Assembly (NCBI GenBank): GCA_902779705.1
Contig: CACZCR010000009.1
Span: 1,684-65,683 of the forward strand
DNA length: 64,000 nucleotides
From: an uncultured Bacteroidales bacterium
Lineage (GTDB): Bacteria > Bacteroidota > Bacteroidia > Bacteroidales > Paludibacteraceae
Direction of reading: 5' to 3'
In this document: positions 1 to 64,000 of the stretch, piece after piece
How positions within the stretch are numbered: the first letter of the stretch is position 1
How the letters are laid out: each line of letters opens with the position of its first letter
Translations under genes and position numbers: made by a program
The notes under the pieces: model-generated
The model's database searches: none
What the model was told of the DNA's origin: nothing
What the model saw: the letters and a program-made list of their open reading frames with translations, nothing else

Positions 1-289
1 TGCGAAAAGCAGATGCCACATATTCGCCTAAAGGAGATGACTCTATATATGCCTCGTCTGGAGTGTTGCCGACTAAAGTACCAAGAAGGCGATTGCGATT
101 GGCTATATTAACTGTAATAAGATAGATGCAGACACCAGCATAATTGTGTCCGGTTTTGCGACGGAGGCGATTATGCTTGATTGGAGCGTAGCAATTCTTT
201 TTCGGTCTTACGCCCGAAGCACGTGACAAATTCGATTCTCCTTTATCTTGTGCGTGAGACTTCAGGCTCGCGTTATCTTTAGCGTCCAT
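1..289 (-). CDS. IS200/IS605-like Y1 (HUH) transposase / RAYT-like protein, N-terminal part only (3' end runs off the window)
   Basis: Minus-strand ATG at 289-287 opens a frame reading MDAKDNASLKSHAQDKGES...GHNYAGVCIYLITVNIANRNRLLGTLVGNTPDEAYIESSPLGEYVASAF. The segment aligns by eye with the N-terminus of the 43880-45022 ORF (DYRSSGIYLITIVTHARKRVFGEL...LGQYVEQAW). The HUH motif would lie outside the window. Confidence 0.4.
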   Translation of the reverse strand, partial: MDAKDNASLKSHAQDKGESNLSRASGVRPKKNCYAPIKHNRLRRKTGHNYAGVCIYLITVNIANRNRLLGTLVGNTPDEAYIESSPLGEYVASAFR

Positions 290-294
290 CTTAA

Positions 295-1647
295 TTATAA
301 TAATGGTGTCATGTACAACGGCAGATAAGTGATACCATTCTCTTCTTTTACATCGCCGGAGTGTAGCACAACAGGAGTTGCCACTTGTTCAGCGTATTTC
401 TTTCGGAATTTCTCTAATGAAGAAATTGTGTACTTGGTTGTGGATTTGACTTCTATGGGGCAGATATTATGACGATTGGTCAGATTAGGCTTCTGTGTTA
501 AAAAGTCCACTTCCATGCGTTCCGAAGCATCTGTTTGAGAATATGAGGAATAAAAATATAGTTTGTGTCCGCTTGCGCGTAGCATTTGTGCAACGATATT
601 TTCAACAAACATCCCCTTGTTGATTTCCAATTTATCCAATAGCAGTTTCTGATACAATTTCTCGGAAGCGATGGTATTTTCGTCAAAGGCATGTGAAATA
701 AGCAAACCTGTATCCGCCATATAGCATTTAAGAGCAGAACTGTCCAGACGCATTCTCAGTCCGACGGTAGGCTCGGTGGCAGCATAGCAGATGTTGACAA
801 TCTGTGCGTCTGCTAACCAGAAGAACGAACTCTCATAGTCGCGATATCGGGCTGTGCCGGAAATGTCTGCTAAGTGGAATTTCTTCTCATGTCGTTGCAG
901 TTCTGAGGGAATCTGATCAAAGATGCCTTTCACTTTGCTCTCGTACCCTACTGCATATTTTTCTATGTCTGCTCTATACAGAGCCAGAATATCGCGCTTG
1001 ACCAAGTCTGTTTCAATAAAGTTCTTCGTGTCGCGGAAAGTGAGTACAGCCTGTGGCATTCCGCCAACTATCATATACTGCCGGAACAAATCCATCACTT
1101 TTCGATGAATAGGTCCCAGCGGAGTCTTCTTGGTGTAGCAATCACGGATAAACGGCATAAGCATCTCATTCCCCATTGCCCATAAGAACTCCTCAAAGTC
1201 CATCGGGTACATAGCGATACGGTGTTCCTCTGAAGGAATGACAATATCTTTTACATTGCGGTTGATGCTGACTAACGAACCTGTCTCAATATAATCATAT
1301 CGTCCGTCTGCAACAAGATATTTGATAGCCGCACGTGCACGCGGGTAAAGTTGCACCTCGTCGAAAATGATAAGCGAATCACGTTCATGCAATTGCACAT
1401 CATAGTACAACGACAAATGCATGAAGAACATATCCAAATTAGTGAGGTATTCGTCAAATATTTTCAGCAGCTGTTTATCTGCGTCATTAAAGTCAACGAG
1501 GATATAAGTCTTGTATTCATTGCGTCCGAAAGCCTCCGCTATGTAACTTTTACCAATACGTCTGGCTCCATCAATCATTACTGCGACCTTACCGTTCCTT
1601 TGCTTTTTCCAGTCAAGCAATTCGTCATAAATCTTACGCCTCATCAT
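295..1647 (-). CDS. AAA+ ATPase, AAA_14 / DUF4143-type
   Basis: 450-aa ORF with Walker A GARRIGKS and Walker B-like LIIFDEVQ. Length and layout match my memory of the ATPase-plus-DUF4143 family common in Bacteroidales. A promoter motif lies upstream. Confidence 0.8.
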   Translation of the reverse strand: MMRRKIYDELLDWKKQRNGKVAVMIDGARRIGKSYIAEAFGRNEYKTYILVDFNDADKQLLKIFDEYLTNLDMFFMHLSLYYDVQLHERDSLIIFDEVQLYPRARAAIKYLVADGRYDYIETGSLVSINRNVKDIVIPSEEHRIAMYPMDFEEFLWAMGNEMLMPFIRDCYTKKTPLGPIHRKVMDLFRQYMIVGGMPQAVLTFRDTKNFIETDLVKRDILALYRADIEKYAVGYESKVKGIFDQIPSELQRHEKKFHLADISGTARYRDYESSFFWLADAQIVNICYAATEPTVGLRMRLDSSALKCYMADTGLLISHAFDENTIASEKLYQKLLLDKLEINKGMFVENIVAQMLRASGHKLYFYSSYSQTDASERMEVDFLTQKPNLTNRHNICPIEVKSTTKYTISSLEKFRKKYAEQVATPVVLHSGDVKEENGITYLPLYMTPLL

Positions 1648-1744
1648 ATTGTTTCACGAATTTATAGGATTTATAAAGCTTGTTCTTCACGATTTTTAGC
1701 TATTTAAAATGCTAATTTCGCACGTTTTTATTCGTTTCCGGCTG

Positions 1745-1776
1745 CAAAGGTACAACAAATTATTGAAATGTGCAAG
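1745..1776 (-). promoter_or_regulatory. Bacteroidetes sigma-ABfr type promoter for the ATPase gene
   Basis: Reverse complement reads CTTG, a 20-nt spacer, then TACCTTTG (-7 box at 1745-1752). Confidence 0.5.
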
Positions 1777-2186
1777 ACTTTTGGCAGAAAAAATGCAATT
1801 ATGCTCGCATAAATTGATTTTTATGGCTAAAGGATTGGCTGCGAACGTACCTTCGGAGGATTCCTTGTTCAGAATGAATAAGGGCGTGCCGACGGTACAA
1901 CAAATATTTGTCTGCTTTTTTTTGACATATGCAAATCGGGTTGATTGGTATGTCTGCTCAGCCCTGATTTTTCGTTTGGTGTTAGGTTAGCTGCTAACGT
2001 ACTGATAATGAGCGAGTAATAAAAATTGCTTCAAAAACGCCCAAAAATGCTTAAAAAATTGATTTTTTTTGCGCCTGATTTACAGCGAGTTAGAGGCCCA
2101 TTTTTCAAAACTGCCGATTTTGGTTAAAAAATGAAGATTTTAGAAAATTTTTGGAATTTGCATTTTTTTTGATTGACTCCCGTGTT

Positions 2187-2211
2187 TTTGGAGTATAATG
2201 TATTATCTTTG
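2187..2211 (+). promoter_or_regulatory. Candidate promoter (-7 box TATCTTTG at 2204-2211)
   Basis: The -7 box matches TAnnTTTG perfectly. The nearest TTTG (2187-2190) is at non-canonical spacing. Confidence 0.35.
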
Positions 2212-2236
2212 CACCCGATTTCAAAAAGACGCGCTT

Positions 2237-2371
2237 ATGTTAACGTACAATCTTCTCAAAATCGCCCCGGACGGAGGCCAGTTCGCAACCACTACAATCG
2301 GTATGTTGCTCGGTTTAATGGAAGCAGGTTTAGCTCTTTGGTTCATCATCGCAATGATATGTAATGGCTAA
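2237..2371 (+). CDS. Small hydrophobic peptide, 44 aa (hypothetical)
   Basis: ATG lies 26 nt after the -7 box. Translation is MLTYNLLKIAPDGGQFATTTIGMLLGLMEAGLALWFIIAMICNG, with one predicted TM helix. It is below the ORF-track size cutoff and I found it by reading. Confidence 0.25.
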   Translation: MLTYNLLKIAPDGGQFATTTIGMLLGLMEAGLALWFIIAMICNG

Positions 2372-2406
2372 AATCCGCTCCAATTTTCCGACAATATGCA
2401 ATTTAA

Positions 2407-2438
2407 TTTGCATATGTCAGAAATTTTTAGTAACTTTG
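2407..2438 (+). promoter_or_regulatory. Promoter of the ORF6N gene
   Basis: TTTG (2407-2410), a 20-nt spacer, then TAACTTTG (2431-2438). Confidence 0.55.
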
Positions 2439-2514
2439 TGCCCGATTTTTGAAATGTGCATTTTTTGTACTTTACAAGAAAACAAATACTTATGGCTAAG
2501 TAATAATCGTGCCT

Positions 2515-3534
2515 ATGGCTAAGAAGAATGAAATAGCAAAAGCAGAATCGGCATCATTACAGCCGTTGGAGAACATCGAGAACCTCATTCACGTCATCCG
2601 TGGAAAACAAGTTATGCTTGATCGTGACATAGCGCGGTTGTATGGAGTAGAAACAAAACGTCTCAATCAGCAAGTGCAACGTAACCTCGAACGTTTCCCT
2701 GGGGACTTTATGTTCCAGTTGAATAAAGAGGAGTTCGAAAATTGGAAGTCACAATTTGCAACTTCCAATTCGGACGAATCTTTGAGGTCACAATTTGCAA
2801 CCTCAACCGAAGAAGAAAATTGGAAGTCACAATTTGCAACTTCCAATTCCATTAAGATGGGTGCTCGTAAGCTCCCATACGCCTTCACCGAAAACGGCGT
2901 AGCCATGTTGAGCGGTGTCCTCCGTTCCCCGCAAGCCATTAACATCAATATCCAAATAATGCGCGCGTTCAATGCAATGCGTCATTTCATTGCTTCTAAT
3001 ACGCAGGTATTCCAACGCTTGGAGGTAATGGAGCGCAATCAGTTGGCTATGAACGCTTCTCAAGCGGAGTTGTCTTCACATCTCGCAGAGAACGACAAGA
3101 AACTGGAAGAAGTCTTTCGTCGTTTAGACGAAGGAGAAACTACTCCGAAAGAAGCTATTTTCTTTGAAGGGAAGTTCTTCGAGGCTCGTCTGTTGCTGGA
3201 GCAGATAATCAAAACCGCGACCAAGCGTGTTGTTATTATTGATGGCTATATTGATGCAGAGACATTTGATATGCTTGATGTGCGTGCCAAAGGTGTAACG
3301 GCGGATATTTATTCAGATGGAGAACATAAGTCGCTGCGTGATATGCACAATGCCGGTAAGGGTAAACAGCCGGTGAATACGCATAAGTGGTCAAAGTCCT
3401 CGCATGACCGTTGGGTGATTATCGATGATACCCTCTACCACTGCGGCCATTCCGTCAAGGACTTAGGCAAGAAACTCTCCGCCATCATGAAGATGGATTG
3501 GAACCCGGAGGTGGTATTGAAGGAAGTAAGGTAA
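2515..3534 (+). CDS. ORF6N (KilA-N-like) DNA-binding domain protein with conserved C-terminal HDR...KDLGKK domain
   Basis: The N-terminus IRGKQVMLDRDIARLYGVETKRLNQQVQRNLERFPGDFMFQL is the canonical ORF6N signature. The C-terminus SHDRWVIIDDTLYHCGHSVKDLGKKLSAIMKMD matches the usual partner domain. The ATG at 2515 is preferred over the GTG at 2509. Confidence 0.8.
   Translation: MAKKNEIAKAESASLQPLENIENLIHVIRGKQVMLDRDIARLYGVETKRLNQQVQRNLERFPGDFMFQLNKEEFENWKSQFATSNSDESLRSQFATSTEEENWKSQFATSNSIKMGARKLPYAFTENGVAMLSGVLRSPQAININIQIMRAFNAMRHFIASNTQVFQRLEVMERNQLAMNASQAELSSHLAENDKKLEEVFRRLDEGETTPKEAIFFEGKFFEARLLLEQIIKTATKRVVIIDGYIDAETFDMLDVRAKGVTADIYSDGEHKSLRDMHNAGKGKQPVNTHKWSKSSHDRWVIIDDTLYHCGHSVKDLGKKLSAIMKMDWNPEVVLKEVR
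2740..2848 (+). repeat. Three tandem hairpin-capable units inside the ORF6N CDS
   Basis: Unit 1 pairs AATTGGAAGT (2740-2749) with ACTTCCAATT (2761-2770). Unit 2 pairs TTGAGGT (2782-2788) with ACCTCAA (2800-2806). Unit 3 pairs AATTGGAAGT (2818-2827) with ACTTCCAATT (2839-2848). All three have the identical loop CACAATTTGCA. They encode (W/L)(K/R)SQFATS(N/T) three times. Confidence 0.85.
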
Positions 3535-3801
3535 ATACCGTCCCATCCATGACGTAAAACCGGATCGTTGAGGCTGGCAACGTAAAAAAGCAGTTACATA
3601 CTGAAAGGCGTTTATTGACGCTTGTTTTGACGATTTAGAAACTTCGCAACTTTCAAAAATCTTTGTTCAAAGCATGCAACAATAGATGTCTGCGTTGGGT
3701 ATATAACCCTCCTATTGCTATGGGAGAACTATATACTTTTTTAGCGTAGGCTCTGTGTTGCTTGTATCTGACAAAGATGGGCAATCCTAAGGCCTCTAAA
3801 T

Positions 3802-3838
3802 CGCAGGACAAGTAACAATTACAGGTCCTGCGCTTTTT
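3802..3838 (+). terminator. Rho-independent terminator-like hairpin
   Basis: CGCAGGAC (3802-3809) pairs with GTCCTGCG (3825-3832), followed by CTTTTT. It lies about 270 nt downstream of the ORF6N stop. Confidence 0.4.
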
Positions 3839-3875
3839 GTGTATGTATGTGAGCGATTTAAACTAATACCAAGAT

Positions 3876-4106
3876 ATGGAAGGAGAAGTAGGTAAAACCC
3901 GCTTGGCTGAATACAATGCCATCAAGAAGAAGGTTGACGCTAAAGCTGAGCGATTAACCAGAAAAGAACTAAACATGCCAAAAGGCGAATGGTGGTTTGG
4001 CTCGTGCCACACGTTCTGGAAACACAAGAAGAAAATCTTGCGCAAGGAATACCACATGATCTGGCGCAGCCCCCAAGACCTCAACCCCTATACTTGTTTT
4101 GATTAA
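3876..4106 (+). CDS. Small hypothetical protein (76 aa)
   Basis: The ORF has coding-like composition, is Lys/Trp-rich, and ends ...WWFGSCHTFWKHKKKILRKEYHMIWRSPQDLNPYTCFD. It sits directly upstream of the R-M gene. I cannot name the family with certainty. Confidence 0.4.
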   Translation: MEGEVGKTRLAEYNAIKKKVDAKAERLTRKELNMPKGEWWFGSCHTFWKHKKKILRKEYHMIWRSPQDLNPYTCFD

Positions 4107-4192
4107 TTTAAGTTTACAGAAGAAGAGATTTCAAAAAAGGAACAGGCAGAAGAGGCAAGATAAAATATAATTGAACGAGAAAAAGTAGTACT

Positions 4193-7100
4193 ATGTTTTT
4201 TCAGAATAGTGTCATAAAGAAGTACCTCGCGGCGCTTGATAATGAGCGTGTAGCAAAGGCGTGGGAAGATTATAAAGCGTATTTCCTGAACAAGGAGATA
4301 CAGGAGAATATACGCTCAAGCAAAGAGGAACAATTCCAAGAGGGCTTCCTCCGCGAACTTTTCGTGAAGGTGTTTGGCTACACCCTCAACCCCTCGCCAA
4401 ACTTCAACCTCATCACTGAGCAGAAGAACGAGACCGACGCCAAGAAAGCAGATGGCGCAATATTGAGGGATGAGAAAGTGATTGGTGTTATTGAGTTGAA
4501 AGACCACAAGACGACCGACCTCAGCCACGTCGAGCGTCAAGCGTTCGGCTACAAGAGCCAGCACAAGGATACGAAGTATGTGGTCATTTCCAACTTCGAG
4601 AAACTACGTTTCTATATTGACAACGCGGTCGAGCATATCGAATGGAACCTGTTCACGCTCAACGAGGACGACTTCCGTTTGCTCTATTTCTGCCTCGCAT
4701 GGACAAATATAAGCAACGATTTGCCGCTTAAAGCCAAACAGGAAAGCGTCAGCAACGAGGATCAGATCACCCAACAACTCTACAAAGACTACTCCGCATT
4801 TAAAAGGGAGATATTTGCGGACATACTCGCCAACAACACTACAGAAGAGACACCAAAAGAGCAGATCCTGCTTCTCTTCCGGAAGACCCAAAAACTGCTT
4901 GACCGACTGCTGTTCATCTTCTTTGCGGAAGACTGCGGTTTGTTGCCGCCTAACTCAATGGTTGAGATTCTCAAACAATGGGAGCAACTCAAAGAGATGG
5001 ACGAGTACAAGCCGCTTTACAGCCGCATTAAGAAGTATTTCGGATACATGGACACCGGCTGGCAGGGTAAGAAATACGAGATCTTCGCTTATAACGGTGG
5101 CCTGTTCAAACCTGATGAGGTGCTTGATTCTATCCAAATTAGCGACGATATCCTGGCACGGTTTACACGCAAACTCGCTGACTACGATTATTCAACGGAA
5201 GTCGATGTCAACATCCTCGGACATATCTTCGAGAACTCGCTTAACGAGATTGAAGAAGTCACAGCCCAGATCAACGCCGGTGAGGCTCCAACAGTCAGCA
5301 AGCGTAAACGCGACGGTGTGTTCTACACCCCACAGTATATCACCAAATATATTGTCGAGAACACCGTTGGTAGGCTATGTGCAGAGAAGAAAGCCGAAAT
5401 GGGTATCGACGAACAAGAGTATTTCGCGGACAAGAACCGCCAGACGGCAACGAAGAAAAGGCTTCTGGACCAGCTGACCGCTTACCGCGAATGGTTGCTT
5501 GGTATAACTATCTGCGACCCAGCTTGCGGTTCGGGGGCTTTCCTCAATGCCGCACTCCAGTTCTTGATGGCAGAGCATAAACTGCTCGACGAGATGGAAG
5601 CGAAAATCACCGGCTCGACGATTGCTTTCCAAGCGGTTGAGAACTCTATCCTTGAAAACAACCTCTATGGTGTCGATATTAACGAAGAGAGTGTCGAGAT
5701 CGCCCGTCTGGCTTTGTGGCTTCGTACCGCCAAGCCCCACCGCAAACTCAACTCGCTCAATAATAATATCAAGTGCGGCAACTCCCTCATCTCCGATCCT
5801 GAAATAGCGGGAGAGAAGGCTTTTGATTGGCAGAAAGAGTTTCCGCAGGTGTTTGAAAAAGGTGGCTTTGATGTGGTCATCGGTAACCCGCCCTATGGAA
5901 TATTAATTGATGATTCTTTAAAAGATTATTACACTAAAAATTTCCCATTGTCGAGATACAAACTCAACCTTTATATATTATTCTTAGAGCGAATGTTCCA
6001 GATTTATAAAAAAGGTGTAGTCTCTTTTATTATTCCAAAGTCTCTATTGATTAATTCTTATTTTGAGGATATTCGTAGATATATTCTTTCAAATTCAGAG
6101 GTGAGGGAATTATTTACAATAACAGAAAAAGTCTTTGAGGATGCAGAGGTGGGTTCAAGTTTAATAATTACTTTTGAAATAAAGAGTAGTATAAAAGAGA
6201 ACCATCTTGTTCGTCTTGCTAATTGTGAGAAAACAACAGATTTCAGGGATGGTACAAATATTGTACAAAACTTTGTGAATCAGAATATATTATTACAGGG
6301 AGAAAAAGCAGAAATAGTTATTCAATCAGAAGATTCAGATCAAATAAAATCTAAGATTATTAAATTCCCCCAGGCTAAAACATTCTATAAATTTAAGAAT
6401 GGACTAAACCCAGGAAATATCAAGGAGAAACTTATAACAAGAATTCCTGGCGAATTAACTCAGAAGATAATATGGGGAAAGGAAATTAAACAATATTGTA
6501 TAATTTGGGGAGGCGATTATATTATCTATGATGAACATATTGCTGATACTCTAACGATAAATGATATCCAAAGTAAAAAAGGTATGAATCAACAAACAAA
6601 GATTGACTTTGCGTTAAGAGATAAATCTTTGTTTGAAGTAGAGAAACTTGTTATTCGCAAAACAGGAGATAGATTAGTTTGTTCGTATGATGACCAAAAC
6701 TATTATTTTGACACATTAGTACATGGCATCTATCAAGTGAATACACAATATTCCTTAAAATATTTACTTGCTATTTTGAATAGTAAGCCGGCTACATATT
6801 TTTATAGATGCTTGCATGACATAAAAGGGAAAGTGTTTGCAAAAATAAGTTTGGATGATTTATCCTGTTTCCCTATCCCCGAATGTGCCGACCAACAGCC
6901 GTTTGTTGACCTTGCTGACCGCATGTTATCCCTTAATCGCGACCTCCAAACCAAACGCGCTCGGTTCTTGCGGAGATTGCAAGACAATATGCCGGACATT
7001 AAGATCACAGGCACCTTAGAGACCTTTGATACCCTTGATTTCGCGGGCTTTGTGGCTGAACTCAAGAAACAGAAGATTAAACTCTCCCTCGTCCAACAAG

Positions 7101-7246
7101 ACGAATGGGAAGAGTACTTCGGACAGTATAAAGCGGCACTAAACGAGATTTCAGTGCAGATATGTGCAACGGATAAGGAGATAGATGCACGTGTTTATGC
7201 GTTGTATGGCTTAACGGAAGATGAGATAAAACTAATCGAGGGATAA
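4193..7246 (+). CDS. Type IIG (fused endonuclease + N6-adenine methyltransferase + specificity) restriction-modification enzyme, Eco57I/MmeI-like
   Basis: 1017 aa. N-terminal PD-(D/E)xK-like DGAILRDEKVIGVIELKDHK. SAM motif I is DPACGSGAF and catalytic motif IV is GNPPYG (I before IV, so gamma class). The C-terminal tail VYALYGLTEDEIKLIE is typical of this enzyme class. Confidence 0.85.
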   Translation: MFFQNSVIKKYLAALDNERVAKAWEDYKAYFLNKEIQENIRSSKEEQFQEGFLRELFVKVFGYTLNPSPNFNLITEQKNETDAKKADGAILRDEKVIGVIELKDHKTTDLSHVERQAFGYKSQHKDTKYVVISNFEKLRFYIDNAVEHIEWNLFTLNEDDFRLLYFCLAWTNISNDLPLKAKQESVSNEDQITQQLYKDYSAFKREIFADILANNTTEETPKEQILLLFRKTQKLLDRLLFIFFAEDCGLLPPNSMVEILKQWEQLKEMDEYKPLYSRIKKYFGYMDTGWQGKKYEIFAYNGGLFKPDEVLDSIQISDDILARFTRKLADYDYSTEVDVNILGHIFENSLNEIEEVTAQINAGEAPTVSKRKRDGVFYTPQYITKYIVENTVGRLCAEKKAEMGIDEQEYFADKNRQTATKKRLLDQLTAYREWLLGITICDPACGSGAFLNAALQFLMAEHKLLDEMEAKITGSTIAFQAVENSILENNLYGVDINEESVEIARLALWLRTAKPHRKLNSLNNNIKCGNSLISDPEIAGEKAFDWQKEFPQVFEKGGFDVVIGNPPYGILIDDSLKDYYTKNFPLSRYKLNLYILFLERMFQIYKKGVVSFIIPKSLLINSYFEDIRRYILSNSEVRELFTITEKVFEDAEVGSSLIITFEIKSSIKENHLVRLANCEKTTDFRDGTNIVQNFVNQNILLQGEKAEIVIQSEDSDQIKSKIIKFPQAKTFYKFKNGLNPGNIKEKLITRIPGELTQKIIWGKEIKQYCIIWGGDYIIYDEHIADTLTINDIQSKKGMNQQTKIDFALRDKSLFEVEKLVIRKTGDRLVCSYDDQNYYFDTLVHGIYQVNTQYSLKYLLAILNSKPATYFYRCLHDIKGKVFAKISLDDLSCFPIPECADQQPFVDLADRMLSLNRDLQTKRARFLRRLQDNMPDIKITGTLETFDTLDFAGFVAELKKQKIKLSLVQQDEWEEYFGQYKAALNEISVQICATDKEIDARVYALYGLTEDEIKLIEG

Positions 7247-7406
7247 CTATATGCGCATAGATAACCCCAATGCAGAAAAAGATTTTCAAGAATATGTTGC
7301 ACAAAAGCTGGGTATTTATCTTATGTAGATAGCAGTAATAACAAGATAGTTCATTCGAAGATATCAGATGATTTTATGATTAAGCAACTAACAACAACTA
7401 CAACCC

Positions 7407-7862
7407 ATGAAACGATTGATGATCATTATAGCCGCAGCGGTGATGGCGGTGGGAGGGATGGCGCAGAGCCGTTTCTACAAGGGCAACTCGACCTATAGCA
7501 GCGATATACTCTACTCCTTCGACGGCAAGTATATCTACAACGGTCGGTCCACCTATAGTAGCGATATCCTCTACACCTACGACGGCAAGTATATATACAA
7601 CGGCCGGTCGAACTACAGCAGCGACATCCTACTCACGTGGGACGGGCAGTATATCTACAAAGGGCGGTCGAACTACAGCAGCGATATACTCTTCACCTTC
7701 GACGGGACCTATATCTACCGCGGCCGCTCGACCTACAGCAGCGACATACTCTACACCGTCAGCCATGGGCACCTCTACCGCGGACGGTCTACCTACAGCA
7801 GCGACATACTCTATAGCTTCGATAGTCGGCTGCCTTTGCCGGTACTGCTGATGATGCTATAA
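7407..7862 (+). CDS. Secreted repeat protein, 6 x 20-aa tandem repeats (unknown function)
   Basis: Signal peptide MKRLMIIIAAAVMAVGGMAQ is followed by six units of consensus (I/L)Y(N/K/R)GRSTYSSDILY(T/S)FDG(K/T)Y. Confidence 0.75.
   Translation: MKRLMIIIAAAVMAVGGMAQSRFYKGNSTYSSDILYSFDGKYIYNGRSTYSSDILYTYDGKYIYNGRSNYSSDILLTWDGQYIYKGRSNYSSDILFTFDGTYIYRGRSTYSSDILYTVSHGHLYRGRSTYSSDILYSFDSRLPLPVLLMML
7473..7832 (+). repeat. Six 60-nt tandem coding repeats
   Basis: Units differ mainly at synonymous positions (tat/tac, agc/agt, gat/gac, ata/atc). Confidence 0.9.
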
Positions 7863-7882
7863 GAGCGAGACAAGACAAAACA

Positions 7883-7911
7883 AAAGCAGCCCACTTTTCG
7901 GTGAGCTGCTT
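7883..7911. terminator. Hairpin terminator between convergent genes
   Basis: AAAGCAGCCCAC ttttc GGTGAGCTGCTTT, with A/T runs on both sides. It lies between the 7862 stop (+) and the 7934 stop (-). Confidence 0.5.
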
Positions 7912-7933
7912 TGTTGGTATAGTAGATCGGGGA

Positions 7934-9439
7934 TCAGATGAGGTGGAGCGAACCGGCTGCGAAGAGCACCAGGTAGCCCAGCACCATGCTGACGATACCG
8001 ACGATCACACCGACTTTAATCATATCCTTTTGCTGGAACAGGTTGGTGGCAAACGCCAGTGCATTCGGCGGCGTGGAGATAGGCAGCAACATCGCGCTAC
8101 TCGATGCGATAGCTACACCAATCAGTACCGTCGAGGTACCTCCGATAGCGGCCAACTTGTCGCCCATAGCGGTACAAACGACCACCAGAATAGGCATCAG
8201 CAACGCTGCCGTAGCCGAGTGGGAGATGAGGTTAGACAGGCCGTAGCACAGCAGACCCGACAGGATAACCACCAACATCGGCGAGAACTCACCGAACGGA
8301 ATCGACTTAACCACCAGGGCTGCCAGACCGGAGCCGTTCATGGCATAGCCGAGTGCAAAACCACCGGCTACCATCCACAGTACCGACCAGTTGATCTCTT
8401 CGAGGTCATAACGGGTGATGATACCGAACAGGGTGAAGACTACAAACGGGATGAAAGCCACCGTATAGGTGTTGATACCGGTGAAGGTATCCATCATCCA
8501 CAGCAGGATGGTGACGATCAGGGTAGCGATAATGATATAGGTGTTCTTCTCGCGTTTCATCTCGCCATCGATCTTGAGTTCAACCGTCTTCTGGGTGAAG
8601 GGGAACAAGGTCTTGAGTACCCACCACGCAAAAATGATCAGCACGATCACCAGCGGCACCATAAACAGCATCCACTGACCAAAACCGATACCCAAATTCA
8701 GTCCTTCGGGGTCGTTGAGATACTTGAGCGCGATGGTGTTAGGCGGTGTACCGATAGGCGTTCCCAGACCGCCGAGGTTGGCAGCTACAGGGATAGAAAG
8801 TGCCATAGCGATACGGCCTTTGCCGGCCTCGGGCAGCTGTTTGAACACAGGCGCCAGGAAGGTCAACATCATCGCCGTAGTGGCGGTATTGGAGATGAAC
8901 ATAGAGAACAGCGCTGTGACGAGCATAAAGCCCAGCAGGATGTTCTCACTCTTCTTGCCAAACGGGGTCAACAGCACCTTAGCCAAGTGAACATCCAGGC
9001 CCGACTTGGTGGTAGCAATCGCCAAGATGAATCCACCGATAAAGAGCATGATCACCGGGTCGGCAAACGATGCCATGATCTGCTTGTAGCTCAGCAGATC
9101 GCCCACCTGCTCAGGGTCGCAGATCCACTTGACGCCGGAATCGGACGTGAGCAGCAACAACAAGCCCATGATACTGACGGAAGTAGCCCACGAGGGGATC
9201 AACTCCATCACCCACATCAATGTGGCATACGCAAAAATAGCAATGATACGCTGCTGAACCAGCGTCATTCCTTCCATACCGAACGACTCAGTCGGCAGGA
9301 ACCATAAGGTGAAAAAGACAGCGGCTACGACCAGGAACTTCAGACCCTTTTTCAGACTCTTGGTCGGGTCGAAGCGCTTGTCGTGCTTCTTGTTGTACAT
9401 CTGGTGAACCAGATCAAATCCTACGAAATTTTTTAACAT
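7934..9439 (-). CDS. DASS/SLC13 family anion:sodium symporter (citrate/dicarboxylate/sulfate transporter family)
   Basis: Polytopic membrane protein with the family-typical N-terminal region QQRIIAIFAYATLMWVMELIPSWATS and repeated ...GGLGTPIGTPPN / ...LLPISTPPNA hairpin motifs. The start is moved to MLKNFVGF (9439) because the longer ORF runs through the promoter. Confidence 0.85.
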   Translation of the reverse strand: MLKNFVGFDLVHQMYNKKHDKRFDPTKSLKKGLKFLVVAAVFFTLWFLPTESFGMEGMTLVQQRIIAIFAYATLMWVMELIPSWATSVSIMGLLLLLTSDSGVKWICDPEQVGDLLSYKQIMASFADPVIMLFIGGFILAIATTKSGLDVHLAKVLLTPFGKKSENILLGFMLVTALFSMFISNTATTAMMLTFLAPVFKQLPEAGKGRIAMALSIPVAANLGGLGTPIGTPPNTIALKYLNDPEGLNLGIGFGQWMLFMVPLVIVLIIFAWWVLKTLFPFTQKTVELKIDGEMKREKNTYIIIATLIVTILLWMMDTFTGINTYTVAFIPFVVFTLFGIITRYDLEEINWSVLWMVAGGFALGYAMNGSGLAALVVKSIPFGEFSPMLVVILSGLLCYGLSNLISHSATAALLMPILVVVCTAMGDKLAAIGGTSTVLIGVAIASSSAMLLPISTPPNALAFATNLFQQKDMIKVGVIVGIVSMVLGYLVLFAAGSLHLI

Positions 9440-9512
9440 AATATTGTACTGATAGTAATTCCAAAACACCTCTCCGAACTTACTCAAAAGCCATCTTTCG
9501 GAGAAATCGGCC

Positions 9513-9545
9513 GCAAAATTACACTTTTTTCGTGATATACACAAA
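9513..9545 (-). promoter_or_regulatory. Promoter of the DASS transporter gene
   Basis: Reverse complement reads TTTG, a 21-nt spacer, then TAATTTTG. Confidence 0.5.
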
Positions 9546-9581
9546 TAAAATCGGCAGAATGACAAAAAAAGTTAACAATTA

Positions 9582-9613
9582 TTTGCACATTTCAAATATT
9601 TGTTGTATCTTTG
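9582..9613 (+). promoter_or_regulatory. Promoter of the DUF6089-uppS-bamA-ompH operon
   Basis: TTTG (9582-9585), a 20-nt spacer, then TATCTTTG (9606-9613). Confidence 0.6.
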
Positions 9614-9623
9614 CACGCTAATT

Positions 9624-10370
9624 ATGCGAAAGGAAGTGAAAATCGGAAAGCTATACATAGGATTGATAGTGTTTTGCGCGCTGGTGTGTGTGCCTACTAC
9701 GGCCCATGCGCAGGCCTTTGCGCGCAGCACCAATTATGTATGTGAATTGGGTTTGCAAGCGGGTGTGGGTTACTATGTTGGTGATGCTGCTCCGTATATC
9801 TTTATGCAGCCTTGTGAGACCTACGGTGCCCACTTCCGCTATAAGTTCACTCCCCGCTGGGCGATCCAGGTCAAGGGCCTGTCACAGCGCATCACCGGAT
9901 GGGAGTACGACGAGGACATGGTGCAGCAAGACACCAAGTGGCAGAACAGGTTGATCAACCTGGATGTGATGGGTGAGTTCAACTTCTTCCGCTTCGGCGG
10001 CGCGGAGTACGACGCACGGGTTAAGCAGATCAGCCCGTATATATTCTTAGGTATAGGTGCCTCGATCCACGGCGGCGCACACGACTACAACACCGACGAG
10101 TGGAAAGAGTACAGCCAGGTGTCGATGTACCTGCCGGTAGGTATAGGACTGAAATGGAAGTTCGCCCCCCGTTGCGGGTTGAACATAGCATGGCAGCACA
10201 ACCTCTATTTCACCGACGGTGTGGAGGGTTCGGCAACACTCCGGGACCTGCACGAGCTGAACGGTCACAACTGGCTGAACTGCGACATCACCGGCCAACT
10301 GACGGCGGCGTTTGTGTTTGAGTTCGCCAAAGAGAAGAAAGTATGCCGCCATTGCGAGAAATGGTATTAG
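9624..10370 (+). CDS. DUF6089-like outer-membrane beta-barrel protein
   Basis: It has a signal peptide (LIVFCALVCVPTTAHAQ), beta-barrel-like alternating aromatic pattern, and the conserved position immediately upstream of uppS-bamA in Bacteroidales. The ATG at 9624 is chosen because the track start (9600) lies inside the promoter. Confidence 0.65.
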   Translation: MRKEVKIGKLYIGLIVFCALVCVPTTAHAQAFARSTNYVCELGLQAGVGYYVGDAAPYIFMQPCETYGAHFRYKFTPRWAIQVKGLSQRITGWEYDEDMVQQDTKWQNRLINLDVMGEFNFFRFGGAEYDARVKQISPYIFLGIGASIHGGAHDYNTDEWKEYSQVSMYLPVGIGLKWKFAPRCGLNIAWQHNLYFTDGVEGSATLRDLHELNGHNWLNCDITGQLTAAFVFEFAKEKKVCRHCEKWY

Positions 10371-10384
10371 GGGATTAGTGGTTA

Positions 10385-11134
10385 ATGAATATGAATTATA
10401 AAGAGCAAATAGACAAAGAGCGGATGCCGCGTCACATCGCCATCGTGATGGATGGTAATGGTCGTTGGGCTAAAAAACAAGGCATGGCACGTGTGTTTGG
10501 TCACCGTCAGGGTGTTCAGACCGTACACGATATCACGGTAGCCGCAGCCGAGTTGGGCATCGAGTATCTGACGTTATACACGTTCTCGACCGAGAACTGG
10601 AACCGTCCCAAAGAGGAAGTGGATGCGCTGATGAACCTGCTGGTGGACACGATCGTCAAAGAGACACCGACGCTGATGGACAACAACGTACGATTGTTGA
10701 CCATAGGTGATATCAACCGCTTGCCGGAGGGTGCGCGTCTGAAGTTTCTGGGCTGTGTAGAGCAGACCAGCAAGAACACGGGCCTTAGCATGGTCATCGC
10801 GCTGAGCTACTCGTCCCGCTGGGAGATCACCCGCGCGATGCAGATAGCCGTAGAGCGTGCTGTCAAAGGTGAGTTGCGTCCCGAAGACATCGACGAACCG
10901 TATGTAGCCTCGCTGATGACGACGGCCCAGATGCCCGATCCGGATCTGCTGATCCGCACCAGTGGCGAGTTGCGTATATCAAACTTCCTACTATGGCAGC
11001 TGGCCTACTCTGAGCTCTATTTCACCGACTGTCTGTGGCCGGAGTTCACCACCGAAGAGCTGTACAAAGCCATCGTGGACTACCAACACCGCGAACGACG
11101 ATTCGGGAAGACCAGTGAACAGGTAATTAAGTAA
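10385..11134 (+). CDS. uppS: Isoprenyl transferase (di-trans,poly-cis-undecaprenyl-diphosphate synthase)
   Basis: [17 protein letters not shown], ...[15 protein letters not shown]..., ...[24 protein letters not shown]. Confidence 0.95.
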
Positions 11135-11136
11135 AA

Positions 11137-11168
11137 ATTGTAGATTGTAGATTGTAGATTGTAAATTG
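11137..11168 (+). repeat. 7-nt tandem array (ATTG)TAGATTG x3 + TAAATTG
   Basis: Seen directly. The TTG start codon of bamA (11166) is the end of the last unit. Confidence 0.9.
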
Positions 11169-13766
11169 AAAAAGATAGTTAACATAGTGTTCGCCGTGCT
11201 GCTGTCGCTGTCATTGTATGCGCAGGACAGCATTCAAGTAGCAGATTCGGCATCGCTGCCTAAGATAGAGTACACCCTGCAGCGTCAGACCTACACCATC
11301 GCCGACATCAAGGTGAGCGGTGCTGACAGTTATGAGGACTTTGTGCTGATAGGTTTCTCCGGCTTGGCTGTGGGAGACGAGATAGAGGTTCCGGGTGAGC
11401 AGATCACCAAAGCGGTGAAGCGTTTCTGGAAGCAGGGACTGTTCTCCGACGTGAAGATCAAAGCCAACAAGATCGTAGGCGACAGCGTATGGTTGGAGAT
11501 AGCACTCCAGCAGCGTCCGCGTGCCTCGGAGGTGGTCTATCAGGGTGTGAAGAAGAGTGAGAAAGAGGACATCGAGGTCAAAGTGGGCCTGCGGACCGGT
11601 AGTCAGTTGACGCCTAACATACTGGACAACACCAAGACGGTGATCAAGAAATACTATGCCGAGAAGGGATTCCACAACACCGACGTGGACATTCGCCAGT
11701 ATCAGGACCAAGACCATCCGGGATACGTGCGTGTAGCAGTGCTGGTGGACAAGAAAGCCAAGACCCGTGTGGGTAAGATCTACCTGACAGGCAACGAGGC
11801 GTTGACCGACCTGCAGATCAACAAGGCGATGAAGAAGACCAACGACAACAACATCATCAACCTGTTCCGCACCAAGAAGTTTGTGACCGAGGAGTATGAG
11901 AACGACAAGAAAGCGATCATCGACAAATACAACGAGATCGGCTATCGCGACGCCTATATCGTAGCCGACAGCGTGGTGCCCAACCCCGAAGACCCGACAC
12001 GCGTAGATGTGTACATCACCGTATCGGAGGGTGGCAAGTACTACGTGCGCAACATCAGCTGGGTGGGCAACACCGTCTATCCGAGCGAGGCGCTGAACAA
12101 CATGCTGGGCGTCAAGAAGGGTGACACCTACAACCTCAAGCTGCTGAACGATCGTCTGATCAACGACGACGATGCGGTCAGCAAGCTGTATACGGACAAC
12201 GGCTACCTGTTCTTCAACGTCGAGCCCGTCGAGACCAGTGTGTCAGGTGACTCGATCGACTTTGAGATGCGTATGTACGAAGGTCGTCCGGCGACCATCA
12301 ACGAGATCAAGATCGTCGGCAACGAGCGCGTGTATGAGCATGTGGTACGCCGCGAGCTCTACACCAAGCCCGGACAGCTGTACTCGCAGTCGGACATCAT
12401 GCGTTCGCTGCGTGAGTTGGCACAGATGGGGCACTTCAACGCCGAGAAACTGGTGCCGGACATCCAGCCTAACCCCGAAGAGGGAACGGTGGACATCACC
12501 TACCAGCTGGAGACCAAGTCGAGCGACCAGATCGAGTTCTCACTCGGTTGGGGTGCCACAGGCCTGGTGGGATCGTTGGGACTGAAGTTCACCAACTTCG
12601 CCATCCAGAACCTGTTTAACAAAAAATCCTATCGTATCGTGCCACAGGGTGAGGGACAGACCTTCTCGATCAACGCCCGTACCAACGGTGTGTACTACAC
12701 CTCGGCCTCGATATCGTTCCTCGAGCCGTGGCTGGGCGGTAAGCGTCCTAACAGCTTGAGCGCAAGCATCTATTTTGCATCGCAGACGGGTTACTCGAAC
12801 CGCTACTACAAGGCCTACCAAAACCTGTATAACACCTATTCGGACTACTATTACTACTCAGGCAACTCCAACTACTACCAGCAGCTGGCCGAGTCGGAGG
12901 CCGACCCGGGTAAGTACCTGCGCACGTTTGGTGTGTCGCTGGGATACGGTAAGCGACTGAAATGGCCGGACGACTATTTCTCGTTCTACGGCGAGCTCAG
13001 CTACCAGATGTATATGATGAAAGACTGGCCGTACCTGCTGATATCGGATGGTACGAGTCATAACTTCTCGATCAACCTGCAGCTGTCGCGTTCGTCTATC
13101 GACAACCCCATCTACACGCGCCGCGGTAGCCAGTTCACGCTGGGTCTGAAGATCACCCCGCCATACTCGCTGATCAACGGCAAGGACTACTCGCAGATGA
13201 CCAACAACGAGAAGTACCACCTGATCGAGTACCACAAGTGGAAGTTCACCGGCAAGGTGTTCACGCCGCTGACACCGGACAGCAAGCTGGTGCTGATGAC
13301 GCGTGCCGAGTTCGGCTATCTGGGCCACTATAACCAATACGCCAAGTCGCCGTTTGAGTCGTTCTATATGGGTGGTGACGGTATGACCAGTTATACCTCC
13401 TACTCGACCGAGTATATCGGTATGCGTGGTTACACCTCGGGTTCGTTGACGCCGTACGACGTGGCTACAGGACGTAACATGGGTTACGTGTACAACAAGT
13501 TCACCATGGAGCTGCGCTACCCGATCACGCTCGAGCAGTCGGCAACGATCTGGGCATTGGCCTTCCTGGAGGCAGGTAACTGTTTCTCGGACATACGCAA
13601 CTACAACCCCTTCAACCTCAAACGCTCCGCCGGCGTGGGTGTACGTATCTTCCTGCCGATGTTCGGACTGCTGGGTGTAGACTGGGGTTACGGATTTGAC
13701 AAGATAAACGGCAGCAGCCAGTACGGCGGCAGCCAATTCCACTTCGTGCTGGGACAAGAACTATAA
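11166..13766 (+). CDS. bamA: Outer membrane protein assembly factor BamA
   Basis: 866 aa with signal peptide MKKIVNIVFAVLLSLSLYAQ, POTRA-like repeats and a C-terminal Omp85 barrel ending ...GGSQFHFVLGQEL. It starts at TTG; there is no in-frame ATG nearby. Confidence 0.93.
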   Translation: MKKIVNIVFAVLLSLSLYAQDSIQVADSASLPKIEYTLQRQTYTIADIKVSGADSYEDFVLIGFSGLAVGDEIEVPGEQITKAVKRFWKQGLFSDVKIKANKIVGDSVWLEIALQQRPRASEVVYQGVKKSEKEDIEVKVGLRTGSQLTPNILDNTKTVIKKYYAEKGFHNTDVDIRQYQDQDHPGYVRVAVLVDKKAKTRVGKIYLTGNEALTDLQINKAMKKTNDNNIINLFRTKKFVTEEYENDKKAIIDKYNEIGYRDAYIVADSVVPNPEDPTRVDVYITVSEGGKYYVRNISWVGNTVYPSEALNNMLGVKKGDTYNLKLLNDRLINDDDAVSKLYTDNGYLFFNVEPVETSVSGDSIDFEMRMYEGRPATINEIKIVGNERVYEHVVRRELYTKPGQLYSQSDIMRSLRELAQMGHFNAEKLVPDIQPNPEEGTVDITYQLETKSSDQIEFSLGWGATGLVGSLGLKFTNFAIQNLFNKKSYRIVPQGEGQTFSINARTNGVYYTSASISFLEPWLGGKRPNSLSASIYFASQTGYSNRYYKAYQNLYNTYSDYYYYSGNSNYYQQLAESEADPGKYLRTFGVSLGYGKRLKWPDDYFSFYGELSYQMYMMKDWPYLLISDGTSHNFSINLQLSRSSIDNPIYTRRGSQFTLGLKITPPYSLINGKDYSQMTNNEKYHLIEYHKWKFTGKVFTPLTPDSKLVLMTRAEFGYLGHYNQYAKSPFESFYMGGDGMTSYTSYSTEYIGMRGYTSGSLTPYDVATGRNMGYVYNKFTMELRYPITLEQSATIWALAFLEAGNCFSDIRNYNPFNLKRSAGVGVRIFLPMFGLLGVDWGYGFDKINGSSQYGGSQFHFVLGQEL

Positions 13767-13823
13767 GACCGCTTCGCTGAAAGAATAAAGACCGTTCACT
13801 ACGTTCACTGAAAGAATAAAGAC
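13766..13823 (+). repeat. Intergenic copy of the GACCGCTTCGCTG(A/T)AAGA word array
   Basis: AAGACCGCTTCGCTGAAAGAATAAAGACCGTTCACTACGTTCACTGAAAGAATAAAGAC, located between bamA and ompH. Confidence 0.85.
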
Positions 13824-13827
13824 TAAA

Positions 13828-14346
13828 ATGAAAAAACTAATCATTATATTATTTGCAGCAGTGCTGAGTTTGGGCACGGCGATGGCTAAAGATCAGTCGG
13901 TGGCATACATCGACATGCAGTATATACTCAAGAACCTGCCGCAGTATGAGACGGCTAATGACCAGTTGGCGATGCTGTCCAAGCGTTGGCAAAAAGAGAT
14001 CGAGGCGGCCGAGCAGGACGCACGAATCATGACGCAGAACTACCAAACCGAGCAGATCTTCCTGACCGATGATATGCGTCGTCGCCGCGAGGAGGAGATC
14101 GTCAAAAAAGAGCAGGAGGTACTGAACCTCAAACGCCAGTATTTCGGCAAGGACGGTGAGTATTACAAGAAACGTGAGGCGCTGATCAAACCTATCCAGG
14201 ACGAGATCTACACCGCCATACAGGGTTTGGCCGAAGAGAAACACATCGATGTGGTCAAAGACCGCTCGGCCGATCCGGCACTGATCTATATGTCCTCTAA
14301 GCTGGATATATCGGACCAAGTACTCCAAAAATTGGGAGCTAAGTAA
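13828..14346 (+). CDS. OmpH/Skp family periplasmic chaperone
   Basis: Signal peptide, coiled-coil Lys/Glu/Gln-rich body, and the conserved position after bamA. Confidence 0.85.
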   Translation: MKKLIIILFAAVLSLGTAMAKDQSVAYIDMQYILKNLPQYETANDQLAMLSKRWQKEIEAAEQDARIMTQNYQTEQIFLTDDMRRRREEEIVKKEQEVLNLKRQYFGKDGEYYKKREALIKPIQDEIYTAIQGLAEEKHIDVVKDRSADPALIYMSSKLDISDQVLQKLGAK

Positions 14347-14406
14347 GGTTTGGCATTATAATTGCATTGAATCGAATGAAACAACAATAAAATATCAATA
14401 AACATT

Positions 14407-14898
14407 ATGAAAAAACTATTTGTAGTATTGGCGCTGGTATTGCCGATGATGGCAATGGCGCAGAAGATCGGACACGTTAACTCCTCTGAGATCATGGCAG
14501 CTATGCCTGAGTTGACCGAGGCACAGAAGACCTTGGAGGCTTCGGAGGCTGAGTACAAAAAAGAGATGGAAGCTATGCAACAGGAGTTGCAGGACAAATA
14601 CAAAGCTTTCCAAGACAAAGCTAACCTGCTGGGTGAGGCTGAGCGTAACAAACAGCTGCTTGAGTTGCAAGACCTGGATAGCCGTATCCAGAAGTTTGCT
14701 GAGCTGTCTCGTCAAGCCCTGACCGAGCAACAGACTAAACTGATGCAACCGATCCAGGAGAAAGTGATGAAAGCTATCGAAGCCGAGGCAAAGGCTAAGG
14801 GTCTGAGCTACGTACTCGATCAGCAGGCAATGCTCTATATGGGCAAGGATGCCGTAGATATCACCCCGGGCGTTAAGAAAGCGTTGGGCCTCAAGTAA
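14407..14898 (+). CDS. OmpH/Skp family periplasmic chaperone (second copy)
   Basis: The N-terminus MKKLFVVLALVLPMMAMAQKIGHVNSSEIMAAMPE is typical. Tandem ompH pairs are usual in Bacteroidales. Confidence 0.85.
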   Translation: MKKLFVVLALVLPMMAMAQKIGHVNSSEIMAAMPELTEAQKTLEASEAEYKKEMEAMQQELQDKYKAFQDKANLLGEAERNKQLLELQDLDSRIQKFAELSRQALTEQQTKLMQPIQEKVMKAIEAEAKAKGLSYVLDQQAMLYMGKDAVDITPGVKKALGLK

Positions 14899-14899
14899 G

Positions 14900-15046
14900 A
14901 TGGCAGACGGCTATCTGGAGAAACATTACGCCGAATACGAAAAGAAAAAGGCGGAATGGTTGAAAAAGAAAAGCAAATGGTCTAATCGTCAATTGTCTAA
15001 TCGTCAATCTAATTATGGTAAAAGCAATACAAAAGACCCTGCGTGA
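14900..15046 (+). CDS. Small ORF, 48 aa (hypothetical)
   Basis: MADGYLEKHYAEYEKKKAEWLKKKSKWSNRQLSNRQSNYGKSNTKDPA. The ATG lies 1 nt after the ompH stop. The tail is encoded by a 13-nt tandem repeat (14981-15013) and overlaps the MFS start. The N-terminal MADxxLEKHYxxYEKxKxxW motif seems familiar from Bacteroidales small proteins, but that is unverified. Confidence 0.3.
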   Translation: MADGYLEKHYAEYEKKKAEWLKKKSKWSNRQLSNRQSNYGKSNTKDPA

Positions 15047-16385
15047 CAGCATGGTAGCACGTTGGGCGGTGCTTGTCCTGGTGGCGTCGATGATGTTCTT
15101 CGCCTATATGTTTGTCGACATTCTATCGCCTCTTGCATCCTTGCTCGATAAGTCGCTCAACTGGGACCAGGGTGTGTTCGGCACCTATGCTGCAGGTGAA
15201 TACCTTTTGAATGTGTTCGGCTTTCTGATCCTGGCCGGTATCATCTTGGACAAGATGGGTGTACGTTTCACGGGACTGCTCTCCGCAAGCCTGATGGTGA
15301 TTGGTGCAGGCATCAAGTACTGGGGTATATCCTGGGCGGATGCCAACACGGTCGAGTGGCTCAACTGCTGGTGGCCGTCGATGCCGGGTAGCGCCAAGAT
15401 AGCGATGTTCGGCTTTATGATCTTCGGTTGCGGCTGCGAGATGGCCGGTACGACCGTGAGCAAGATCCTGGCCAAGTGGTTCAAGGGCAAAGAGATGGCC
15501 TTGGCCATGGGTCTGGAGATGGCTATCGCCCGTCTGGGTGTGTTCGCTGCTATGTGGCTGTCGCCTATCTTCAGCGCTAAGTTCGCTATCGATGGCACCA
15601 ACTCGGTGGTAGCACCGCTGCTGTTCGCGACGTTGCTGCTGATCGTAGGTCTGCTCAACTTCTTTGTGTTCACTATCATGGACACCAAGTTTGACCAACA
15701 ACTGGTAGCTATCGGCGAAGCCACGGCAGAGAAAGATCCGGAGGATGAGTTCCATGTATCGGACCTCAAGCAGATATTCAGCTCTAAGATGTTCTGGATC
15801 ATCGCCCTGCTGTGCGTACTGTACTATAGCGCTATCTTCCCCTTCCAGCGTTTTGCCACCAACTTCCTCGAGGAGACGCTATCGATCGATAATGCCGAAG
15901 CGGCAGGCTTGTTCAAGTGGTTCCCGATACTGGCAATGGTACTGACCCCGTTCCTGGGTGCGTTCATCGACTACAAGGGCAAAGGTGCCTCGATGATGCT
16001 GATCGGCGCCGTGATCATGATCGTGTGCCACTCGGTGTTCGCCTTTGTGCTGCCGCTCTACCCGAGCAAGACCTTGGCGCTGGCTACTATCCTCGTGCTG
16101 GGCGTGAGCTTCTCGCTGGTGCCGGCATCGATGTGGCCGTCTGTGCCTAAGATCATCGACGAGAAAGTGCTGGGTTCGGCCTACTGCCTGATTTTCTGGG
16201 TGCAAAACATAGGCTTGTGCCTTGTGCCGCTGCTGATCGGCAAGCTGCGTGTAGCTACCGACGGCTACCTGGTACCGATGATCGTGTTTGCATCGTTCGG
16301 CGTACTGGCTTTCCTGCTCAGTCTGGCACTCAAGGTAGAGGACAAAAAGAAGAACTATGGATTGGAGCTTCCTAACAAGAAATAA
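15015..16385 (+). CDS. MFS transporter
   Basis: 456 aa with about 12 predicted TM helices and an MFS-like loop GIILDKMGVRFTG. Confidence 0.8.
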   Translation: MVKAIQKTLRDSMVARWAVLVLVASMMFFAYMFVDILSPLASLLDKSLNWDQGVFGTYAAGEYLLNVFGFLILAGIILDKMGVRFTGLLSASLMVIGAGIKYWGISWADANTVEWLNCWWPSMPGSAKIAMFGFMIFGCGCEMAGTTVSKILAKWFKGKEMALAMGLEMAIARLGVFAAMWLSPIFSAKFAIDGTNSVVAPLLFATLLLIVGLLNFFVFTIMDTKFDQQLVAIGEATAEKDPEDEFHVSDLKQIFSSKMFWIIALLCVLYYSAIFPFQRFATNFLEETLSIDNAEAAGLFKWFPILAMVLTPFLGAFIDYKGKGASMMLIGAVIMIVCHSVFAFVLPLYPSKTLALATILVLGVSFSLVPASMWPSVPKIIDEKVLGSAYCLIFWVQNIGLCLVPLLIGKLRVATDGYLVPMIVFASFGVLAFLLSLALKVEDKKKNYGLELPNKK

Positions 16386-17697
16386 CGAATCGCTCACCGT
16401 CACCACCGACAGCCGGAAGATCACTCCAGGCTGCGTGTTCGTGGGTCTGAAGGGCGAACACTTTGACGGCAACACATTTGTGGCACAGGCACTCGAGATG
16501 GGTGCCGCCTATGCCATCACCGATGCCGAGCAGCCGATGACCTGCTCACAGGCCAAGGACTACAACGGACGTATCATCCGTGTAGACAACAGCCTGCTGG
16601 CGCTGCAAGACCTGGCACGCGCTTGGCGGCGCGAACTGGGACTGCCTATCATCGGCATCACCGGCACCAATGGCAAGACTACCACCAAAGAGCTACTGGC
16701 CGCTGTGCTGTCCACCAAGTATACGCTGCATTATACGCAGGGCAATCTCAACAACCAGATCGGCGTGCCGCTGACCTTATTACAAATGACGCGCGCGCAC
16801 GAGCTGGCTATCGTTGAGATGGGCGCTTCCCACCCGGGCGATATCAAGGAGCTGGTTCAGATAGCCGAACCCAACTACGGCCTGATCACCAATGTGGGAC
16901 GGGCACACCTGCAGGGTTTTGGCTCGTTTGAAGGCGTGATGAAGACCAAAGCCGAACTCTACGACTGGCTCGTAGCACACAACGGCACCATCTTCCGCAA
17001 CGCCGACAATCCGCATCTCAAAGAGATGTATCTTACAGCGAAGCGATCTTACAGCGAAGCGGTCATACAGCAAAGTGGTCTTTCAGGCGAAGCCGGTCTG
17101 CTTTATCACACCGGCACAATGCCGGAGGGCACCCACCTCGTAGGCGGCTATAACGCAGAGAATGTGTCGGCGGCTATCTGTGTCGGTCAGTATTTCGGCG
17201 TGAGCCAAGAGGATGCACTGGCAGCTATCCGCGCCTATGTGCCGTCTAACAACCGCTCACAACTGATGCAGACCGAGCGCAACACCGTCATCGTCGATGC
17301 CTACAACGCCAACCCCACCTCCATGACCGCAGCTATCGAAGCGTTTTATCATACAGCGCCAGCGGTCCTACAGCAAAGCGGTCTTACAGCCGAAGGCGGT
17401 CCTACAGGCGAAGCCGGTCATGAAACAGCCCGCTGTTTCATACTCGGTGCGATGCGTGAATTGGGCGAATACAGTCACCTTGAGCACCAGAACATCGTCA
17501 ACATGCTGCTGGAGCGCAAAGCAGACCTGGTGCTGCTGGTGGGCGAAGAGTATAAAGAGACGACGGCCCCCTACCCGGTGTTTGACAACGTAGATGCACT
17601 CTGTGAGCACCTCCAACAAGAGCCGATCAGCGGATACCGCATCCTGCTGAAGGGTTCACGCTCCAACCAACTAGAGAAAGTAATTCCACTATTGTAA
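16357..17697 (+). CDS. murF: UDP-N-acetylmuramoyl-tripeptide--D-alanyl-D-alanine ligase
   Basis: TTDSRKITPGCVFVGLKGEHFDGN, P-loop GITGTNGKTTTKE, DAYNANPTSM. It contains two repeat-derived segments (see findings). Confidence 0.9.
   Translation: MDWSFLTRNNESLTVTTDSRKITPGCVFVGLKGEHFDGNTFVAQALEMGAAYAITDAEQPMTCSQAKDYNGRIIRVDNSLLALQDLARAWRRELGLPIIGITGTNGKTTTKELLAAVLSTKYTLHYTQGNLNNQIGVPLTLLQMTRAHELAIVEMGASHPGDIKELVQIAEPNYGLITNVGRAHLQGFGSFEGVMKTKAELYDWLVAHNGTIFRNADNPHLKEMYLTAKRSYSEAVIQQSGLSGEAGLLYHTGTMPEGTHLVGGYNAENVSAAICVGQYFGVSQEDALAAIRAYVPSNNRSQLMQTERNTVIVDAYNANPTSMTAAIEAFYHTAPAVLQQSGLTAEGGPTGEAGHETARCFILGAMRELGEYSHLEHQNIVNMLLERKADLVLLVGEEYKETTAPYPVFDNVDALCEHLQQEPISGYRILLKGSRSNQLEKVIPLL
17031..17100 (+). 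repeat. Word array (reverse orientation of GACCGCTTCGCTGTAAGA family) inside murF
   Basis: TCTTACAGCGAAGCGATCTTACAGCGAAGCGGTCATACAGCAAAGTGGTCTTTCAGGCGAAGCCGGTCTG, encoding LTAKRSYSEAVIQQSGLSGEAGL. Confidence 0.85.
17350..17420 (+). repeat. Second word array of the same family inside murF
   Basis: CATACAGCGCCAGCGGTCCTACAGCAAAGCGGTCTTACAGCCGAAGGCGGTCCTACAGGCGAAGCCGGTCA, encoding HTAPAVLQQSGLTAEGGPTGEAGH. Confidence 0.85.
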
Positions 17698-17698
17698 C

Positions 17699-18628
17699 AT
17701 GGATAAGAAGACTAAAACCATCATCATTGCCGTGTCGGCTGCTTGTGCAGTAGCTGTGATAGCGATCATCGCCCTGCTGGTGTCGATGACCAAGCTGCGC
17801 AAAGACAATGCCGACAAAGAGCGTGAGATATACAACCTCAACGAACAGATGAACTTCGAGCAGTCGCAAGCGGTCTTACGCTTCGACGACGAGCATGCAC
17901 TCGACGAGCAGCTGCAGACCTTTGAGCATCTCAAGGTCGACAACGACTCGCTGCAACGCCTGCTGGACCAGCAGACAGAGCATGCTAAGGATCTGGTCAA
18001 CGAGATCAAGAAACTCAAACGTGAGAACTCGGACGATAAAGCGCGAATAAACGCGTTGCTCAAAGAGTTAGCAGCCGTTCGCGAGCTGATCATGGGCTAT
18101 ATACGTCAGATAGACGAGCTCAATATCCAGAACCAACAACTGACGGCTGAGAACGAGCAAGTCAAGCAAGAGAACCGGCAGATACGCGACCGCAACCAGA
18201 GTCTGACCAACCAAAACCAGCAACTCAACGAGACGGTCAATCGTGCCAAGCAGCTGGATGTGACCCATTTCAGCTTCACGCCGCTCAACAACCGCGACAA
18301 GAAGACCAAGTATCTGCGTAAGATCGTCAAGCTGCAGATGGACTACACCATCGGCAAGAACATCACTACCGAACCGGGCATGAAAACGATCTATATCCGT
18401 CTGACCAACCCTTCGGATAGACTGATGGGTGAGTCGGCAAGCAAGGTGTTTGCTTTTGAGGACGGCGAGGTACCCTACTCGCTCAAACAGGAGATCGAGT
18501 ATGCCGGCGAGAACTACAACGGCACGTTCTTCTGGTCGTTCAACGACGAACCGCAAGAAGGCACCTATCGTGTAGAGTTCTTTGCCGACGGCAACCAGAT
18601 CGGACAGTTCTCCTTCACGTTGGAATAA
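17699..18628 (+). CDS. Membrane-anchored coiled-coil protein (hypothetical)
   Basis: N-terminal TM helix (IIIAVSAACAVAVIAIIALLV), a long Gln/Glu/Asn-rich coiled coil, and a beta-rich C-terminal domain. The ATG lies 1 nt after the murF stop. Confidence 0.6.
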   Translation: MDKKTKTIIIAVSAACAVAVIAIIALLVSMTKLRKDNADKEREIYNLNEQMNFEQSQAVLRFDDEHALDEQLQTFEHLKVDNDSLQRLLDQQTEHAKDLVNEIKKLKRENSDDKARINALLKELAAVRELIMGYIRQIDELNIQNQQLTAENEQVKQENRQIRDRNQSLTNQNQQLNETVNRAKQLDVTHFSFTPLNNRDKKTKYLRKIVKLQMDYTIGKNITTEPGMKTIYIRLTNPSDRLMGESASKVFAFEDGEVPYSLKQEIEYAGENYNGTFFWSFNDEPQEGTYRVEFFADGNQIGQFSFTLE

Positions 18629-18670
18629 ATCATTACAACAATAAATCAATACAACAATAAACATCGTATT

Positions 18671-19672
18671 ATGGAAAAGAAACAACCCTCCGCAGACAAA
18701 CTCAAAGCGCTGCAGTTGGCGATGCAGAAGATCGACAAGGACTTCGGCAAAGGCGCCATTATGAAACTGGGCGACGACAAGATAGAAGATGTACCGGTGA
18801 TCTCGACCGGTAGTGTCAGTCTGAATATGGCCTTGGGCGTAGGCGGTTACCCGCGCGGCCGCGTAGTAGAGATCTACGGTCCGGAGTCTTCCGGTAAGAC
18901 CACGCTGGCGATCCATGCCATCGCCGAGGTACAGAAAGACGGCGGTATAGCAGCCATCATCGATGCTGAGCATGCTTTTGACCGCTTCTACGCCGAGAAA
19001 CTGGGCGTGGACATCAACAGCCTGCTGATTGCTCAGCCGGACAGCGGCGAACAAGCACTGGCTATTGCTGACGAGCTGATCCGCAGTTCGGCAGTGGATC
19101 TGGTAGTGATCGACTCAGTGGCAGCTTTGACACCCAAAGCCGAGATCGAAGGCGAGATGGGCGATAACAAAGTGGGACTGCAGGCACGACTGATGTCGCA
19201 AGCGCTGCGCAAACTGACCGCTACGATCAACAAGACCCAGACCACCTGTATCTTCATCAACCAGCTGCGCGAGAAGATCGGTGTGATGTTCGGCAACCCC
19301 GAGACTACCACCGGTGGTAACGCCCTCAAGTTCTACGCTTCCGTTCGTCTGGATATCCGCAAGGTGGGCCAGATCAAGAACGGCGAAGAGATCATCGGCA
19401 ACCAGATCCGCGTCAAAGTGGTGAAGAACAAAGTGGCTCCACCATTCAAGAAAGCAGAGTTTGATCTGATGTTCAACGAAGGTATTTCCAAAGTGGGCGA
19501 GCTGATCGACCTGGGTGTAGCATACGAGATCCTCAAGAAAGCCGGCAGCTTCTACAGCTACGGTGACACCAAACTGGGACAGGGACGCGACGCTGTCAAA
19601 GCGGTGCTCAAAGACAACCCTGAGTTGCAAGCAGAGATCGAACAGAAGATCATGGAGGCTGCTAAAGCGTGA
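18671..19672 (+). CDS. recA: Recombinase RecA
   Basis: [72 protein letters not shown]. Confidence 0.98.
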
Positions 19673-21246
19673 ACGAGGTTCAGGTCATAGTTTCGCCTAA
19701 GAAGGCCTACGAACTGGAACAGCAGTTCCGGATCGTCAAGAAGTCTATAGATGCACGTCAGCGCGAGCTGAAGGTGCATCTAACCTTATTAGCCGACGAC
19801 CAAGGCCACTATGTCCCCCTCGACTCACCCCTAACCCCCTCATCCACTAATCCCCTAACCGGTAATCCCTCACCCGTACCCGGTAACCCCTCACCCGTCT
19901 CTATCATCGGCGCCGGTCCGGCGGGACTGTTTGCGGCATTGACGCTTATAGAACACGGCATCAAGCCCATCATCTACGAGCGCGGCAAAGAGGTGGGTGA
20001 GCGCAAGAAAGATATTGCCCTACTCAACCGCAACATGGGCCTCAATCCCGAGTCGAACTACTGCTTTGGCGAAGGAGGCGCCGGCACGTTCTCGGACGGT
20101 AAGCTCTTCTCGCGCTCCAAGAAGCGGGGCAACATGCAACGCGTGATGGAGATCTTCCACTATTTCGGGGCATCGGACCGTGTGCTTTATGAGACCCATG
20201 CACACATAGGCAGCGACCGCCTGCCGTCTATCATTCGCCGCATCCGCGAGTATATCCTCGCCCACGGCGGCGAGATCCATTTCAACACCAAGATCGACTC
20301 TCTCTCCCCCCTACCCCACTCATCCACTAACCCCCTAACCGGTACCCCCTCACCCATCATCCTCGCCATAGGCCACTCCGCCCACGATACCTATCGGATG
20401 TTGGCCAAGGAAGGCGTACAGATGGAGACCAAAGGGTTTGCTATGGGCGTTCGTATTGAGCACCCGCAGTCGCTGATCAATCGGTTGATGTACCATTTGG
20501 GAGAGTCGAAAGACCGCTTCGCTCAAAGAAAAAAGACCGCTTCGCTCAAAGAAGAAAGAAGCCTCATCGATCTGGTGGGTAACGCTTCGTACAGTCTGGT
20601 AACTCAGGTCAATGGACGCGGGGTGTATTCGTTCTGTATGTGTCCCGGCGGCCATATAGTGCCGGCAGGCAGCGAGAACGGGCTTAGGGTGGTCAACGGG
20701 ATGTCTGCCAGCCATCGCAACTCGCCGTATGCCAACTCGGGTATGGTGGTAGAGATACGCCCCGAAGATATACCCGGCGATGATCCGCTACGCGGACTGG
20801 AGTACCAAGAGGCCTTAGAGCGCCTGGCCTTTGAGCACGGAGGTGCTCAAGAGCAGGCTCCGGCGCAGCGCATGCGAGATTTTGTGGAAGGCAAAGCCTC
20901 CAAAGATCTGCCATCGTGCAGCTATCTGCCGGGGCTGGTCAACAGCCGTCTCGATCAGTGGTTACCGGCCCATATAGGACCCAGACTGCAACAGGGTTTT
21001 CGGGATTTTGACCGCAAGTATCCGGGCTTTTTGACCAACGAGGCCGTGATAGTAGGCGTAGAGAGCCGCAGCTCCAGTCCGGTGCGTATCGTACGCGACA
21101 AAGAGAGTATGCAGTCGCTGTCCCATCCCTGGCTCTACCCCTGCGGCGAAGGAGCCGGCTATGCAGGAGGTATCACCTCCTCGGCCCTGGATGGCATCAA
21201 TGCAGCATTGGCAATCATCAAACTATGGAACGAACAATACAACTAA
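19669..21246 (+). CDS. FAD-dependent oxidoreductase (COG2509-like uncharacterised FAD-dependent dehydrogenase)
   Basis: Dinucleotide-binding motif [13 protein letters not shown], ...[14 protein letters not shown]..., C-terminal ...[18 protein letters not shown]. The GTG start overlaps the recA stop. Three repeat-derived segments are present. Confidence 0.8.
19814..19899 (+). repeat. C-rich (G-rich on the opposite strand) ~8-nt word array inside the CDS
   Basis: TCCCCCTCGACTCACCCCTAACCCCCTCATCCACTAATCCCCTAACCGGTAATCCCTCACCCGTACCCGGTAACCCCTCACCCGTC, encoding [28 protein letters not shown] directly before the FAD-binding GxGxxG. Confidence 0.9.
20301..20355 (+). repeat. Second copy of the same C-rich array inside the same CDS
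   Basis: CTCATCCACTAACCCCCTAACCGGTACCCCCTCACCC is nearly identical to 19838-19875. It encodes [19 protein letters not shown]. Confidence 0.9.
20509..20560 (+). repeat. Two perfect 21-nt copies of AAGACCGCTTCGCTCAAAGAA (23-nt period) inside the CDS
   Basis: Seen directly. They encode [16 protein letters not shown]. Confidence 0.9.
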
Positions 21247-21890
21247 TAGGACAAGAATCGTTTGATCGTCTGCAACAAGCGCGGGTGATTCTGTTTGGCG
21301 TAGGCGGCGTAGGCGGATGGTGTGCCGAGGCGCTGGTGCGTACAGGTCTCAAGCATCTGACGATCGTTGATTATGACACGGTAGCGGTGTCCAACCTCAA
21401 CCGCCAAGTGGTGGCTACTGCCGCCAACATCGGCCAAAGCAAGGTGGTGGCGATGCGCGAGCGGCTGTTGGCGATCGTGCCCGATGCCGACATCGTGGCC
21501 ATCGAGCAGCGCTATTCGGACGAGACGGCCCCTTTGTACGACTTCAACCAATACGACCTGGTCATCGATGCCATCGACGATCTGGAGGCCAAAGCACGGC
21601 TGATCTATGAGGTCACACAGTCTCAAGCCGAGCTGCTGTGTTCGATGGGCGCCGGCCGCAAGCTGGACCCGCAGCAGATACACGTAGCGGAGTTCTGGAA
21701 GGTGGAGGGTTGTCCTCTGGCCCGTGCGCTGCGCACCAAGATACGCAAGACCCAACTCTTCCCGGCGCGTAAGTTCCGCTGCGTCTATTCGCCCGAGATC
21801 AGCGGCACACAAGGCACTTTAGCGCCCGTTGTAGGCACGTTTGGTATGCAACTGGCAGCACTGGCCATCGAGGCCCTAACCAAGCCCTAA
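21225..21890 (+). CDS. tcdA: tRNA threonylcarbamoyladenosine dehydratase (ThiF/E1-like)
   Basis: VILFGVGGVGGWCAEALVRTGLKHLTIVDYDTVAVSNLNRQ is the ThiF-family nucleotide-binding signature. Size and context fit TcdA/CsdL. Confidence 0.8.
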   Translation: MERTIQLIGQESFDRLQQARVILFGVGGVGGWCAEALVRTGLKHLTIVDYDTVAVSNLNRQVVATAANIGQSKVVAMRERLLAIVPDADIVAIEQRYSDETAPLYDFNQYDLVIDAIDDLEAKARLIYEVTQSQAELLCSMGAGRKLDPQQIHVAEFWKVEGCPLARALRTKIRKTQLFPARKFRCVYSPEISGTQGTLAPVVGTFGMQLAALAIEALTKP

Positions 21891-21901
21891 AGGGCTTTTT
21901 G
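21882..21901 (+). terminator. Short hairpin + T-run overlapping the tcdA stop
   Basis: AAGCCCTAAAGGGCTTTTT. Confidence 0.35.
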
Positions 21902-21931
21902 CTAAATAGAATTGCCAAATTAACATATTAA

Positions 21932-21963
21932 TTTGTGTATCTTAAAAAAAAGCACTACTTTTG
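21932..21963 (+). promoter_or_regulatory. Promoter of eno
   Basis: TTTG (21932-21935), a 20-nt spacer, then TACTTTTG (21956-21963). Confidence 0.6.
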
Positions 21964-21984
21964 CAGAGCAAAAGCGGCAACACA

Positions 21985-23346
<1,362 letters not shown>

Positions 23347-23371
23347 GTCGGGTACGCCCGATGGCTAATAG

Positions 23372-23403
23372 AATAGGACGCCCAACCGGACGTCCTATTT
23401 TCT
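23372..23403. terminator. Bidirectional hairpin terminator between eno and glmS
   Basis: AATAGGACG cccaaccgga CGTCCTATTTT. Confidence 0.6.
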
Positions 23404-23431
23404 TTCGCCTTTGGCCTCTCGCCCTTCGCCA

Positions 23432-25321
23432 TTATTCCACCGTCACCGACTTGGCCAGGTTGCGTGGCTGGTCCACATCGCAGCCTTTGACCACGGCTAT
23501 GTGGTACGCCAGCAGCTGCAGCGGGATGACCGTCAACAGCGGCGTGAGGCACTCTTCGGTCTGAGGTATCTCGATCGTATAGTCGGCTATCTTGCTCACC
23601 AACTCGTCGCCTTCACTCACCACCGCGATCACCCTACCCTTGCGGGCTTTGATCTCTTGGATGTTGCTCACCACTTTCTCGTACGTGCCACAGCGCGGAG
23701 CTACTACCACTACCGGCATCTCCTGGCTGATCAGGGCTATAGGTCCATGTTTCATCTCAGCTGCCGGATACCCCTCGGCGTGGATATAAGATATCTCCTT
23801 GAGTTTGAGCGCGCCTTCGAGAGCCACGGGGAAGTTATAACCACGACCCAGATAGATGAAGTTCTGGGCGTAGGAAAAGATCTTAGCGAAGTCGGCTATA
23901 CGCTTGTCCTCGCCTAAGACGCGTTCGATCTTGGTGGGTATCTGGCCCAACTCGCGAACGATACGATTATACCGTTCCTCACTAATCCCCTCATCCGCTG
24001 ATCCACTCATTCGATTTTTCTCCCTACCGATACAGAGTGCCAACATTGTCAGGGCCGTCACTTGGGCGGTGAAAGCCTTGGTTGAAGCCACACCTATCTC
24101 GGGTCCTACGTGCGTATAGCAACCGCTGTCAGAGACGCGTGGGATGGAGGCGCCTACCACATTGCAGATCGAGAAGATAAACGCACCTTTTTCTTTGGCC
24201 AGCTGGATAGCCGCCAAGGTGTCGGCCGTCTCACCGGATTGGGAGATAGCAATCACGACATCATCTTTGTTGATCACCGGCTTGCGGTAGCGGAACTCCG
24301 ACGAGTACTCCACCTCCACCGGTATCCGGGCAAACTCCTCGATGGCGTACATCGCTATCAGGCCTGCGTGCCAACTGGTGCCGCAGGCGGTGATGATGAT
24401 ACGCTTGGCGTTCAAGAACCGCTCCTTGTTGTCGATAAATCCCGACAACGCGATGTTGTCCTGCCGTACGTTGACGCGTCCCCGCATCGAGTCGGCCAGT
24501 GTACGCGGCTGCTCGAAGATCTCCTTGAGCATAAAGTGCGGATAGCCGCCCTTCTCCAACTGACTGAGCGACAACTCCAGCCGCTTGATCTCCGGCGTCT
24601 TCTGCACATTATTGATGGTCGTGATCTCGATCCCTTCATTCTTTAACTCTTTCACTCCTTCACTCTTTAACACGACCACTTCCTCATCTTCGATATAGAT
24701 CACCTTATCGGTGTACTCCACGATAGGGGTGGCGTCGGAGGCCAGGAAATACTCGTCCTCGCCGATGCCGACCACCAGCGGGCTACCTTTACGGGCGGCA
24801 ATCAGGGTGTCGGGATGGGTCTTGTCGAGTATAGCAATCGCATAGGCACCAATCACCTGCTGCAGCGCCAGCTGTACGGCCGTCTTGAGGTCCACATGTT
24901 GGTTGACCTGGGTGTACTCCACCAGCTGCACCAGCACCTCGGTGTCGGTGTCCGACTTGAAGGTGTAGCCCTGCTCCATCAGACCGGCTTTCAAGACGGC
25001 GTAGTTCTCGATGATACCGTTGTGAATGATCGCCAGCCGCTCCGACTCCGAGTAATGCGGATGGGCATTCAGGGTGTTGGGTTCGCCGTGCGTTGCCCAA
25101 CGCGTATGGGCGATACCTATCGTGCCGGTGATATCCTTGTCGGACGCGAATGCTTCCAGTTCGGACACTTTGCCTTTGGCTTTGTAGATGTTTAGTTGGC
25201 CTTGCTCGTTGATGAGCGCCACGCCGGCACTGTCATAACCTCTATACTCGAGACGATGCAGGCCCTTGATCAGGATCGGATACGCCTTGCGCTTGCCGAT
25301 ATATCCTACTATTCCACACAT
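23432..25321 (-). CDS. glmS: Glutamine--fructose-6-phosphate aminotransferase (isomerising)
   Basis: The N-terminal MCGIVGYIG (Ntn Cys), SIS domains and the C-terminal ...DQPRNLAKSVTVE are present. Two repeat-derived segments lie inside. Confidence 0.98.
   Translation of the reverse strand: MCGIVGYIGKRKAYPILIKGLHRLEYRGYDSAGVALINEQGQLNIYKAKGKVSELEAFASDKDITGTIGIAHTRWATHGEPNTLNAHPHYSESERLAIIHNGIIENYAVLKAGLMEQGYTFKSDTDTEVLVQLVEYTQVNQHVDLKTAVQLALQQVIGAYAIAILDKTHPDTLIAARKGSPLVVGIGEDEYFLASDATPIVEYTDKVIYIEDEEVVVLKSEGVKELKNEGIEITTINNVQKTPEIKRLELSLSQLEKGGYPHFMLKEIFEQPRTLADSMRGRVNVRQDNIALSGFIDNKERFLNAKRIIITACGTSWHAGLIAMYAIEEFARIPVEVEYSSEFRYRKPVINKDDVVIAISQSGETADTLAAIQLAKEKGAFIFSICNVVGASIPRVSDSGCYTHVGPEIGVASTKAFTAQVTALTMLALCIGREKNRMSGSADEGISEERYNRIVRELGQIPTKIERVLGEDKRIADFAKIFSYAQNFIYLGRGYNFPVALEGALKLKEISYIHAEGYPAAEMKHGPIALISQEMPVVVVAPRCGTYEKVVSNIQEIKARKGRVIAVVSEGDELVSKIADYTIEIPQTEECLTPLLTVIPLQLLAYHIAVVKGCDVDQPRNLAKSVTVE
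23978..24013 (-). repeat. 8-nt G-rich word array inside glmS
   Basis: Coding strand CGAATGAGTGGATCAGCGGATGAGGGGATTAGTGAG, encoding NRMSGSADEGISEE. Confidence 0.85.
24635..24673 (-). repeat. Short word array inside glmS
   Basis: Top strand TTCATTCTTTAACTCTTTCACTCCTTCACTCTTTAACAC, encoding VLKSEGVKELKNEGIE. Confidence 0.8.
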
Positions 25322-25324
25322 GGT

Positions 25325-25372
25325 TATTTATGATTTCAAATTTCAAATTTATGATTTATGATTTATGATTTA
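25325..25372. repeat. AT-rich 7-nt array (ATGATTT / AAATTTC) between glmS start and dapL stop
   Basis: TATTTATGATTTCAAATTTCAAATTTATGATTTATGATTTATGATTTAA. Confidence 0.9.
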
Positions 25373-26530
25373 ATGACGATTTAGTCTTTTGGTTGCTTCT
25401 TCGCAGTCGGCGCGATCGGAGAACGCGGAGAAACGCACAAACCCTTCGCCCGACCGGCCAAAGCCTACACCGGGCACACAAACCACCCGGTAGTGCTCGA
25501 GCAGGTAGTCGAAGAACTCCCACGAACCCATGCCTTGGGGTGTTTTGCACCATATATACGGGGCATTCTGGCCGCCATAGACCTCGTATCCTAAGCCTTT
25601 CAGTCCTTCGGTCAGCAGCCGTGCCGTTTGCTTATAGTAGCGTATATGGTCCATCACTTGTGCGCGTCCTTCGGCCGTATAGGTTGCCTCCGCACCGCGT
25701 TGCGATATATAGGACGTGCCGTTGTACTTGGTGCACTGGCGGCGATACCACATATGTTGTAGTCCCGTGGCTTTGGGCACCACTGTATAGCCGCAGCGTA
25801 CGCCGGTGAAGCCGGCCGTCTTCGAGTAGCTGCGTATCTCGATTGCCACCTCTTGTGCACCCTCTATTTCGTAGATGCTATGCGGCACCTCGGGATCGTC
25901 GACGAACACCTCATAGGCGGCATCAAAGATGATGATACTCCCCTCTTCGCGGGCGTAGTTCACAAAGCGCTCCAACTGCGGGCGGGTCATTGCCGTGCCG
26001 GTGGGGTTGTTAGGTGAGCATAGGTAGATCAGGTCCACATGCTCTTTGGGTAGCGCGGCGGCAAAGCCGTTCTGAGGGTGACAAGGCATATACACGATCT
26101 CGCGTCCCGCCATCACATTGGTGTCCACATACGCCGGATAGACCGGGTCTTGCACCGCCACACGATTGGCCGACGAGAACAACTCAGATGTGTTGCCCAA
26201 GTCCGAGCCTGCGCCGTCGGAGATAAACACCTCCTCTATATCGAGTTCGATGCCCAGGGGACGATAGTCGTGCTCGATGATGGCGCGCCTGAGAAAATCA
26301 CAGCCCTGCTCCAGTCCGTATCCGTGGAACGTGTCCCTGTGCGACAGCTCGTCCACAGCGCGATGCATCGCCGTGATCACTGCCTCAGGCAGCGGCAGGG
26401 TGACATCGCCTATACCTAAGTTGAGCACACGCGCATCCGGGTGCGCAGCCATATATGCCTGCTTGCGATTAAACACCTCAGTGAAGAGGTAGTTGTTCTC
26501 CAACTTATCAAAATTACTATTCTTTTCCAT
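25370..26530 (-). CDS. dapL: LL-diaminopimelate aminotransferase
   Basis: NNYLFTEVFNRKQAYMAAHPDARVLNLGIGDVTLPLP, PLP-fold SYSKTAGFTGVRCGY. It sits next to dapF. Confidence 0.88.
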   Translation of the reverse strand: MEKNSNFDKLENNYLFTEVFNRKQAYMAAHPDARVLNLGIGDVTLPLPEAVITAMHRAVDELSHRDTFHGYGLEQGCDFLRRAIIEHDYRPLGIELDIEEVFISDGAGSDLGNTSELFSSANRVAVQDPVYPAYVDTNVMAGREIVYMPCHPQNGFAAALPKEHVDLIYLCSPNNPTGTAMTRPQLERFVNYAREEGSIIIFDAAYEVFVDDPEVPHSIYEIEGAQEVAIEIRSYSKTAGFTGVRCGYTVVPKATGLQHMWYRRQCTKYNGTSYISQRGAEATYTAEGRAQVMDHIRYYKQTARLLTEGLKGLGYEVYGGQNAPYIWCKTPQGMGSWEFFDYLLEHYRVVCVPGVGFGRSGEGFVRFSAFSDRADCEEATKRLNRH

Positions 26531-26535
26531 AATAT

Positions 26536-26592
26536 CACTAATCCACTAACCACTAATCCGGTCATCCACTACCCCACTACTCCACTAACCCG
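26536..26592. repeat. 8-nt word array (TAATCCAC family) spanning the dapL-dapF gap and the dapF 3' end
   Basis: CACTAATCCACTAACCACTAATCCGGTCATCCACTACCCCACTACTCCACTAACCCG. The last dapF codons (...IGLVE-stop) are read from it. Confidence 0.9.
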
Positions 26593-27422
26593 ATCTCCCC
26601 TCTAAACACCTCTTCCGCCGGTCCGGTCATATAGACCTGCTCACCCGGTTGCCATTGGATCGTCAGATCGCCTCCGGGCAGGTGGATCGTCACTTTCTCT
26701 TCGGTCTTGCCCTGACGGATAGCGGCTACGGCGGTAGCACACGCGCCTGTGCCGCAGGCCATTGTCTCGCCGGTGCCGCGCTCCCACACGCGTAGGTCGA
26801 TCTCTTGGCGGTTGCGTATGCACGCAAACTCCACATTCGTGCCTTCGGGGAAGTGAGGATGCGTTCCGATCTTCTCGCCCAGCGTGAGCATCGTGGAGGT
26901 GGTCACCATCCAGTCGTAGAAGAACACCGCATGGGGGTTACCCATGTTCACGTTCCAGAACGGCACCGTGCCGGTCTCCAGATCGATGCTGTTCTCTTCT
27001 ATCCTCGGCGCTCCCATGCCAACCGTCACTTCGCGCACTTTGCCGGCTGTTATATCCAGCCTCAGCTCACGGATGCCGGCCAGGGTGTCGATCGTCATCC
27101 GGGTTTGGGTACACAGGCCGCTCTCGTAGAGGTACTTACCTACGCAGCGGATGGCGTTGCCGCACATCTGCGCTTCGGTGCCGTCGGCGTTGAACATACG
27201 CATGCGGGCATCGGCTTTGTCGGAGGGCAGGATCAGCACCAACCCGTCCGAACCCACTCCGCGGTGGCGGTCCGACACCCTACGTGCCAACTTGGCCAAA
27301 TCGGCCTTGGCTATTATCTCGGCTGTGGTCTTGACAAAACAGTCTATATAGACGTAGTCATTCCCCAAGCCATGCATTTTAATAAAATGTACCATAACAT
27401 TCGCCTTTTCGCCATTCGCCAT
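26577..27422 (-). CDS. dapF: Diaminopimelate epimerase
   Basis: FIKMHGLGNDYVYID, active-site NADGTEAQMCGNAIRC and ...GETMACGTGACA. The start is ambiguous. The ATG at 27422 overlaps the glnA stop (TAATG). The alternative ATG at 27395 gives MVHFIKMHG. Confidence 0.9.
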   Translation of the reverse strand: MANGEKANVMVHFIKMHGLGNDYVYIDCFVKTTAEIIAKADLAKLARRVSDRHRGVGSDGLVLILPSDKADARMRMFNADGTEAQMCGNAIRCVGKYLYESGLCTQTRMTIDTLAGIRELRLDITAGKVREVTVGMGAPRIEENSIDLETGTVPFWNVNMGNPHAVFFYDWMVTTSTMLTLGEKIGTHPHFPEGTNVEFACIRNRQEIDLRVWERGTGETMACGTGACATAVAAIRQGKTEEKVTIHLPGGDLTIQWQPGEQVYMTGPAEEVFRGEIGLVE

Positions 27423-29629
27423 TAATGTATAAACATCAGTTCTCTGTATTTGGGCAGGGTCCAAAGTTCGTCATCGATGATCAGCTCCAGTGCATCGGCA
27501 TGCTCGCGTATCTCGGCCATCAGCGGCAGCACCGTATCGTGGTACGCAATCGCCTTGCTGCGTTCGTCAGGCTGGCGGTTAGCTTTGTGCCGCACCTCGG
27601 TCATGTGCTCCACCGCTTGGAAGATAGCGCCCGAGTGGTGCTCTATCTGCTTGATGATACTGTAGTCCATCTCGTTGAGCGTGGCCACCTCGTCGGCAGC
27701 GAACACCTGTTTAACGGCCAGCACGTTCTGCAGCAGCATGGTCTGGTAGCGTTTGGCGGCGGGCAGCACGTGGTTGACCACCAGATCTCCCATCACGCGG
27801 CTCTCTATCTGCAGCTTCTTGACGTAGGTCTCCCATTTGACCTCACTGCGGCTCTGCAGCTCGGCTTGGCTCAGCACACCCGTTGTGCGGAACATCTCCA
27901 CCGACGCGGGTGCCAGATAGCGGTCGATCACCAGCGGCACACTCTGCTCGCAGTCCAGGCCGCGTTTGGCTGCCTCCTTTTTCCATTCGTCGCTATAGCC
28001 GTTACCGTCAAAACGGATGGCTTTGCATGCTACTATATAGCGTTTGATCACATCAAACAGCACGCGCTCTTTCGGTTCGCCGGCACTGATACGCTTGTCC
28101 ACCTCGGCTTTGAACAGCATCAGTTGCTCGGCCACCGCGGCATTCAAGGCCAGCATAGCGGCGCCGCAGTTGGCGCTCGAACCGACAGCGCGGAACTCAA
28201 ACCTGTTGCCTGTGAACGCAAAGGGCGAGGTACGGTTGCGATCGGTATTGTCCAGCAGTATCTCGGGTATATTGGCCACTCCCAGTTTCATCTCCTTCTT
28301 GGCATTGATGATGATGGCCTCTTCGGCTTTGGCGTGCTCCAGCTTGTCGAGCACCTCGCTTATCTGCTTGCCCAGGAACACCGAGATGATAGCCGGCGGG
28401 GCTTCGTTGGCGCCCAGACGATGCTCGTTGGTGGCGCTCACGATCGAGGCTTTCAGCAGGCCGTTGTGACGATGCACCGCCATCAGCACGTTCACCAGAA
28501 ACGTGATGAACTGCAGGTTCTGGTACGGGTTCTTACCCGGCGAAAGCAGATTGACGCCTGTGTTGGTCTCTATCGACCAGTTACAGTGCTTACCGCTACC
28601 GTTGACGCCGGCGTAGGGTTTCTCGTGCAGCAGCACGCGGAAGTGGTGCTTCTCGGCCACCCGCTCCATGATAGACATCACCAGCAGGTTGTGATCGTTG
28701 GCCAGATTGACGTCCTCGTATATAGGTGCCATCTCAAACTGGTTAGGCGCCACCTCGTTGTGACGGGTGCGCACGGGTATACCGGCTTTCAAGGCTTCGT
28801 ACTCCAGCTCGCGCATAAACGCCAGCACACGTGCCGGTATGGCACCAAAGTAGTGATCCTCCAACTGCTGTGACTTGGCGCTGTTGTGGCCCATCAGCGT
28901 ACGGCCGGTCAGCATCAGATCCGGACGGGCGTTATACAACGCCTCGTCCACCAGAAAATACTCTTGCTCCCAGCCCAGGTTGGCATGTACGTGCTTCACT
29001 TGCTTGTCAAAGTACGCGCACACCTCTCGTGCTGCGTGGCAGAGCGAGGCCGTCGAGCGAATCAGCGGGGTTTTATAGTCGAGTGCTTCGCCTGTATAGG
29101 CCACAAAGACCGTGGGTATACACAGCGTGTCGCCGATCAGGAACACGGGGCTTGAGGGATCCCAAGCCGAGTAGCCGCGTGCCTCAAAGGTGTTGCGTAT
29201 GCCACCGTTGGGGAAGGACGATGCGTCCGGTTCTTGTTGGTAGAGGCTGTCGCCACTGAACTCCTCAAGCAGCGTGCCGTTCTTGAGCGTGAAGAAGGCA
29301 TCATGCTTCTCGGCCGTGCCGCCGGTCAGGGGTTGGAACCAGTGGGTGAAGTGTGTTGCGCCGTGCTCGATGGCCCATTTGCGTATACCGATAGCTACCA
29401 CGCCGGCTATATCGCGGTGGATGGTGCGGCCGTTGTCTACATCGTCAAACAGCTGTTCCAGAACTTCGGGAGCTATATACTCCTTCATTTTCTCGCGCGT
29501 GAACACATCCTGCGCAAAATAGTCTTTGACCCGTAATCCACTAACCCGCTCATTCACTAATCCGGTGATCCGGTCATCCATTTTCCGTTCAAACGCGGCT
29601 TTCAACGCCTCAAATCGAATATTTCCCAT
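27422..29629 (-). CDS. glnA: Glutamine synthetase, type III
   Basis: 735 aa, which is GSIII size, with the Bacteroidales-type sequence ...HEVAPNQFEMAPIYE..., ...GSGKHCNWS.... Confidence 0.95.
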   Translation of the reverse strand: MGNIRFEALKAAFERKMDDRITGLVNERVSGLRVKDYFAQDVFTREKMKEYIAPEVLEQLFDDVDNGRTIHRDIAGVVAIGIRKWAIEHGATHFTHWFQPLTGGTAEKHDAFFTLKNGTLLEEFSGDSLYQQEPDASSFPNGGIRNTFEARGYSAWDPSSPVFLIGDTLCIPTVFVAYTGEALDYKTPLIRSTASLCHAAREVCAYFDKQVKHVHANLGWEQEYFLVDEALYNARPDLMLTGRTLMGHNSAKSQQLEDHYFGAIPARVLAFMRELEYEALKAGIPVRTRHNEVAPNQFEMAPIYEDVNLANDHNLLVMSIMERVAEKHHFRVLLHEKPYAGVNGSGKHCNWSIETNTGVNLLSPGKNPYQNLQFITFLVNVLMAVHRHNGLLKASIVSATNEHRLGANEAPPAIISVFLGKQISEVLDKLEHAKAEEAIIINAKKEMKLGVANIPEILLDNTDRNRTSPFAFTGNRFEFRAVGSSANCGAAMLALNAAVAEQLMLFKAEVDKRISAGEPKERVLFDVIKRYIVACKAIRFDGNGYSDEWKKEAAKRGLDCEQSVPLVIDRYLAPASVEMFRTTGVLSQAELQSRSEVKWETYVKKLQIESRVMGDLVVNHVLPAAKRYQTMLLQNVLAVKQVFAADEVATLNEMDYSIIKQIEHHSGAIFQAVEHMTEVRHKANRQPDERSKAIAYHDTVLPLMAEIREHADALELIIDDELWTLPKYRELMFIH
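29528..29579 (-). repeat. 8-nt G-rich word array inside the glnA 5' coding region
   Basis: Coding strand GGATGACCGGATCACCGGATTAGTGAATGAGCGGGTTAGTGGATTACGGGTC, encoding (M)DDRITGLVNERVSGLRV. Confidence 0.9.
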
Positions 29630-29681
29630 ACTTTTGATGCTATTTTTCGTTTTTAATCCGATTAATTTTCATTTTCAACCG

Positions 29682-29713
29682 CAAAAGTACAACAAATATT
29701 TGATATATGCAAA
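29682..29713 (-). promoter_or_regulatory. Promoter of glnA
   Basis: Reverse complement reads TTTG, a 20-nt spacer, then TACTTTTG. Confidence 0.6.
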
Positions 29714-29789
29714 TAAAAAATGCATTTTTACGTAATTTTCCATAAATAGGAGGTATTTGTTCCGGATGCAAAAAAGTGTCATTTTGGGG

Positions 29790-29846
29790 TTCTTATCCTA
29801 TGGTTATCCTATGGTGATTGTATGGTTGTCCTATGGTGAAAGTAGG
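29790..29846 (+). repeat. Degenerate tandem array (TTATCCTATGG-like, ~12-13 nt)
   Basis: TTCTTATCCTATGGTTATCCTATGGTGATTGTATGGTTGTCCTATGGTGAAAGTAGG. Confidence 0.8.
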
Positions 29847-29925
29847 ACAAGGATTTTATAGAGGCTATAAATTTGTAAACCAAACTGAACAAAATTATTT
29901 TTTTTTGGACTTTTGGGCTATATTA

Positions 29926-29957
29926 TTTGCCATTTTGAAAAAAAAGCAGTACTTTTA
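29926..29957 (+). promoter_or_regulatory. Promoter of the LRR-protein gene
   Basis: TTTG (29926-29929), a 20-nt spacer, then TACTTTTA (an imperfect -7 box). Confidence 0.45.
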
Positions 29958-29986
29958 CAGCGGATTACGGAATACTTTACTCAATT

Positions 29987-30024
29987 ACCCATGAAGCACA
30001 AGTGCTGATTGGGTCTATTTTTTA
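29987..30024 (+). promoter_or_regulatory. Terminator-like hairpin in the 5' leader of the LRR gene
   Basis: ACCCA tga AGCAC aa GTGCT gat TGGGT followed by CTATTTTTT. It lies between the promoter and the ATG at 30083. Confidence 0.3.
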
Positions 30025-30082
30025 TTCCGGAGTAAGACTAACAAAACCAAACTGAACTAAACTAAACAAAACCAAAACGAGT

Positions 30083-32011
30083 ATGAAAAATGTAAAGACA
30101 ATATTTTGCCTTATTTCGCTATTAGTAGCCGGCATAACAAATGTGTGGGGAGATATCTATACGCATGATTATAATGAAAACATTAAAGGTTCGTATAACA
30201 CTTCGACACACACGTTGACTATTACCGGAACCGGCGCCATACCAAACTGCACCGATGGTAATAACTATTATGGCGGATACAATAGTGATATCACAAAAAT
30301 TATTATTGGAGAAGGTATAACGGGGATTGGCAGGTATGTTTTTGATGAATATACAAATGTGACTTCCATTACATTCCCTTCAACACTTACCAGTATAGCT
30401 ACTAATAATTTTGGTAATTCAAAGAAGATTGTTGACATTCATGCATCTAGTCCTAACCAATGGGCACAAGTTACGATCACCGCTACTTCCGGACACCCTT
30501 TTGGCACCATAGGCGGTGTTGATAGTGAAGTAAAAGCGGCACGCGGTTTTTACTTTAATGGCAGTAATAAGAAATCGCGAGCTCTTATATTCACACAAGG
30601 CCTAGACTCTGTTAGACAATACACTTTTTATAATGCTCGATATTTTACAAGTGCGTACATACCAGGCTCCGTTTCCAGAATAAACAGCTCATCTCTTACG
30701 TGCCTATTTGACACAGTCGTTGTTAATAAAATGGATCGTCCAATATTAGCAAATGCTACAACTATTAGTTTCAACAACCCAAGTGTTCTCATTGTGCCGA
30801 CGGGCGCGACAAATTTCACAGAAGCAAAATATTGGCTATATAGCACAGCTGTAGGCAAGAACTCAAGTGGAGCCCGCTCTAAAAATGAGCAAAACGTTAG
30901 CGGCACAGTAGATGGACAGGATTGGAGTTTGAGCACTAGCGGAGTATTGACCATAAATGGTTCAGGGGCGCTGAGCACCTCATTTGTCACTTCGTCCGGA
31001 GCGTCTCAATACCCTTACTACTATTTCCGCTATTTGGTGGACAAAGTAGTTGTTACCGGTGGTATTACAGCATTAAGCAATATTCTTCAACGATGCGAAG
31101 CAATGAAGGAGATTGATATCAACCAAGCAAAAGTTCCTACAGCATCATCTACTCTTCCTTCTTTGATTCATGGAGGGAGTATCACCTTTATGGTTAATCC
31201 GTTAGCACTTGGTGATGCGAGCGCAAGCAACTTAGCTTCAACACCTTGGACGGATGCTAAGTTTGGGGATTTAACATTGTCGGATGATGTAACTGTAGAT
31301 GAGACCGATTATAATGCAGGAACAATGCTTCGTAATATTCACAAGTACGTAAAGAAGAACATCAACTTGAAGTTCGTTCGTGCAAAAATGGAAAATACGT
31401 ACTTTAACACCTTCTGCTCTCCTATACCTCTTTCTGCAGAGGAAGTAAGGAGCATTTTCGGTGAGGCGGATATTCGAACATTAACGAGTTCCAGCTATGA
31501 CGAAGAAAGTCAGACATTGACATTAAACTTCTCTGATCCTGCAACACCTATAACAACCATCGATTCTGGTGTACCTTATCTTATCCAACCGGAAAAAGAG
31601 GTGGATTTCTCAACTATTACTTTTGAAAATATCGCCCCCCAAAAAGTGGTCACCAGTGCAAAAAAAGTTACAGGCGATCACGTGAACTTCTATGGTACAT
31701 TAGGAAAGGTGAGTGTTACAGCAGGACAAATTGCCAATGCGTCGTTCCTTTTCCTTTTGGCGGACAACAAGTTGACCTATGCTACAGAAGGAAGCCTGAG
31801 AGGAATGAGAGCATACTTCATCCTCAATCCTTCGGTTCCAGCCGGTGCTTTAGCGCATCGCCCGGTACTGAACCTTGGTGACGAGCAGACCCCGACCGCG
31901 ATTGATAAGACTCAGACGGAGGTGAAGGCAGAGAAGGTGATGGAGAATGGGGTGATGTATATCATCAAGAATGGGGTGAAGTACAGTGTGATGGGAGAGA
32001 GGGTCAGATGA
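30083..32011 (+). CDS. Secreted leucine-rich-repeat (BspA-like) surface protein
   Basis: Signal peptide, then ITKIIIGEGITGIGRYVFDEYTNVTSITFPSTLTSIATNNFGNS (LRR_5/BspA-type repeats). The C-terminal motif ...KVMENGVMYIIKNGVKYSVMGERVR is shared with three other ORFs. The gene is lower in GC than its neighbours. Confidence 0.75.
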   Translation: MKNVKTIFCLISLLVAGITNVWGDIYTHDYNENIKGSYNTSTHTLTITGTGAIPNCTDGNNYYGGYNSDITKIIIGEGITGIGRYVFDEYTNVTSITFPSTLTSIATNNFGNSKKIVDIHASSPNQWAQVTITATSGHPFGTIGGVDSEVKAARGFYFNGSNKKSRALIFTQGLDSVRQYTFYNARYFTSAYIPGSVSRINSSSLTCLFDTVVVNKMDRPILANATTISFNNPSVLIVPTGATNFTEAKYWLYSTAVGKNSSGARSKNEQNVSGTVDGQDWSLSTSGVLTINGSGALSTSFVTSSGASQYPYYYFRYLVDKVVVTGGITALSNILQRCEAMKEIDINQAKVPTASSTLPSLIHGGSITFMVNPLALGDASASNLASTPWTDAKFGDLTLSDDVTVDETDYNAGTMLRNIHKYVKKNINLKFVRAKMENTYFNTFCSPIPLSAEEVRSIFGEADIRTLTSSSYDEESQTLTLNFSDPATPITTIDSGVPYLIQPEKEVDFSTITFENIAPQKVVTSAKKVTGDHVNFYGTLGKVSVTAGQIANASFLFLLADNKLTYATEGSLRGMRAYFILNPSVPAGALAHRPVLNLGDEQTPTAIDKTQTEVKAEKVMENGVMYIIKNGVKYSVMGERVR

Positions 32012-32065
32012 GATTGGAGATTTTAGATTTGAGATTGGAGATTTGACATTTGAAATTTGAGATTT
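32007..32065 (+). repeat. 7-nt array (GATTGGA/GATTTGA/AATTTGA)
   Basis: GATGAGATTGGAGATTTTAGATTTGAGATTGGAGATTTGACATTTGAAATTTGAGATTT. It starts within the last codons of the LRR gene. Confidence 0.9.
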
Positions 32066-32218
32066 ATGAAGAAGAACTATATACAACCAAAAACAGGGAC
32101 CACGGCGATTGGGTCGGTGGGACTGATGCAGGCGGCCAGCCCGGTGGGACTGATACAGGGCGTGCACACTCCTATGGAGTGGGCTACCGGCGGCGCGAGT
32201 GCCAATGACGGAGTATAA
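32066..32218 (+). CDS. Small ORF, 50 aa (candidate small secreted peptide)
   Basis: MKKNYIQPKTGTTAIGSVGLMQAASPVGLIQGVHTPMEWATGGASANDGV. It contains an internal 24-nt direct repeat (GGTGGGACTGAT[G/A]CAGG). It is below the ORF-track cutoff. Confidence 0.3.
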   Translation: MKKNYIQPKTGTTAIGSVGLMQAASPVGLIQGVHTPMEWATGGASANDGV

Positions 32219-32242
32219 ACAAACAACCAAACAAAATATAGA

Positions 32243-33415
32243 ATGATGAAAAAACTACTTTTTATGATGGCGCTGTGTGCGCTGACGGTGGCAGCTAACG
32301 CCAGCACGTATCGCTACAAATGCGGTATCACCGGTATCACGGTAGATACACTGCAGAGCGCAAGCAAGAACCAGTTTACGGTGACTTTCACCCAGAAATG
32401 TAAGAACACGGCCGAGTACAGCTCGAAGCCGGAGAAGTACTATGAGTCGCAAGTGAAGTTGGTGCTCAACTCAGACGACCGCACCTTGGACGGTGTCTAT
32501 ACAACCGAGGGTGCGAGCACAACCAGCTCGAGCGCAAACGTCAACGACCAGACGATCAACCTGATCACCTCTGAGTTCACGATGGGTACGACCAGCCGTG
32601 TGCTGTGCCAAGACCAGACATCGACCTTTGTGATCAACAAGATCGACGACACCCACTACAGCATCGGTGCATGTACACTCTACTTCACCCAGCGTGTGAA
32701 CAAGACCGACACCTACATCTACGAGTATAGCTTTGACGCTGACCAGATCCTGACGGAAGGTATCAGCCAGACGCCGTATGTGTTCGGATGGGAAGCAGGC
32801 TATTTTGAACAGTTCTACAGTTACGACCTGACCGTCAACAGCCTGAACATCGTTTACAGCCCTACGGATTACGACGCTATTCGCTATTTCTTGACCATGC
32901 AGTGCACGGGCGTGAACCGCGACAGCCAAGAGGAGCGCAACTACGAGGTACAGCTGGCTATCTATCCCGACGTACAGGACATAGCCGGTTCGTATGCAAC
33001 CCAAGGTGGCACGCTGATGTATGCTTCTAACTGCTACGTCAAGGACCTGGAAGCGAACAAACAGCGCAACCTGGCTAACGACTCGATCAGCTCGATCAAG
33101 ATCGCGTCGAAGGGCAACAACCGCTACTCGTTCACCGGTGGTCCGCTGATCTGCACGGATGTGGACCTGAACTACCAGGCTGTGTATGGCAAGAAGCGCA
33201 TTGAGGCTACCCACTATTACTACTTCAACGACAACAACGGTCAGGGTATCGACTTCAGCTTTGATGGCGAGAACACCGAGCTGCTGCCGAACGAAGGTAT
33301 GGGCGTGGACAACATCCAACTGACCGAGAAGGGCAAGAAGATCATCCTGGACGGCAAGCTCTACATCATCCTGGACGGCGCAATGTATGATGCGCAAGGA
33401 AAGATGGTGAAGTAA
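32243..33415 (+). CDS. Secreted hypothetical protein, member of the family sharing the C-terminal motif
   Basis: Signal peptide MMKKLLFMMALCALTVAANA. The C-terminus GVDNIQLTEKGKKIILDGKLYIILDGAMYDAQGKMVK is nearly identical to the end of the 46717-48885 ORF. Confidence 0.7.
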   Translation: MMKKLLFMMALCALTVAANASTYRYKCGITGITVDTLQSASKNQFTVTFTQKCKNTAEYSSKPEKYYESQVKLVLNSDDRTLDGVYTTEGASTTSSSANVNDQTINLITSEFTMGTTSRVLCQDQTSTFVINKIDDTHYSIGACTLYFTQRVNKTDTYIYEYSFDADQILTEGISQTPYVFGWEAGYFEQFYSYDLTVNSLNIVYSPTDYDAIRYFLTMQCTGVNRDSQEERNYEVQLAIYPDVQDIAGSYATQGGTLMYASNCYVKDLEANKQRNLANDSISSIKIASKGNNRYSFTGGPLICTDVDLNYQAVYGKKRIEATHYYYFNDNNGQGIDFSFDGENTELLPNEGMGVDNIQLTEKGKKIILDGKLYIILDGAMYDAQGKMVK

Positions 33416-33438
33416 GCAATGTACCAGATGTACAAGAC

Positions 33439-33468
33439 AAAAAAAAGCGCTTTTCGGCGCTTTTTTTT
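33439..33468. terminator. Bidirectional-type hairpin terminator
   Basis: AAAAAAAAGCGC ttttcg GCGCTTTTTTTT. Confidence 0.65.
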
Positions 33469-33475
33469 ATTTTAA

Positions 33476-33507
33476 TTTGCATATATGCAAAAAAAAATGT
33501 ATCTTTG
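33476..33507 (+). promoter_or_regulatory. Promoter of the 33517 gene
   Basis: TTTG (33476-33479), a 20-nt spacer, then TATCTTTG (33500-33507). The ATG lies only 9 nt after the box. Confidence 0.6.
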
Positions 33508-33516
33508 CACCCAAAT

Positions 33517-34575
33517 ATGATCAGACGACTGTTGTTGACTATATTACTTGGTTTGGTTTCGCTGGCGTACACGGGTGCGCGGGCGGCAGAGAACGTGACG
33601 CTGGATATCGACACGGTGGTGATCACGTATCTGTCCACCGAATCAGACACAGCAGCCGGACGATTTGTCTATACGTTCAACTTCAGCCACTCGGAGGACT
33701 ACCCTACCGTGCTGGTAGATGTGATACTGACCGAGCCGATGGCGCTGGTAGAAGGCACCTACAGTCTGGCGAACGATTCGCTGTCCGGACTGCAGCTGGC
33801 GAGGAACCAGAACGATTTTGAAGCTAACCTGTTCTATGGCTCTGCCTACTACTGGGCCGACGCCTCGCTGACATTGAAGCAAGAGGGCGAACTATGGCGC
33901 TACACGATGCGCATGCGCGACGAGAGCGGCAACCGATACGGGTTCTCATTCTCGATGCGTCCGTACATCAACCTCTACCCCCAGCCCACCAACGGCAAGG
34001 ACAAGCCCTACGAGACCGAAGAGAAGACCATAACGATCCAGCGGTTTGTGGTCGATACGCTGCTGTGGACCGACGAGACAGTGGACAAAGACGGCATCAT
34101 CGACATCGTGATGACCTGCAAGCAATCAACCCAGTTCCGCCGGCCGTATATACACCTGGGTATGTACACCGACCAGCACTATCCGGCAGCCGGCACGTAT
34201 ATGTTGGCCAAGACCGAGGAGAACGGCACGTTCAGCTCATCACTGGGTATGTACGGCAACGTGATCATCCCGTGCTATGTGGCAGTGGTGCACGACGACG
34301 GCTATGTGACGGACATATGGTTTCTGACCAACGGCACGATACAGCTGAGCTACGACACAGCCGGACGACCGATAGTGAGCGGCGAGTGTTGGTCGTACTT
34401 CGGCTCAAGCATCACGTTTTACTACCAGCCGATGGCGCAGGGATTGGAGAATGAGCGGATGAGTGGATTAGGAGATGAGGGGATGAGTGGATGCCGCAAG
34501 GTGTTGCGGGATGGGCAGATGCTGATCGAGCGTGGGGAGAAAGTATATACGATAGAAGGACAATTGATAAAATAA
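33517..34575 (+). CDS. Secreted hypothetical protein, same family (C-terminal motif)
   Basis: MIRRLLLTILLGLVSLAYTGARA signal peptide. It ends ...CRKVLRDGQMLIERGEKVYTIEGQLIK. The track start (TTG 33505) lies inside the -7 box, so the ATG at 33517 is preferred. Confidence 0.7.
   Translation: MIRRLLLTILLGLVSLAYTGARAAENVTLDIDTVVITYLSTESDTAAGRFVYTFNFSHSEDYPTVLVDVILTEPMALVEGTYSLANDSLSGLQLARNQNDFEANLFYGSAYYWADASLTLKQEGELWRYTMRMRDESGNRYGFSFSMRPYINLYPQPTNGKDKPYETEEKTITIQRFVVDTLLWTDETVDKDGIIDIVMTCKQSTQFRRPYIHLGMYTDQHYPAAGTYMLAKTEENGTFSSSLGMYGNVIIPCYVAVVHDDGYVTDIWFLTNGTIQLSYDTAGRPIVSGECWSYFGSSITFYYQPMAQGLENERMSGLGDEGMSGCRKVLRDGQMLIERGEKVYTIEGQLIK
34441..34492 (+). repeat. 8-nt G-rich word array inside the CDS
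   Basis: GGATTGGAGAATGAGCGGATGAGTGGATTAGGAGATGAGGGGATGAGTGGATGC, encoding GLENERMSGLGDEGMSGC just before the C-terminal motif. Confidence 0.9.
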
Positions 34576-34581
34576 GATAAG

Positions 34582-35880
34582 ATGATAAAAAATTTTGTAG
34601 ATGAGCTTCGCTGGCGTGGTATGCTGCAGGACATCATGCCCGGCACGGAGGAACAGTTGAACAAAGAAGTAACGGCAGGCTATGTAGGTATTGACCCTAC
34701 GGCAGACAGTCTGCACATAGGCCACCTGTGCGGCGTGATGATGTTGCGCCACTTGCAGGCCTGCGGCCACAAACCGATTGCCCTGCTGGGCGGTGCAACG
34801 GGTATGATAGGTGACCCGAGCGGCAAGTCGGCCGAGCGTAACCTGCTGACCGAAGAGACGCTGCGTCACAACGTACAATGTATCAAAGCACAGTTGGAGC
34901 ACTTTCTGGACTTCAACTCCAACGAACCCAACGCAGCCGAGTTGGTCAACAACTACGACTGGATGAAGGACTATACGTTCCTGGATTTTGCACGCAACGT
35001 GGGCAAGCTGATAACGGTCAACTATATGATGGCCAAAGACTCGGTCAAGAAACGCTTCAACGGCGAGTTCAGCCAAGGTATGTCGTTCACCGAGTTCACC
35101 TACCAGCTGCTGCAAGGATACGACTTCGTCTATCTGAACCAGCACAAGAACTGCAAGCTGCAGATGGGTGGTTCGGATCAATGGGGCAATATCACCACCG
35201 GTACGGAGTTGATCAAGAAGATGGGCGGCGGCGATGCGTACGCACTGACCTGTCCGCTGATCACCAAAGCCGACGGCGGTAAGTTTGGCAAGACCGAGTC
35301 CGGTAACATCTGGCTCGACAGACGCTATACGAGTCCGTATAAGTTCTACCAGTTCTGGCTGAACGTGTCGGACGACGATGCCAAGAAGTACATCAAGATC
35401 TTCACCGCCCTGACGCGCGAAGAGATAGAGGCCCTGATAGCCGAGCACGAGCAGGCACCGCATCTGCGTGTGCTGCAGAAACGCTTGGCCCAAGAGGTGA
35501 CGTGTATGGTACACTCAGAGGCAGACTACAAGGCAGCCGTCGAGGCATCGAACATCTTGTTTGGCAACGCCACGGCTGATGCATTGCGTGCGCTGGACGA
35601 GGAGACGTTCCTGCAGGTGTTTGAGGGCGTAGAGCAGTTTGAGATCAGCCGTGAGGAGTTGGCTGCCGGTATCGGTCCGTTGGATCTGCTGGCAGAGAAG
35701 ACGCAGATCTTCAGCTCGAAGGGCGAGGCCAGAAAGATGATTCAGGCCAACGGCTTCTCGATGAACAAAGCCAAACTGACTGACCCGCAGACACCGATCA
35801 CCACCGACGCACTGCTGAACGGCAAGTATCTGCTGTTCCAGAAGGGCAAGAAAGCCTATTATTTGGTGGTAGCCAAGTAA
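34582..35880 (+). CDS. tyrS: Tyrosine--tRNA ligase
   Basis: [16 protein letters not shown] (HIGH motif), KFGKTESG (KMSKS-like), and a C-terminal S4-like domain. Confidence 0.97.
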
Positions 35881-35928
35881 GCCCCCCCTCTCAAAAAAAA
35901 TTATTATTCATAAATACAATTTAATGCT

Positions 35929-37707
35929 ATGACAGACGAACTGAAACAAGTGATGGAGGTTGCTGAGGTATGGACCAAGGAACCGTTTGACGCGGAGACC
36001 CGCGCAGAAGTGAAAGCGCTGATGGAGGCTGAGGACAAGACCGAACTGATCGACGCCTTCTACCGCACATTGGAATTCGGTACGGGCGGTCTGCGCGGCA
36101 TCATGGGTGTCGGCACCAACCGTATGAACAAGTACATCGTGGCACAAGCTACCCAAGGCTATGCCAACTATCTGAACAAAGTACAGAAAGAGAACGGCTT
36201 TAAGAACGTACAAAACGGCCAAGTGGCCGTAGTAGTAGGACACGACTGCCGTAACAACGGACGTCTGTTCGCTGAGACAGTGGCTAACATCTTCTCGGCT
36301 AACGGCATCAAGGTCTATCTGTTTGAGAGCCTGCGCCCGACACCGGAGGTGAGCTTCGCTATCCGTCATCTCAAATGTCAAGGCGGTGTGAACGTAACAG
36401 CCAGCCACAACCCACGCGAGTACAACGGTTACAAAGCATACTGGGAGGACGGCTCACAGGTGCTCCAACCGCACGACAAGGGTATCATCGACGAGGTGAA
36501 CAAAGTCAAGATGGAGGACGTTAAGTGGGAAGCCAACAAGGACCTGATAGAGATCATCGGTGGCGAGATGGACTATGACTATATGCAGGCTGTGAAGACC
36601 TGTATGGTAGATCAGGATGTGATCTTGCGTCACAAAGACCTGAACATCGTCTATACCCCGCTGCACGGTGCAGGACGTCAGATCATCCCGATGTGTCTGC
36701 GTTCGTGGGGCTTTGAGAACATCCACGTTGTGCCCGAGCAGATGGTGATCGATGGTAATTTCCCGACCGTAGTAAGCCCTAACCCGGAGAACGCCGAGGC
36801 AATGACAATGGGTATGAACCTGGGTACGAAGCTGAACGCTGACCTGGTGATCGCTTCCGACCCCGATGCAGACCGTATAGCTATCGTATGCCGCGACGAG
36901 AAGGGCGAGTGGATCATCATCAACGGAAACCAGACCTGTATGATGTTCTCGTACTACAACATCAAGGCCCTGAAGCGTCTGGGCAAGATGCGTCCGGAGA
37001 TGTATCTGGTTAAGACCATCGTTACCACCGAAGTGATCCGCCGTATGGCAGACAAAGAGGGTGTGACGCTGACTGACGAGTTCACGGGCTTTAAGTGGAT
37101 AGCCAACCGTATCCGTATGTGGGAAGATACCCATAAGTATATCGGCGGTGGCGAAGAGTCGTTTGGTTGGTTAGGTTTTGATGGCGTTCGCGACAAATGT
37201 TCGCCTTCGGCTATCTGCTTGATCTGCGAGATCGCAGCTGCCGCTAAGGACCAGGGAATGTCGCTGTATGAGTACCTGATCAATATCTACAATGAGTTCG
37301 GCTTCCAACGTGAGACGACCGTTAACGTTGTTCGTCCGGGTAAGACGGGCGCTGAGGAGATTCAGCAGATGATGATCAACTACCGCGCTAACGCTCCTAA
37401 GGAGATCGCCGGCGAGAAGGTGGTTAAGATCAAAGACTTCCAGCTGTCCGAGCAGAAAGAGCTGGTGAACGGCGAGTGGAAGACCACGCCGATCGAGATG
37501 GCACTGGGTGCTAAGTCGAACGTGCTGCAGTATTTCACCGAAGGTGGTCTGAAAGTGAGCGTTCGTCCTTCGGGTACAGAGCCGAAGATCAAGTTCTATT
37601 TCGAGATACCGGCTACCATGCCTACTCCGGATGCTGCAGGCTACAAAGCAGCTACTGCAGCCGCCGAAGCACGCGTAGCAGACATCAAGGCTTCGCTGGG
37701 AATCTAA
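35929..37707 (+). CDS. Phospho-sugar mutase (phosphoglucomutase/phosphomannomutase family)
   Basis: Active-site TASHNPREYNGYK, metal loop SDPDADR, sugar loop GGEESFG. Confidence 0.92.
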   Translation: MTDELKQVMEVAEVWTKEPFDAETRAEVKALMEAEDKTELIDAFYRTLEFGTGGLRGIMGVGTNRMNKYIVAQATQGYANYLNKVQKENGFKNVQNGQVAVVVGHDCRNNGRLFAETVANIFSANGIKVYLFESLRPTPEVSFAIRHLKCQGGVNVTASHNPREYNGYKAYWEDGSQVLQPHDKGIIDEVNKVKMEDVKWEANKDLIEIIGGEMDYDYMQAVKTCMVDQDVILRHKDLNIVYTPLHGAGRQIIPMCLRSWGFENIHVVPEQMVIDGNFPTVVSPNPENAEAMTMGMNLGTKLNADLVIASDPDADRIAIVCRDEKGEWIIINGNQTCMMFSYYNIKALKRLGKMRPEMYLVKTIVTTEVIRRMADKEGVTLTDEFTGFKWIANRIRMWEDTHKYIGGGEESFGWLGFDGVRDKCSPSAICLICEIAAAAKDQGMSLYEYLINIYNEFGFQRETTVNVVRPGKTGAEEIQQMMINYRANAPKEIAGEKVVKIKDFQLSEQKELVNGEWKTTPIEMALGAKSNVLQYFTEGGLKVSVRPSGTEPKIKFYFEIPATMPTPDAAGYKAATAAAEARVADIKASLGI

Positions 37708-40651
37708 CCAGCGCCTTGTTGCCAAAGCCGTCGATATACATCTCTAAGGGATGAGTGAGACGGATGTGGCGCACCAGATCGGTTTCTTCGATAGCCTCTA
37801 AGGCGTCGAGGGAACCGATTTCATATACATCCCCCGGCCGTGCCCACGGGTCGATATTCAGATAACCCACATTGAAGGAGGTGAGGTTCTGGAAGAAGTG
37901 ACTACCCTGAGAGGGTTCGATACGGAAGTTTTCGAGGCTGCACTCGGCGATCGCCTTGGCCTCGCTGATATCGCCCCACTGGACGGGCACACCGAGTGTC
38001 GGGATCTGCGAACCCCAACGGCCGTAGCCTATCAGCAGGTACTGACGCCCCTCTTGACGTAGCTTGGCGTTCCACTGGCGGATGGTGTCGGCCATCTCGC
38101 GCGTGCGTAATATATCAAAGGTGTCTTGACGCAGGTAGATGATATCCGTCACATCCTCTATCTGTCCCACGCCTAAGGCGTTGCCTGAGATGAGGAAAGC
38201 GCCATGGGTATCTATCTTATCCCAATCGACCTTAGCGGTCAGCGAATCGGCCGAGATAGGCCGTATCTGCAGCACATGGAAGATCTGAGGTTCGCGCTCA
38301 AGGTTAACTGCGAACTCTATCTCTACCGGGCACTTGATCTCCTGCTGCGCCATCTCAAGCAACTGGCGAATGATGTCTGCCAGCGGGAAGGTGTTGAACT
38401 TCAACTGCGGCGCAAAAGTCACGACACGCGGTCCGTCGGGATAGCACGAGTCGACCATACGCATGTTCTCGCGGTCATAGGTAGAGGCGATCATCTTAAG
38501 GCTCTCAAACTGGCCGCACTCATGTATAGGGAAGCGCTCGAGGTTGATGGCATCATCGATCGATGTCTTGAACCGCTCGGGGCTGAGCGAGAGGGCCAAC
38601 ATCGACTGCTGGGTCTCACGCATTGCCAGATCGACCGTTGAGGTTTGGAGCACGTTCTTGGGGTACTTGGGACTGAAGCGGAGCACTTGCTCGCCATCCA
38701 CCACCACCTTGCCTAAGCCGTACGCTACCTTGACGATGCCGTCTTCGGGTTTCTCTTTGCCGACCGGGTAGAAATTGACGCTACGCGCCACACCGGAGAT
38801 GACGGGGAAGTAGTAGTTACCCTCCTGCTCGCCACAGACCTCCTGGAGCACGATGGCCATCTTCTCCTCAGAGAGCACGTTGCCCGTAGAGGTGATATAG
38901 CCACGCGATGCCGCGAAGTAGACCGAGGCATAGACCGACTTGATGGCCTTGCTGAGCAGACGAAGCTGCTGGTCCTCGTTCTCGGTGTTGGGTATCATAT
39001 AGGTGCTATAGACACCGGCAAAAGGTTGATAGTAGGAGTCCTCGAGCTTGGAGGATGAGCGCACCGCCAGCGGCTTGTTGGTGACGCGGATGAAATGGCG
39101 CAAGGCCGCACGCATCTCCAATGGCAGCGCGGCTGCCACAAACTCGGACAGTATCTCGTCGTCCGAGAGGTCGGCGTTGATGACATACTGCAGACCGTTG
39201 TCATGCACAAAGCGGTCGAACCACTCGGTGGTCAACACCATCGTTCGCGGCACTAACACACGTACACCCTCCCAACGGTCATAGAGGTCATTCTTCTGGA
39301 GCACATGGTTGAGGAACGCCAGTCCCCTACCCTTGCCGCCCATCGGTCCGTCGCCTACGCGCGCAAACCAGATAGTGTCGTTGTAGGTGTCGGGCGAGTA
39401 TTTGGCCACAACGCCGAGGGCTTGGTTGATACGGTAGTCATGGATGAGGCGGATATTGGTCTGGCGGATGTTCTCGATATCGGTCTCGTCTTGGATCTTA
39501 AGGATGTTGACCTGTCTGCCGATAGCGAACAGTCCGCGGGCAAAGAGCCACTTGGAGAGGTAGTTGTTGTCGCTTAGTCGGCGGAAAGCGGCCGGAGAAA
39601 TAGAGGATATGATTCGCTCAAATCCCTCCAGATCGGAGGCACGGGCTATCTCCTTGCCGGTTCGCGGGTCGCGGGCGATGAAGTCACCGAACCCGAACTC
39701 CGACTCGATATACTCGCTCACCTCTTGGGTCAGGGTTTTGGACGATTTGATGACAAAGCCCACCTTGAGTCTATTGGCCGTGGCACGCATCGACTCTTGG
39801 GACGACTGCATCAGGAACGGCATCGTGGGGTTATCATCGCGGATGAGTTGACACAGGTCGACTCCGGCATCCAGTTTCTCGGAACTGGACGGATCGCCCT
39901 TATGGAGCACAAAGCCGATGTCGGAGATGACACCGATGATATTCTTACTATAACGTTGGTAGAGCTCTACTGCCTCGTCGTAACAGGTGGCCAGTAACAT
40001 CTTAGGTCGCGCCCGCTTACGCAGCAACTGCTGTTTCTCGTTGAGCGCGTCGCGGATGGCTATGTTGTTCTGCCGGAGCACCAGCTTGTAGAGCAGCGGC
40101 AGATAGGTGGAGTAATAGCGGACTGAGTCTTCGACCAGCAGGATCGCCCGCACACCCTCGGTGAGGATATCGTGCTCCGCGTTCATGCGGTCCTCGATGA
40201 GCTTGATGATGGCGATGATCAGGTCGGTGGAGTTGTTCCAAGTGAAGAAATAGTCGATATCGCTCTTTTCATGCTGCTCGATGCGGCGGTAGATCTCCTT
40301 GCTGAACGCTGACAGCAGGACGATCGGGCAGTTGGGCACCAGCTGCTTGGCCTCTTTGGCAAAGTCAAACACATCCAGCTCGCCCGCGCTGTACATGGTC
40401 AGGATCAGGTCAAACGGCTGACCGCTCATTCCATCATCCGCTAACCCCTTAATCCGCTCTAAGGCCTCACACGTTGTCTCCGCGCGGGTGATAGACGGCG
40501 GATTGGAGATATTGAGTTCGGCGTACTCTTGCGCTATCTGCACGTCTATACGGCCGTCCTCTTCCAGCGCAAAACTGTCGTAGTTGTTGCACACCAGCAG
40601 GATGCGCCGCACGCGCTTCTCCATCAATGATGTATAATTGTTGGTTTCCAT
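37685..40651 (-). CDS. PEP/pyruvate-binding (PPDK_N-type) domain protein with N-terminal receiver-like domain
   Basis: 988 aa. The N-terminus RRILLVCNNYDSFALEEDGRI... resembles a CheY-like fold. The central GGKGRGLAFLN ATP-grasp/PPDK_N motif is present. The 3' end overlaps the mutase gene by 23 nt in convergent orientation. Confidence 0.75.
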   Translation of the reverse strand: METNNYTSLMEKRVRRILLVCNNYDSFALEEDGRIDVQIAQEYAELNISNPPSITRAETTCEALERIKGLADDGMSGQPFDLILTMYSAGELDVFDFAKEAKQLVPNCPIVLLSAFSKEIYRRIEQHEKSDIDYFFTWNNSTDLIIAIIKLIEDRMNAEHDILTEGVRAILLVEDSVRYYSTYLPLLYKLVLRQNNIAIRDALNEKQQLLRKRARPKMLLATCYDEAVELYQRYSKNIIGVISDIGFVLHKGDPSSSEKLDAGVDLCQLIRDDNPTMPFLMQSSQESMRATANRLKVGFVIKSSKTLTQEVSEYIESEFGFGDFIARDPRTGKEIARASDLEGFERIISSISPAAFRRLSDNNYLSKWLFARGLFAIGRQVNILKIQDETDIENIRQTNIRLIHDYRINQALGVVAKYSPDTYNDTIWFARVGDGPMGGKGRGLAFLNHVLQKNDLYDRWEGVRVLVPRTMVLTTEWFDRFVHDNGLQYVINADLSDDEILSEFVAAALPLEMRAALRHFIRVTNKPLAVRSSSKLEDSYYQPFAGVYSTYMIPNTENEDQQLRLLSKAIKSVYASVYFAASRGYITSTGNVLSEEKMAIVLQEVCGEQEGNYYFPVISGVARSVNFYPVGKEKPEDGIVKVAYGLGKVVVDGEQVLRFSPKYPKNVLQTSTVDLAMRETQQSMLALSLSPERFKTSIDDAINLERFPIHECGQFESLKMIASTYDRENMRMVDSCYPDGPRVVTFAPQLKFNTFPLADIIRQLLEMAQQEIKCPVEIEFAVNLEREPQIFHVLQIRPISADSLTAKVDWDKIDTHGAFLISGNALGVGQIEDVTDIIYLRQDTFDILRTREMADTIRQWNAKLRQEGRQYLLIGYGRWGSQIPTLGVPVQWGDISEAKAIAECSLENFRIEPSQGSHFFQNLTSFNVGYLNIDPWARPGDVYEIGSLDALEAIEETDLVRHIRLTHPLEMYIDGFGNKALVRFPAKP
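40421..40460 (-). repeat. 8-nt G-rich word array inside the CDS
   Basis: Coding strand GAGCGGATTAAGGGGTTAGCGGATGATGGAATGAGCGGT, encoding ERIKGLADDGMSG. Confidence 0.85.
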
Positions 40652-40659
40652 TATGTGGG

Positions 40660-41004
40660 TTAATTTGTTTCTTTATTGTTTGTTGCCAGCTGCCCGATGA
40701 CAAAGCCACGGAGGGTGAAATAGTATTTGTCGGCGGGTTTGGCTGTGGATTTGTATTCGTCGTAACGTTGCTGCCAATAGGCACGGCGAGCAGGATCAGC
40801 AAGTTCCTGTTTGGCTTGCTTGGATATTTGGGCAAAAGAGGAGCTATTGGCTTTTTGGTTTGCGGTAATACTTTTAGGATTCTTGTGTTTCGGATAGTTG
40901 CTAATTACCGTTTTGCCATAACGATTAGTGGCATAAAACTTGCTGTCACCGGTAAGGCGACCACTCAATTTGTCTAACAATATGTCTAGTTCTGCTTTTG
41001 CCAT
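40660..41004 (-). CDS. Hypothetical protein (114 aa), first gene of an operon with the PEP-binding enzyme
   Basis: ORF with core-like GC content and an 8-nt gap to the downstream gene. I do not recognise the family. Confidence 0.55.
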   Translation of the reverse strand: MAKAELDILLDKLSGRLTGDSKFYATNRYGKTVISNYPKHKNPKSITANQKANSSSFAQISKQAKQELADPARRAYWQQRYDEYKSTAKPADKYYFTLRGFVIGQLATNNKETN

Positions 41005-41040
41005 GCTATTTAGTATATATTCTCAGCATGAAAGTACTGT

Positions 41041-41084
41041 CCGTTTACGTGTCGTTAACGTCTCGTTTACGTGTCGTTTACGAG
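41041..41084 (+). repeat. 11-nt-period array CGTT(T/A)ACG(T/A)(G/C)T x4
   Basis: CCGTTTACGTGTCGTTAACGTCTCGTTTACGTGTCGTTTACGAG. Confidence 0.9.
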
Positions 41085-41111
41085 TGTAACTGCGGTTTGA
41101 CGGGGGATTTA

Positions 41112-41315
41112 TTAGTCTTTCAGCCAAACTGGTCTTTCCTCTGTTTCTTTAAATGCTTCTAAATACGGATGCCATCTCAGAAAGTTTTGCATCTCTTGAC
41201 CATGTTCTTTATAACTGATGATTTCACCATTATCGCCAACATTGAGTGCATAAACCTTTTCTGCAGTTGTATCTATTAGATACTCCAAACTTTCTTCTCC
41301 GCAAAAGACAAACAT
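41112..41315 (-). CDS. Small hypothetical protein (67 aa), possibly a fragment of an SMI1/KNR4-like protein
   Basis: MFVFCGEESLEYLIDTTAEKVYALNVGDNGEIISYKEHGQEMQNFL... vaguely resembles the C-terminal half of SMI1/KNR4 immunity-type proteins. It lies 6 nt downstream of the DUF262 gene and is AT-rich. Confidence 0.35.
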   Translation of the reverse strand: MFVFCGEESLEYLIDTTAEKVYALNVGDNGEIISYKEHGQEMQNFLRWHPYLEAFKETEERPVWLKD

Positions 41316-41321
41316 AGTAGT

Positions 41322-43163
41322 TTATAGTTTGAACATTTCTATTAGTTCAGCAACTAACGTAGTAGTGCGTGCTTTAATATCCTCTATTGTCCATTGATTT
41401 TTGTCAACAAGTGGTTTGTTAATTTCCAGACCATTTTTATATCCGACATACAAACCTTTTTTGTTTTTCATATCTCTCTTATCTACAAATGATTTATTGC
41501 TTAAAGTGCTATTAAAACCACTTATAGTTAGATTGCCTATCTTATGCACATATTCTTCCCTATAGGAGTGAGCCAATTCTTTATCGCCATTAGCTATCAT
41601 TTGAATCCAACTATCTGGAATATTAGCACCTTCCGGGAATATATGTTCAATTGTCCATACATAAATTTTCTTGTTGGAAACTATATTTTGTTCCCACAAA
41701 TCCGTCCAATTCTCTGTAGTCATGTGTTTTTCACACAACTTGCATAATACAAAACGTGTAACACCCACATTTTCCTCGTAAATATTACCAGAAAGCTTAT
41801 TAGCAAAGTCTTCGTCGCTTGCAGACACAGCTAATAATGATTTATATATAATATCATATATTGCATTTTCGCCAATTTCTTTATTCGTGTTAATTTCAGC
41901 AATTATGCTCATGAATATCCTATCAAGAGTATAGGTATTAGGAGTGTCCGTTATATTACGCCGCACAAAGAACGTCACCATCAATGAGATGATCTTGTTT
42001 ATCATCTTGTCTGATAAGTGCAATTCTTCTTGATAATAAAATAGATATAGCAGAAGCGTATTCGATGGAACAGCTTGGACATGTTGCAAATCTAATAATG
42101 TCTCCCTAAACTGGTCAGGCGCGTTTATCGGGGTGACAAAATAAGCATAGATATTCCCGCATTTAGTTATATCTGCGATAAATGTCTCCAAATCATAGTT
42201 AATCAACTTCTCGTATATACTCAAGAGATTTGTTTTTGTTGCTATTACGCCCAATGGTTCCTTACTACGAATATCGTCAGAAACAAACGGTTCATTGTGA
42301 CGTTGTTTAAAAGCATTATAGTAGTGACGGAAAAAGCGTTCTTGAGTATGATAGTCATCCTTGAGGGATTCAATAAGTGATTTCCACTGCTCGTAATATG
42401 TATCAACTTCCTCGTTATTCTTGGCTTTTGACAAAATAGTATTCTTCATCAAATCGATAGCAGTAAGAGGAGTTCCTCTGTCGTTAAGTGCCTCAAATAG
42501 CATATAGGCTTCCGTATGGCTACTAACTTCTATTTTAACAAGAACGGCCTGATTGATTTTATTGAATATATCTAAAAGCCTTACTACTTTATCTTCGGGA
42601 GATAGATCTTTAACAAGTGATTCTATTCGTTGCATAAAGTAGTTAAAGCAACGTCCCATTTTACGTTGAGGATAGTATGGAATGGCTTTTTTCTTTCCTA
42701 GTTTAGCGACATCCAAGATGTTCGCTTCTTGCATTAGATAGGAAAAATCATCTGAATTATAATTCTGTATTTGAGGTTGCACTACTAACCCGTTCGGAGA
42801 ATCATTACGACGCAAAGCCTTTCTGATGGAAGGCAAAACATCAATGTCATCATCAGAGATAAATTCCTTGTACTTCTGCAATTGGGTATATATTGCCGCT
42901 AACAATATGCTTAGAGTTGTCAATCGCTGCTGACCATCCACCACCTCCAATTGCTGAATTTGGAATGAATCACGCGTATTGTTGATACATATTATAGAAC
43001 CAATAAAATATCCCACTGCATTAGACTCAATATCATTAAACAATGCGCCCCAATGCGAATAGGACCATGTATATTCACGCTGATACTTAGGTATATAATA
43101 ATACCAATTGTAGTCTTTACTAAAAATCTGACTAATCGGATAGTCGTGTACTGAGTCTATCAT
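41322..43163 (-). CDS. DUF262 (ParB-like NTPase/nuclease) + DUF1524 (His-Me finger) protein, GmrSD-like type IV restriction enzyme family
   Basis: The N-terminus has IPKYQREYTW and VVDGQQRLTTLSILLAAI (DUF262 signatures). The C-terminus has TIEHIFPEG ... HKIGNLTISGFNSTLSNKSF (DUF1524 H...N...N). The gene is strongly AT-rich. Confidence 0.85.
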   Translation of the reverse strand: MIDSVHDYPISQIFSKDYNWYYYIPKYQREYTWSYSHWGALFNDIESNAVGYFIGSIICINNTRDSFQIQQLEVVDGQQRLTTLSILLAAIYTQLQKYKEFISDDDIDVLPSIRKALRRNDSPNGLVVQPQIQNYNSDDFSYLMQEANILDVAKLGKKKAIPYYPQRKMGRCFNYFMQRIESLVKDLSPEDKVVRLLDIFNKINQAVLVKIEVSSHTEAYMLFEALNDRGTPLTAIDLMKNTILSKAKNNEEVDTYYEQWKSLIESLKDDYHTQERFFRHYYNAFKQRHNEPFVSDDIRSKEPLGVIATKTNLLSIYEKLINYDLETFIADITKCGNIYAYFVTPINAPDQFRETLLDLQHVQAVPSNTLLLYLFYYQEELHLSDKMINKIISLMVTFFVRRNITDTPNTYTLDRIFMSIIAEINTNKEIGENAIYDIIYKSLLAVSASDEDFANKLSGNIYEENVGVTRFVLCKLCEKHMTTENWTDLWEQNIVSNKKIYVWTIEHIFPEGANIPDSWIQMIANGDKELAHSYREEYVHKIGNLTISGFNSTLSNKSFVDKRDMKNKKGLYVGYKNGLEINKPLVDKNQWTIEDIKARTTTLVAELIEMFKL

Positions 43164-43184
43164 TGTTTAAAAATTTTTACAAAG

Positions 43185-43529
43185 TTAAAAGTTATCCCAA
43201 TCTATCACTCGTGCAAAGTCGTGGTAGTTAATGGATTTTATATGTTTTCCTATAATTTCTTGGAGTGATATCTCCAAACTTGGCGCATCATCAAACCAAA
43301 CTATTGTCAAGTGGCTGTCATTCGATTTGTCTCTTAACGACAATTCAAAACGATATGATTTTAGTATTTCGTTAGGTTTTAAAGGATCGTCGTCTATTAT
43401 TTGGAAAGGCTTTTGTTCGCACGTTTCTATTTGATCGGAGGTTAGTTGAAATAAAAAACCATCTTCCTTTGATTGTTTCAACAATCTATGCAATATGTGG
43501 ACAGCAACGCTATGGAAAGAGCCTTCCAT
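43185..43529 (-). CDS. Hypothetical protein (114 aa) upstream of and co-oriented with the DUF262 gene
   Basis: ORF with the same AT-rich composition and a 21-nt gap to the DUF262 gene. No family recognised. Confidence 0.5.
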   Translation of the reverse strand: MEGSFHSVAVHILHRLLKQSKEDGFLFQLTSDQIETCEQKPFQIIDDDPLKPNEILKSYRFELSLRDKSNDSHLTIVWFDDAPSLEISLQEIIGKHIKSINYHDFARVIDWDNF

Positions 43530-43672
43530 ACTACCTTCATATGTGTTTAAACCCGAAAAGAACGTATTTCTACATCCTTTTCATCCGGGAAATCAATTGT
43601 TATGCGCTTTTTATCCTGCATTATTTATAATAGTTTACAAAGTGTCTACTATCGGGTGGTGTTATTCTTTTA

Positions 43673-43900
43673 ATCCTCCATAAATGGCGGATACGGTGGG
43701 TTGCTTTTGATCCTCCATAAATGGCGGATACATTATATAGAATGCCATGATGGCGGATACGGTGGGTGCTTTTGATCCTCCATATATGGCGGATACATTA
43801 TATAGTATGCCATGATGGCGGATACGGTGGGTGCTTTTTGATCCTCCATATATGGCGGATGCTTTTATTGGCGGATACGTTATTCAGTATGGCGGGTAGT
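43673..43900. repeat. REP-like array: four ATCCTCCAT-(AA/AT)-ATGGCGGAT imperfect palindromes plus ATGGCGGATAC half-sites, in a ~65-nt tandem unit
   Basis: Palindromes lie at 43673-43692, 43710-43729, 43775-43794 and 43841-43860. Half-sites CCATGATGGCGGATAC lie at about 43745 and 43810. The unit TGATCCTCCATAWATGGCGGATACATTATATAGWATGCCATGATGGCGGATACGGTGGGTGCTTT occurs about twice in full. Confidence 0.9.
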
Positions 43901-45022
43901 ACTATGCATTGTAGGGCGGAGGCTGTTCTTACATATTTGGGCGGCGAGGGTGTTCATGTTATGGAAGCGGCTGTAATCGGTATCTGCGGGGACGTCGTTG
44001 ACATCTCCCATATCCGTCAGTTGCCATGGAGAGAGGATGAGCAATTGCCCCATCTCGCAGAGCTGATGACGTCGCTTCTCGGGATGCCAGCCCTCGCGTA
44101 TGGGTTCTTTTTGCAGATGGATAAGCGAGAGGGCTTTCTCTATGCAATCTTTGACCAGTTGTTGCTCGCCTTTCGAGATACCCGGTGTGACCAACACGGC
44201 ACCATCTTTAGCCGCCTGAATCCATGCGGCGCGTTCGCGCTGGAACGCGTCGGTGGTCTCATAGCGGGTATTAAAGTCGCGCTGATCGCCGTGCATCAAC
44301 CAACGATGGCAGAAGACCTGTTCTTTCCACGGGCGCTTGAGCAAAAAGAGATTGCCATACGCGGCGAAGTCCTGTCCGTCGATGGTGATGTGCTGGCGGC
44401 GCTGGAATAAATCGGGATACATAGCACGCATGATAGCCCGACGAGGGTTGTCCTGGACGTAGTTGATGATATTTTCCAGCTGACCTTTGCGGTAACAGAT
44501 GGTATCGTCGTAGTTGTCGTCGAAGAGGGGTTCTATACCATGCTCGGCGTAATAGGTCTCGCGCTTTTTGCGGGAGGAATGGGCGAGGTAGTCGCGATCT
44601 ATGTCAGCATCCGCCATACATGGCGGATACAAAGAACGATACGCCTGTGTACAGCCCATTTTGAAGCCGCGGATGATCTCACCAAGAGGAACGTCCATGG
44701 GACGCTCTACCTGGAGGATACCATGGAAATGGTCGGGCATGACCTGATAGCCCAGCGAGCGGATTTGACGGCCGCGGGCGGATTGTATCTCAAAGGTCTG
44801 TAGCCACGCTTGCTCTACGTATTGACCAAGCTTGGTCAATACGATAGAGGGAGCGGAAAGATCGTTGTTCAGTTCGCCAAACACGCGCTTGCGTGCGTGC
44901 GTAACGATAGTAATAAGGTATATCCCGGAGGATCTGTAATCCCTACAGGTATTGTGAGGACGATGGGCGCTACTCAATAGGCCGCCGCGATCCTTCCAAT
45001 ATGTATACCAATCGAACGACAT
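43880..45022 (-). CDS. Y1 HUH (IS200/IS605-like) transposase-family protein, RAYT-like, with long C-terminal extension
   Basis: HUH motif in MPDHFHGILQV. Candidate catalytic Tyr helix is IINYVQDNPRRAIM. At 380 aa it is much longer than classical RAYT/TnpA. Confidence 0.75.
   Translation of the reverse strand: MSFDWYTYWKDRGGLLSSAHRPHNTCRDYRSSGIYLITIVTHARKRVFGELNNDLSAPSIVLTKLGQYVEQAWLQTFEIQSARGRQIRSLGYQVMPDHFHGILQVERPMDVPLGEIIRGFKMGCTQAYRSLYPPCMADADIDRDYLAHSSRKKRETYYAEHGIEPLFDDNYDDTICYRKGQLENIINYVQDNPRRAIMRAMYPDLFQRRQHITIDGQDFAAYGNLFLLKRPWKEQVFCHRWLMHGDQRDFNTRYETTDAFQRERAAWIQAAKDGAVLVTPGISKGEQQLVKDCIEKALSLIHLQKEPIREGWHPEKRRHQLCEMGQLLILSPWQLTDMGDVNDVPADTDYSRFHNMNTLAAQICKNSLRPTMHSTTRHTE
44609..44628. 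repeat. Perfect palindrome ATCCGCCAT-AC-ATGGCGGAT inside the RAYT-like CDS
   Basis: Seen directly. It encodes ...YPPCMADAD... between the HUH and Tyr motifs. Confidence 0.95.
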
Positions 45023-45030
45023 TGTTTATG

Positions 45031-45050
45031 ATCCGCCATGTATGGCGGAT
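45031..45050. repeat. Perfect palindrome ATCCGCCAT-GT-ATGGCGGAT in the 31-nt gap between the RAYT-like start and the gdhA stop
   Basis: Seen directly. Confidence 0.95.
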
Positions 45051-45053
45051 GCG

Positions 45054-46412
45054 TTATACCAGTCCTTGCTCGACCATGGAGTTGGCCACTTTCATAAAGC
45101 CGGCGATGTTGGCGCCTTTGACGTAGTTGATATAGCCGTCCTCCTCGGTGCCATACTTGAGGCAAGCAGCGTGGATATCGGCCATGATAGTACGCAGACG
45201 TTGGTCTACCTCCTCGGCCGTCCATTTGAGACGCATCGAGTTCTGGCTCATCTCCAATCCGGAGGTGGCTACACCACCGGCGTTGGATGCCTTACCCGGG
45301 CTATAGAGGATCTTAGCGCCTTGGAAGAGTGCAATGGCATCCGGCGTGGTCGGCATGTTAGCGCCTTCGGTCACGCAGAAGCAACCGTTCTTGAGCAGGT
45401 TCTCGGCGTCAGCTTTCTCGATCTCGTTCTGGGTAGCACACGGCATGGCGATATCGCAAGGGATGCGCCAGGGACGCTCGCCGGGGAAATACTGTGCCTG
45501 CGGGAACTTAGTTGCATACTCTTTGATACGGCCGCGGCGGATGTTCTTGAGCTCGAAGACATAGTTGAGTTTGTCTTCGGTGAGTCCCTCGGGATCATAG
45601 ATGAAACCGTCGGAGTCGCTCAGGGTGAGCACTTTGGCGCCAAGGCGCATTGCTTTCTGTGCTGCGTACTGGGCTACGTTGCCTGCACCGGAGATGCAGA
45701 CGCGCTTGCCCTCAAAGGACTCGCCGCGTGTAGCGAGCATGGCCTCGGCAAAGTAGCATGCACCGTAGCCGGTAGCCTCGGGACGCATCAACGAGCCGCC
45801 CCAGTTCTGGCCCTTGCCGGTGAGGGTGCCGGTGAACTCATCGCGCAGACGTTTGTATTGGCCAAACATAAAACCTATCTCACGACCACCTACACCGATA
45901 TCGCCTGCCGGCACGTCGGTGTCTGCGCCTATATGGCGTTGTAGCTCGGTCATGAACGACTGGCAGAAACGCATCACCTCGGCATCGGATTTACCGCGCG
46001 GGGAGAAATCCGAACCACCTTTGGCGCCACCCATAGGCAGGGTGGTGAGGGCATTCTTGAAGGTCTGCTCGAAAGCCAGGAACTTCATGATAGAGAGGTT
46101 GACAGACGCATGGAAACGGATACCGCCTTTGTACGGACCGATGGCAGAGTTCATCTGCACACGGAAACCACGGTTGATCTGCACCTCGCCCTGGTCATCC
46201 ATCCAAGGCACGCGGAACATGATCACGCGCTCGGGCTCCACCATGCGCTCCATCACTTTCTGCTCGCGCAGGTACGGGTACGCCATTATCATAGGTGCTA
46301 CCGAGTCCACTACTTCTTTGACTGCCTGGTGAAACTCTTTCTCACCGGGGTTCTTAGTGATGAGGTCCGCCATAAAAGCGTCCACATACATCTGTGTTTG
46401 TTTGTCCATCAT
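45054..46412 (-). CDS. gdhA: NADP-specific glutamate dehydrogenase
   Basis: RVPWMDDQGEVQINRGFRVQMNSAIGPYKGGIRFH, GGAKGGSDF, GAGNVAQYAA. Confidence 0.97.
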   Translation of the reverse strand: MMDKQTQMYVDAFMADLITKNPGEKEFHQAVKEVVDSVAPMIMAYPYLREQKVMERMVEPERVIMFRVPWMDDQGEVQINRGFRVQMNSAIGPYKGGIRFHASVNLSIMKFLAFEQTFKNALTTLPMGGAKGGSDFSPRGKSDAEVMRFCQSFMTELQRHIGADTDVPAGDIGVGGREIGFMFGQYKRLRDEFTGTLTGKGQNWGGSLMRPEATGYGACYFAEAMLATRGESFEGKRVCISGAGNVAQYAAQKAMRLGAKVLTLSDSDGFIYDPEGLTEDKLNYVFELKNIRRGRIKEYATKFPQAQYFPGERPWRIPCDIAMPCATQNEIEKADAENLLKNGCFCVTEGANMPTTPDAIALFQGAKILYSPGKASNAGGVATSGLEMSQNSMRLKWTAEEVDQRLRTIMADIHAACLKYGTEEDGYINYVKGANIAGFMKVANSMVEQGLV

Positions 46413-46468
46413 ACTATGTTGTTAGTTGTTTATCAATGATTGTTTGCGCCTACACGCAAATTTGGGTA

Positions 46469-46500
46469 CAAAGGTACAAAAAAAAATGAGTATGAGCAAA
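46469..46500 (-). promoter_or_regulatory. Promoter of gdhA
   Basis: Reverse complement reads TTTG, a 20-nt spacer, then TACCTTTG. Confidence 0.6.
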
Positions 46501-46608
46501 TTTTTTTGCTCTTTTAATGCATAATTATGCAAAAACAGGATATTTTTGGCACAAACGTTAGTAAAATGTATCTAATTTCGCACTTTTTCTACTTTTTTTA
46601 CGAAAAAA

Positions 46609-46640
46609 TTTGCATATTTACAAAAAAAGCAATACCTTTG
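46609..46640 (+). promoter_or_regulatory. Promoter of the 46717 gene
   Basis: TTTG (46609-46612), a 20-nt spacer, then TACCTTTG (46633-46640). Confidence 0.6.
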
Positions 46641-46716
46641 TGGCGTTTTTTGGTTCAAGGACCAAAGTCTGTTATCAAACTGTACAAAAAATTATTAACT
46701 AAAACAACACTGTATT

Positions 46717-48885
46717 ATGAAGAAATTTTTCTCTTTTATTTGCGCTTTTGCAGTTGTATTAAGCGCTAGTGCAGTTCCTGCTACTCCGACTAAGTCGTTG
46801 GAGAAGGGTCGTTTTGCCACCGCTATTACTCAGCCTAAGGCTAAGAAAGTAGTAGTTAAGAAGAGCGATCTACGCAAGACTGTTGAGTTGAAGCAAGCAG
46901 AGAAGTTTGCTCCCGCTACCAAGACCACAAAGGTTGCAAAGGCTAAGAAAGCTGAGACCAATGTAGTAGTAAGTGCGATAACAAGCAATTTCTATGCTTC
47001 GGACAACGACATCTACTATGCACTGTACAACGAGGACAAAAGCAAGATTTTCTGCTTTGACATCTATTGTGCAGAGGGTGAGAAGGATGTTAAATCCGGT
47101 CAGACCTACACCCTAGCAGACATGTATTCCACGTATTGTGAGTGGGTTCCGGCCAACGACACCTACAACGGGACAGCGTTCGCTTCTGCTTCGTTCACCA
47201 AGACTGTAGCCGGAGACGGCTCGTTCACGATTGTAGCTACCGCTACTGACGTTAATGGCGATATATGGAATCTGAGCTACTCGGAGGCTGCGTCTGTTCC
47301 TGAGACCTACAACCTGACGATGGCCAAAGCTTCGCTCGAATACAGCGCATCGTATAGTGATATAAATGTCTCTATGAATGATTCGGATGAGAACTATTAT
47401 TTCTATTTTGACATTCTGTTGCCGACCGGTCAGACAGAGTTGATCTCCGGTCAGACCTACACCCTAGCAGACATGGATGCACAGTACACCAAGGGTATTA
47501 ACTATGTCAAGATGGAGTATATCAACTATGCTTCTGTATCGTTTACTCAAACAGTGGCTCAAGACGGTTCGTTCACCGTGGTAGCTCAGGTGCTTGACGA
47601 CAAGGGCAACACTTGGAACCTGAGCTATGCTCAAGGTGCTCCGCAGGTCAGCGAGCAGACCCTGACTCTGAATGGTATCGCTCAGCCAGGTAGCAGCTAC
47701 GGACAACTGGAGGCAGCTAACGCAGACTCGACCCAGTTGGTAAGCTTGCTCATCTATGCCAGCAGCCTGGAAGGCGACTTTACCATCGACGACTTGATCA
47801 CCGCCTACAGCCTGAGCTATGTGCTGTTCGACGGCGTAGAGTATGACATCGAAGATGCAACACTCAGCGTAGTATATGACGAGCAGAAGGGTGCATACAT
47901 TGCAACCGGTACACTGAAGGGCGTTAATCCGGATGATCCTACTGATGTAGTGATCTTCACGATCAATCTGACTTGCGAAGGCGACGCACCGAGTGGTGGT
48001 ATTGATCCTGTGGCACTGCCTGATTCGATCACCGGTAGCGACTTTGAGTTGGAGATCAATCCGACATCGTGGAGCCTGAGCGGCGCATCTAACGAGGGCT
48101 TGTATCTGGGCATCATGGGTTATAGCGCAACCGTAGCCGGTCACTATGACACCTCTAACCTGGATGACTACTACAGCTACGTAGGCGTATATAACCAGAG
48201 CAGCCAGAGCTCGACCTATTTCGACTTGGTAGATGCTGACTTGACAGTCACCTACGAGAACAACGTGATCGCTGTCAAGGGTACGTTTACCGGATCGGAC
48301 GGTACGACGGAGAAGACGTTTGCTATCGATGTAACCGGTACGTATATCGAGCCGACAGAGCGTCACTATCAGTATGACGAGCAAGGTGCTTTCGGTGCTA
48401 TCTTCCCAACTTATGAGGTAGACGACAGCTATCTGTCAAAGAACGGTGTTATCTATGTTGAGGCTGAAAACGAGGCAGGACAGATCGTTGGTTTGGCATT
48501 CCTCCCGCAAGAGGGTCAAAGCGAACTGACAGCAGGTGAGTACCCGATCAACGCATCCGGCGATGCAGGTACACTGTACGCAAGTAGCGGTCTGAACTCG
48601 AACGGTAGCCTCACCTATTCGTTTGCCGGCATACAAGGTACTCAGGGCATCGAGAACGTATGGTTCATCGTAGCAGGTAAAGCTACTATCCACGAGAATG
48701 GTGTGATCGAGTTGGAGGGTCTGAACTCTTACAACCAGCCTGTTAACGCACGTCTGGGCGAGTGGCCGGAAGGTGTGGACAACATCCAGTTGACTGAGAA
48801 GGCTAAGAAGATCATCTTGGATGGTGAGCTCTATATCATCCTGGACGGTAAACTCTACGATGCTCGCGGTGCACAGATCCGTTAA
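46717..48885 (+). CDS. Large secreted repeat protein, same C-terminal-motif family
   Basis: Signal peptide MKKFFSFICAFAVVLSASA. An internal duplicated module occurs twice (SGQTYTLADM...ASFT(K/Q)TVA(G/Q)DGSFT(I/V)VA...G(D/N)(I/T)WNLSY). The C-terminus is GVDNIQLTEKAKKIILDGELYIILDGKLYDARGAQIR. Confidence 0.75.
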   Translation: MKKFFSFICAFAVVLSASAVPATPTKSLEKGRFATAITQPKAKKVVVKKSDLRKTVELKQAEKFAPATKTTKVAKAKKAETNVVVSAITSNFYASDNDIYYALYNEDKSKIFCFDIYCAEGEKDVKSGQTYTLADMYSTYCEWVPANDTYNGTAFASASFTKTVAGDGSFTIVATATDVNGDIWNLSYSEAASVPETYNLTMAKASLEYSASYSDINVSMNDSDENYYFYFDILLPTGQTELISGQTYTLADMDAQYTKGINYVKMEYINYASVSFTQTVAQDGSFTVVAQVLDDKGNTWNLSYAQGAPQVSEQTLTLNGIAQPGSSYGQLEAANADSTQLVSLLIYASSLEGDFTIDDLITAYSLSYVLFDGVEYDIEDATLSVVYDEQKGAYIATGTLKGVNPDDPTDVVIFTINLTCEGDAPSGGIDPVALPDSITGSDFELEINPTSWSLSGASNEGLYLGIMGYSATVAGHYDTSNLDDYYSYVGVYNQSSQSSTYFDLVDADLTVTYENNVIAVKGTFTGSDGTTEKTFAIDVTGTYIEPTERHYQYDEQGAFGAIFPTYEVDDSYLSKNGVIYVEAENEAGQIVGLAFLPQEGQSELTAGEYPINASGDAGTLYASSGLNSNGSLTYSFAGIQGTQGIENVWFIVAGKATIHENGVIELEGLNSYNQPVNARLGEWPEGVDNIQLTEKAKKIILDGELYIILDGKLYDARGAQIR

Positions 48886-48904
48886 TCCGAACATTGTTTG
48901 ATAG

Positions 48905-48942
48905 AAAAATCCCACGCACACAATGTACGTGGGATTTTTTTT
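48905..48942 (+). terminator. Rho-independent terminator
   Basis: AAAAATCCCACG cacacaatgta CGTGGGATTTTTTTT. Confidence 0.7.
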
Positions 48943-48969
48943 GTATGTTTTATAGCACATTTGGCGTTT

Positions 48970-49005
48970 TTTGCTTGCATATATCAATTATTTTGCGTAT
49001 CTTTG
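48970..49005 (+). promoter_or_regulatory. Promoter of hpf
   Basis: The -7 box TATCTTTG lies at 48998-49005. Upstream are TTTG/CTTG at 48970-48977. Confidence 0.5.
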
Positions 49006-49044
49006 CAGTGCAATTTGAGTATTCACTTTAAAAAAGACAATACT

Positions 49045-49320
49045 ATGACAATGACGATTAATGCTGTAAACTTTGAGATGGCTAAGCCTCTTGAAGATTT
49101 CATTGAGAAGAAAATGAGCCGTTTTGGCCGTCACATCAACGCCGACGACAAAGTAGAGATTCGTATGTCGGTCATCAAACCGCAGACCAATGCCAACAAG
49201 GAAGTTAAGATGCGTATAGCCGGTATGTTTGCCGAGAAAACAGCCGACACTTTTGAGGAGGCTATCGACGGCTGCCTGTCCGCATTAGAGACACAGATCG
49301 AGCGCCGCAAGAACGCATAA
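49045..49320 (+). CDS. hpf: Ribosome hibernation-promoting factor / RaiA family protein
   Basis: 91 aa, MTMTINAVNFEMAKPLEDFIEKKMSRFGRH...FEEAIDGCLSALETQIERRK is typical of the short HPF family. The ATG at 49045 is chosen because the longer ORF runs through the promoter. Confidence 0.85.
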   Translation: MTMTINAVNFEMAKPLEDFIEKKMSRFGRHINADDKVEIRMSVIKPQTNANKEVKMRIAGMFAEKTADTFEEAIDGCLSALETQIERRKNA

Positions 49321-49342
49321 GATGGCCTGCTAAGGGCTAAAG

Positions 49343-49377
49343 AAAGCACCTTTCCTATTCGGGGAAGGTGCTTTTTT
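49343..49377. terminator. Bidirectional hairpin terminator between hpf and nrdG
   Basis: AAAGCACCTT tcctattcgggg AAGGTGCTTTTTT. The nrdG stop codon lies within the loop. Confidence 0.6.
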
Positions 49378-49897
49378 GAAACCGTGCCGTGTCGTCAACC
49401 CAGCCATCGGGTGTACGCTTGTAGAAGCGCTGGTTGGTGGTGGGTGACTTGAGTCCGCCGAGCGATTCGATATACGGGCCGAGTTTGACAAAGTCGTAAG
49501 GGAGACCGCTACGCTGTAAGACCGTTATCACTGTTAGACCGTTATCACTGTTAGACCGCTTCGCTGTAAGACTTTCCGGCAAAGCCGGGCGACCGCTATA
49601 CCACGCGGTCCGTAACCCGTAACCCGTTACCCGTAGCCCCTTCACCCACTCTGCCAAGCGGGCTACTTCTTCGGGTTCGGCATCGCCGCCCATGAAAGCC
49701 ACGCAGGTGATCATCGCTCCATAACGATCGATCAGGCCGCCGAGCAGCTCTTCGGTCAGCGGTTCGCCTATATCCTCGGCCAAGTGCTGGCTGTGGCAAC
49801 CGGGGCAGTGGCAGGGACAGTTAGAGAGATTAAGGGCGAGTGTTACCTCGCCCGGAATCTCTTGAAAAACAATATCGAAAGATGCTACTTTTAACAT
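49355..49897 (-). CDS. nrdG: Anaerobic ribonucleoside-triphosphate reductase activating protein (radical SAM)
   Basis: MLKVASFDIVFQEIPGEVTLALNLSNCPCHCPGCHSQ..., ...FMGGDAEP..., ...KLGPYIESLGGLKSPTTNQRFY. The ATG at 49897 lies 1 nt from the nrdD stop. The gene contains repeat-derived segments. Confidence 0.88.
   Translation of the reverse strand: MLKVASFDIVFQEIPGEVTLALNLSNCPCHCPGCHSQHLAEDIGEPLTEELLGGLIDRYGAMITCVAFMGGDAEPEEVARLAEWVKGLRVTGYGLRTAWYSGRPALPESLTAKRSNSDNGLTVITVLQRSGLPYDFVKLGPYIESLGGLKSPTTNQRFYKRTPDGWVDDTARFQKSTFPE
49502..49572. repeat. 17-nt-period array of the GACCGCTTCGCTGTAAGA family inside nrdG
   Basis: GAGACCGCTACGCTGTAA GACCGTTATCACTGTTA GACCGTTATCACTGTTA GACCGCTTCGCTGTAA GAC. 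Confidence 0.9.
49610..49647. repeat. 7-nt array (CCGTAAC)n inside nrdG
   Basis: CCGTAACCCGTAACCCGTTACCCGTAGCCCCTTCACCC, encoding (reverse strand) ...VKGLRVTGYGLRT.... Confidence 0.9.
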
Positions 49898-51990
49898 TGC
49901 GGAGCTTTCTGTTTCTCTGCGTAATAGCGCTGAGCAGCCTCTTTCTGACGTGCCTCTGAGAAGTTGGATACGCGTTTCATGTAACCGATGACGCGGGTCA
50001 GATAGTCCACGTTCTTGGAGTGGCAATGAGGACACTCTTTGAGGTAGCGTTTGTCGATGTGACCACACTCGTTACATACGGTGTTCGGGATGTTGAAGGT
50101 GAAGTAGTTACATCCCTCTACAGCTGCTACGCGCAGCAGTTGACGATACTGCTCCTGGCTGAGGTGCTCCTCGAGATTGCAGTGCAGAGCCGAGCCACCG
50201 GTGAGATGGTCGATATACTTGCGACCATGCAGACGGAAGCGGTCAAGCACATTGATGCTGGTGTCTTCTACTACGTAGAAATAGCTGTTGTAGCAGTCGC
50301 GCGGCACAACGTAACCGTCCTCCTTGTCCCATTTAGCATGCTTAACACCTACGTTCTCTGCCGGAATCATCTCGCAGTTGAACATCACATCCTTGGTGCG
50401 GTACTGCTTGTTGAGTTTCTCGATAGTGCTCAAGATCTCCTCTACGAAGTTAGCATACTCGGGCGAATCCTTGATCTCGATGCCCAAGAACTCAGCAGCC
50501 TCGACCATACCATTGACACCGATGGTCAGATACTGACGACCGATATTGATATATCCGGCATCGAACAACGGCAACATACCCTTGGATTGCAGCTCCTTGA
50601 GGTTCTCGTTGTAAGCCAGCTGCACTTTGTGCATCAGGTCTACTACATCCTCGATGTACTTCTGGTACGGAATATTGTTGCGTACTGCATACTGCACAGC
50701 GCGGTTGAGGTTGATCGTCAACACAGACTTCGAGCCTGTCGACACACCACCGGCACCGAGCGTGTAGCTAAAGCCGTTGTCGGTGATCTCGTTACGCAGA
50801 CGGCAGCAGCTGGACAGTGAGTCAGCATTGTCGGATACGTAGGTGAAGAACGAGTGACCCTTAGCGTACATCTCAGCCGTGAAATCGCCGTACTCTTTGT
50901 CCTTGATGTCACCATTCTCAGCCAACAGGGCCATCGTCTCTACCGGGAAGGTAAGCACGCAGCGTGTACGCTCCTCGTTGAACCAGTTCATGAAGCGGCG
51001 TTGCAACCAATCGAGGCTCTCCCAGTGAGGTGCATCACCATTCGGGAAGCGGAAGTTCTCGAATAGGGACTGGAAATAATAACGGTCATAATAGCTGATG
51101 TTCCAGAACACGGACTGGAAGTTACGCGCACCCGAAGGCTGGTTGAGGCTATAAACCACCTGTTGGAAGCAGTCGGTGATGATCTTGTCGATCGTGCGAC
51201 GCTTAAGGCTGAGGTCTACAACCTCGTCTGCGCGCTTGTAGTAGTCATCGCCGTACTCCTGCTCGATGAAATAGTTCATATACATCAAGAACTCGGGCGT
51301 AGCGCATGCACCGGAGAGCATGGAGCTAACCATGAAGACCATATTGATGAATCCGCCGCAGAACGATTTGAGGTTGTGAGGAGGGGTAGCGTTACCGCCG
51401 ATAGACTTGGTGCCGCCGATCAACCACGGATACATGGTGATCGAAGCACAGTAGTTAGCGAGATTGGTCTCGTCGTTCTTGTAGATGAAGTGTTGGTTGA
51501 GCAGCGACATATAACGGTCACTGAGCTCCTTGCCAAACATCTCTTTGATACGCTCGGTCAGCAGACGACGGTTAAGACGGATAAAGCCCTGCTTAGGCAA
51601 CTCACCGATCAGGGTAGCGATGTTCTTGTGCTCCACATTGGCGTTGGCATCAAACTTCGAACCCTCGGCAGCGTTGGAAGCCTGTACGTAGTTCATCAAG
51701 AACTCCAGACGACGCTGTGTCTCGCGGTCCTCGGTATGGCCCTGACGATAGAGCATGTATGCTTTGGCTACCTGATAGTAACCCTCAGCCATCAATGCCA
51801 CCTCTACTTGGTTTTGGATCTCCTCGACGCTAATTCCGTTGTGAATACGAAGACGCGAGAGAATACCTGTCAGCGTCTCATCGGTCGCAAAAGCGCCTAC
51901 TGCCAAGAAAGATTTGGAGATAGCACTTTTGATCTTGTCGATGGTAAACAACTCTTTTTTACCATCACGTTTGATAATGTATGTTTCCAT
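49891..51990 (-). CDS. nrdD: Anaerobic ribonucleoside-triphosphate reductase
   Basis: N-terminal ATP-cone-like domain (METYIIKRDGKKELFTIDKI), a C-terminal Zn ribbon CNECGHIDKRYLKECPHCHS, and the glycyl-radical region RVIGYMKRVS. The ATG at 51990 is chosen because the longer ORF runs through the promoter. Confidence 0.95.
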   Translation of the reverse strand: METYIIKRDGKKELFTIDKIKSAISKSFLAVGAFATDETLTGILSRLRIHNGISVEEIQNQVEVALMAEGYYQVAKAYMLYRQGHTEDRETQRRLEFLMNYVQASNAAEGSKFDANANVEHKNIATLIGELPKQGFIRLNRRLLTERIKEMFGKELSDRYMSLLNQHFIYKNDETNLANYCASITMYPWLIGGTKSIGGNATPPHNLKSFCGGFINMVFMVSSMLSGACATPEFLMYMNYFIEQEYGDDYYKRADEVVDLSLKRRTIDKIITDCFQQVVYSLNQPSGARNFQSVFWNISYYDRYYFQSLFENFRFPNGDAPHWESLDWLQRRFMNWFNEERTRCVLTFPVETMALLAENGDIKDKEYGDFTAEMYAKGHSFFTYVSDNADSLSSCCRLRNEITDNGFSYTLGAGGVSTGSKSVLTINLNRAVQYAVRNNIPYQKYIEDVVDLMHKVQLAYNENLKELQSKGMLPLFDAGYINIGRQYLTIGVNGMVEAAEFLGIEIKDSPEYANFVEEILSTIEKLNKQYRTKDVMFNCEMIPAENVGVKHAKWDKEDGYVVPRDCYNSYFYVVEDTSINVLDRFRLHGRKYIDHLTGGSALHCNLEEHLSQEQYRQLLRVAAVEGCNYFTFNIPNTVCNECGHIDKRYLKECPHCHSKNVDYLTRVIGYMKRVSNFSEARQKEAAQRYYAEKQKAPQC

Positions 51991-52040
51991 ATATATAGTG
52001 TATAATAGTCGTTCGTGTAACCTGAAGCGGAAATCGGATG

Positions 52041-52072
52041 CAAAGGTACTGCTTTTTTTTGAAATGTGCAAA
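52041..52072 (-). promoter_or_regulatory. Promoter of nrdDG
   Basis: Reverse complement reads TTTG, a 20-nt spacer, then TACCTTTG. Confidence 0.6.
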
Positions 52073-52214
52073 TTTTTCAGCAACTTTTTTTGAAAAAAAA
52101 TCACAAAGTTGTCCAAAACAAAAACGCAAACCACTCATTATAAGCGATTTGCATTTTTTCGGGACTTAAAAAGTTGTCCAAAACAGAAAGCCTTCGTAAG
52201 CGTACGGTTTTACA

Positions 52215-53087
52215 TTACTGAAAACAAAGTACTAAAAAAACATAGCACAAATTGCACAATCCCGCCCCTAAAAGACAGATATTGTAGGCTTTACCTTCGG
52301 CATGCAACACAGCTGTCCACAGAACCAACAGCGGAAGCGCGAATAGTAGTACCCAAGATATAGAGAAAGCCTCGTACGCGCACGCGAGCGCGAATAATAT
52401 AATAAGGAGCATCAGGATCTCGCACGGGCGTTTGCCTATTCTAACCGGCAAGGTGCGTTTGCCGGTTTCGCGGTCGCCATCCAGGTCTCGAAGATTGTTG
52501 ATCATCAGTACCAACATCGAAATCAAACCACATACACTACCTGCCCAAAAAGATGGTGCAAAAGAGGTCCACTGCACATCAGCGGTCTGAGTCATGGATA
52601 GTTGCAACCACGTGGTACCCGTCGAGGCTACGACACCATAGTAGAGCCAAACAAAGATATCGGCTATACCCAAGTAAGAGAGCGAATGTGAGGTGGCAGT
52701 ATAGAGCCACGCAAACAGCAGAGCCGTGAGTCCAATGAGCATTATCGGCCATCCGCCACACAGGATCAGAGCGAACCCTAACGCTAAGGTGATGGTGACA
52801 CATATATCTATGGCGATCAGCATCTGCCGTTCGGTCACTTCCCCCTCGGCCAACGCACGGCGAAAACCGATTCTGGCCTTGCGATCCGTGCCACGACGGA
52901 AATCGTAGTAGTCGTTGATCAGGTTGCTAAGGATTTGCAAACCTAACGCGCATAGAAGTGTAGTACAAGCCACCGGCCAATGGATAGCGGCCGGCGAACA
53001 AACCAATCCAACGATCACCGGACAAAGAGAAGCCGGCAGGGTCTGCGGACGGATGATACGAAGCCAAAGAAGAATCTTTTTCATCAT
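52215..53087 (-). CDS. menA: 1,4-dihydroxy-2-naphthoate polyprenyltransferase (UbiA family)
   Basis: Polytopic UbiA-fold protein with NDYYDFRRGTD and NNLRDLDGD Asp-rich motifs. It sits next to ubiE/menG. Confidence 0.88.
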   Translation of the reverse strand: MMKKILLWLRIIRPQTLPASLCPVIVGLVCSPAAIHWPVACTTLLCALGLQILSNLINDYYDFRRGTDRKARIGFRRALAEGEVTERQMLIAIDICVTITLALGFALILCGGWPIMLIGLTALLFAWLYTATSHSLSYLGIADIFVWLYYGVVASTGTTWLQLSMTQTADVQWTSFAPSFWAGSVCGLISMLVLMINNLRDLDGDRETGKRTLPVRIGKRPCEILMLLIILFALACAYEAFSISWVLLFALPLLVLWTAVLHAEGKAYNICLLGAGLCNLCYVFLVLCFQ

Positions 53088-53773
53088 TTGACAGCACGAT
53101 AGAGATACGATATACCAAAAGTCTGCTTACGGAACGAAACCGTTTGGAATCCGGCCTGACGCAAGTGTGTCAGGAAATCTTCGCCGTAGATAAACTGTCT
53201 GACACTTTGGTTGAGATAGGTATAGGCCGTCTTGTCGTGGCTGAACAGCCGGCCGACGAACGGCAGTAGATGGTTGAAATAGACGGTATATCCCCAGCGA
53301 ACCAAAGCCGCTTCGGGATAGCCGAACTCCAGAATGGTCAGTTCCCCACCCTGCTTGAGCACGCGATACATCTCGCTTAGGCCTTCGTCCAGATCAGCGA
53401 AGTTGCGCACACCATAGGCACACGTCACCGCATCGAACGATGCATCTGCATAGGGCATCTGTTGTGCATTGACTTGCTCGAACACAATAGGCGCTTGTGC
53501 ACGCTGCGCTTTTTGCGCTCCTACCCGCATCATCTCAGTCGACAGGTCGATACCGGTCACACGTTGTGCTTTGTGTTTTCGACACATCAGCAGCGCCAGA
53601 TCACCGGTGCCCACCGCCACATCAAGCACATGATCAACCGGCTTCATTTTGCGTACCGCTTCACGCCTCCAACAGCGGTCAACACCCAACGAAAGCAGGT
53701 GGTTGAGGCCGTCATAATGCGCTGCTATACGGTCAAAAAGCGAGCCTATATGTTTTTTGTCTTGCAATTCCAT
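53084..53773 (-). CDS. ubiE: Demethylmenaquinone methyltransferase (UbiE/MenG)
   Basis: FDRIAAHYDGLNHLLSLGVDRCWRR, SAM motif VLDVAVGTGDL. Confidence 0.92.
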   Translation of the reverse strand: MELQDKKHIGSLFDRIAAHYDGLNHLLSLGVDRCWRREAVRKMKPVDHVLDVAVGTGDLALLMCRKHKAQRVTGIDLSTEMMRVGAQKAQRAQAPIVFEQVNAQQMPYADASFDAVTCAYGVRNFADLDEGLSEMYRVLKQGGELTILEFGYPEAALVRWGYTVYFNHLLPFVGRLFSHDKTAYTYLNQSVRQFIYGEDFLTHLRQAGFQTVSFRKQTFGISYLYRAVK

Positions 53774-53774
53774 G

Positions 53775-54419
53775 TTACTGCTTATTGTTTTGCGCGAAGT
53801 GGCGGCAGTATGACTTTAGTTCGCACTCTTCGCATTTTGGTTTTCGAGCTTGGCAAACGTACCGGCCATGCAACAATAGCCAGTGGTGCGCTTTAGGAAT
53901 CACCTGCTGCGGGATATACTTAACCAGCTGTTTTTCAGTCTGTAGAGGGTTCTTGCTATGAGTAGTCAATCCTAATCGTTCACTGACACGGAATATATGG
54001 GTATCGACTGCCATAGTGGGTTGATTCCAGATCACCGCACAGACCACATTAGCCGTCTTGCGTCCCACTCCCTGCAGGGTCTGCAGATCGTCAATATTGT
54101 CCGGCACTTGGCCATCATACACCTCAACCAGGCGTTGTGCCATCTGTACCAAATGTTCGGATTTGGAGCGTGGGTAGCTGACCGACTGGATATAGCCAAA
54201 CACCTCGTTGGCAGTGGCTTTGGCGAGCGCTTCAGGCGTCGGATAGGCTGCAAAGAGTGCCGGTGTGACCATATTGACACGCTTGTCGGTGCATTGTGCA
54301 GAGAGCATAACTGCCACCAGTAGCTCATAAGGATTGGAGTAGTTCAACTCCGACTCCGCTACCGGCATATGCTGCTCAAACCAAGCGAGTATGGACTCAA
54401 AGCGCTGTTTGGTTGTCAT
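53775..54419 (-). CDS. nth: Endonuclease III
   Basis: LVAVMLSAQCTDKRVN, HhH-GPD LQGVGRKTANVV, 4Fe-4S loop CQARKPKCEECELKSYC. Confidence 0.95.
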   Translation of the reverse strand: MTTKQRFESILAWFEQHMPVAESELNYSNPYELLVAVMLSAQCTDKRVNMVTPALFAAYPTPEALAKATANEVFGYIQSVSYPRSKSEHLVQMAQRLVEVYDGQVPDNIDDLQTLQGVGRKTANVVCAVIWNQPTMAVDTHIFRVSERLGLTTHSKNPLQTEKQLVKYIPQQVIPKAHHWLLLHGRYVCQARKPKCEECELKSYCRHFAQNNKQ

Positions 54420-54855
54420 AGTAGGCGCGACTTATGATTTGTAATAAACGAGTAGCTTGTTGTTGCACCGCAGCCGTTTCTTCAGACACCGGCTTTTGCT
54501 GCAAACGAAGCATCATTATCTGATACAGCAATATCAGGCAAGCCTCCACATCCGACATTGTCGGACGATCGGTTTTAGACTTGAGGATATTAAGGGCAGG
54601 CTGAACGCGGATGATCATAGCGCGATACTGTGCCTCTTGATCCAGCAACTCAGCGTGGACTTGCTCCATCTCCTGTAAGGCGTTCTGTGCCAGACGCAGG
54701 TGACCGGAATCGGTGATACCTTCCCGATGCATCATCTCATGAATCTCGTGCAATTCGGCATTAGTCTCCGCTTGCTCGGGAAAAGCACGCAGATAGTCCT
54801 CTAACTGCCAAAGATAGAGAATATATTCAGCTATATTTTCGCGTTTATTCTTCAT
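54397..54855 (-). CDS. DUF4924-like protein
   Basis: KRENIAEYILYLWQLEDYLRA matches my memory of the DUF4924 N-terminus. The start is either 54855 (MKNKREN) or 54876. Confidence 0.6.
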   Translation of the reverse strand: MKNKRENIAEYILYLWQLEDYLRAFPEQAETNAELHEIHEMMHREGITDSGHLRLAQNALQEMEQVHAELLDQEAQYRAMIIRVQPALNILKSKTDRPTMSDVEACLILLYQIMMLRLQQKPVSEETAAVQQQATRLLQIISRAYYDNQTAL

Positions 54856-55258
54856 CGTCTTCCCAATCCAATTCATCCAGATAGCTGTCGCTCATAAAGG
54901 TCTCGATCTCACGACGGTCCTTTTTGGTAGGACGTCCTGTACCACGATCGCGACCCGTTTGGCCTGCCATACGTGCCAACTCAAGCAGCTCCAGTTGATC
55001 CGGGGCCGTTATATCCTGCATATACTCCGGCACCAGTTTGGCGCCCAGACGATTCTCCGAGAGTTGCAGCACACGGTACGAATAGGTGATGGGGCCTTTA
55101 CGCACCGAGAACCGGTCGCCGATCTTGAAAGTACGGCTGGGTTTGAGTTGGACACCATTCATGGTGATGCGGCCGTTTTTGCATGCATCAGCAGCGATAG
55201 AGCGCGTCTTGTAGATACGCATCGCCCACAGATATTTGTCCACTCTGACTTCTGCCAT
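54845..55258 (-). CDS. S4-domain RNA-binding protein (Hsp15/HslR-like)
   Basis: VRVDKYLWAMRIYKTRSIAADACKNGRITMNG is the S4 motif. Confidence 0.85.
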   Translation of the reverse strand: MAEVRVDKYLWAMRIYKTRSIAADACKNGRITMNGVQLKPSRTFKIGDRFSVRKGPITYSYRVLQLSENRLGAKLVPEYMQDITAPDQLELLELARMAGQTGRDRGTGRPTKKDRREIETFMSDSYLDELDWEDDEE

Positions 55259-55259
55259 C

Positions 55260-55823
55260 TTACTTGTTATTATACAGGTTCATCGTACGATCTACACCTT
55301 GCAGACAAAACGAAGGAATGACTTCTGCAGCCACTTTGAGTCGTGCCCCCATCTGCTCTTTCTCTTGATCGCTCCACTCGCCGAGCACAAAATTGATTTG
55401 CGTTCCACGTGTGTACTCATTACCTATACCAAAACGCACTCGCGCGTAGTTATCGGTGCCGAGAACCGACTGTATATGTCCTAAACCGTTATGACCTCCA
55501 TTACTGCCGGCTTTGCGAATACGAATCTTACCAAACGGCAAGTTGAGATCATCCACCAGGACCAACATATTCTCCACCGGTATCTTCTCCTGCTGCAGCC
55601 AATAGCGTACGGCGTTTCCGCTTAGGTTCATATAGGTAGAAGGCTTAAGCAACACCATTTCGGCACTCTTGACACGACACTTGGCTACGAACCCATACCG
55701 TTTGTCCTGCCACTCGGCATGAACGCTCTCGGCAAACGTATCAATGATGTCAAAACCGATATTGTGACGCGTATGTTGGTACTCGTCACCTATATTGCCC
55801 AGTCCTACGATTAGAAATTTCAT
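55260..55823 (-). CDS. pth: Peptidyl-tRNA hydrolase
   Basis: MKFLIVGLGNIGDEYQHTRHNIGF, ...GSNGGHNGL.... The ATG at 55823 is preferred over the longer ORF. Confidence 0.95.
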   Translation of the reverse strand: MKFLIVGLGNIGDEYQHTRHNIGFDIIDTFAESVHAEWQDKRYGFVAKCRVKSAEMVLLKPSTYMNLSGNAVRYWLQQEKIPVENMLVLVDDLNLPFGKIRIRKAGSNGGHNGLGHIQSVLGTDNYARVRFGIGNEYTRGTQINFVLGEWSDQEKEQMGARLKVAAEVIPSFCLQGVDRTMNLYNNK

Positions 55824-55891
55824 TGTCTGCTCTTTACGACTAACGGCAGGGAATAGCCCTGCCGTCAGTTTTGAAAATAATGTGTGAAACA

Positions 55892-56449
55892 TTATGCTTG
55901 CTTGCTTTGGCGGGTAGCCTTAACCTCTGCAACACACATGTCAGCAGGATTCATCAGGCGCAGACCTTCGAGTTGAATGTCAGCCACAGCAATTTTCTTG
56001 CCCAGACCGAGAGAGGTAACATCTACCACTACGCGCTCCGGAATCTGAGTGTAGATACCATTCACTTTGAGCTTGCGAGCCTGAAGAGCCAATTTACCAC
56101 CGGCTTTCACGCCCTCTGCCAAACCTTCGAGTTTAACAGGAATAGCAACCGTTACAGGCTTTTGCTCGTTTACCTCCAGGAAGTCGATGTGGAGTACACG
56201 CTCTGTGATCGGGTGAAATTGGAATTCCTTAACCACTGCCATCTTCTTAGCATCGCCGATAGTCAACTCTACTGCCATCGTGTCGGGCGTATAGATGAGT
56301 TTGCGTACATCGCCCTCTGCTACAGTGAAAGTGATGTTCTCACCCAGACCGTAGATGTTGCAAGGAACGAGATTCTCTTTACGGAAAGCCTTAGCTGCTT
56401 TCTTGCCGTACTCGCTACGTGGAGTACCTACCAATTGAAAAGTCTTCAT
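55892..56449 (-). CDS. rplY: 50S ribosomal protein L25 / general stress protein Ctc
   Basis: FRKENLVPCNIYG..., a two-domain Ctc-type L25, in the conserved position upstream of pth. Confidence 0.92.
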   Translation of the reverse strand: MKTFQLVGTPRSEYGKKAAKAFRKENLVPCNIYGLGENITFTVAEGDVRKLIYTPDTMAVELTIGDAKKMAVVKEFQFHPITERVLHIDFLEVNEQKPVTVAIPVKLEGLAEGVKAGGKLALQARKLKVNGIYTQIPERVVVDVTSLGLGKKIAVADIQLEGLRLMNPADMCVAEVKATRQSKQA

Positions 56450-56547
56450 TTGTTTTGTTTGTTTGTGTTACTTAATACCGTGTATCTCATCACACGTGCG
56501 CTCGCGCGCGGTTTTCATAATGAAGGCTGCATAAGCGCAGCCTTTTG

Positions 56548-56618
56548 TTGTCCACCGAGGAGTCGAACCTCGCTTCTCGGAACCAAAATCCGGTGTAATA
56601 CCGATATACGAGTGGACA
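56548..56618 (-). tRNA. tRNA-Gln (anticodon UUG)
   Basis: Hand-folded cloverleaf: TGTCCAC TC GTA TATCGGTAT TAC A CCGGA TTTTGGT TCCGA GAAG CGAGG TTCGACT CCTCG GTGGACA A. The U1:A72 pair and 3-bp D stem are as in bacterial tRNA-Gln. The T-loop is TTCGACT. CCA is not encoded. Confidence 0.85.
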
Positions 56619-56649
56619 CCACATCCGCCATTTTGACGGAAAGCAGGTG

Positions 56650-56681
56650 CAAAGGTACTGCTTTTTTTTGATATACGCAAA
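56650..56681 (-). promoter_or_regulatory. Promoter of tRNA-Gln (and possibly rplY-pth)
   Basis: Reverse complement reads TTTG, a 20-nt spacer, then TACCTTTG. Confidence 0.6.
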
Positions 56682-56718
56682 TTTTTTGTGATTTTTTTGC
56701 AATTATATCAAAAAAAAT

Positions 56719-57438
56719 CTATTTTTTCTTTGCTATCTTAGCCTTTAATTGCGGAATATATGTATTGCGCACATACTTATAGTTAGGAAACTCCTGCAAC
56801 AGGGCCTGCGCTTTCTTGAGCGCCGTATCCAAGTCGCCTTGTTTCTCATAACACTGTGCTATCGTCAGCAAGGTAGCCGGACGATTCCAACAATACTTCC
56901 ACTCCGGAGCACGGTATATTTTCTCCGCCTTCTGGAATATAACCAATGCCTCTTTCTTGTTGCCTATTCCTGCCGGAGCGTAAAACAGCACGTTCGCCCG
57001 ATATCCCAGGGTGATAGGATTGTTAGGCTGTTTCTCTGCTGCTGAATTGGCCAACTTTAGCGTGCTGACAAAATGGGCGGACTTACCCAACATGATCTCG
57101 AACGCATAGACTGACGATAAATACATATCATAGTATCCGGCGCCCAAGTGCGGCTTCATTTCCTCAACGTGGCTTTTGAACCGTTCCACATAAGGAGCAG
57201 CTTGTTTCTTGCTCACGTCCATCATCGCGGCACAATAGCCATACTCATATGCCATACAACGCAGGCGAGCCTGCTTGGTAGCTGACTTCCAAGGCACTGC
57301 GTCGATATAGCTCTTCCATTTGCTCATGTTATTCTCCAGATAGGCATCCATGAGGTCCTTGTCTGCCTCAGAGAACTGGGCAAACAAGGACGCACAGGTC
57401 ATGAGCATTATACTGATCAATAATGCGAATCGTTTCAT
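56719..57438 (-). CDS. Secreted helical-repeat (TPR-like) hypothetical protein
   Basis: Signal peptide [21 protein letters not shown] and a helical-repeat-like body. The ATG overlaps the pfp stop (ATGA). Confidence 0.6.
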
Positions 57439-59087
57439 TTGTCTTGCTCTAAACGAAGGGTACGTGTTGGTTGATCGCAAACCTCGGTCGGTCCATAGTA
57501 CTGGATCGGTCCCGGATAGATATACGATGTATTGGCATCAGCCCATTGTGCGCGATGCTCTTTGAGATACAGGAACGGAGCACCGTTGAGGTCTACCAAT
57601 GCTTTTTGGATCACCGGTTTCATTTTACCGTTACGCTTCTCCATGTTAAACATCATCGTGATAGGTACACCACCTGCAACCCATTCTGCTGCGGGTTTGG
57701 TGAGGTTGCGAACAGATGACATATAACCGGTCTTGCCTGCTGCGATCAGGTGAGTAGCGGTCATACCCAACGAATAGCAATAGTCTGCATCAAAATTCGA
57801 AGGTATAGCACAGCGGCCTTCATAGCCGAAGAAGTGATTGAGGGCAGCAAATTTACCTTTATACTTGCCTTGTGCTTTGAGTTGAGCCAGGCGTTTGCCT
57901 ACCATCTCAATCAGCAGTTTCTCGGTCTCGATCTGGCTTACCATCACATTACCGTGAGGATCACGATCAAGCGTCAACTGACGAGCGATACCCTTTGGCA
58001 ACGAGCGATACAGGTCGCATGAAGCAGGGGTCAGCATCGACTTAACATACTCGCGCTTAGCATCATCGCCCTCAAGCGAAGCGAACTCCTCGTTAGCAGC
58101 AAGCATATCATTGAGCTCTTGAATGAGCACACGCATAGCAGGGATAAACTCGATCAATCCTTCCGGAATCAAGATAGTACCGAAGTTCAGACCCGAGTTA
58201 GCGCGATCGACGATCACGTCTACGATCTGCTCTACGATATCGTTGAGGGTCATCTTCTTCTCCTCAACCTCCTCAGAGATCAAGCAGATATTCGGCTGAC
58301 TTTGAAGCGCGCACTCCAAAGCAATATGGCTTGCACTACGGCCCATCAGACGGATGAAGTGCCAGTATTTCTTAGCCGAGTTGGCATCGCGCTGGATATT
58401 ACCAATCAACTCTGAATATACCTTACAAGCCGTGTCAAAACCAAAAGAGGTCTCGATCATCTCGTTCTTGAGGTCACCATCGATAGTCTTCGGGCAACCG
58501 ATGACTTGGATACCGCACTGTTTTTGCATGTAATACTCTGCCAAAACGCAAGCATTGGTATTGGAGTCGTCTCCACCAATGATCACGATAGCCGAGATAC
58601 CCAGTTCTTGGCACACTTTGATACCATTGTCGAACTGCCAGGTCTCTTCCAGTTTGGTACGGCCTGAACCGATGATGTCAAATCCACCTGTGTTACGGTA
58701 TTCGTCGATGATTTCAGCTGTCAACTCCTGATACTTGCCATCAATCAAACCGCTGGGGCCGCCTAAGAAACCATAGAGTTTATTCTCAGGGTTGAGCGCC
58801 TTGAGACCATCAAACAGACCGGAAATCACATTATGACCACCGGGAGCTTGACCGCCCGACAAGATCACACCAACGTGGATTGGTTTATCCAGATGATTCG
58901 TTCCTTCAGCCGGCTCCATTTTGATAGTTGGCATGCCATAGGTGTTCGGGAAGAGGGCTTTGATATCCTCCTGATCAGCCACCGACTGTGTTTTCTCACC
59001 TTCTACCAGTTTGACTGCACCTTGCAGCGCCACCGGCATCTTCGGTTGATAGCTTTGACGAGCTATCTGTAATGGACTTTTTTGCAT
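57435..59087 (-). CDS. pfp: Diphosphate--fructose-6-phosphate 1-phosphotransferase (PPi-PFK)
   Basis: 550 aa, [35 protein letters not shown]. Long PPi-dependent type. Confidence 0.93.
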
Positions 59088-59161
59088 AATGAATATATTT
59101 TTTATTTTAATGAATTAACGAATTAACGGGTTAACAGTTTCACTCAAACCAATTTTGCCTG

Positions 59162-59193
59162 CAAAATTACTGCTTTTTTTTGACATATGCAAG
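59162..59193 (-). promoter_or_regulatory. Promoter of pfp
   Basis: Reverse complement reads CTTG, a 20-nt spacer, then TAATTTTG. Confidence 0.5.
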
Positions 59194-59285
59194 AGCCGCA
59201 GATTTTTTGTTGATTTTTTGCATAAATTTAGAATGTATTGAGGGTATATTATGCATATATTCAGCATGTATTTAGCAGTCATTCC

Positions 59286-59340
59286 CGTTCGCATGTCGTT
59301 CGCATGTCGTTCGCATCTCGTTCGCATCTCGTTACCATTA
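59286..59340 (+). repeat. 11-nt-period array CGTTCGCAT(G/C)T x4 + CGTTACCATTA
   Basis: CGTTCGCATGTCGTTCGCATGTCGTTCGCATCTCGTTCGCATCTCGTTACCATTA. Confidence 0.95.
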
Positions 59341-59507
59341 CGGACGTGCACGTACGGTTTGGGGTGTGTCGGAGAGGCGTTAGAATTGGTTTCCGGGGCC
59401 GTTCCGGGTACGTAATAAGTCCGAGAATGGTTAATGGATAACTAAGAATATATAAGAACAACTAACGATTTACCAGCCAAATTTGGCTAATTCATTAAAA
59501 AAATGAT

Positions 59508-59537
59508 GTGGCAGAAGTGGCAGAAACGGCAGAAAAA
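59508..59537 (+). repeat. 9-nt array (G)TGGCAGAA x3
   Basis: GTGGCAGAAGTGGCAGAAACGGCAGAAAAA. Confidence 0.85.
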
Positions 59538-59636
59538 TCGGGGAAATAATTTATGCCATTTATGCCAGTACAAATTTTTATCCAAGGCGGCAAAAATAGG
59601 AAGAGGAATTGCATATCATTCCGCATATTATGTAAT

Positions 59637-60194
59637 TTAAAATCCAAATCCTCTTAGTTCGGGTTTGCGGAGAGATTCATGTTGCGCGAGTTGACAAAAC
59701 CAATATAACGCCTCATCATTATCGCAGCAGCGTTCGTCCTTAGCAAGGATCTCCGCCAATAATAGTTGACCACGCTGATCTCCTTGTGCTGCAGCCTCTT
59801 TCAGCCACGACAATGCGTCAGACAGTTTAGGTTCTATGCCGATTCCTTTGTAGAGACACCACCCTACCGATGTCATCGCCTCCGCACATCCGTGATTAGC
59901 TGCTTTACAATACCATTCGAAGGCCTGTTTCTCTTCTGCTGCATCTGCTGTTTTTCCTCCGAGACCAGTCTCAAGGATGACGCCCATATTGTACTGAGCA
60001 GCTGCAAAGCCTTGCTCTGCCGACAAACGAATCAATTCGAACGGGTCTTCATCGACCTCTACTCCTTCCGGCAAGTCTCCATGAAGGATCCAAAGTCCCA
60101 ATAAGTTCTGGCTCAAGGCATTTCCCTCTCGGGCTCGCTTCAGCGTGCCTTCGAAGGTAGTCATCCCTTTGTCTTCTCGTATTTCCGTATTCAT
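59637..60194 (-). CDS. Sel1-like repeat (SLR/TPR) protein
   Basis: AEQGFAAAQYNMGVILETG..., AANHGCAEAMTSVGWCLYKGIGIE..., AAAQGDQRGQLLLAEIL are Sel1 repeat signatures. Confidence 0.8.
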   Translation of the reverse strand: MNTEIREDKGMTTFEGTLKRAREGNALSQNLLGLWILHGDLPEGVEVDEDPFELIRLSAEQGFAAAQYNMGVILETGLGGKTADAAEEKQAFEWYCKAANHGCAEAMTSVGWCLYKGIGIEPKLSDALSWLKEAAAQGDQRGQLLLAEILAKDERCCDNDEALYWFCQLAQHESLRKPELRGFGF

Positions 60195-60218
60195 TGCTCT
60201 CGTCTATTTGCGTTTAGA

Positions 60219-60842
60219 TTACGCATTGGTTAGAATACTTTTGATTTGTTTGGCGGCTTGCTCGTTGCAGCGATGCCCAAATTTAGCGTTCCAATATATC
60301 TCGTAGCCCAAAGACCCCAAGAGTGCGGCGTTTTTCTTTGAGAACTCACGACCTATTAGTTCGTCGTCCGTGGAGAAAAGCGCGATGTTCCTTGTTCCGA
60401 GAATGGGCGTATTGGTCTCACGAAATGTAATAAACTGACGTATCATCGGTTCGTCGATGATATATTCCGTCTCTCCATTCTCCCGCAGCTGCAGATAGGG
60501 ATGCTTGCCATAACCAATTTTACGAAGCACCCGTTCAATCTCAACGCATGGATTAACCGCCACCTTTATAGCATTCGGACTGTTGACATACATCGTCAAT
60601 AAACCGCCCATCGATGTGCCGGCAATCAGAGTCGGTTGGAATGCCGCAATCCACTCATTCAGTATATCTAATGACTCAAACGGGTTATGCGTTATTTCCG
60701 GCGACAGCCATTCGTAACCGTCTAAACTGCGCGCCAAGGAAGATTTCGTTCCCGACGCAGCACTGGATCCTAAGCCGTGAATATATAGTGCGTACGGTTT
60801 CTGTATCGGAGTGCCGTATTGGAATGTTGCAGGTTCTTTCAT
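60219..60842 (-). CDS. Alpha/beta hydrolase (YqiA-like esterase fold)
   Basis: YIHGLGSSAASG, nucleophile elbow GTSMGG, about 200 aa. Confidence 0.65.
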   Translation of the reverse strand: MKEPATFQYGTPIQKPYALYIHGLGSSAASGTKSSLARSLDGYEWLSPEITHNPFESLDILNEWIAAFQPTLIAGTSMGGLLTMYVNSPNAIKVAVNPCVEIERVLRKIGYGKHPYLQLRENGETEYIIDEPMIRQFITFRETNTPILGTRNIALFSTDDELIGREFSKKNAALLGSLGYEIYWNAKFGHRCNEQAAKQIKSILTNA

Positions 60843-60872
60843 AATTGTTAATCTGTAACCGACTGGTTGTGA

Positions 60873-61214
60873 TTATTGTAGATTTCCTGTTAGTTTAAGT
60901 ATGAGCACGATGAAACCGGCTATAAGAGCGCAGACGATGCATAATAGGACGAGTTCGCCTAGGCAAGTATTGAAGAAGGCGAGCATACTCTCGTTGATAC
61001 CCTGCCAGATATCATGCCATGCTTCTTTGCGCATCTCACTACGCGATGGTCTCTTCATCGGCGGATCCACAGCCAGCCACTGTCCGTTGATATACAACTG
61101 ACCTTCATGGATATCTGTTATCGTCGGGCGTTTCTTGCGTCCTTTCTTCTTCGGCTGTTCCGCCGATGGTTTGATCGGCGGTTTCGGTAGTTTTTGTATG
61201 GTGGGTTTGACCAT
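60873..61214 (-). CDS. Hypothetical protein, basic N-terminus + C-terminal TM helix
   Basis: KPPIKPSAEQPKKKGRKKRP... and LVLLCIVCALIAGFIVLILKL. The ATG directly abuts the upstream stop (TAAATG). Confidence 0.5.
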   Translation of the reverse strand: MVKPTIQKLPKPPIKPSAEQPKKKGRKKRPTITDIHEGQLYINGQWLAVDPPMKRPSRSEMRKEAWHDIWQGINESMLAFFNTCLGELVLLCIVCALIAGFIVLILKLTGNLQ

Positions 61215-61562
61215 TTATGCTTGCTCTGATTTCACTCTGTTAATTATTGCTTCGATTTCATTCTTGCCCATATTCCACTCATGGCTGAAATATTCCGCAA
61301 GAAACTCTTCCGGATAGTCTTTTTCTAAAAAATAGCGAATGGTATCTTCATGAAGATGCACAAAACCCTCTTGGAAACTATGATGAGTGTAAAGCCAATC
61401 GATATAGAAGAATTCTTCAGCGTAACGATCCACTACTTCCGGAGAGAATCCTTTTTCGATCCACATGCGCTTATGATCGTCAGAGTGGATAAACTGATTC
61501 CGTTCTTCCTCACGTTTACGAGCTACTTCCGGATTATAATATGCTTCAAATAGAGACGTCAT
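61215..61562 (-). CDS. Hypothetical protein (115 aa)
   Basis: ORF in a tight operon; no family recognised. Confidence 0.5.
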   Translation of the reverse strand: MTSLFEAYYNPEVARKREEERNQFIHSDDHKRMWIEKGFSPEVVDRYAEEFFYIDWLYTHHSFQEGFVHLHEDTIRYFLEKDYPEEFLAEYFSHEWNMGKNEIEAIINRVKSEQA

Positions 61563-61571
61563 AGTATATGC

Positions 61572-62189
61572 TTAAAGTTCTTTGCACAATTCTTCTTCGA
61601 ATGCCTCCATATAGAATTCTTGAACCATGTTGGCTGCTTCAATAGGCATATCAGACTCTTCGTAGTCATCAGGGTTCAAGGTTTGCAGGTATTGCGCATG
61701 CAAACGATCTTGATAGGGGTCGATGAGAGAAACGGCTTGCAGTCGTCCATGGAACAGATAGGTCCAACCATCTGGCGGCATAGAGCCAAACGCATAGACC
61801 GTCACATTGTCCAAGCCGTTGATATACTTCAGGAACGGAATGGGCGCAGCTGCCGGCGTTTCCAGCAGCGTAAAGAGGCACAACATATCATCCTGGTCAT
61901 ACAGCAGTTGCCACTTGTCGAACGGCATCGGTCCACGGCAACCATAGTGCTCATAACAATAGTCCATTCCGGCTTTGAGTTGTTCGTCATCGTGGATATC
62001 GATCTCCGGTAACGGAACATACGATTCCATACCTATTCCGTTTTCTTTGAGACCGTTTAACAGGTCCACGATCTGTTCGCCGTTCATCTGAACCGACACA
62101 CGTTCACCTTTTAGACCGCGGTTCAAAAAATCCACAACGGCTTGCTTTTTGCCTTTGAAAAAGATTTCACTATATAATGGATCAGCCAT
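61572..62189 (-). CDS. Hypothetical protein (205 aa)
   Basis: ORF in a tight operon. The weak, unverified resemblance to DUF1281/Api92-like ferredoxin-fold proteins is only an impression. Confidence 0.5.
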   Translation of the reverse strand: MADPLYSEIFFKGKKQAVVDFLNRGLKGERVSVQMNGEQIVDLLNGLKENGIGMESYVPLPEIDIHDDEQLKAGMDYCYEHYGCRGPMPFDKWQLLYDQDDMLCLFTLLETPAAAPIPFLKYINGLDNVTVYAFGSMPPDGWTYLFHGRLQAVSLIDPYQDRLHAQYLQTLNPDDYEESDMPIEAANMVQEFYMEAFEEELCKEL

Positions 62190-62204
62190 AGTACTATTTT
62201 GTAT

Positions 62205-62813
62205 TTACCGATTTTTCAGAATATCCAGCAGATTGCGATGCTTCTCAAAGAACTGCATATATGCAATCACCGCCTGATCATTTTCTGTCCGCAGTAATTG
62301 CTTCCAAGATACGTTATGCTCCTGACAGAAGAAATAATGACGGAAACCATAGTTTTTATCCATTTCGGGGCCTTCCTCTCTGCCTTGATAAATCTCGTTC
62401 CAGTCATGATAGAACTGCAGGTTTTCTTTATTAAACTCGCGCCAAAGTTGTTTTTTCTCCTCCGGAGTAAGCACTTTTACATGAATATACAAAGCATCTA
62501 CCAGATCTATAAAGGGCTGTATGCGCTTATCATCAAATGGATCTTCGCATTCGGGAGCATTACATGTGAGCCAATCAATGAATTTCCATTTATTGACCTC
62601 CTGCATTTTATACAAGTTCGCGACTTCCTCTGTATCCTTCGGCAAGAGAATGATATACTCTTTGTTGTAGTCAGTTTCACATCCGAAGTAGTGGAGTTTA
62701 CGATCCGATGCCCTACATAACCCTTTGGGGTCGTCTGTTTCTCCACTAATGGTGTACACATCTGCATACTCGTTTTGCTTGAGCAATTCAAGTGTTTTGT
62801 ATTTCTCGTTCAT
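62205..62813 (-). CDS. Hypothetical protein (202 aa)
   Basis: ORF in a tight operon; no family recognised. Confidence 0.5.
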   Translation of the reverse strand: MNEKYKTLELLKQNEYADVYTISGETDDPKGLCRASDRKLHYFGCETDYNKEYIILLPKDTEEVANLYKMQEVNKWKFIDWLTCNAPECEDPFDDKRIQPFIDLVDALYIHVKVLTPEEKKQLWREFNKENLQFYHDWNEIYQGREEGPEMDKNYGFRHYFFCQEHNVSWKQLLRTENDQAVIAYMQFFEKHRNLLDILKNR

Positions 62814-62918
62814 AACATTTAGATTTCCGGTGGCATAGATAATGAAAGAAAGCTTTGAGTTCGCTCTTTAGCCGAGACATTTCTTCGCGTCACTGTTGGT
62901 AATTTTCTTCAGTGTAGC

Positions 62919-63791
62919 TCATTTGTCTTTGATAAATTTTGTATTTCTTTTTGCTTCTCGCCATGGACGCCAATCCGGTTTCAAGATATCGTATTGGTCC
63001 AAGCCAAATTTATATGACAGCGACTGAAGTTCGATAAATTCTCTTACTTCGCCATACCGTACCACATCCGGTTGTCCTAATTTCTCGAAATACCGAAGAG
63101 TTAACATATTGACCAGCGATTCCTCCATGAGCACTTCTCTTTCCGAGAAGCCATTAACCATCCTAATTAATGGTTGGTATTTATTACTTTCCGTCTTTGT
63201 CGGATTCATTAGTGCGTGCGCCAAAGCATGAACTAGAACAACTACGTACAATTCTCTGGAAGTAATGTGCCTATGTTGTTTTTGCAACTCTGCCGGAGCA
63301 TTAATTATTCTTTCCGGGCACAATATGATTTCGGAGTTATAAGAATCATAGTAGCCGTAATATTCTGTTGGGAAATCGGTTATATTATATAAACAATCAG
63401 GTTTGCTATTATAGTAAGGCATGTTATCTTCAGCAACTACTCGCAACTGGATCTTTGTCCCCAAATTATTCACATCATCCTCATCGATACCCATCGTCTT
63501 ATAGATATCGGCAATACGTTCGTAAGGAATCTCCTTCGAATAACTATTTTCACCTTTTAGTAGGGTTAAAAGATCTTTCTCTTCCGTTTCATTCAATGTC
63601 CCAGCACATAATTTAACGATTAATTTATCTAAATAAATGCGATGTCCTATAACATCATCAGTATCGACAATATCTGCAACTAGCGGCTCATTGTCTATAT
63701 TAACATTGCCATTTTTATCTTCAAAATCATCCAATGATAAGCAAACAGGATAAAGGCTTTCTGTCGGTAAGAATGATAATTTATTAATCAT
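62919..63791 (-). CDS. Hypothetical protein (290 aa) with HxxxH (VHALAHAL) motif
   Basis: The ORF contains VVLVHALAHALMNP followed by EESLVN, a zincin-like layout that lacks the catalytic Glu of HExxH. Confidence 0.5.
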   Translation of the reverse strand: MINKLSFLPTESLYPVCLSLDDFEDKNGNVNIDNEPLVADIVDTDDVIGHRIYLDKLIVKLCAGTLNETEEKDLLTLLKGENSYSKEIPYERIADIYKTMGIDEDDVNNLGTKIQLRVVAEDNMPYYNSKPDCLYNITDFPTEYYGYYDSYNSEIILCPERIINAPAELQKQHRHITSRELYVVVLVHALAHALMNPTKTESNKYQPLIRMVNGFSEREVLMEESLVNMLTLRYFEKLGQPDVVRYGEVREFIELQSLSYKFGLDQYDILKPDWRPWREAKRNTKFIKDK

Positions 63792-63851
63792 AGTATTATA
63801 ATTTAAAATTTCGCCTACTATTTATACGATTTTGGGCTTACTCCGTTTTTC

Positions 63852-64000
63852 CTATTCATGGATTTTAATAGAATATCTTGCTGCCAACTCTTTTCTTTGT
63901 TCGGCATCTGTGCAAGAAAAATTGCCTGCAGCAGGATGCCACTCGAGTTCCTCGTCCTCGCTGTATATAAACACATCAAAACGAGCTGTTATAAACCCAT
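63852..64000 (-). CDS. Hypothetical protein, C-terminal part only (5' end outside the window)
   Basis: Open minus-strand frame ...FITARFDVFIYSEDEELEWHPAAGNFSCTDAEQRKELAARYSIKIHE-stop (TAG at 63852-63854). Confidence 0.4.
   Translation of the reverse strand, partial: GFITARFDVFIYSEDEELEWHPAAGNFSCTDAEQRKELAARYSIKIHE

Follow-up and report, generated by a model that had tools for sequence, protein, structure and literature searches.

Degenerate short-period tandem arrays in intergenic spacers and, in frame, within housekeeping genes of an uncultured Bacteroidales bacterium

Results

Short-period arrays are abundant in the window

The window analysed here is a 64-kb stretch of DNA from an uncultured Bacteroidales bacterium, which carries, among other genes, uppS, bamA, murF, recA, glmS, dapF, nrdD and nrdG, as well as genes for enolase, an FAD oxidoreductase, a type III glutamine synthetase (GSIII, glnA) and a PEP-utilising enzyme. 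NCBIfam confirmed murF, glmS, dapF, nrdG and nrdD, and GSIII was identified by its match to glutamine synthetase 3o6x (8e-280). Family matches of the PEP-utilising enzyme and the FAD oxidoreductase were weak, partial and sub-threshold.

Using TRF with a filter for period 5–30, at least 2.5 copies and a score of at least 30, 28 short-period arrays (1081 nt) were found in the window, compared to 1.6 ± 1.3 (maximum 6) in thirty block-wise dinucleotide shuffles of the same DNA. About 25 of the 28 fall within 10365–49647, in agreement with the original prediction of at least 25 degenerate arrays. Two additional degenerate 8-nt arrays, below TRF detection, were seen by eye at 40418–40460 (PEP-utilising enzyme) and 29530–29579 (GSIII). 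Most units measure 7 or 8 nt and some 11 or 16–23 nt, and the arrays are degenerate (68–96% matches by TRF). Across 426 kb of DNA from the clade, periods of 7 nt (65) and 8 nt (31) are the commonest among 173 arrays and unit diversity is high, with dozens of distinct heptamers.

Word families had been predicted to recur in either orientation, and they do. Allowing up to three mismatches, TACAGCGAAGCGGTC has 11 matches in 64 kb (1.75 expected) and GGATTAGTGGATGAGT has 12 in the window (0.48 expected), each on both strands. Different arrays of the window have 13-mers in common in 15 pairs, compared to approximately 0.07 expected. In an Rfam scan of the window, a single tRNA reached the gathering threshold and no array matched a curated covariance model.

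Arrays form much of the intergenic DNA

Arrays cover 15% of intergenic bases, compared to 1.4% of CDS bases, and seven short co-directional intercistronic spacers consist almost wholly of array, ending at the next start codon. The window was compared with two close strains, L004 (99% nucleotide identity) and L006 (92–97%). The intergenic arrays, to which no strand is assigned, are as follows.

10365..10384: G-rich 8-nt words (GGGGATTAGTGGTTA); whole 14-nt spacer from the DUF6089 gene stop to the uppS start
11137..11168: ATTGTAG, 4.6 copies; 29 of 31 nt of the uppS–bamA spacer; not in L006
13767..13810: two 21–23-nt units (AAGACCGCTTCGCTGAAAGAAT...) directly 3' of the bamA stop; 16-nt family, antisense form
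14976..15013: 15-nt unit AATGGTCTAATCGTC, 2.5 copies; ends 1 nt 5' of the MFS transporter start codon
18624..18663: 16-nt unit AATAAATCAATACAAC, 2.4 copies; 35 of 42 nt of the DUF8429–recA spacer
21985..22028: TAAATCG heptamers ending 10 nt 5' of the enolase start; another array in L004 and L006
23402..23430: CTTTCGC heptamers (GGCGAAR on the minus strand) directly 3' of the glmS stop
25326..25373: ATTTATG and ATTTCAA heptamers; 44 of 48 nt of the spacer preceding the glmS start
26536..26588: CACTAATC, 6.8 copies (G-rich family, minus strand); fills the spacer from the dapF stop to the aminotransferase start
27398..27423: CATTCGC heptamers; 24 of 26 nt of the spacer from the GSIII stop to the dapF start
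29793..29837: 11-nt unit TTATCCTATGG, 4.1 copies, between divergently oriented genes
30040..30076: AACTA-type 5-nt array ending 6 nt 5' of the start codon of an LRR protein gene
32009..32065: TGAGATT, 8.1 copies, from the stop codon of the same LRR gene onwards
41042..41082: 11-nt unit CGTTTACGTGT, 3.7 copies
59220..59333: two adjoining 11-nt arrays (GCATATATTAA-like; CGTTCGCATCT, 4.4 copies), beyond 10365–49647

The array at 26536..26588 overlaps the last dapF codons and the stop. The array at 27398..27423 was judged to lie upstream of the likely dapF start because the long ORF matches the profile only from residue 26 onwards. When start-proximal leaders were folded, seven of eight were no more stable than shuffles (MFE 0 to −5 kcal/mol); one leader and one post-stop array were more structured than shuffles.

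Arrays lie in frame within conserved genes

About 11 arrays lie within genes, namely murF, glmS, glnA, nrdG and those for the FAD oxidoreductase, the PEP-utilising enzyme and a hypothetical protein. The prediction that arrays reside in ORFs of conserved enzymes thus stands for the first six, while dapF, which it had also named, is only abutted by arrays.

17030..17103, plus strand: murF site 1, four 16-nt units (TCTTACAGCGAAGCGG family) encoding YLTAKRSYSEAVIQQSGLSGEAGLL
17347..17442, plus strand: murF site 2, 16–18-nt units encoding PAVLQQSGLTAEGGPTGEAG; the 3' end is a 10-bp perfect palindrome (ATGAAACAGC/GCTGTTTCAT)
19828..19898, plus strand: FAD oxidoreductase site 1, C-rich 8-nt words encoding a 24-residue peptide
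20307..20340, plus strand: FAD oxidoreductase site 2, C-rich 8-nt words encoding a 13-residue peptide
20509..20559, plus strand: FAD oxidoreductase site 3, 23-nt unit, 2.2 copies, encoding a 17-residue peptide; antisense form of the 16-nt family
23985..24010, minus strand: glmS site 2, G-rich 8-nt words encoding MSGSADEGI
24633..24680, minus strand: glmS site 1, 8-nt words encoding EVVVLKSEGVKELKNEG
29530..29579, minus strand: GSIII N-terminal array, six 8-nt words encoding MDDRITGLVNERVSGL
34441..34493, plus strand: 356-aa hypothetical protein, near the C-terminus, G-rich 8-nt words (24-nt super-unit) encoding GLENERMSGLGDEGMSG
40418..40460, minus strand: PEP-utilising enzyme, N-terminal part, five degenerate G-rich 8-nt words (ERIKGLADDGMSGQ)
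49503..49575, minus strand: nrdG, 16–17-nt units of the murF family encoding LTAKRSNSDNGLTVITVLQRSGL
49610..49639, minus strand: nrdG, CCGTAAC heptamers, 4.3 copies, encoding GLRVTGYGLR

The peptides ERMSGL, ERVSGL, DEGMSG, DDGMSG and STNPLTG, attributed to the arrays beforehand, were all found in the translations. MurF site 2 corresponds to a loop of approximately six residues in about 60 other Bacteroidales; AlphaFold pLDDT is below 50 for residues 334–355, and the loop is predicted to be disordered. The three FAD oxidoreductase sites have 69–76 variants each among 121 relatives, and at site 2 copy number differs by 24 nt between strains. In glmS, 24 nt of site 2 are missing from L006, and GlmS of E. 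coli lacks an equivalent segment, while at site 1 L006 carries a GGTTACG-type array instead. The arrays had been proposed to be lineage-specific insertions, and they are indeed absent from distant orthologues of MurF, GlmS and the FAD oxidoreductase. However, two are replacements rather than additions: FAD oxidoreductase site 1 takes the place of an ancestral segment (120 relatives compared) and GlmS site 1 that of ancestral residues (comparison with E. coli). As judged from these sequence comparisons, the arrays within genes are insertions or replacements specific to the lineage and located at hypervariable loops.

Arrays vary between close strains and preserve the reading frame

Nearly all structural differences between the window and L004 or L006 are located at arrays, and near-identical strains have another array, or none, at a given site. 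In L006 the DUF6089–uppS spacer with its array is missing, and after bamA a hairpin and a G-rich array stand in place of the units at 13767..13810. The 16-nt unit that occupies the recA spacer here belongs to the family found upstream of eno in both L004 and L006. The spacer upstream of glmS shows a 7-nt copy-number difference in L004. Copy-number polymorphism, proposed as a check of the original prediction, was found: between strains 92–99% identical, indels come in steps of 7 and 14 nt in spacers and of 18, 24 (3 × 8) and 48 nt (3 × 16) within genes.

Indel length is divisible by three in all 11 CDS cases, compared to 6 of 17 intergenic ones, and murF is in frame throughout approximately 20 lineages, as expected if the arrays keep their host frames open. 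Multiple-of-three net lengths are as expected under selective filtering of variants; since the in-gene net lengths are of this kind (24, 48 and 18 nt), an open frame needs no special mechanism. For each of the two murF sites, three or more alleles were found, in varied combinations, within a single population of at least 92% identity. At site 2, in the few pairs compared, filled and empty alleles differ without a clean junction or duplication.

Array families are dispersed across genes and genomes

A single 23-nt pattern with 20 specified bases, representing the 16-nt family, was found in at least 120 metagenome stretches, with 65 of 87 sites falling within long ORFs. Sixty host ORFs match 80 Pfam families, with the array in both orientations, so the proposal that repeat families enter many unrelated genes is supported. 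In host ORFs the family encodes the peptide ...LTAKRSYSEAVLQRSG... Extents of 15, 31, 47 and 63 nt (one to four units) are about equally common, up to a maximum of approximately 175 nt. In one sister strain, an allele at murF site 1 shares 30 of 33 nt with the intergenic array at 14976..15013, which lies 2 kb upstream in the window.

Non-triplet arrays within ORFs occur at 1.4–1.6 per 10 kb here, compared to 0.24 in other Bacteroidales; in-frame non-triplet arrays are thus about 6-fold enriched in the Paludibacteraceae clade of the window. Arrays as a whole reach approximately 2.5 per 10 kb in many other Bacteroidales loci, compared to approximately 0.25 in window shuffles; genome-wide density is an extrapolation from loci around murF and from metagenome matches.

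Units resembling GGATTAGT and TACAGCGAAGCGGTC persist in species that share only about 65–73% identity in MurF.

Arrays have the hallmarks of neither palindromic nor terminally repeated elements

Ten array segments were folded as single-stranded DNA on both strands and gave z scores of +0.05 to +2.56 relative to shuffles; for most, 150–200 of 200 shuffles folded at least as well, and no hairpins were found. At 86 metagenome sites, the best flank inverted repeat averaged 5.16 nt, compared to 5.44 nt in displaced controls, and flank inverted repeats of at least 8 nt occurred at 1% of sites, compared to 5% of controls. Being without hairpins and without terminal inverted repeats, the arrays are unlike RPEs, MITEs and REPs.

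A few flank inverted repeats were seen within the window, a pattern that is not general across the 86 metagenome sites.

The window also contains a RAYT-like HUH gene (43880–45022; E = 5.6e-10, below the curated cutoff) with its own flanking repeats, whose motif ATGGCGGATAC bears no relation to the units of the arrays. L006 has a dispersed hairpin element, GACACCCCCCnnCCCCCTCTCAGAGGGGGAG, with G-rich arrays immediately after it at two sites; because G-rich arrays adjoin it, a mobile carrier for some arrays is possible.

Several known repeat classes were considered. REP and REPIN sequences are extragenic palindromes of 20–40 nt that frequently form inverted pairs and have a cognate RAYT gene; this assignment was rejected, as the arrays are non-palindromic and often intragenic and the motif of the RAYT-like gene is not theirs. 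Assignment to MITEs was rejected on the terminal inverted repeats, no commoner than in displaced controls. Contingency loci are near-perfect SSRs that switch genes on and off by frameshift, typically surface or restriction–modification genes; they were rejected since the hosts here are housekeeping genes, CDS indels are all multiples of three, murF stays in frame and the units are degenerate. DNA uptake sequences (DUS/USS) are motifs of 9–12 nt that occur about once per kb in both orientations and are recognised by the competence machinery; in the 64 kb there are only about 11 family matches. AAGCGGTC resembles the Pasteurellaceae USS, presumably by coincidence.

Discussion

Relation to known repeats

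Heptamer-type long SSRs with units of 5–11 nt were described by Mrazek et al. (2007), as cited in PMC4679880 and PMC4692102. Examples are the TAACTGA repeats of Beggiatoaceae, cyanobacteria and five Bacteroidetes including Paludibacter (PMC4679880), for which a regulator-binding role was proposed, and the GGGNATC heptamers of Xanthomonas and Nostoc and the cyanobacterial STRR heptamers (PMC4692102); heptamer-rich long SSRs are described as slippage-prone (PMC4679880, PMC4692102). The window arrays share several traits with this group: they are tandem direct repeats dominated by heptamers, exceed chance, lie between co-directional ORFs near starts and stops, and vary strongly in length and sequence among close relatives, with slippage proposed for copy-number change in both. 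They differ in that many degenerate unit families stand side by side, in that a large share lies in frame within housekeeping genes, and in that families pass between spacers and genes. The intergenic arrays are therefore a known kind of repeat, and the original view that no mechanism had been described in Bacteroidales does not extend to them, given the TAACTGA repeats of Paludibacter (PMC4679880). It does hold for the abundant in-frame non-triplet arrays, of which no description was found in the literature and which appear to be new.

The initial analogy to Rickettsia palindromic elements (RPEs; PMC10969869) is apt only as regards outcome, since these too lie in frame in many unrelated metabolic and housekeeping genes and encode a family-specific peptide at tolerated positions. 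However, RPEs are palindromic with a fixed length of approximately 100–150 bp, whereas the present arrays, in another phylum, are runs of about 15–150 nt of 7–23-nt direct repeats with variable unit number, fold worse than shuffles and have no flanking inverted repeats; classification as RPEs fails on hairpins and fixed length. BrickBuilt of Porphyromonas gingivalis (PMC4596501), also in the Bacteroidales, has dispersed loci with varying numbers of tandem units of approximately 22–23 nt, but it possesses a leader and tail and IS-matching terminal inverted repeats and is strictly intergenic, whereas the present arrays have no inverted termini and enter coding sequence. In SPDIR (bioRxiv 10.1101/2023.11.22.568220), a short ectopic sequence replaces or adds DNA via microhomology annealing, without element ends or transposase, and leaves clustered polymorphism of variable size, much as proposed here; unlike the present arrays, it is a rare mutation class observed in the laboratory and is not known to be linked to repeat families or a lineage-wide pattern. 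The replacements at FAD oxidoreductase site 1 and GlmS site 1 would be consistent with SPDIR-type patch replacement at microhomologies, and we infer that SPDIR may be involved in the present arrays. The small dispersed repeats (SDRs) reported for Nostoc and its relatives (Elhai et al. 2008, Genome Res 18:1484; reference 43 of PMC3116915) are reportedly sequences of 21–27 nt without an obvious transposase. Like the present arrays, they are said to occur sometimes in genes with the frame kept, and to be linked to tandem heptamer arrays; reportedly they are single discrete units nested in conserved context, whereas the dispersed entity here is a degenerate tandem array.

A model for array turnover, and its alternatives

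We propose, with moderate confidence, that the arrays are hypermutable micro- and minisatellites shaped by slippage, recombination, microhomology copying between loci and selection of in-frame copies. The source lineage is a ruminant-gut Paludibacteraceae whose chromosome carries a few dispersed families of degenerate, structure-poor direct-repeat arrays. Slipped-strand mispairing would gain or lose whole units and homologous recombination between strains would shuffle whole array alleles, each in keeping with the patterns observed. Array sequence may also be copied from locus to locus at short microhomologies, as suggested by the 13-mers that arrays share, the match of an intergenic array to a murF allele, the 16-nt unit upstream of both recA and eno and the dispersal of its family over metagenomes, although the shared stretches are short (11–33 nt); this would seed new sites and overwrite old arrays. 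Fork template switching or SPDIR-like ectopic single-strand integration could provide the route, with no transposase. Selection would then leave in genes only stop-free copies of multiple-of-three length in tolerant loops and termini, which is the pattern seen; nearly anything would be tolerated between co-directional genes, so that arrays become the intercistronic spacer itself. Slippage alone leaves the persistence of GGATTAGT-like and TACAGCGAAGCGGTC-like units unexplained, and the model possibly lacks some drive or function.

An alternative is that the arrays are retained for a function, the intergenic ones as unstructured, A/T-rich translation-initiation leaders or spacers in a phylum that lacks Shine–Dalgarno pairing, or as regulator sites, and the in-protein ones as flexible linkers. 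The seven spacers that are nearly all array up to the next start codon, the unstructured state of seven of eight leaders, the predicted disorder at MurF site 2 and the similar placement of TAACTGA and GGGNATC repeats (PMC4679880, PMC4692102) speak for this account, which is compatible with our model as a reason for retention. As an explanation of the arrays it seems unlikely, since arrays of the same spacer are wholly different or missing in strains 92–99% identical, two segments are more structured than shuffles, and one DNA family occupies spacers and genes alike and in either orientation, which indicates that it is the DNA that spreads rather than an RNA or peptide that is selected. Insertion of non-autonomous mobile elements (RPE, MITE or REPIN type) by a dedicated enzyme, such as a RAYT-like HUH protein or a transposase encoded elsewhere, with the tandem units as internal minisatellites as in BrickBuilt, would accommodate a single family in ORFs of 80 Pfam families and has a precedent within the order in the 23-nt minisatellite of a Porphyromonas MITE (PMC4596501), as well as in the in-frame entry of RPEs into unrelated genes (PMC10969869); the RAYT-like gene with its own repeats and the L006 hairpin preceding G-rich arrays point the same way. 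We nevertheless consider it quite unlikely, as the arrays fold worse than shuffles, flank inverted repeats do not exceed displaced controls, length varies over one to four or more units, host sequence was replaced in some events (FAD oxidoreductase site 1, GlmS site 1) and ATGGCGGATAC is unrelated to the array units.

It is decidedly doubtful that each array arose by slippage on the spot, with shared words reflecting convergent selection or a mutational or compositional bias, for example a polymerase footprint of 7–8 nt, rather than copying. Heptamers do predominate here, as in many unrelated bacteria (PMC4692102), units are highly diverse and density is raised in many other Bacteroidales loci too; yet the 20 specified bases recurring in unrelated genes of at least 120 metagenome stretches, the near-identity of an intergenic array and a murF-internal allele, and the excess of shared 13-mers argue against it, convergence being an implausible source of such sharing for longer units. 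Dedicated templated synthesis, whether by a primase-polymerase, a telomerase-like activity or a reverse transcriptase that copies an RNA template, has indirect evidence in its favour: certain units persist across species, the degeneracy resembles templated stuttering and some G-rich words are like telomere repeats. It is highly improbable: the window contains no reverse transcriptase or candidate template RNA (the Rfam scan gave one tRNA), the unit families are many and unrelated, and the copy-number changes resemble ordinary unit slippage. An assembly or chimera artefact, conceivable for a metagenome-assembled genome and for repeats, which are known to assemble poorly, is effectively refuted and has a negligible probability, as identical arrays recur in assemblies made independently in different studies and from different samples, all host ORFs are intact in approximately 20 lineages and a sequencing read is much longer than the arrays.

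Under the model of hypermutable, microhomology-copied satellites that we favour, the outcome would be essential enzymes with strain-variable, low-complexity loops, and the arrays would represent a little-described route for rapid change of bacterial proteins and operon spacers.

Short-period arrays in the window

We searched the window for arrays with Tandem Repeats Finder (TRF; period 5–30 nt, at least 2.5 copies, score at least 30). Under this filter the 64 kb hold 28 arrays totalling 1081 nt, compared to 1.6±1.3 (maximum 6) in 30 dinucleotide-preserving shuffles made in 2-kb blocks. Essentially every place at which the original prediction had named a short-period array was recovered. Two more degenerate 8-nt arrays, in the PEP-utilising enzyme and at the N-terminus of the type III glutamine synthetase (GSIII), are sub-threshold for TRF and legible by eye. 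The claim that word families are repeated in either orientation was also borne out: with up to three mismatches, the 16-nt unit TACAGCGAAGCGGTC gave 11 matches in the window (1.75 expected) and the G-rich words GGATTAGTGGATGAGT gave 12 (0.48 expected), each on both strands. Since identical array sequences recur in independent assemblies of other samples, the arrays are not assembly artefacts.

NCBIfam identifies murF, glmS, dapF, nrdG and nrdD, and the GSIII glnA is identified by a match to glutamine synthetase 3o6x (8e-280). Family matches for the PEP-utilising enzyme and the FAD-dependent oxidoreductase (FADox) are weak, partial and sub-threshold only. All peptides quoted in the original prediction are found in the translations. 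Arrays had also been placed inside dapF; instead, they abut this gene at both ends.

Intergenic arrays

In the window, 519 of 3431 intergenic bases (15%) belong to arrays, compared to 552 of 39027 coding bases (1.4%). Seven short co-directional spacers consist almost entirely of array (14/14, 29/31, 44/61, 35/42, 44/48, 41/46 and 24/26 nt), which extends to the next start codon. Among 173 arrays in 426 kb of window-plus-clade DNA, the period is most often 7 nt (65 arrays), followed by 8 nt (31), 9 nt (18) and 11 nt (14). Loci from around murF in other Bacteroidales are rich in such arrays too, with ~2.5 per 10 kb as against ~0.25 in shuffles of the window. Heptamer-rich long simple sequence repeats (SSRs) have been described between aligned ORFs and near starts and stops, are very variable among close relatives, and have been proposed to arise by polymerase slippage with a footprint of ~7 nt (PMC4692102; PMC4679880); TAACTGA repeats are recorded in Paludibacter (PMC4679880). 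In view of this picture and of the density in other Bacteroidales, the intergenic arrays are a new instance of the known heptamer-type long SSR, ordinary, though dense.

Spacer arrays turn over completely between the window and its near-identical sister strains, which argues that their exact sequence is not strongly constrained. Start-proximal arrays were mostly unstructured in fold analysis, a weak trend with exceptions. The host phylum is not known to rely on Shine-Dalgarno pairing. Arrays that form a whole intercistronic spacer could matter for translation initiation, a secondary idea compatible with the above. The TAA stops of glmS and GSIII are directly followed by TGGCGAAnGGCGAnnGGC... 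heptamers (23402–23430 and 27398–27423, minus strand). The 16-nt units share the GCGAAG core of such heptamers, a hint that the two families are related.

Arrays within genes keep the reading frame

murF (16357–17697) has two hypervariable sites, with flanks that are 72–97% identical among the relatives compared. At one MurF position, relatives carry YLTAKRSYSEAVIQQSGLSGEAGLL, LESSINGPIVNRPIVN, LGDLGNLGALGSL, MVNGKMVNAQMVNGKMVN or nearly nothing. In one population (identity 92% or higher), three or more alleles occur at each site, in varying combinations. Because site 2 is a conserved loop of ~6 residues in ~60 other Bacteroidales, the array found there is a lineage-specific insertion. FADox has three sites with 69–76 distinct variants each among 121 relatives, and an array-free baseline of 488 aa compared to 525 aa in the window. 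In glmS, 24 nt encoding part of MSGSADEGI are absent from the sister-strain locus L006 and without counterpart in E. coli GlmS, while site 1 carries a different array family in L006. In-gene arrays had been predicted to add residues to their hosts; two of them instead replace ancestral residues.

Strains were compared over two syntenic 21-kb loci, L004/L005 (~99% nucleotide identity) and L006 (92–97%). Between the window and L004 or L006, 11 of 11 coding indel clusters are multiples of three (24, 24, 51, 30, 9 etc.), compared to 6 of 17 intergenic clusters. The frame was thus retained in every case, as predicted. At the DNA level the steps are whole units summing to multiples of three: 3 × 8 = 24 nt was seen, as were 3 × 16 = 48 nt between two other strains (P0009 and P0005) and a single 18-nt unit between the window and a third (P0002). 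That all coding indels are multiples of three argues that the in-gene arrays are likely to be translated. A dedicated frame-keeping mechanism is unnecessary, since selection on the translated sequence would leave the same pattern. The AlphaFold model of MurF is moderate (mean pLDDT 72) and serves only to mark the array-encoded residues 236–244 and 334–355 as low-confidence segments (pLDDT below 50).

Around residues ~245–255, MurF of this Paludibacteraceae clade is also missing ~25–35 residues (…GLYVSGxVxxxSPFLxFxW…xVQTxLI), which almost every other aligned Bacteroidales MurF possesses. This is a lineage-specific deletion, adjoining array site 1.

Non-triplet-period arrays inside ORFs number 1.56 per 10 kb in the window and 1.43 in its clade (MurF at least 64% identical), compared to 0.42 in distant Paludibacteraceae and 0.24 in other Bacteroidales; their abundance sets one Paludibacteraceae clade apart. 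The nearest named relatives of MurF and FADox are from Paludibacteraceae metagenome-assembled genomes (MAGs), mainly of ruminant or other herbivore gut samples, judged by isolate and sample names.

Unit families are dispersed among unrelated genes

The arrays, 2.06% of the window, have 15 pairs of 13-mers common to different arrays, compared to ~0.07 expected at random. The 16-nt unit lies upstream of recA in the window and upstream of eno in L004 and L006, and in a sister strain murF site 1 carries an allele that matches, in 30 of 33 nt, an intergenic array of the window 2 kb upstream. A 23-nt pattern drawn from the 16-nt family, with 20 bases specified, occurs in at least 120 metagenome stretches. 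Among the matches listed, long ORFs contain 65 of 87 sites (80 loci). Of these 65, about 55 are in sense orientation, three 16-nt units encoding the 16 residues ...GLTAKRSYSEAVLQRSG...; the others are antisense and encode ...KTASLKDRFAER..., as at FADox site 3 in the window. The antisense 16-nt unit contains TAA and occurs only mutated and stop-free. Sixty host ORFs, again among the matches listed, match 80 different Pfam families, including PcrB/deaminase, Dus, SpoU, DAHP and EPSP synthases, biotin ligase, TilS-type PP-loop, ABC transporters and HAD. A protein-level search with a 48-aa array peptide gave two matches only and was uninformative. The G-rich family is too degenerate for such a scan, a 16-mer with up to two mismatches finding three sites in 2.26 Mb of fetched loci. 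Because spacers and genes alike contain the same DNA, and in either orientation, we infer that the DNA itself spreads, rather than a selected peptide or RNA.

Other repeats and neighbouring elements

Features in the window and, where stated, in L006
295–1647: DUF4143 ATPase gene
~1763–1924, 2402–2448, 9583–9607, 29688, 33471–33500, 52049–52059: 13-mers shared upstream of different genes
2509–3534: ORF6N-domain gene
2737–2847: 39-nt unit, 2.8 copies, in the ORF6N-domain gene
4193–7246 (+): MmeI/Eco57I-type restriction-modification fusion
7474–7822: 60-nt unit, 5.8 copies, blades of a '6-fold beta flower' protein (PF21786)
40652–44000: low-GC island (38–43% GC)
41322–43163 (−): GmrSD-type restriction endonuclease
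43684–43878, 45042–45052: repeats flanking the RAYT-like gene
43880–45022 (−): gene for a RAYT-like protein of 380 aa
L006 7415–7470, 17033–17105 (equivalent window ~13767, ~23347): hairpin element followed by G-rich array
L006 12191–12363: larger related element, between DUF8429 and recA

The exact intergenic 13-mers shared upstream of different genes (TTGAAATGTGCAA, TACAACAAATATT, TTTAATTTGCATA and others) resemble a promoter or leader module that recurs, and not tandem arrays. The 60-nt and 39-nt repeats have codon periods and lie outside the short-unit array phenomenon. The low-GC island, which carries the GmrSD-type gene, and the separate region of the restriction-modification fusion, with the ORF6N-domain and ATPase genes nearby, probably represent defence or mobile islands on either side of the housekeeping block.

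A full-profile match (E = 5.6e-10) links the RAYT-like protein to the REP-associated tyrosine transposase model; its 39 bits fall short of the curated cutoff (80). An HUH-like MPDHFHGIL motif is present, Pfam and PDB sequence searches gave no match, and the protein may belong to a divergent RAYT family with a C-terminal extension. A 65-nt tandem repeat (2.7 copies, 96%) and ATGGCGGATAC/ATGGCGGATGC motifs on both sides flank the gene in what resembles a REP-RAYT-REP arrangement. We rejected a link to the arrays, as ATGGCGGATAC is unrelated to any array unit.

Just past the bamA and eno stops, L006 carries a dispersed hairpin element, GACACCCCCCnnCCCCCTCTCAGAGGGGGAGATTCGG, which leads straight into G-rich 8-nt arrays. 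Hairpin elements of this type are absent from the window and the other fetched loci. In four loci of other Bacteroidales (L084, L059, L086 and L032; Prevotellaceae, Phocaeicola and Bacteroides), some intergenic arrays are followed by their own inverted copy (for example AGTTTTTA... then ...TAAAAACT, or CGCAAAGAG... then ...CTTTGCGCC), a layout expected to fold into long, imperfect hairpins. Pairing of this kind is absent from the window arrays. The loci also have 22-nt minisatellites that recall BrickBuilt.

Origin of the arrays

The original prediction likened the arrays to Rickettsia palindromic elements (RPE; PMC10969869). The likeness holds for the outcome, in-frame residence in unrelated genes, and fails for the anatomy. 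Folded as single strands, the arrays scored z +0.05 to +2.56 against shuffles; no better and mostly worse than these on both strands, they are not palindromes, nor is the 16-nt family a GCGAAGC-type mini-hairpin. MITE-like terminal inverted repeats were likewise rejected: at 86 metagenome sites among the matches listed, the best inverted repeat in the flanks averaged 5.16 nt compared to 5.44 nt in displaced controls, and the few 8–12-nt inverted repeats flanking arrays in the window are not general. Array length is variable, and the few pairs of empty and filled alleles compared, at murF site 2, showed neither clean ends nor target duplication. We therefore rejected membership of RPE, MITE/BrickBuilt and REP/REPIN. 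An Rfam scan of the window found one tRNA and no other known RNA. Nor are the arrays contingency loci, since their host genes have housekeeping roles and every allele seen was in frame.

The comparisons revealed unit-wise change in copy number, the signature of slippage, together with re-assortment of array alleles among strains, array sequence shared between unrelated loci, replacement as well as insertion of host sequence, and an in-frame, stop-free filter in genes. The most likely reading is that copying from other arrays at microhomologies seeds and overwrites arrays; this would run through template switching at stalled forks or through ectopic single-strand integration, as in SPDIR microindels (bioRxiv 10.1101/2023.11.22.568220; 10.1101/2024.07.02.601687). 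Degenerate direct repeats would offer many annealing registers and low secondary structure would leave strands free to anneal, two properties that would make arrays both good donors and good targets. A carrier element or dedicated system that spreads the arrays is kept, at low probability, because certain units are maintained across species with a MurF identity of only ~65–73% and because G-rich arrays in L006 adjoin the dispersed hairpin element. It is improbable that unit families (for example TACAGCGAAGCGGTC, in ORFs matching those 80 Pfam families, and the G-rich 8-nt words) spread by a specific process and not by generic slippage and illegitimate recombination. Such a process might be the recurrent integration, at replication forks, of abundant cellular single-stranded DNA or of reverse transcriptase-derived oligonucleotides; DNA uptake or repair might instead favour a drive sequence. 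If this were true, the arrays would be a new class of end-less, transposase-free mobile repeat that rewrites loops of essential proteins.

Significance

Altogether, the predicted phenomenon is genuine: abundant in-frame non-triplet arrays, belonging to dispersed families and forming multi-allelic loops in essential enzymes of one clade, stand between long SSRs and RPE-like repeats. No account of them turned up in the literature that could be searched. The arrays are ready strain-typing markers for uncultured rumen Bacteroidales, and call for caution in MAG annotation, orthology-based length filters and start-codon calling. They also offer a natural system for studying transposase-free copying of short ectopic sequences, insertion-tolerant protein positions and the rate of locus turnover. 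The essential enzymes MurF, GlmS, NrdG and GSIII bear strain-specific low-complexity loops, and the same DNA families make the spacers that frame translation of the next gene. If this reading is correct, micro- and minisatellite families would be a general source of variation in bacterial protein length and operon spacers, beyond phase-variation switches.

Follow-up and report, generated by a model that had tools for sequence, protein, structure and literature searches.

Tandem copies of a hairpin-forming word in murF, possible members of a REP/BIME-like repeat family across Bacteroidota

How did two arrays of one short word come to lie in frame within murF of an uncultured Bacteroidales bacterium of the Paludibacteraceae, and do they belong to something larger than this gene? 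We addressed this in a stretch of 64,000 nucleotides from one contig, hereafter the window. The host gene, murF (UDP-MurNAc-tripeptide--D-Ala-D-Ala ligase; 16357..17697, plus strand), is an open reading frame of 446 aa whose product carries the Pfam domains Mur_ligase, Mur_ligase_M and Mur_ligase_C and matches E. coli MurF (1GG4) at E = 8.5e-51. Both arrays carry the word on the minus strand, and both are in frame, with units of 16-18 nt. Array 1 (17029..17103, 75 nt) occupies codons 225-249, which encode YLTAKRSYSEAVIQQSGLSGEAGLL, and is bounded by the conserved Met224 and Tyr250 codons. It consists of three 16-nt units (17032-17047, 17048-17063 and 17064-17079) and one 18-nt unit with the GGCGAAGCC hairpin (17080-17097), followed by CTGCTT. 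Array 2 (17347..17433, 87 nt) occupies codons 331-359 (YHTAPAVLQQSGLTAEGGPTGEAGHETAR) and has units at 17350-17366 (17 nt), 17367-17382 (16 nt), 17383-17400 (18 nt) and 17401-17418 (18 nt). The sequence and its translation bear out the arrays as the initial annotation described them, including the peptides quoted there. In the predicted structure, pLDDT falls below 50 at residues 235-245 in array 1 and at residues 334-354 in array 2, and both arrays are modelled as low-confidence surface loops of MurF.

The right junction of array 2 carries a 9-bp inverted repeat (17419..17441; ATGAAACAG-CCCG-CTGTTTCAT) that extends into the host codons Cys-Phe-Ile and is the sole strong hairpin that thermodynamic folding predicts in the arrays. 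It is present in every array-bearing allele (GHETA.CFILG), while array-less alleles read CYILG, and in L137 it has become ATAAAACAG-CGCG-CTGTTTTAT, a compensated double change. We considered this hairpin as a dispersed element in its own right and rejected the idea, because it is unique to 17419-17441.

Is the word confined to murF? A search of the window for GACCGCTTCGCTGTAAGA with up to 3 mismatches returned nine matches at five loci (13767+, 17031-, 17047-, 17063-, 17366-, 20512+, 20535+, 49504+ and 49554+), against an expectation of 0.04 and a maximum of one per shuffle in dinucleotide shuffles of the window. The reported dispersal over five loci in both orientations is thus real, and so is the mostly coding location, since four of the five loci lie within reading frames on a crude ORF map. 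The intergenic array (13764..13827, plus strand) takes up the whole bamA-ompH spacer, from stop codon to start codon. The bamA stop TAA forms the first part of TAAGACC, and two units, with GCTTCGC and GTTCACTACGTTCAC as cores and GAAAGAATAAAGAC as linkers, are followed by TAAA and the ATG. The gene of a FAD-dependent protein (19669-21246) holds two 23-nt units (AAAGACCGCTTCGCTCAAAGAAA) at 20509..20559 on the plus strand, in frame and encoding 16 residues; this array is kept in L003 and L005. In nrdG (49355-49897, minus strand), four 17-nt units at 49502..49572 on the plus strand run antisense to the gene, again in frame, and encode SLTAKRSNSDNGLTVITVLQRSGLP. The window arrays are made of short head-to-tail units, with Tandem Repeats Finder periods of 16 (17030-17093, 3.9 copies), 18 (17362-17419, 3.4 copies), 23 (20509-20559) and 17 (49503-49558). 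The longest identity between any two window loci is about 19 bases and so gives no pointer to recent movement. Within the window we found no longer template copy of the arrays and no inverted pairs of arrays, and the arrays themselves have neither terminal inverted repeats nor a target-site duplication.

The window and most of its relatives are metagenome assemblies, and the arrays might be an artefact of assembly or binning. The window array sequence recurs in independent assemblies, 100% identical in L001 and 99.95% identical in L002, which excludes an assembly artefact. Identical arrays are found in independent assemblies of different samples, the reading frames remain open, and cultured isolates carry the word family too (Flavobacterium longum CIP111716T, Galbibacter orientalis DSM 19592 and Flavobacterium lotistagni). 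The isolate genomes effectively refute this explanation.

What, then, is the repeated unit? The word of about 17 nt proposed at the outset is real, but the unit that carries it is 16-23 nt long and follows a defined hairpin grammar rather than being a plain word. An A-rich linker ending in AAGACC is followed by a small hairpin (2-5 bp, with stems mostly of 2-3 bp) and then by T-NN-AAGA. A hairpin of at least 2 bp and then a T follow 91 of 128 neighbouring GACC segments (13.7 +/- 3.7 in shuffles), and 45 different cores occur among these GACC-adjacent hairpins. Paired cells amount to 66.7% (51.2 +/- 3.9 in shuffles) and the covariation score to 0.412 (0.201 in shuffles); 0 of 500 shuffles reached the observed values. 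The loops are T-N-C with all four bases at N (TTC 18, TGC 13, TCC 4, TAC 4), and the 8-nt cores are mostly GCTNNCGC. We discarded a looser unit pattern because it was too noisy.

Read from the strand opposite the word, the short hairpins have the sequence GCGNAGC or GCGNNAGC, which is the established consensus of mini-hairpin DNA, and the T-N-C loop rule is the complement of that consensus (PMC13037366). Mini-hairpin DNA is an unusually stable single-stranded motif that occurs at phage and plasmid priming sites, at N4 promoters and in synthetic oligonucleotides (PMC13037366). The unit cores opposite the word likewise keep the invariant G and A and leave N free, with GAA as the commonest loop, although mini-hairpin DNA is there a structural motif and not a genomic repeat family. 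Nearest-neighbour DNA folding of both strands found the arrays no more stable than shuffles (z +0.3 to +2.7), except for array 2, whose z of -1.8 on the plus strand reflects the junction hairpin. We therefore dropped an energy-based hairpin claim, and the claim made here rests on covariation and the mini-hairpin literature. The mini-hairpin consensus is an unusually clear structural signature and suggests that the unit acts as single-stranded DNA, which we infer to be its relevant form.

How far does the word reach beyond the window? A scan for the exact word in a 596-Gb collection of 185,579 species genomes, in which chance would give about 139 matches overall, found at least 119 genome loci, and 101 of the 119 listed are Bacteroidota. 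The Bacteroidota carriers among the matches listed are Paludibacteraceae, other Bacteroidales and Flavobacteriales. Most of the 18 listed matches outside Bacteroidota stand without this grammar, with L037 and L114 as exceptions. A scan of viral contigs gave six single word matches, all without the grammar, and hence no sign of a phage carrier. The word is thus far more widespread than the loci first described, and the MurF segments are found in a subset of close relatives, the others having different fillers or none. With the same word and flanks at five window loci and at least 101 Bacteroidota loci in several orders, local slippage alone does not account for the pattern, as had been argued from the window. 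Rfam 15 at gathering thresholds found one tRNA and nothing else in the whole window, and seven array-rich loci gave no Rfam match at E <= 0.01. A literature search for the exact word returned one irrelevant primer match and nothing more, and the word is absent from the supplementary REP tables of PMC6006769. The repeat family appears to be undescribed in Rfam and in the literature searched.

REP, BIME and REPIN sequences are repetitive extragenic palindromes mobilised by RAYT Y1-HUH transposases. We consider it plausible, though somewhat short of probable, that the murF arrays are members of a REP/BIME-like mini-hairpin repeat family that spans Bacteroidota and tolerates in-frame insertion. 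If this is true, it adds a phylum-wide small-repeat family where such elements are barely described. Both kinds consist of short units that form hairpins, keep certain flanking bases and are dispersed in many copies. The copies stand alone, cluster or form inverted pairs, with an enrichment behind genes and in convergent spacers. Other REP families are known to insert in frame into loops now and then (PMC6006769), and the window itself has a RAYT-like gene flanked by hairpins of its own. Inverted pairs, in the manner of the inverted dimers or alternating clusters of REPINs, are found at loci outside the window. Units occur as single copies, direct arrays and inverted pairs, with inverted array pairs at about 10 loci among the matches listed; the pairs surround a centre of 26-100 nt in L087, L042, L117, L092, L104, L091, L088 and L124.

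The differences are also clear. REPs are imperfect palindromes of about 20-40 nt with a stable stem-loop, whereas the present units measure 16-23 nt and their stems are mostly of 2-3 bp. The 5' tag GTAG (GT[AG]G) or CGTC at the hairpin foot is absent; AAGACC flanks the hairpin 5' and T-NN-AAGA flanks it 3'. REPs are extragenic, but about one third of the copies here are coding, and direct tandem arrays dominate. REP families are lineage-specific, while this word is common to several orders. In the window and the loci listed, we found no RAYT flanked by the word, the arrangement known as a REPtron.

An enzyme linked to the word had also been proposed. The window does contain a RAYT-like ORF of the HUH/Y1 type (43880-45022), from a family of 380-aa proteins, but the hairpin on its flanks is another one, ATCCGCCAT..ATGGCGGAT in the form ATCC(G/T)CCAT-NN-ATGGCGGAT, and not by the word. 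No word copies lie near this gene in the window or near its three orthologs whose flanks we checked (L134-L136), and tblastn found no RAYT-like homolog in the 119 word-selected loci listed. These checks thus showed no association between the RAYT-like gene and the word. Pfam lists covering ~6.4-59 kb of the window contain no reverse transcriptase domain.

Does the placement of the copies suggest a function? In the Bacteroidota loci listed, 41 of 114 copies are coding on a crude ORF map (21 sense, 20 antisense), 27 sense and 17 antisense copies lie between co-directional genes, 13 in convergent spacers and 2 in divergent spacers. Among the intergenic copies with a called gene on their 5' side, 50 of 72 adjoin the end of that upstream gene, and arrays frequently begin at a stop codon and finish a few bases before the next ATG. 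This placement would suit a cis-acting site of the host, whose spacer copies are selected and whose coding copies are tolerated spill-over. Such a site might serve mRNA binding or processing, in a phylum without Shine-Dalgarno use, or be a site of single-stranded DNA priming or of nucleoid-protein binding. The identity of the 18-nt word across Bacteroidota orders, which exceeds the usual conservation of REPs, could reflect a host function instead of dispersal. Mini-hairpins are known at priming sites and N4 promoters (PMC13037366), and heptamers just upstream of starts in Beggiatoaceae, cyanobacteria and some Bacteroidetes, including Paludibacter, have been proposed as regulator sites (PMC4679880). 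Yet the strand preference given above is not strong, about a third of the copies lie within genes, the units are degenerate within arrays, and there is no Rfam family match. Unrelated arrays also stand at the same spacer in close lineages: the bamA-ompH spacer of L005, from a 92% identical lineage, holds a TAATTGG/TGATTGG heptamer array instead. We regard a host cis-acting site as unlikely.

A short conserved word in both orientations, placed behind genes in spacers, at times in inverted pairs, as well as at permissive coding positions, also calls to mind a DNA uptake sequence like the Neisseria DUS or the Pasteurellaceae USS. DNA uptake sequences number thousands of copies per genome. They are not arranged as tandem degenerate units with covarying hairpins, and to our knowledge one uptake word common to distant orders would be unprecedented, which leaves this explanation very improbable.

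How do the arrays change over time? The two MurF sites are hypervariable among 120 close MurF relatives, in which they are filled by peptides derived from the word, by peptides of unrelated short tandem repeats or by minimal loops. The site of array 1 holds other arrays or 8 aa (AGDLPAIL), and that of array 2 just 3 aa (KGN or QGN) in L006 and many relatives. At the array site of NrdG, relatives likewise have word-derived, other or minimal loops, and the same multi-unit peptides are found in both MurF and NrdG. The MurF arrays are old, as they are common to relatives down to about 70% identity. Whole-unit differences separate near-identical strains. Compared with the window, strain L004 is without exactly the 18-nt unit 17383-17400 of murF array 2, and strain L002 is without exactly one 23-nt unit of the FAD gene (20509-20531). 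At site 2 the flanks go with the allele, IEAF..CFILG where the array is present and INAF..CYILG where it is absent. The strain-level changes seen are whole-unit gain or loss of the slippage type and allele exchange by homologous recombination. Within one genome, arrays 1 and 2 have linker variants and rare units in common, and the two murF arrays change in concert. Genome-specific linker variants were considered as a sign of active within-genome turnover and rejected, because the variants are array-specific and not genome-specific. For the word family we found no empty-versus-filled polymorphism, no target-site duplication and no defined insertion site; in an empty-site comparison after tyrS between the window and L091, the downstream genes differ.

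Such changes could be taken to mean that no dispersal agent exists. Genome-wide generation of tandem repeats would fill permissive sites, stable mini-hairpins would favour slippage so that GCGAAGC-type units emerge convergently, and ordinary recombination together with vertical inheritance would be all that spreads likeness between loci. Short tandem arrays number 20 in the window (3.1 per 10 kb; 0 in a shuffle; 0.9 per 10 kb in control loci from outside Bacteroidota) and come from many unrelated unit families, among them CCCCTAAT, CACTAATC, TGAGATT and TAAATCG. In relatives, repeat families of many kinds occupy the same permissive sites, certain fillers (LGDLGNLGALG, for one) have the look of expansion in situ, and the strain differences are all unit gain or loss or allele swaps. 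However, convergence may yield the 7-nt hairpin but not the shared GACC and T-NN-AAGA flanks in both orientations in Bacteroidales and Flavobacteriales, and it leaves the multi-unit peptides common to MurF and NrdG unexplained. We find this account doubtful.

Returning to a REP/BIME-like family, we suggest that units may land or be copied anywhere in the genome, and that selection would retain them in operon spacers, frequently starting at a stop codon. First seeding at a new locus would be the work of a trans-acting HUH/Y1-type enzyme for single-stranded DNA or of templated repair copying from another array. Once established, an array could gain or lose whole units through strand slippage, expected to be promoted by the hairpins, could swap sequence with other arrays by gene conversion, and could pass between strains as an allele through homologous recombination. 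In rumen Paludibacteraceae, selection would also retain stop-free in-frame arrays in disordered surface loops of housekeeping enzymes (MurF, NrdG and the FAD protein), much as in Rickettsia palindromic elements (RPE). To the initial annotation the word looked mobile or templated; slippage alone is indeed insufficient, but we found no transposition event, target-site signature or template.

Ogata and colleagues reportedly described in 2000 how RPE DNA lies in frame in housekeeping genes, at permissive surface positions and without destroying the gene. Insertion in frame is what we see in MurF (at two sites), NrdG and the FAD protein, where the sites are extra sequence in comparison with relatives and fall in loops of pLDDT below 50. 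RPEs, however, are single palindromic insertions of 100-150 bp restricted to Rickettsia, whereas the MurF inserts are 75 and 87 nt long and consist of 16-18-nt direct repeats, with many alternative arrays at the same site in relatives.

A stronger form of the preferred reading, which we think possible but on the unlikely side, would set up a 'micro-REP' class in Bacteroidota: GNA-loop mini-hairpin units of single-stranded DNA, copied by a conserved single-stranded DNA enzyme or by hairpin-primed templated repair, that build spacer arrays and continually rewrite the loops of MurF and NrdG. If true, new peptide loops in housekeeping proteins would have a natural source in these units. Two MurF loops, predicted to lie at the surface, are built from tandem copies of a hairpin-forming word that recurs in spacers and genes across Bacteroidota and thus behaves like a very small repeat element able to add loops to housekeeping proteins. 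That essential, conserved enzymes of rumen Paludibacteraceae have hypervariable, repeat-written loops bears on the origin of protein segments. The family also offers a testable substrate for the poorly understood Y1-HUH (RAYT-like) proteins of Bacteroidota, and the variability of the loops could serve strain typing. A gene can be split when the length of a unit change is not divisible by three. L002 is an example: its FAD gene, one unit short, is called as two ORFs. Gene calling and ortholog alignment in metagenome-assembled genomes are affected.

Other known systems resemble the arrays in part. Some Flavobacteriaceae, Galbibacter among them, have a repeated element of 110-240 nt with inverted ends (TTGTCCGA...TCGGACAA), which resembles a MITE and contains the word immediately within one of its ends. 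This carrier was seen in Flavobacteriaceae only, and the window arrays differ in having neither terminal inverted repeats nor a target-site duplication. Diversity-generating retroelements (DGR) and retrons differ in that no linked reverse transcriptase appears in the Pfam lists for ~6.4-59 kb and no template copy in the window. CRISPR, DGR and intein-like readings were rejected, as there is no spacer-like unique sequence, no reverse transcriptase and no splicing domain.

The arrays also share much with short tandemly repeated repetitive sequences (STRR) and long simple sequence repeats (LSSR), such as the STRR heptamers of cyanobacteria and the TAACTGA repeats found in Beggiatoaceae, cyanobacteria and a few Bacteroidetes (PMC4679880). 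In both, spacer arrays are abundant and often lie directly upstream of starts, one unit occurs at many loci with a patchy taxonomic distribution, and head-to-tail units are gained and lost. The word units differ in being longer, with a covarying hairpin, in both orientations and within essential genes, and local expansion alone fails to explain the word and its flanks at the window and Bacteroidota loci counted above. Many true 7-8-nt arrays are present in the window as well.

Units resembling CTTACAGCGAAGCGGT are arranged head-to-tail on the plus strand at 17031-17100 and 17350-17420, as the initial annotation had described, and both stretches lie within murF (ORF 16357-17697). Array 1 (17029-17103, codons 225-249) comprises four units, three of 16 nt and one of 18 nt, and is flanked by the conserved residues Met224 and Tyr250. 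Array 2 (17347-17433, codons 331-359) comprises units of 17, 16, 18, and 18 nt, and is followed by a 9-bp inverted repeat at 17419-17441, ATGAAACAG-CCCG-CTGTTTCAT, whose right arm is formed by the host Cys-Phe-Ile codons. Tandem Repeats Finder (TRF) assigned periods of 16 and 18 nt to the murF arrays, 23 nt to the array in the gene for an FAD-dependent protein, and 17 nt to the nrdG array. With a period that is not divisible by three, the murF arrays change frame from unit to unit; the reverse word is open in all three frames. When we searched the 64-kb window for GACCGCTTCGCTGTAAGA with up to three mismatches, we found nine matches at five loci on both strands, against 0.04 expected from shuffles, which bears out the proposal that a single word is dispersed over five loci in both orientations. 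Two relatives, L001 (100% identical to the window) and L002 (99.95% identical, from a separate sample), carry matching sequence; the arrays are therefore real sequence, and the idea that they are an artefact is hardly credible.

Named relatives at 75-80% identity, together with the sample names, point to a rumen Paludibacteraceae-type MAG as the source of the window. We compared MurF among relatives, using an alignment of 26 relatives and a survey of the best 120. Outside of sites 1 and 2, the positions of the two arrays, the protein was highly conserved, while both sites were hypervariable. Among the best 120 relatives, word-derived peptides were present at site 1 in 58 and at site 2 in 37. 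The remaining relatives had low-complexity fillers (GPIVNRPIVN, LGDLGNLGALG, MVNGKMVNAQMVNG, EKKSLESLKTLRSL, IINHKS, NLQMLQSSNLQ), and minimal loops were also found (AGDLPAIL at site 1; KGN, QGN or MGN at site 2). The DNA encoding the alternative fillers also consists of short tandem repeats, of AATCGTC type in L004 and of CTAGGAGAC type in L005 and L006, and array 2 of L004 is that of the window without exactly one 18-nt unit. The arrays map to variable, poorly aligned stretches relative to E. coli MurF (1GG4), and an AlphaFold2 model made with the relatives' alignment as input (mean pLDDT 73.9) has pLDDT values below 50 at residues 235-245 and 334-354, within arrays 1 and 2. The murF arrays are old.

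At site 2, the word-type allele goes together with its own flanks (IEAF...CFILG vs INAF...CYILG), and L003, which is 98.5% identical to the window overall, has the other site-2 allele with L005-like flanks. Because the alleles are tied to their flanks and L003 carries the other one, we conclude that alleles are exchanged by homologous recombination. Array-less site-2 alleles have Cys-Tyr-Ile where the array 2 junction repeat has Cys-Phe-Ile. The linkers of both murF arrays are TACAG in the window, and GTCAG or TTCAG in the relatives L137 and L138; L138 has an identical long first unit in both arrays, and a rare long unit is shared by L137, at site 1, and L138, at site 2. We infer that the likeness of arrays 1 and 2 within one genome may reflect gene conversion between them. 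In L137, a compensated double change preserves the junction hairpin of array 2, ATGAAACAG/CTGTTTCAT vs ATAAAACAG/CTGTTTTAT.

The same pattern is seen in other genes. NrdG (minus strand, 49355-49897) contains two repeat-derived peptides, SLTAKRSNSDNGLTVITVLQRSGLP encoded by the word array and GLRVTGYGLRTA encoded by a CCGTAAC array, and among 26 NrdG relatives both positions were hypervariable and held loops that were word-type, of another kind, or minimal. The multi-unit peptide SEAVCQCNGLSG.AG is common to some NrdG and some MurF relatives. The FAD-dependent protein has three arrays. Its 2 x 23-nt word array is kept in L003 and L005, and L002 lacks one 23-nt unit (window 20509-20531; L002 13323-13330), a difference that shifts the frame, so that the gene is called as two ORFs of 296 and 223 aa; it may reflect a true variant, inactivating or phase-like, or a repeat collapsed in that assembly. 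Across 20 kb of the window, short arrays, lying in spacers and at set positions within genes, make up most of the blocks that diverge from L003 and L005; with L005, insertions of elements and a few small clusters of substitutions add to them. A repeated element of ~130 nt (…CGCGTTCGGCTCCAAGATCGCAAAGACCGAACCGCTCCACTAATCGGTAGTGGCGACTTGGGCCTCCGCTCTCCCCAA…GGGGGCCCC…AAAGAGGGGGAGA) that looks like a MITE is present in L005, a 92%-identical lineage, in two spacers at positions matching window 18629 and 23346, and is absent from the window.

The flanks of the word share a grammar, [..AAGA]CC-[hairpin]-T-NN-AAGA[C], and xxAAGAC octamers often come next. Of 128 GACC segments beside the seed word, 91 have a hairpin of at least 2 bp followed by T (13.7 +/- 3.7 in shuffles). 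There are 45 distinct hairpin cores, ranging from GTTTCAC and ACTGCGT to GGCCCTGCGGCC and GCGACGAAGTCGC; in the 7-nt cores the loop is T-N-C, with each of the four bases occurring as N, and the 8-nt cores are mostly GCT-NN-CGC. Read on the opposite strand, these are GCGNAGC and GCGNNAGC, the consensus of mini-hairpin DNA, which is extraordinarily stable and works with GNA loops only, GAA being the most stable (PMC13037366). Counting pairs over all 36 core types found in a fixed frame, we obtained 66.7% paired vs 51.2 +/- 3.9 in shuffles and a covariation score of 0.412 vs 0.201; none of 500 shuffles reached either observed value, and slid controls were lower. Standard DNA folding of the arrays did not find excess stability, which would be expected if its parameters omit the special stability of mini-hairpin loops.

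A scan for GACCGCTTCGCTNWAAGA in one genome per species (185,579 species, 596 Gb, for which arithmetic gives a chance expectation of ~139 matches) returned at least 119 loci. Among the matches listed, 101 of these are in Bacteroidota: 19 labelled Paludibacteraceae, 38 in other Bacteroidales MAGs, mostly from rumen or gut, 38 in Flavobacteriales, among them the isolates Flavobacterium longum, F. lotistagni and Galbibacter orientalis, and six in other Bacteroidota. The 18 matches listed in other phyla mostly do not have the surrounding pattern, the exceptions being L037 and L114. No Bacteroides or Prevotella is among the matches listed, and the distribution of the word is therefore probably patchy. 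That the word is an uptake sequence is very improbable.

On a crude ORF map, 41 of 114 copies among the matches listed are coding (21 sense, 20 antisense) and 73 are intergenic, in co-directional (27 sense, 17 antisense), convergent (13) or divergent (2) spacers. For 50 intergenic copies on this map, again among the matches listed, the upstream gene mostly ends 0-36 nt before the word, and its stop is frequently provided by TAAGACC (TAA) or TAGACC (TAG), window 13764 being one example. The word might accordingly be read as a cis-acting site of the host, an explanation that we consider unlikely. At ~10 of the listed loci, a forward array is separated from a reverse array by a centre of 26-100 nt, a layout like that of REPINs and BIMEs. 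Composite elements in rumen Bacteroidales (L082, L088, L091, L092, L093, L106, L108, L124) have forward word units, a conserved centre of ~26-30 nt (AGTTAC....AGTCGAAyrCATwTAA) and reverse T/C-rich units (GTCTTTATTCCTTACTCC...), which together would fold into a long, imperfect intergenic hairpin. Flavobacteriaceae, Galbibacter among them, have the word within a repeated element of 110-240 nt with inverted ends, TTGTCCGA...TCGGACAA, at ~12-15 nt from one of its ends (L024, L079, L080 and L097 in Galbibacter orientalis; L031, L033, L061, L081, L095); this element may be a carrier of the arrays or related to them.

The shared flanks, both orientations, phylum-level spread, covarying mini-hairpin core and REP/BIME-like arrangements argue for a repeat family of common origin with a structure-dependent life cycle, and against independent local slippage, which the initial annotation, from the window alone, had also found the less fitting explanation. 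The visible changes are gain and loss of units, inferred conversion between arrays, and exchange of alleles. Our tentative reading, held with slightly less than even confidence, is that of a REP/BIME-like family that would act through single-stranded DNA hairpins and tolerate in-frame insertion. Each ingredient has precedents, namely REPs, in-frame RPE and REP insertions, short tandem spacer repeats and mini-hairpin DNA; we found no description of the word family in Rfam or the searched literature. Membership of the REP, RPE or MITE classes was considered, and the word family failed the defining tests.

The initial annotation had also proposed looking for a linked enzyme, such as an HUH/Y1 transposase or a reverse transcriptase. 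Pfam lists covering ~6.4-59 kb of the window contain housekeeping genes, an MmeI-type enzyme and a GmrSD nuclease, and no reverse transcriptase or classical transposase. The two non-housekeeping genes named here are defence-type: an MmeI-family restriction-modification enzyme (4193-7246, 1017 aa) and a GmrSD-type nuclease (41322-43163, 613 aa). The latter adjoins a RAYT-like ORF (43880-45022, minus strand, 380 aa) in which a motif scan located HuH (DHFH) and YVQDNP motifs. This ORF matches the NCBIfam REP-associated tyrosine transposase with E = 5.6e-10 and 39 bits, below the cut-off of 80, and Pfam Y1_Tnp with E = 0.075. Hairpins of the form ATCC(G/T)CCAT-NN-ATGGCGGAT surround it (43673-45050): one upstream (45031-45050), at least four copies downstream in a 65-nt tandem repeat (43673-43860), and one at 44609-44628, in frame between the two motifs and encoding YPPCMAD, similar to the in-frame hairpin copy described between these motifs for TnpA(REP) subclass 2.4 (PMC6006769). 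The family has 1598 database relatives, annotated hypothetical, and orthologs have differing gene neighbourhoods and similar hairpins. The enzyme class is thus present in the window; no linkage to the word was found: the word adjoins neither this gene nor its orthologs, and no homolog is encoded at any of the 119 word loci among the matches listed.

Short tandem arrays (TRF score >=50, period <=30) are unusually frequent in the window: there are 20, of many unit families, or 3.1 per 10 kb, compared with none in a shuffle and 0.9 per 10 kb in non-Bacteroidota control loci. A similar case is that of the heptamer repeats of cyanobacteria, Beggiatoaceae and a few Bacteroidetes (PMC4679880). Convergent generation of repeats, with no agent of dispersal, is a further explanation of the word, and one that we regard as improbable. 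Units of 7-11 nt include ATTGTAG, CCCCTAAT, CCCACTAA, TAAATCG, CACTAATC, TGAGATT, ATGAGGGG, CCGTAAC and others, in arrays such as 11137-11168, 14976-15008, 19828-19898, 20307-20340, 21985-22028, 23985-24010, 24633-24680, 26536-26588, 32009-32065, 34441-34493, 49610-49639 and 59220-59333. These arrays occupy many spacers and are in frame in the FAD protein, GlmS, NrdG and ORF 33517-34575; at the corresponding positions, close lineages carry other arrays or lack them. Longer units also occur: a 39-nt unit is repeated 2.8 times at 2737-2847, upstream of or within ORF 2515-3534, and a 60-nt unit repeated 5.8 times at 7474-7822 makes up most of a 151-aa ORF (7407-7862).
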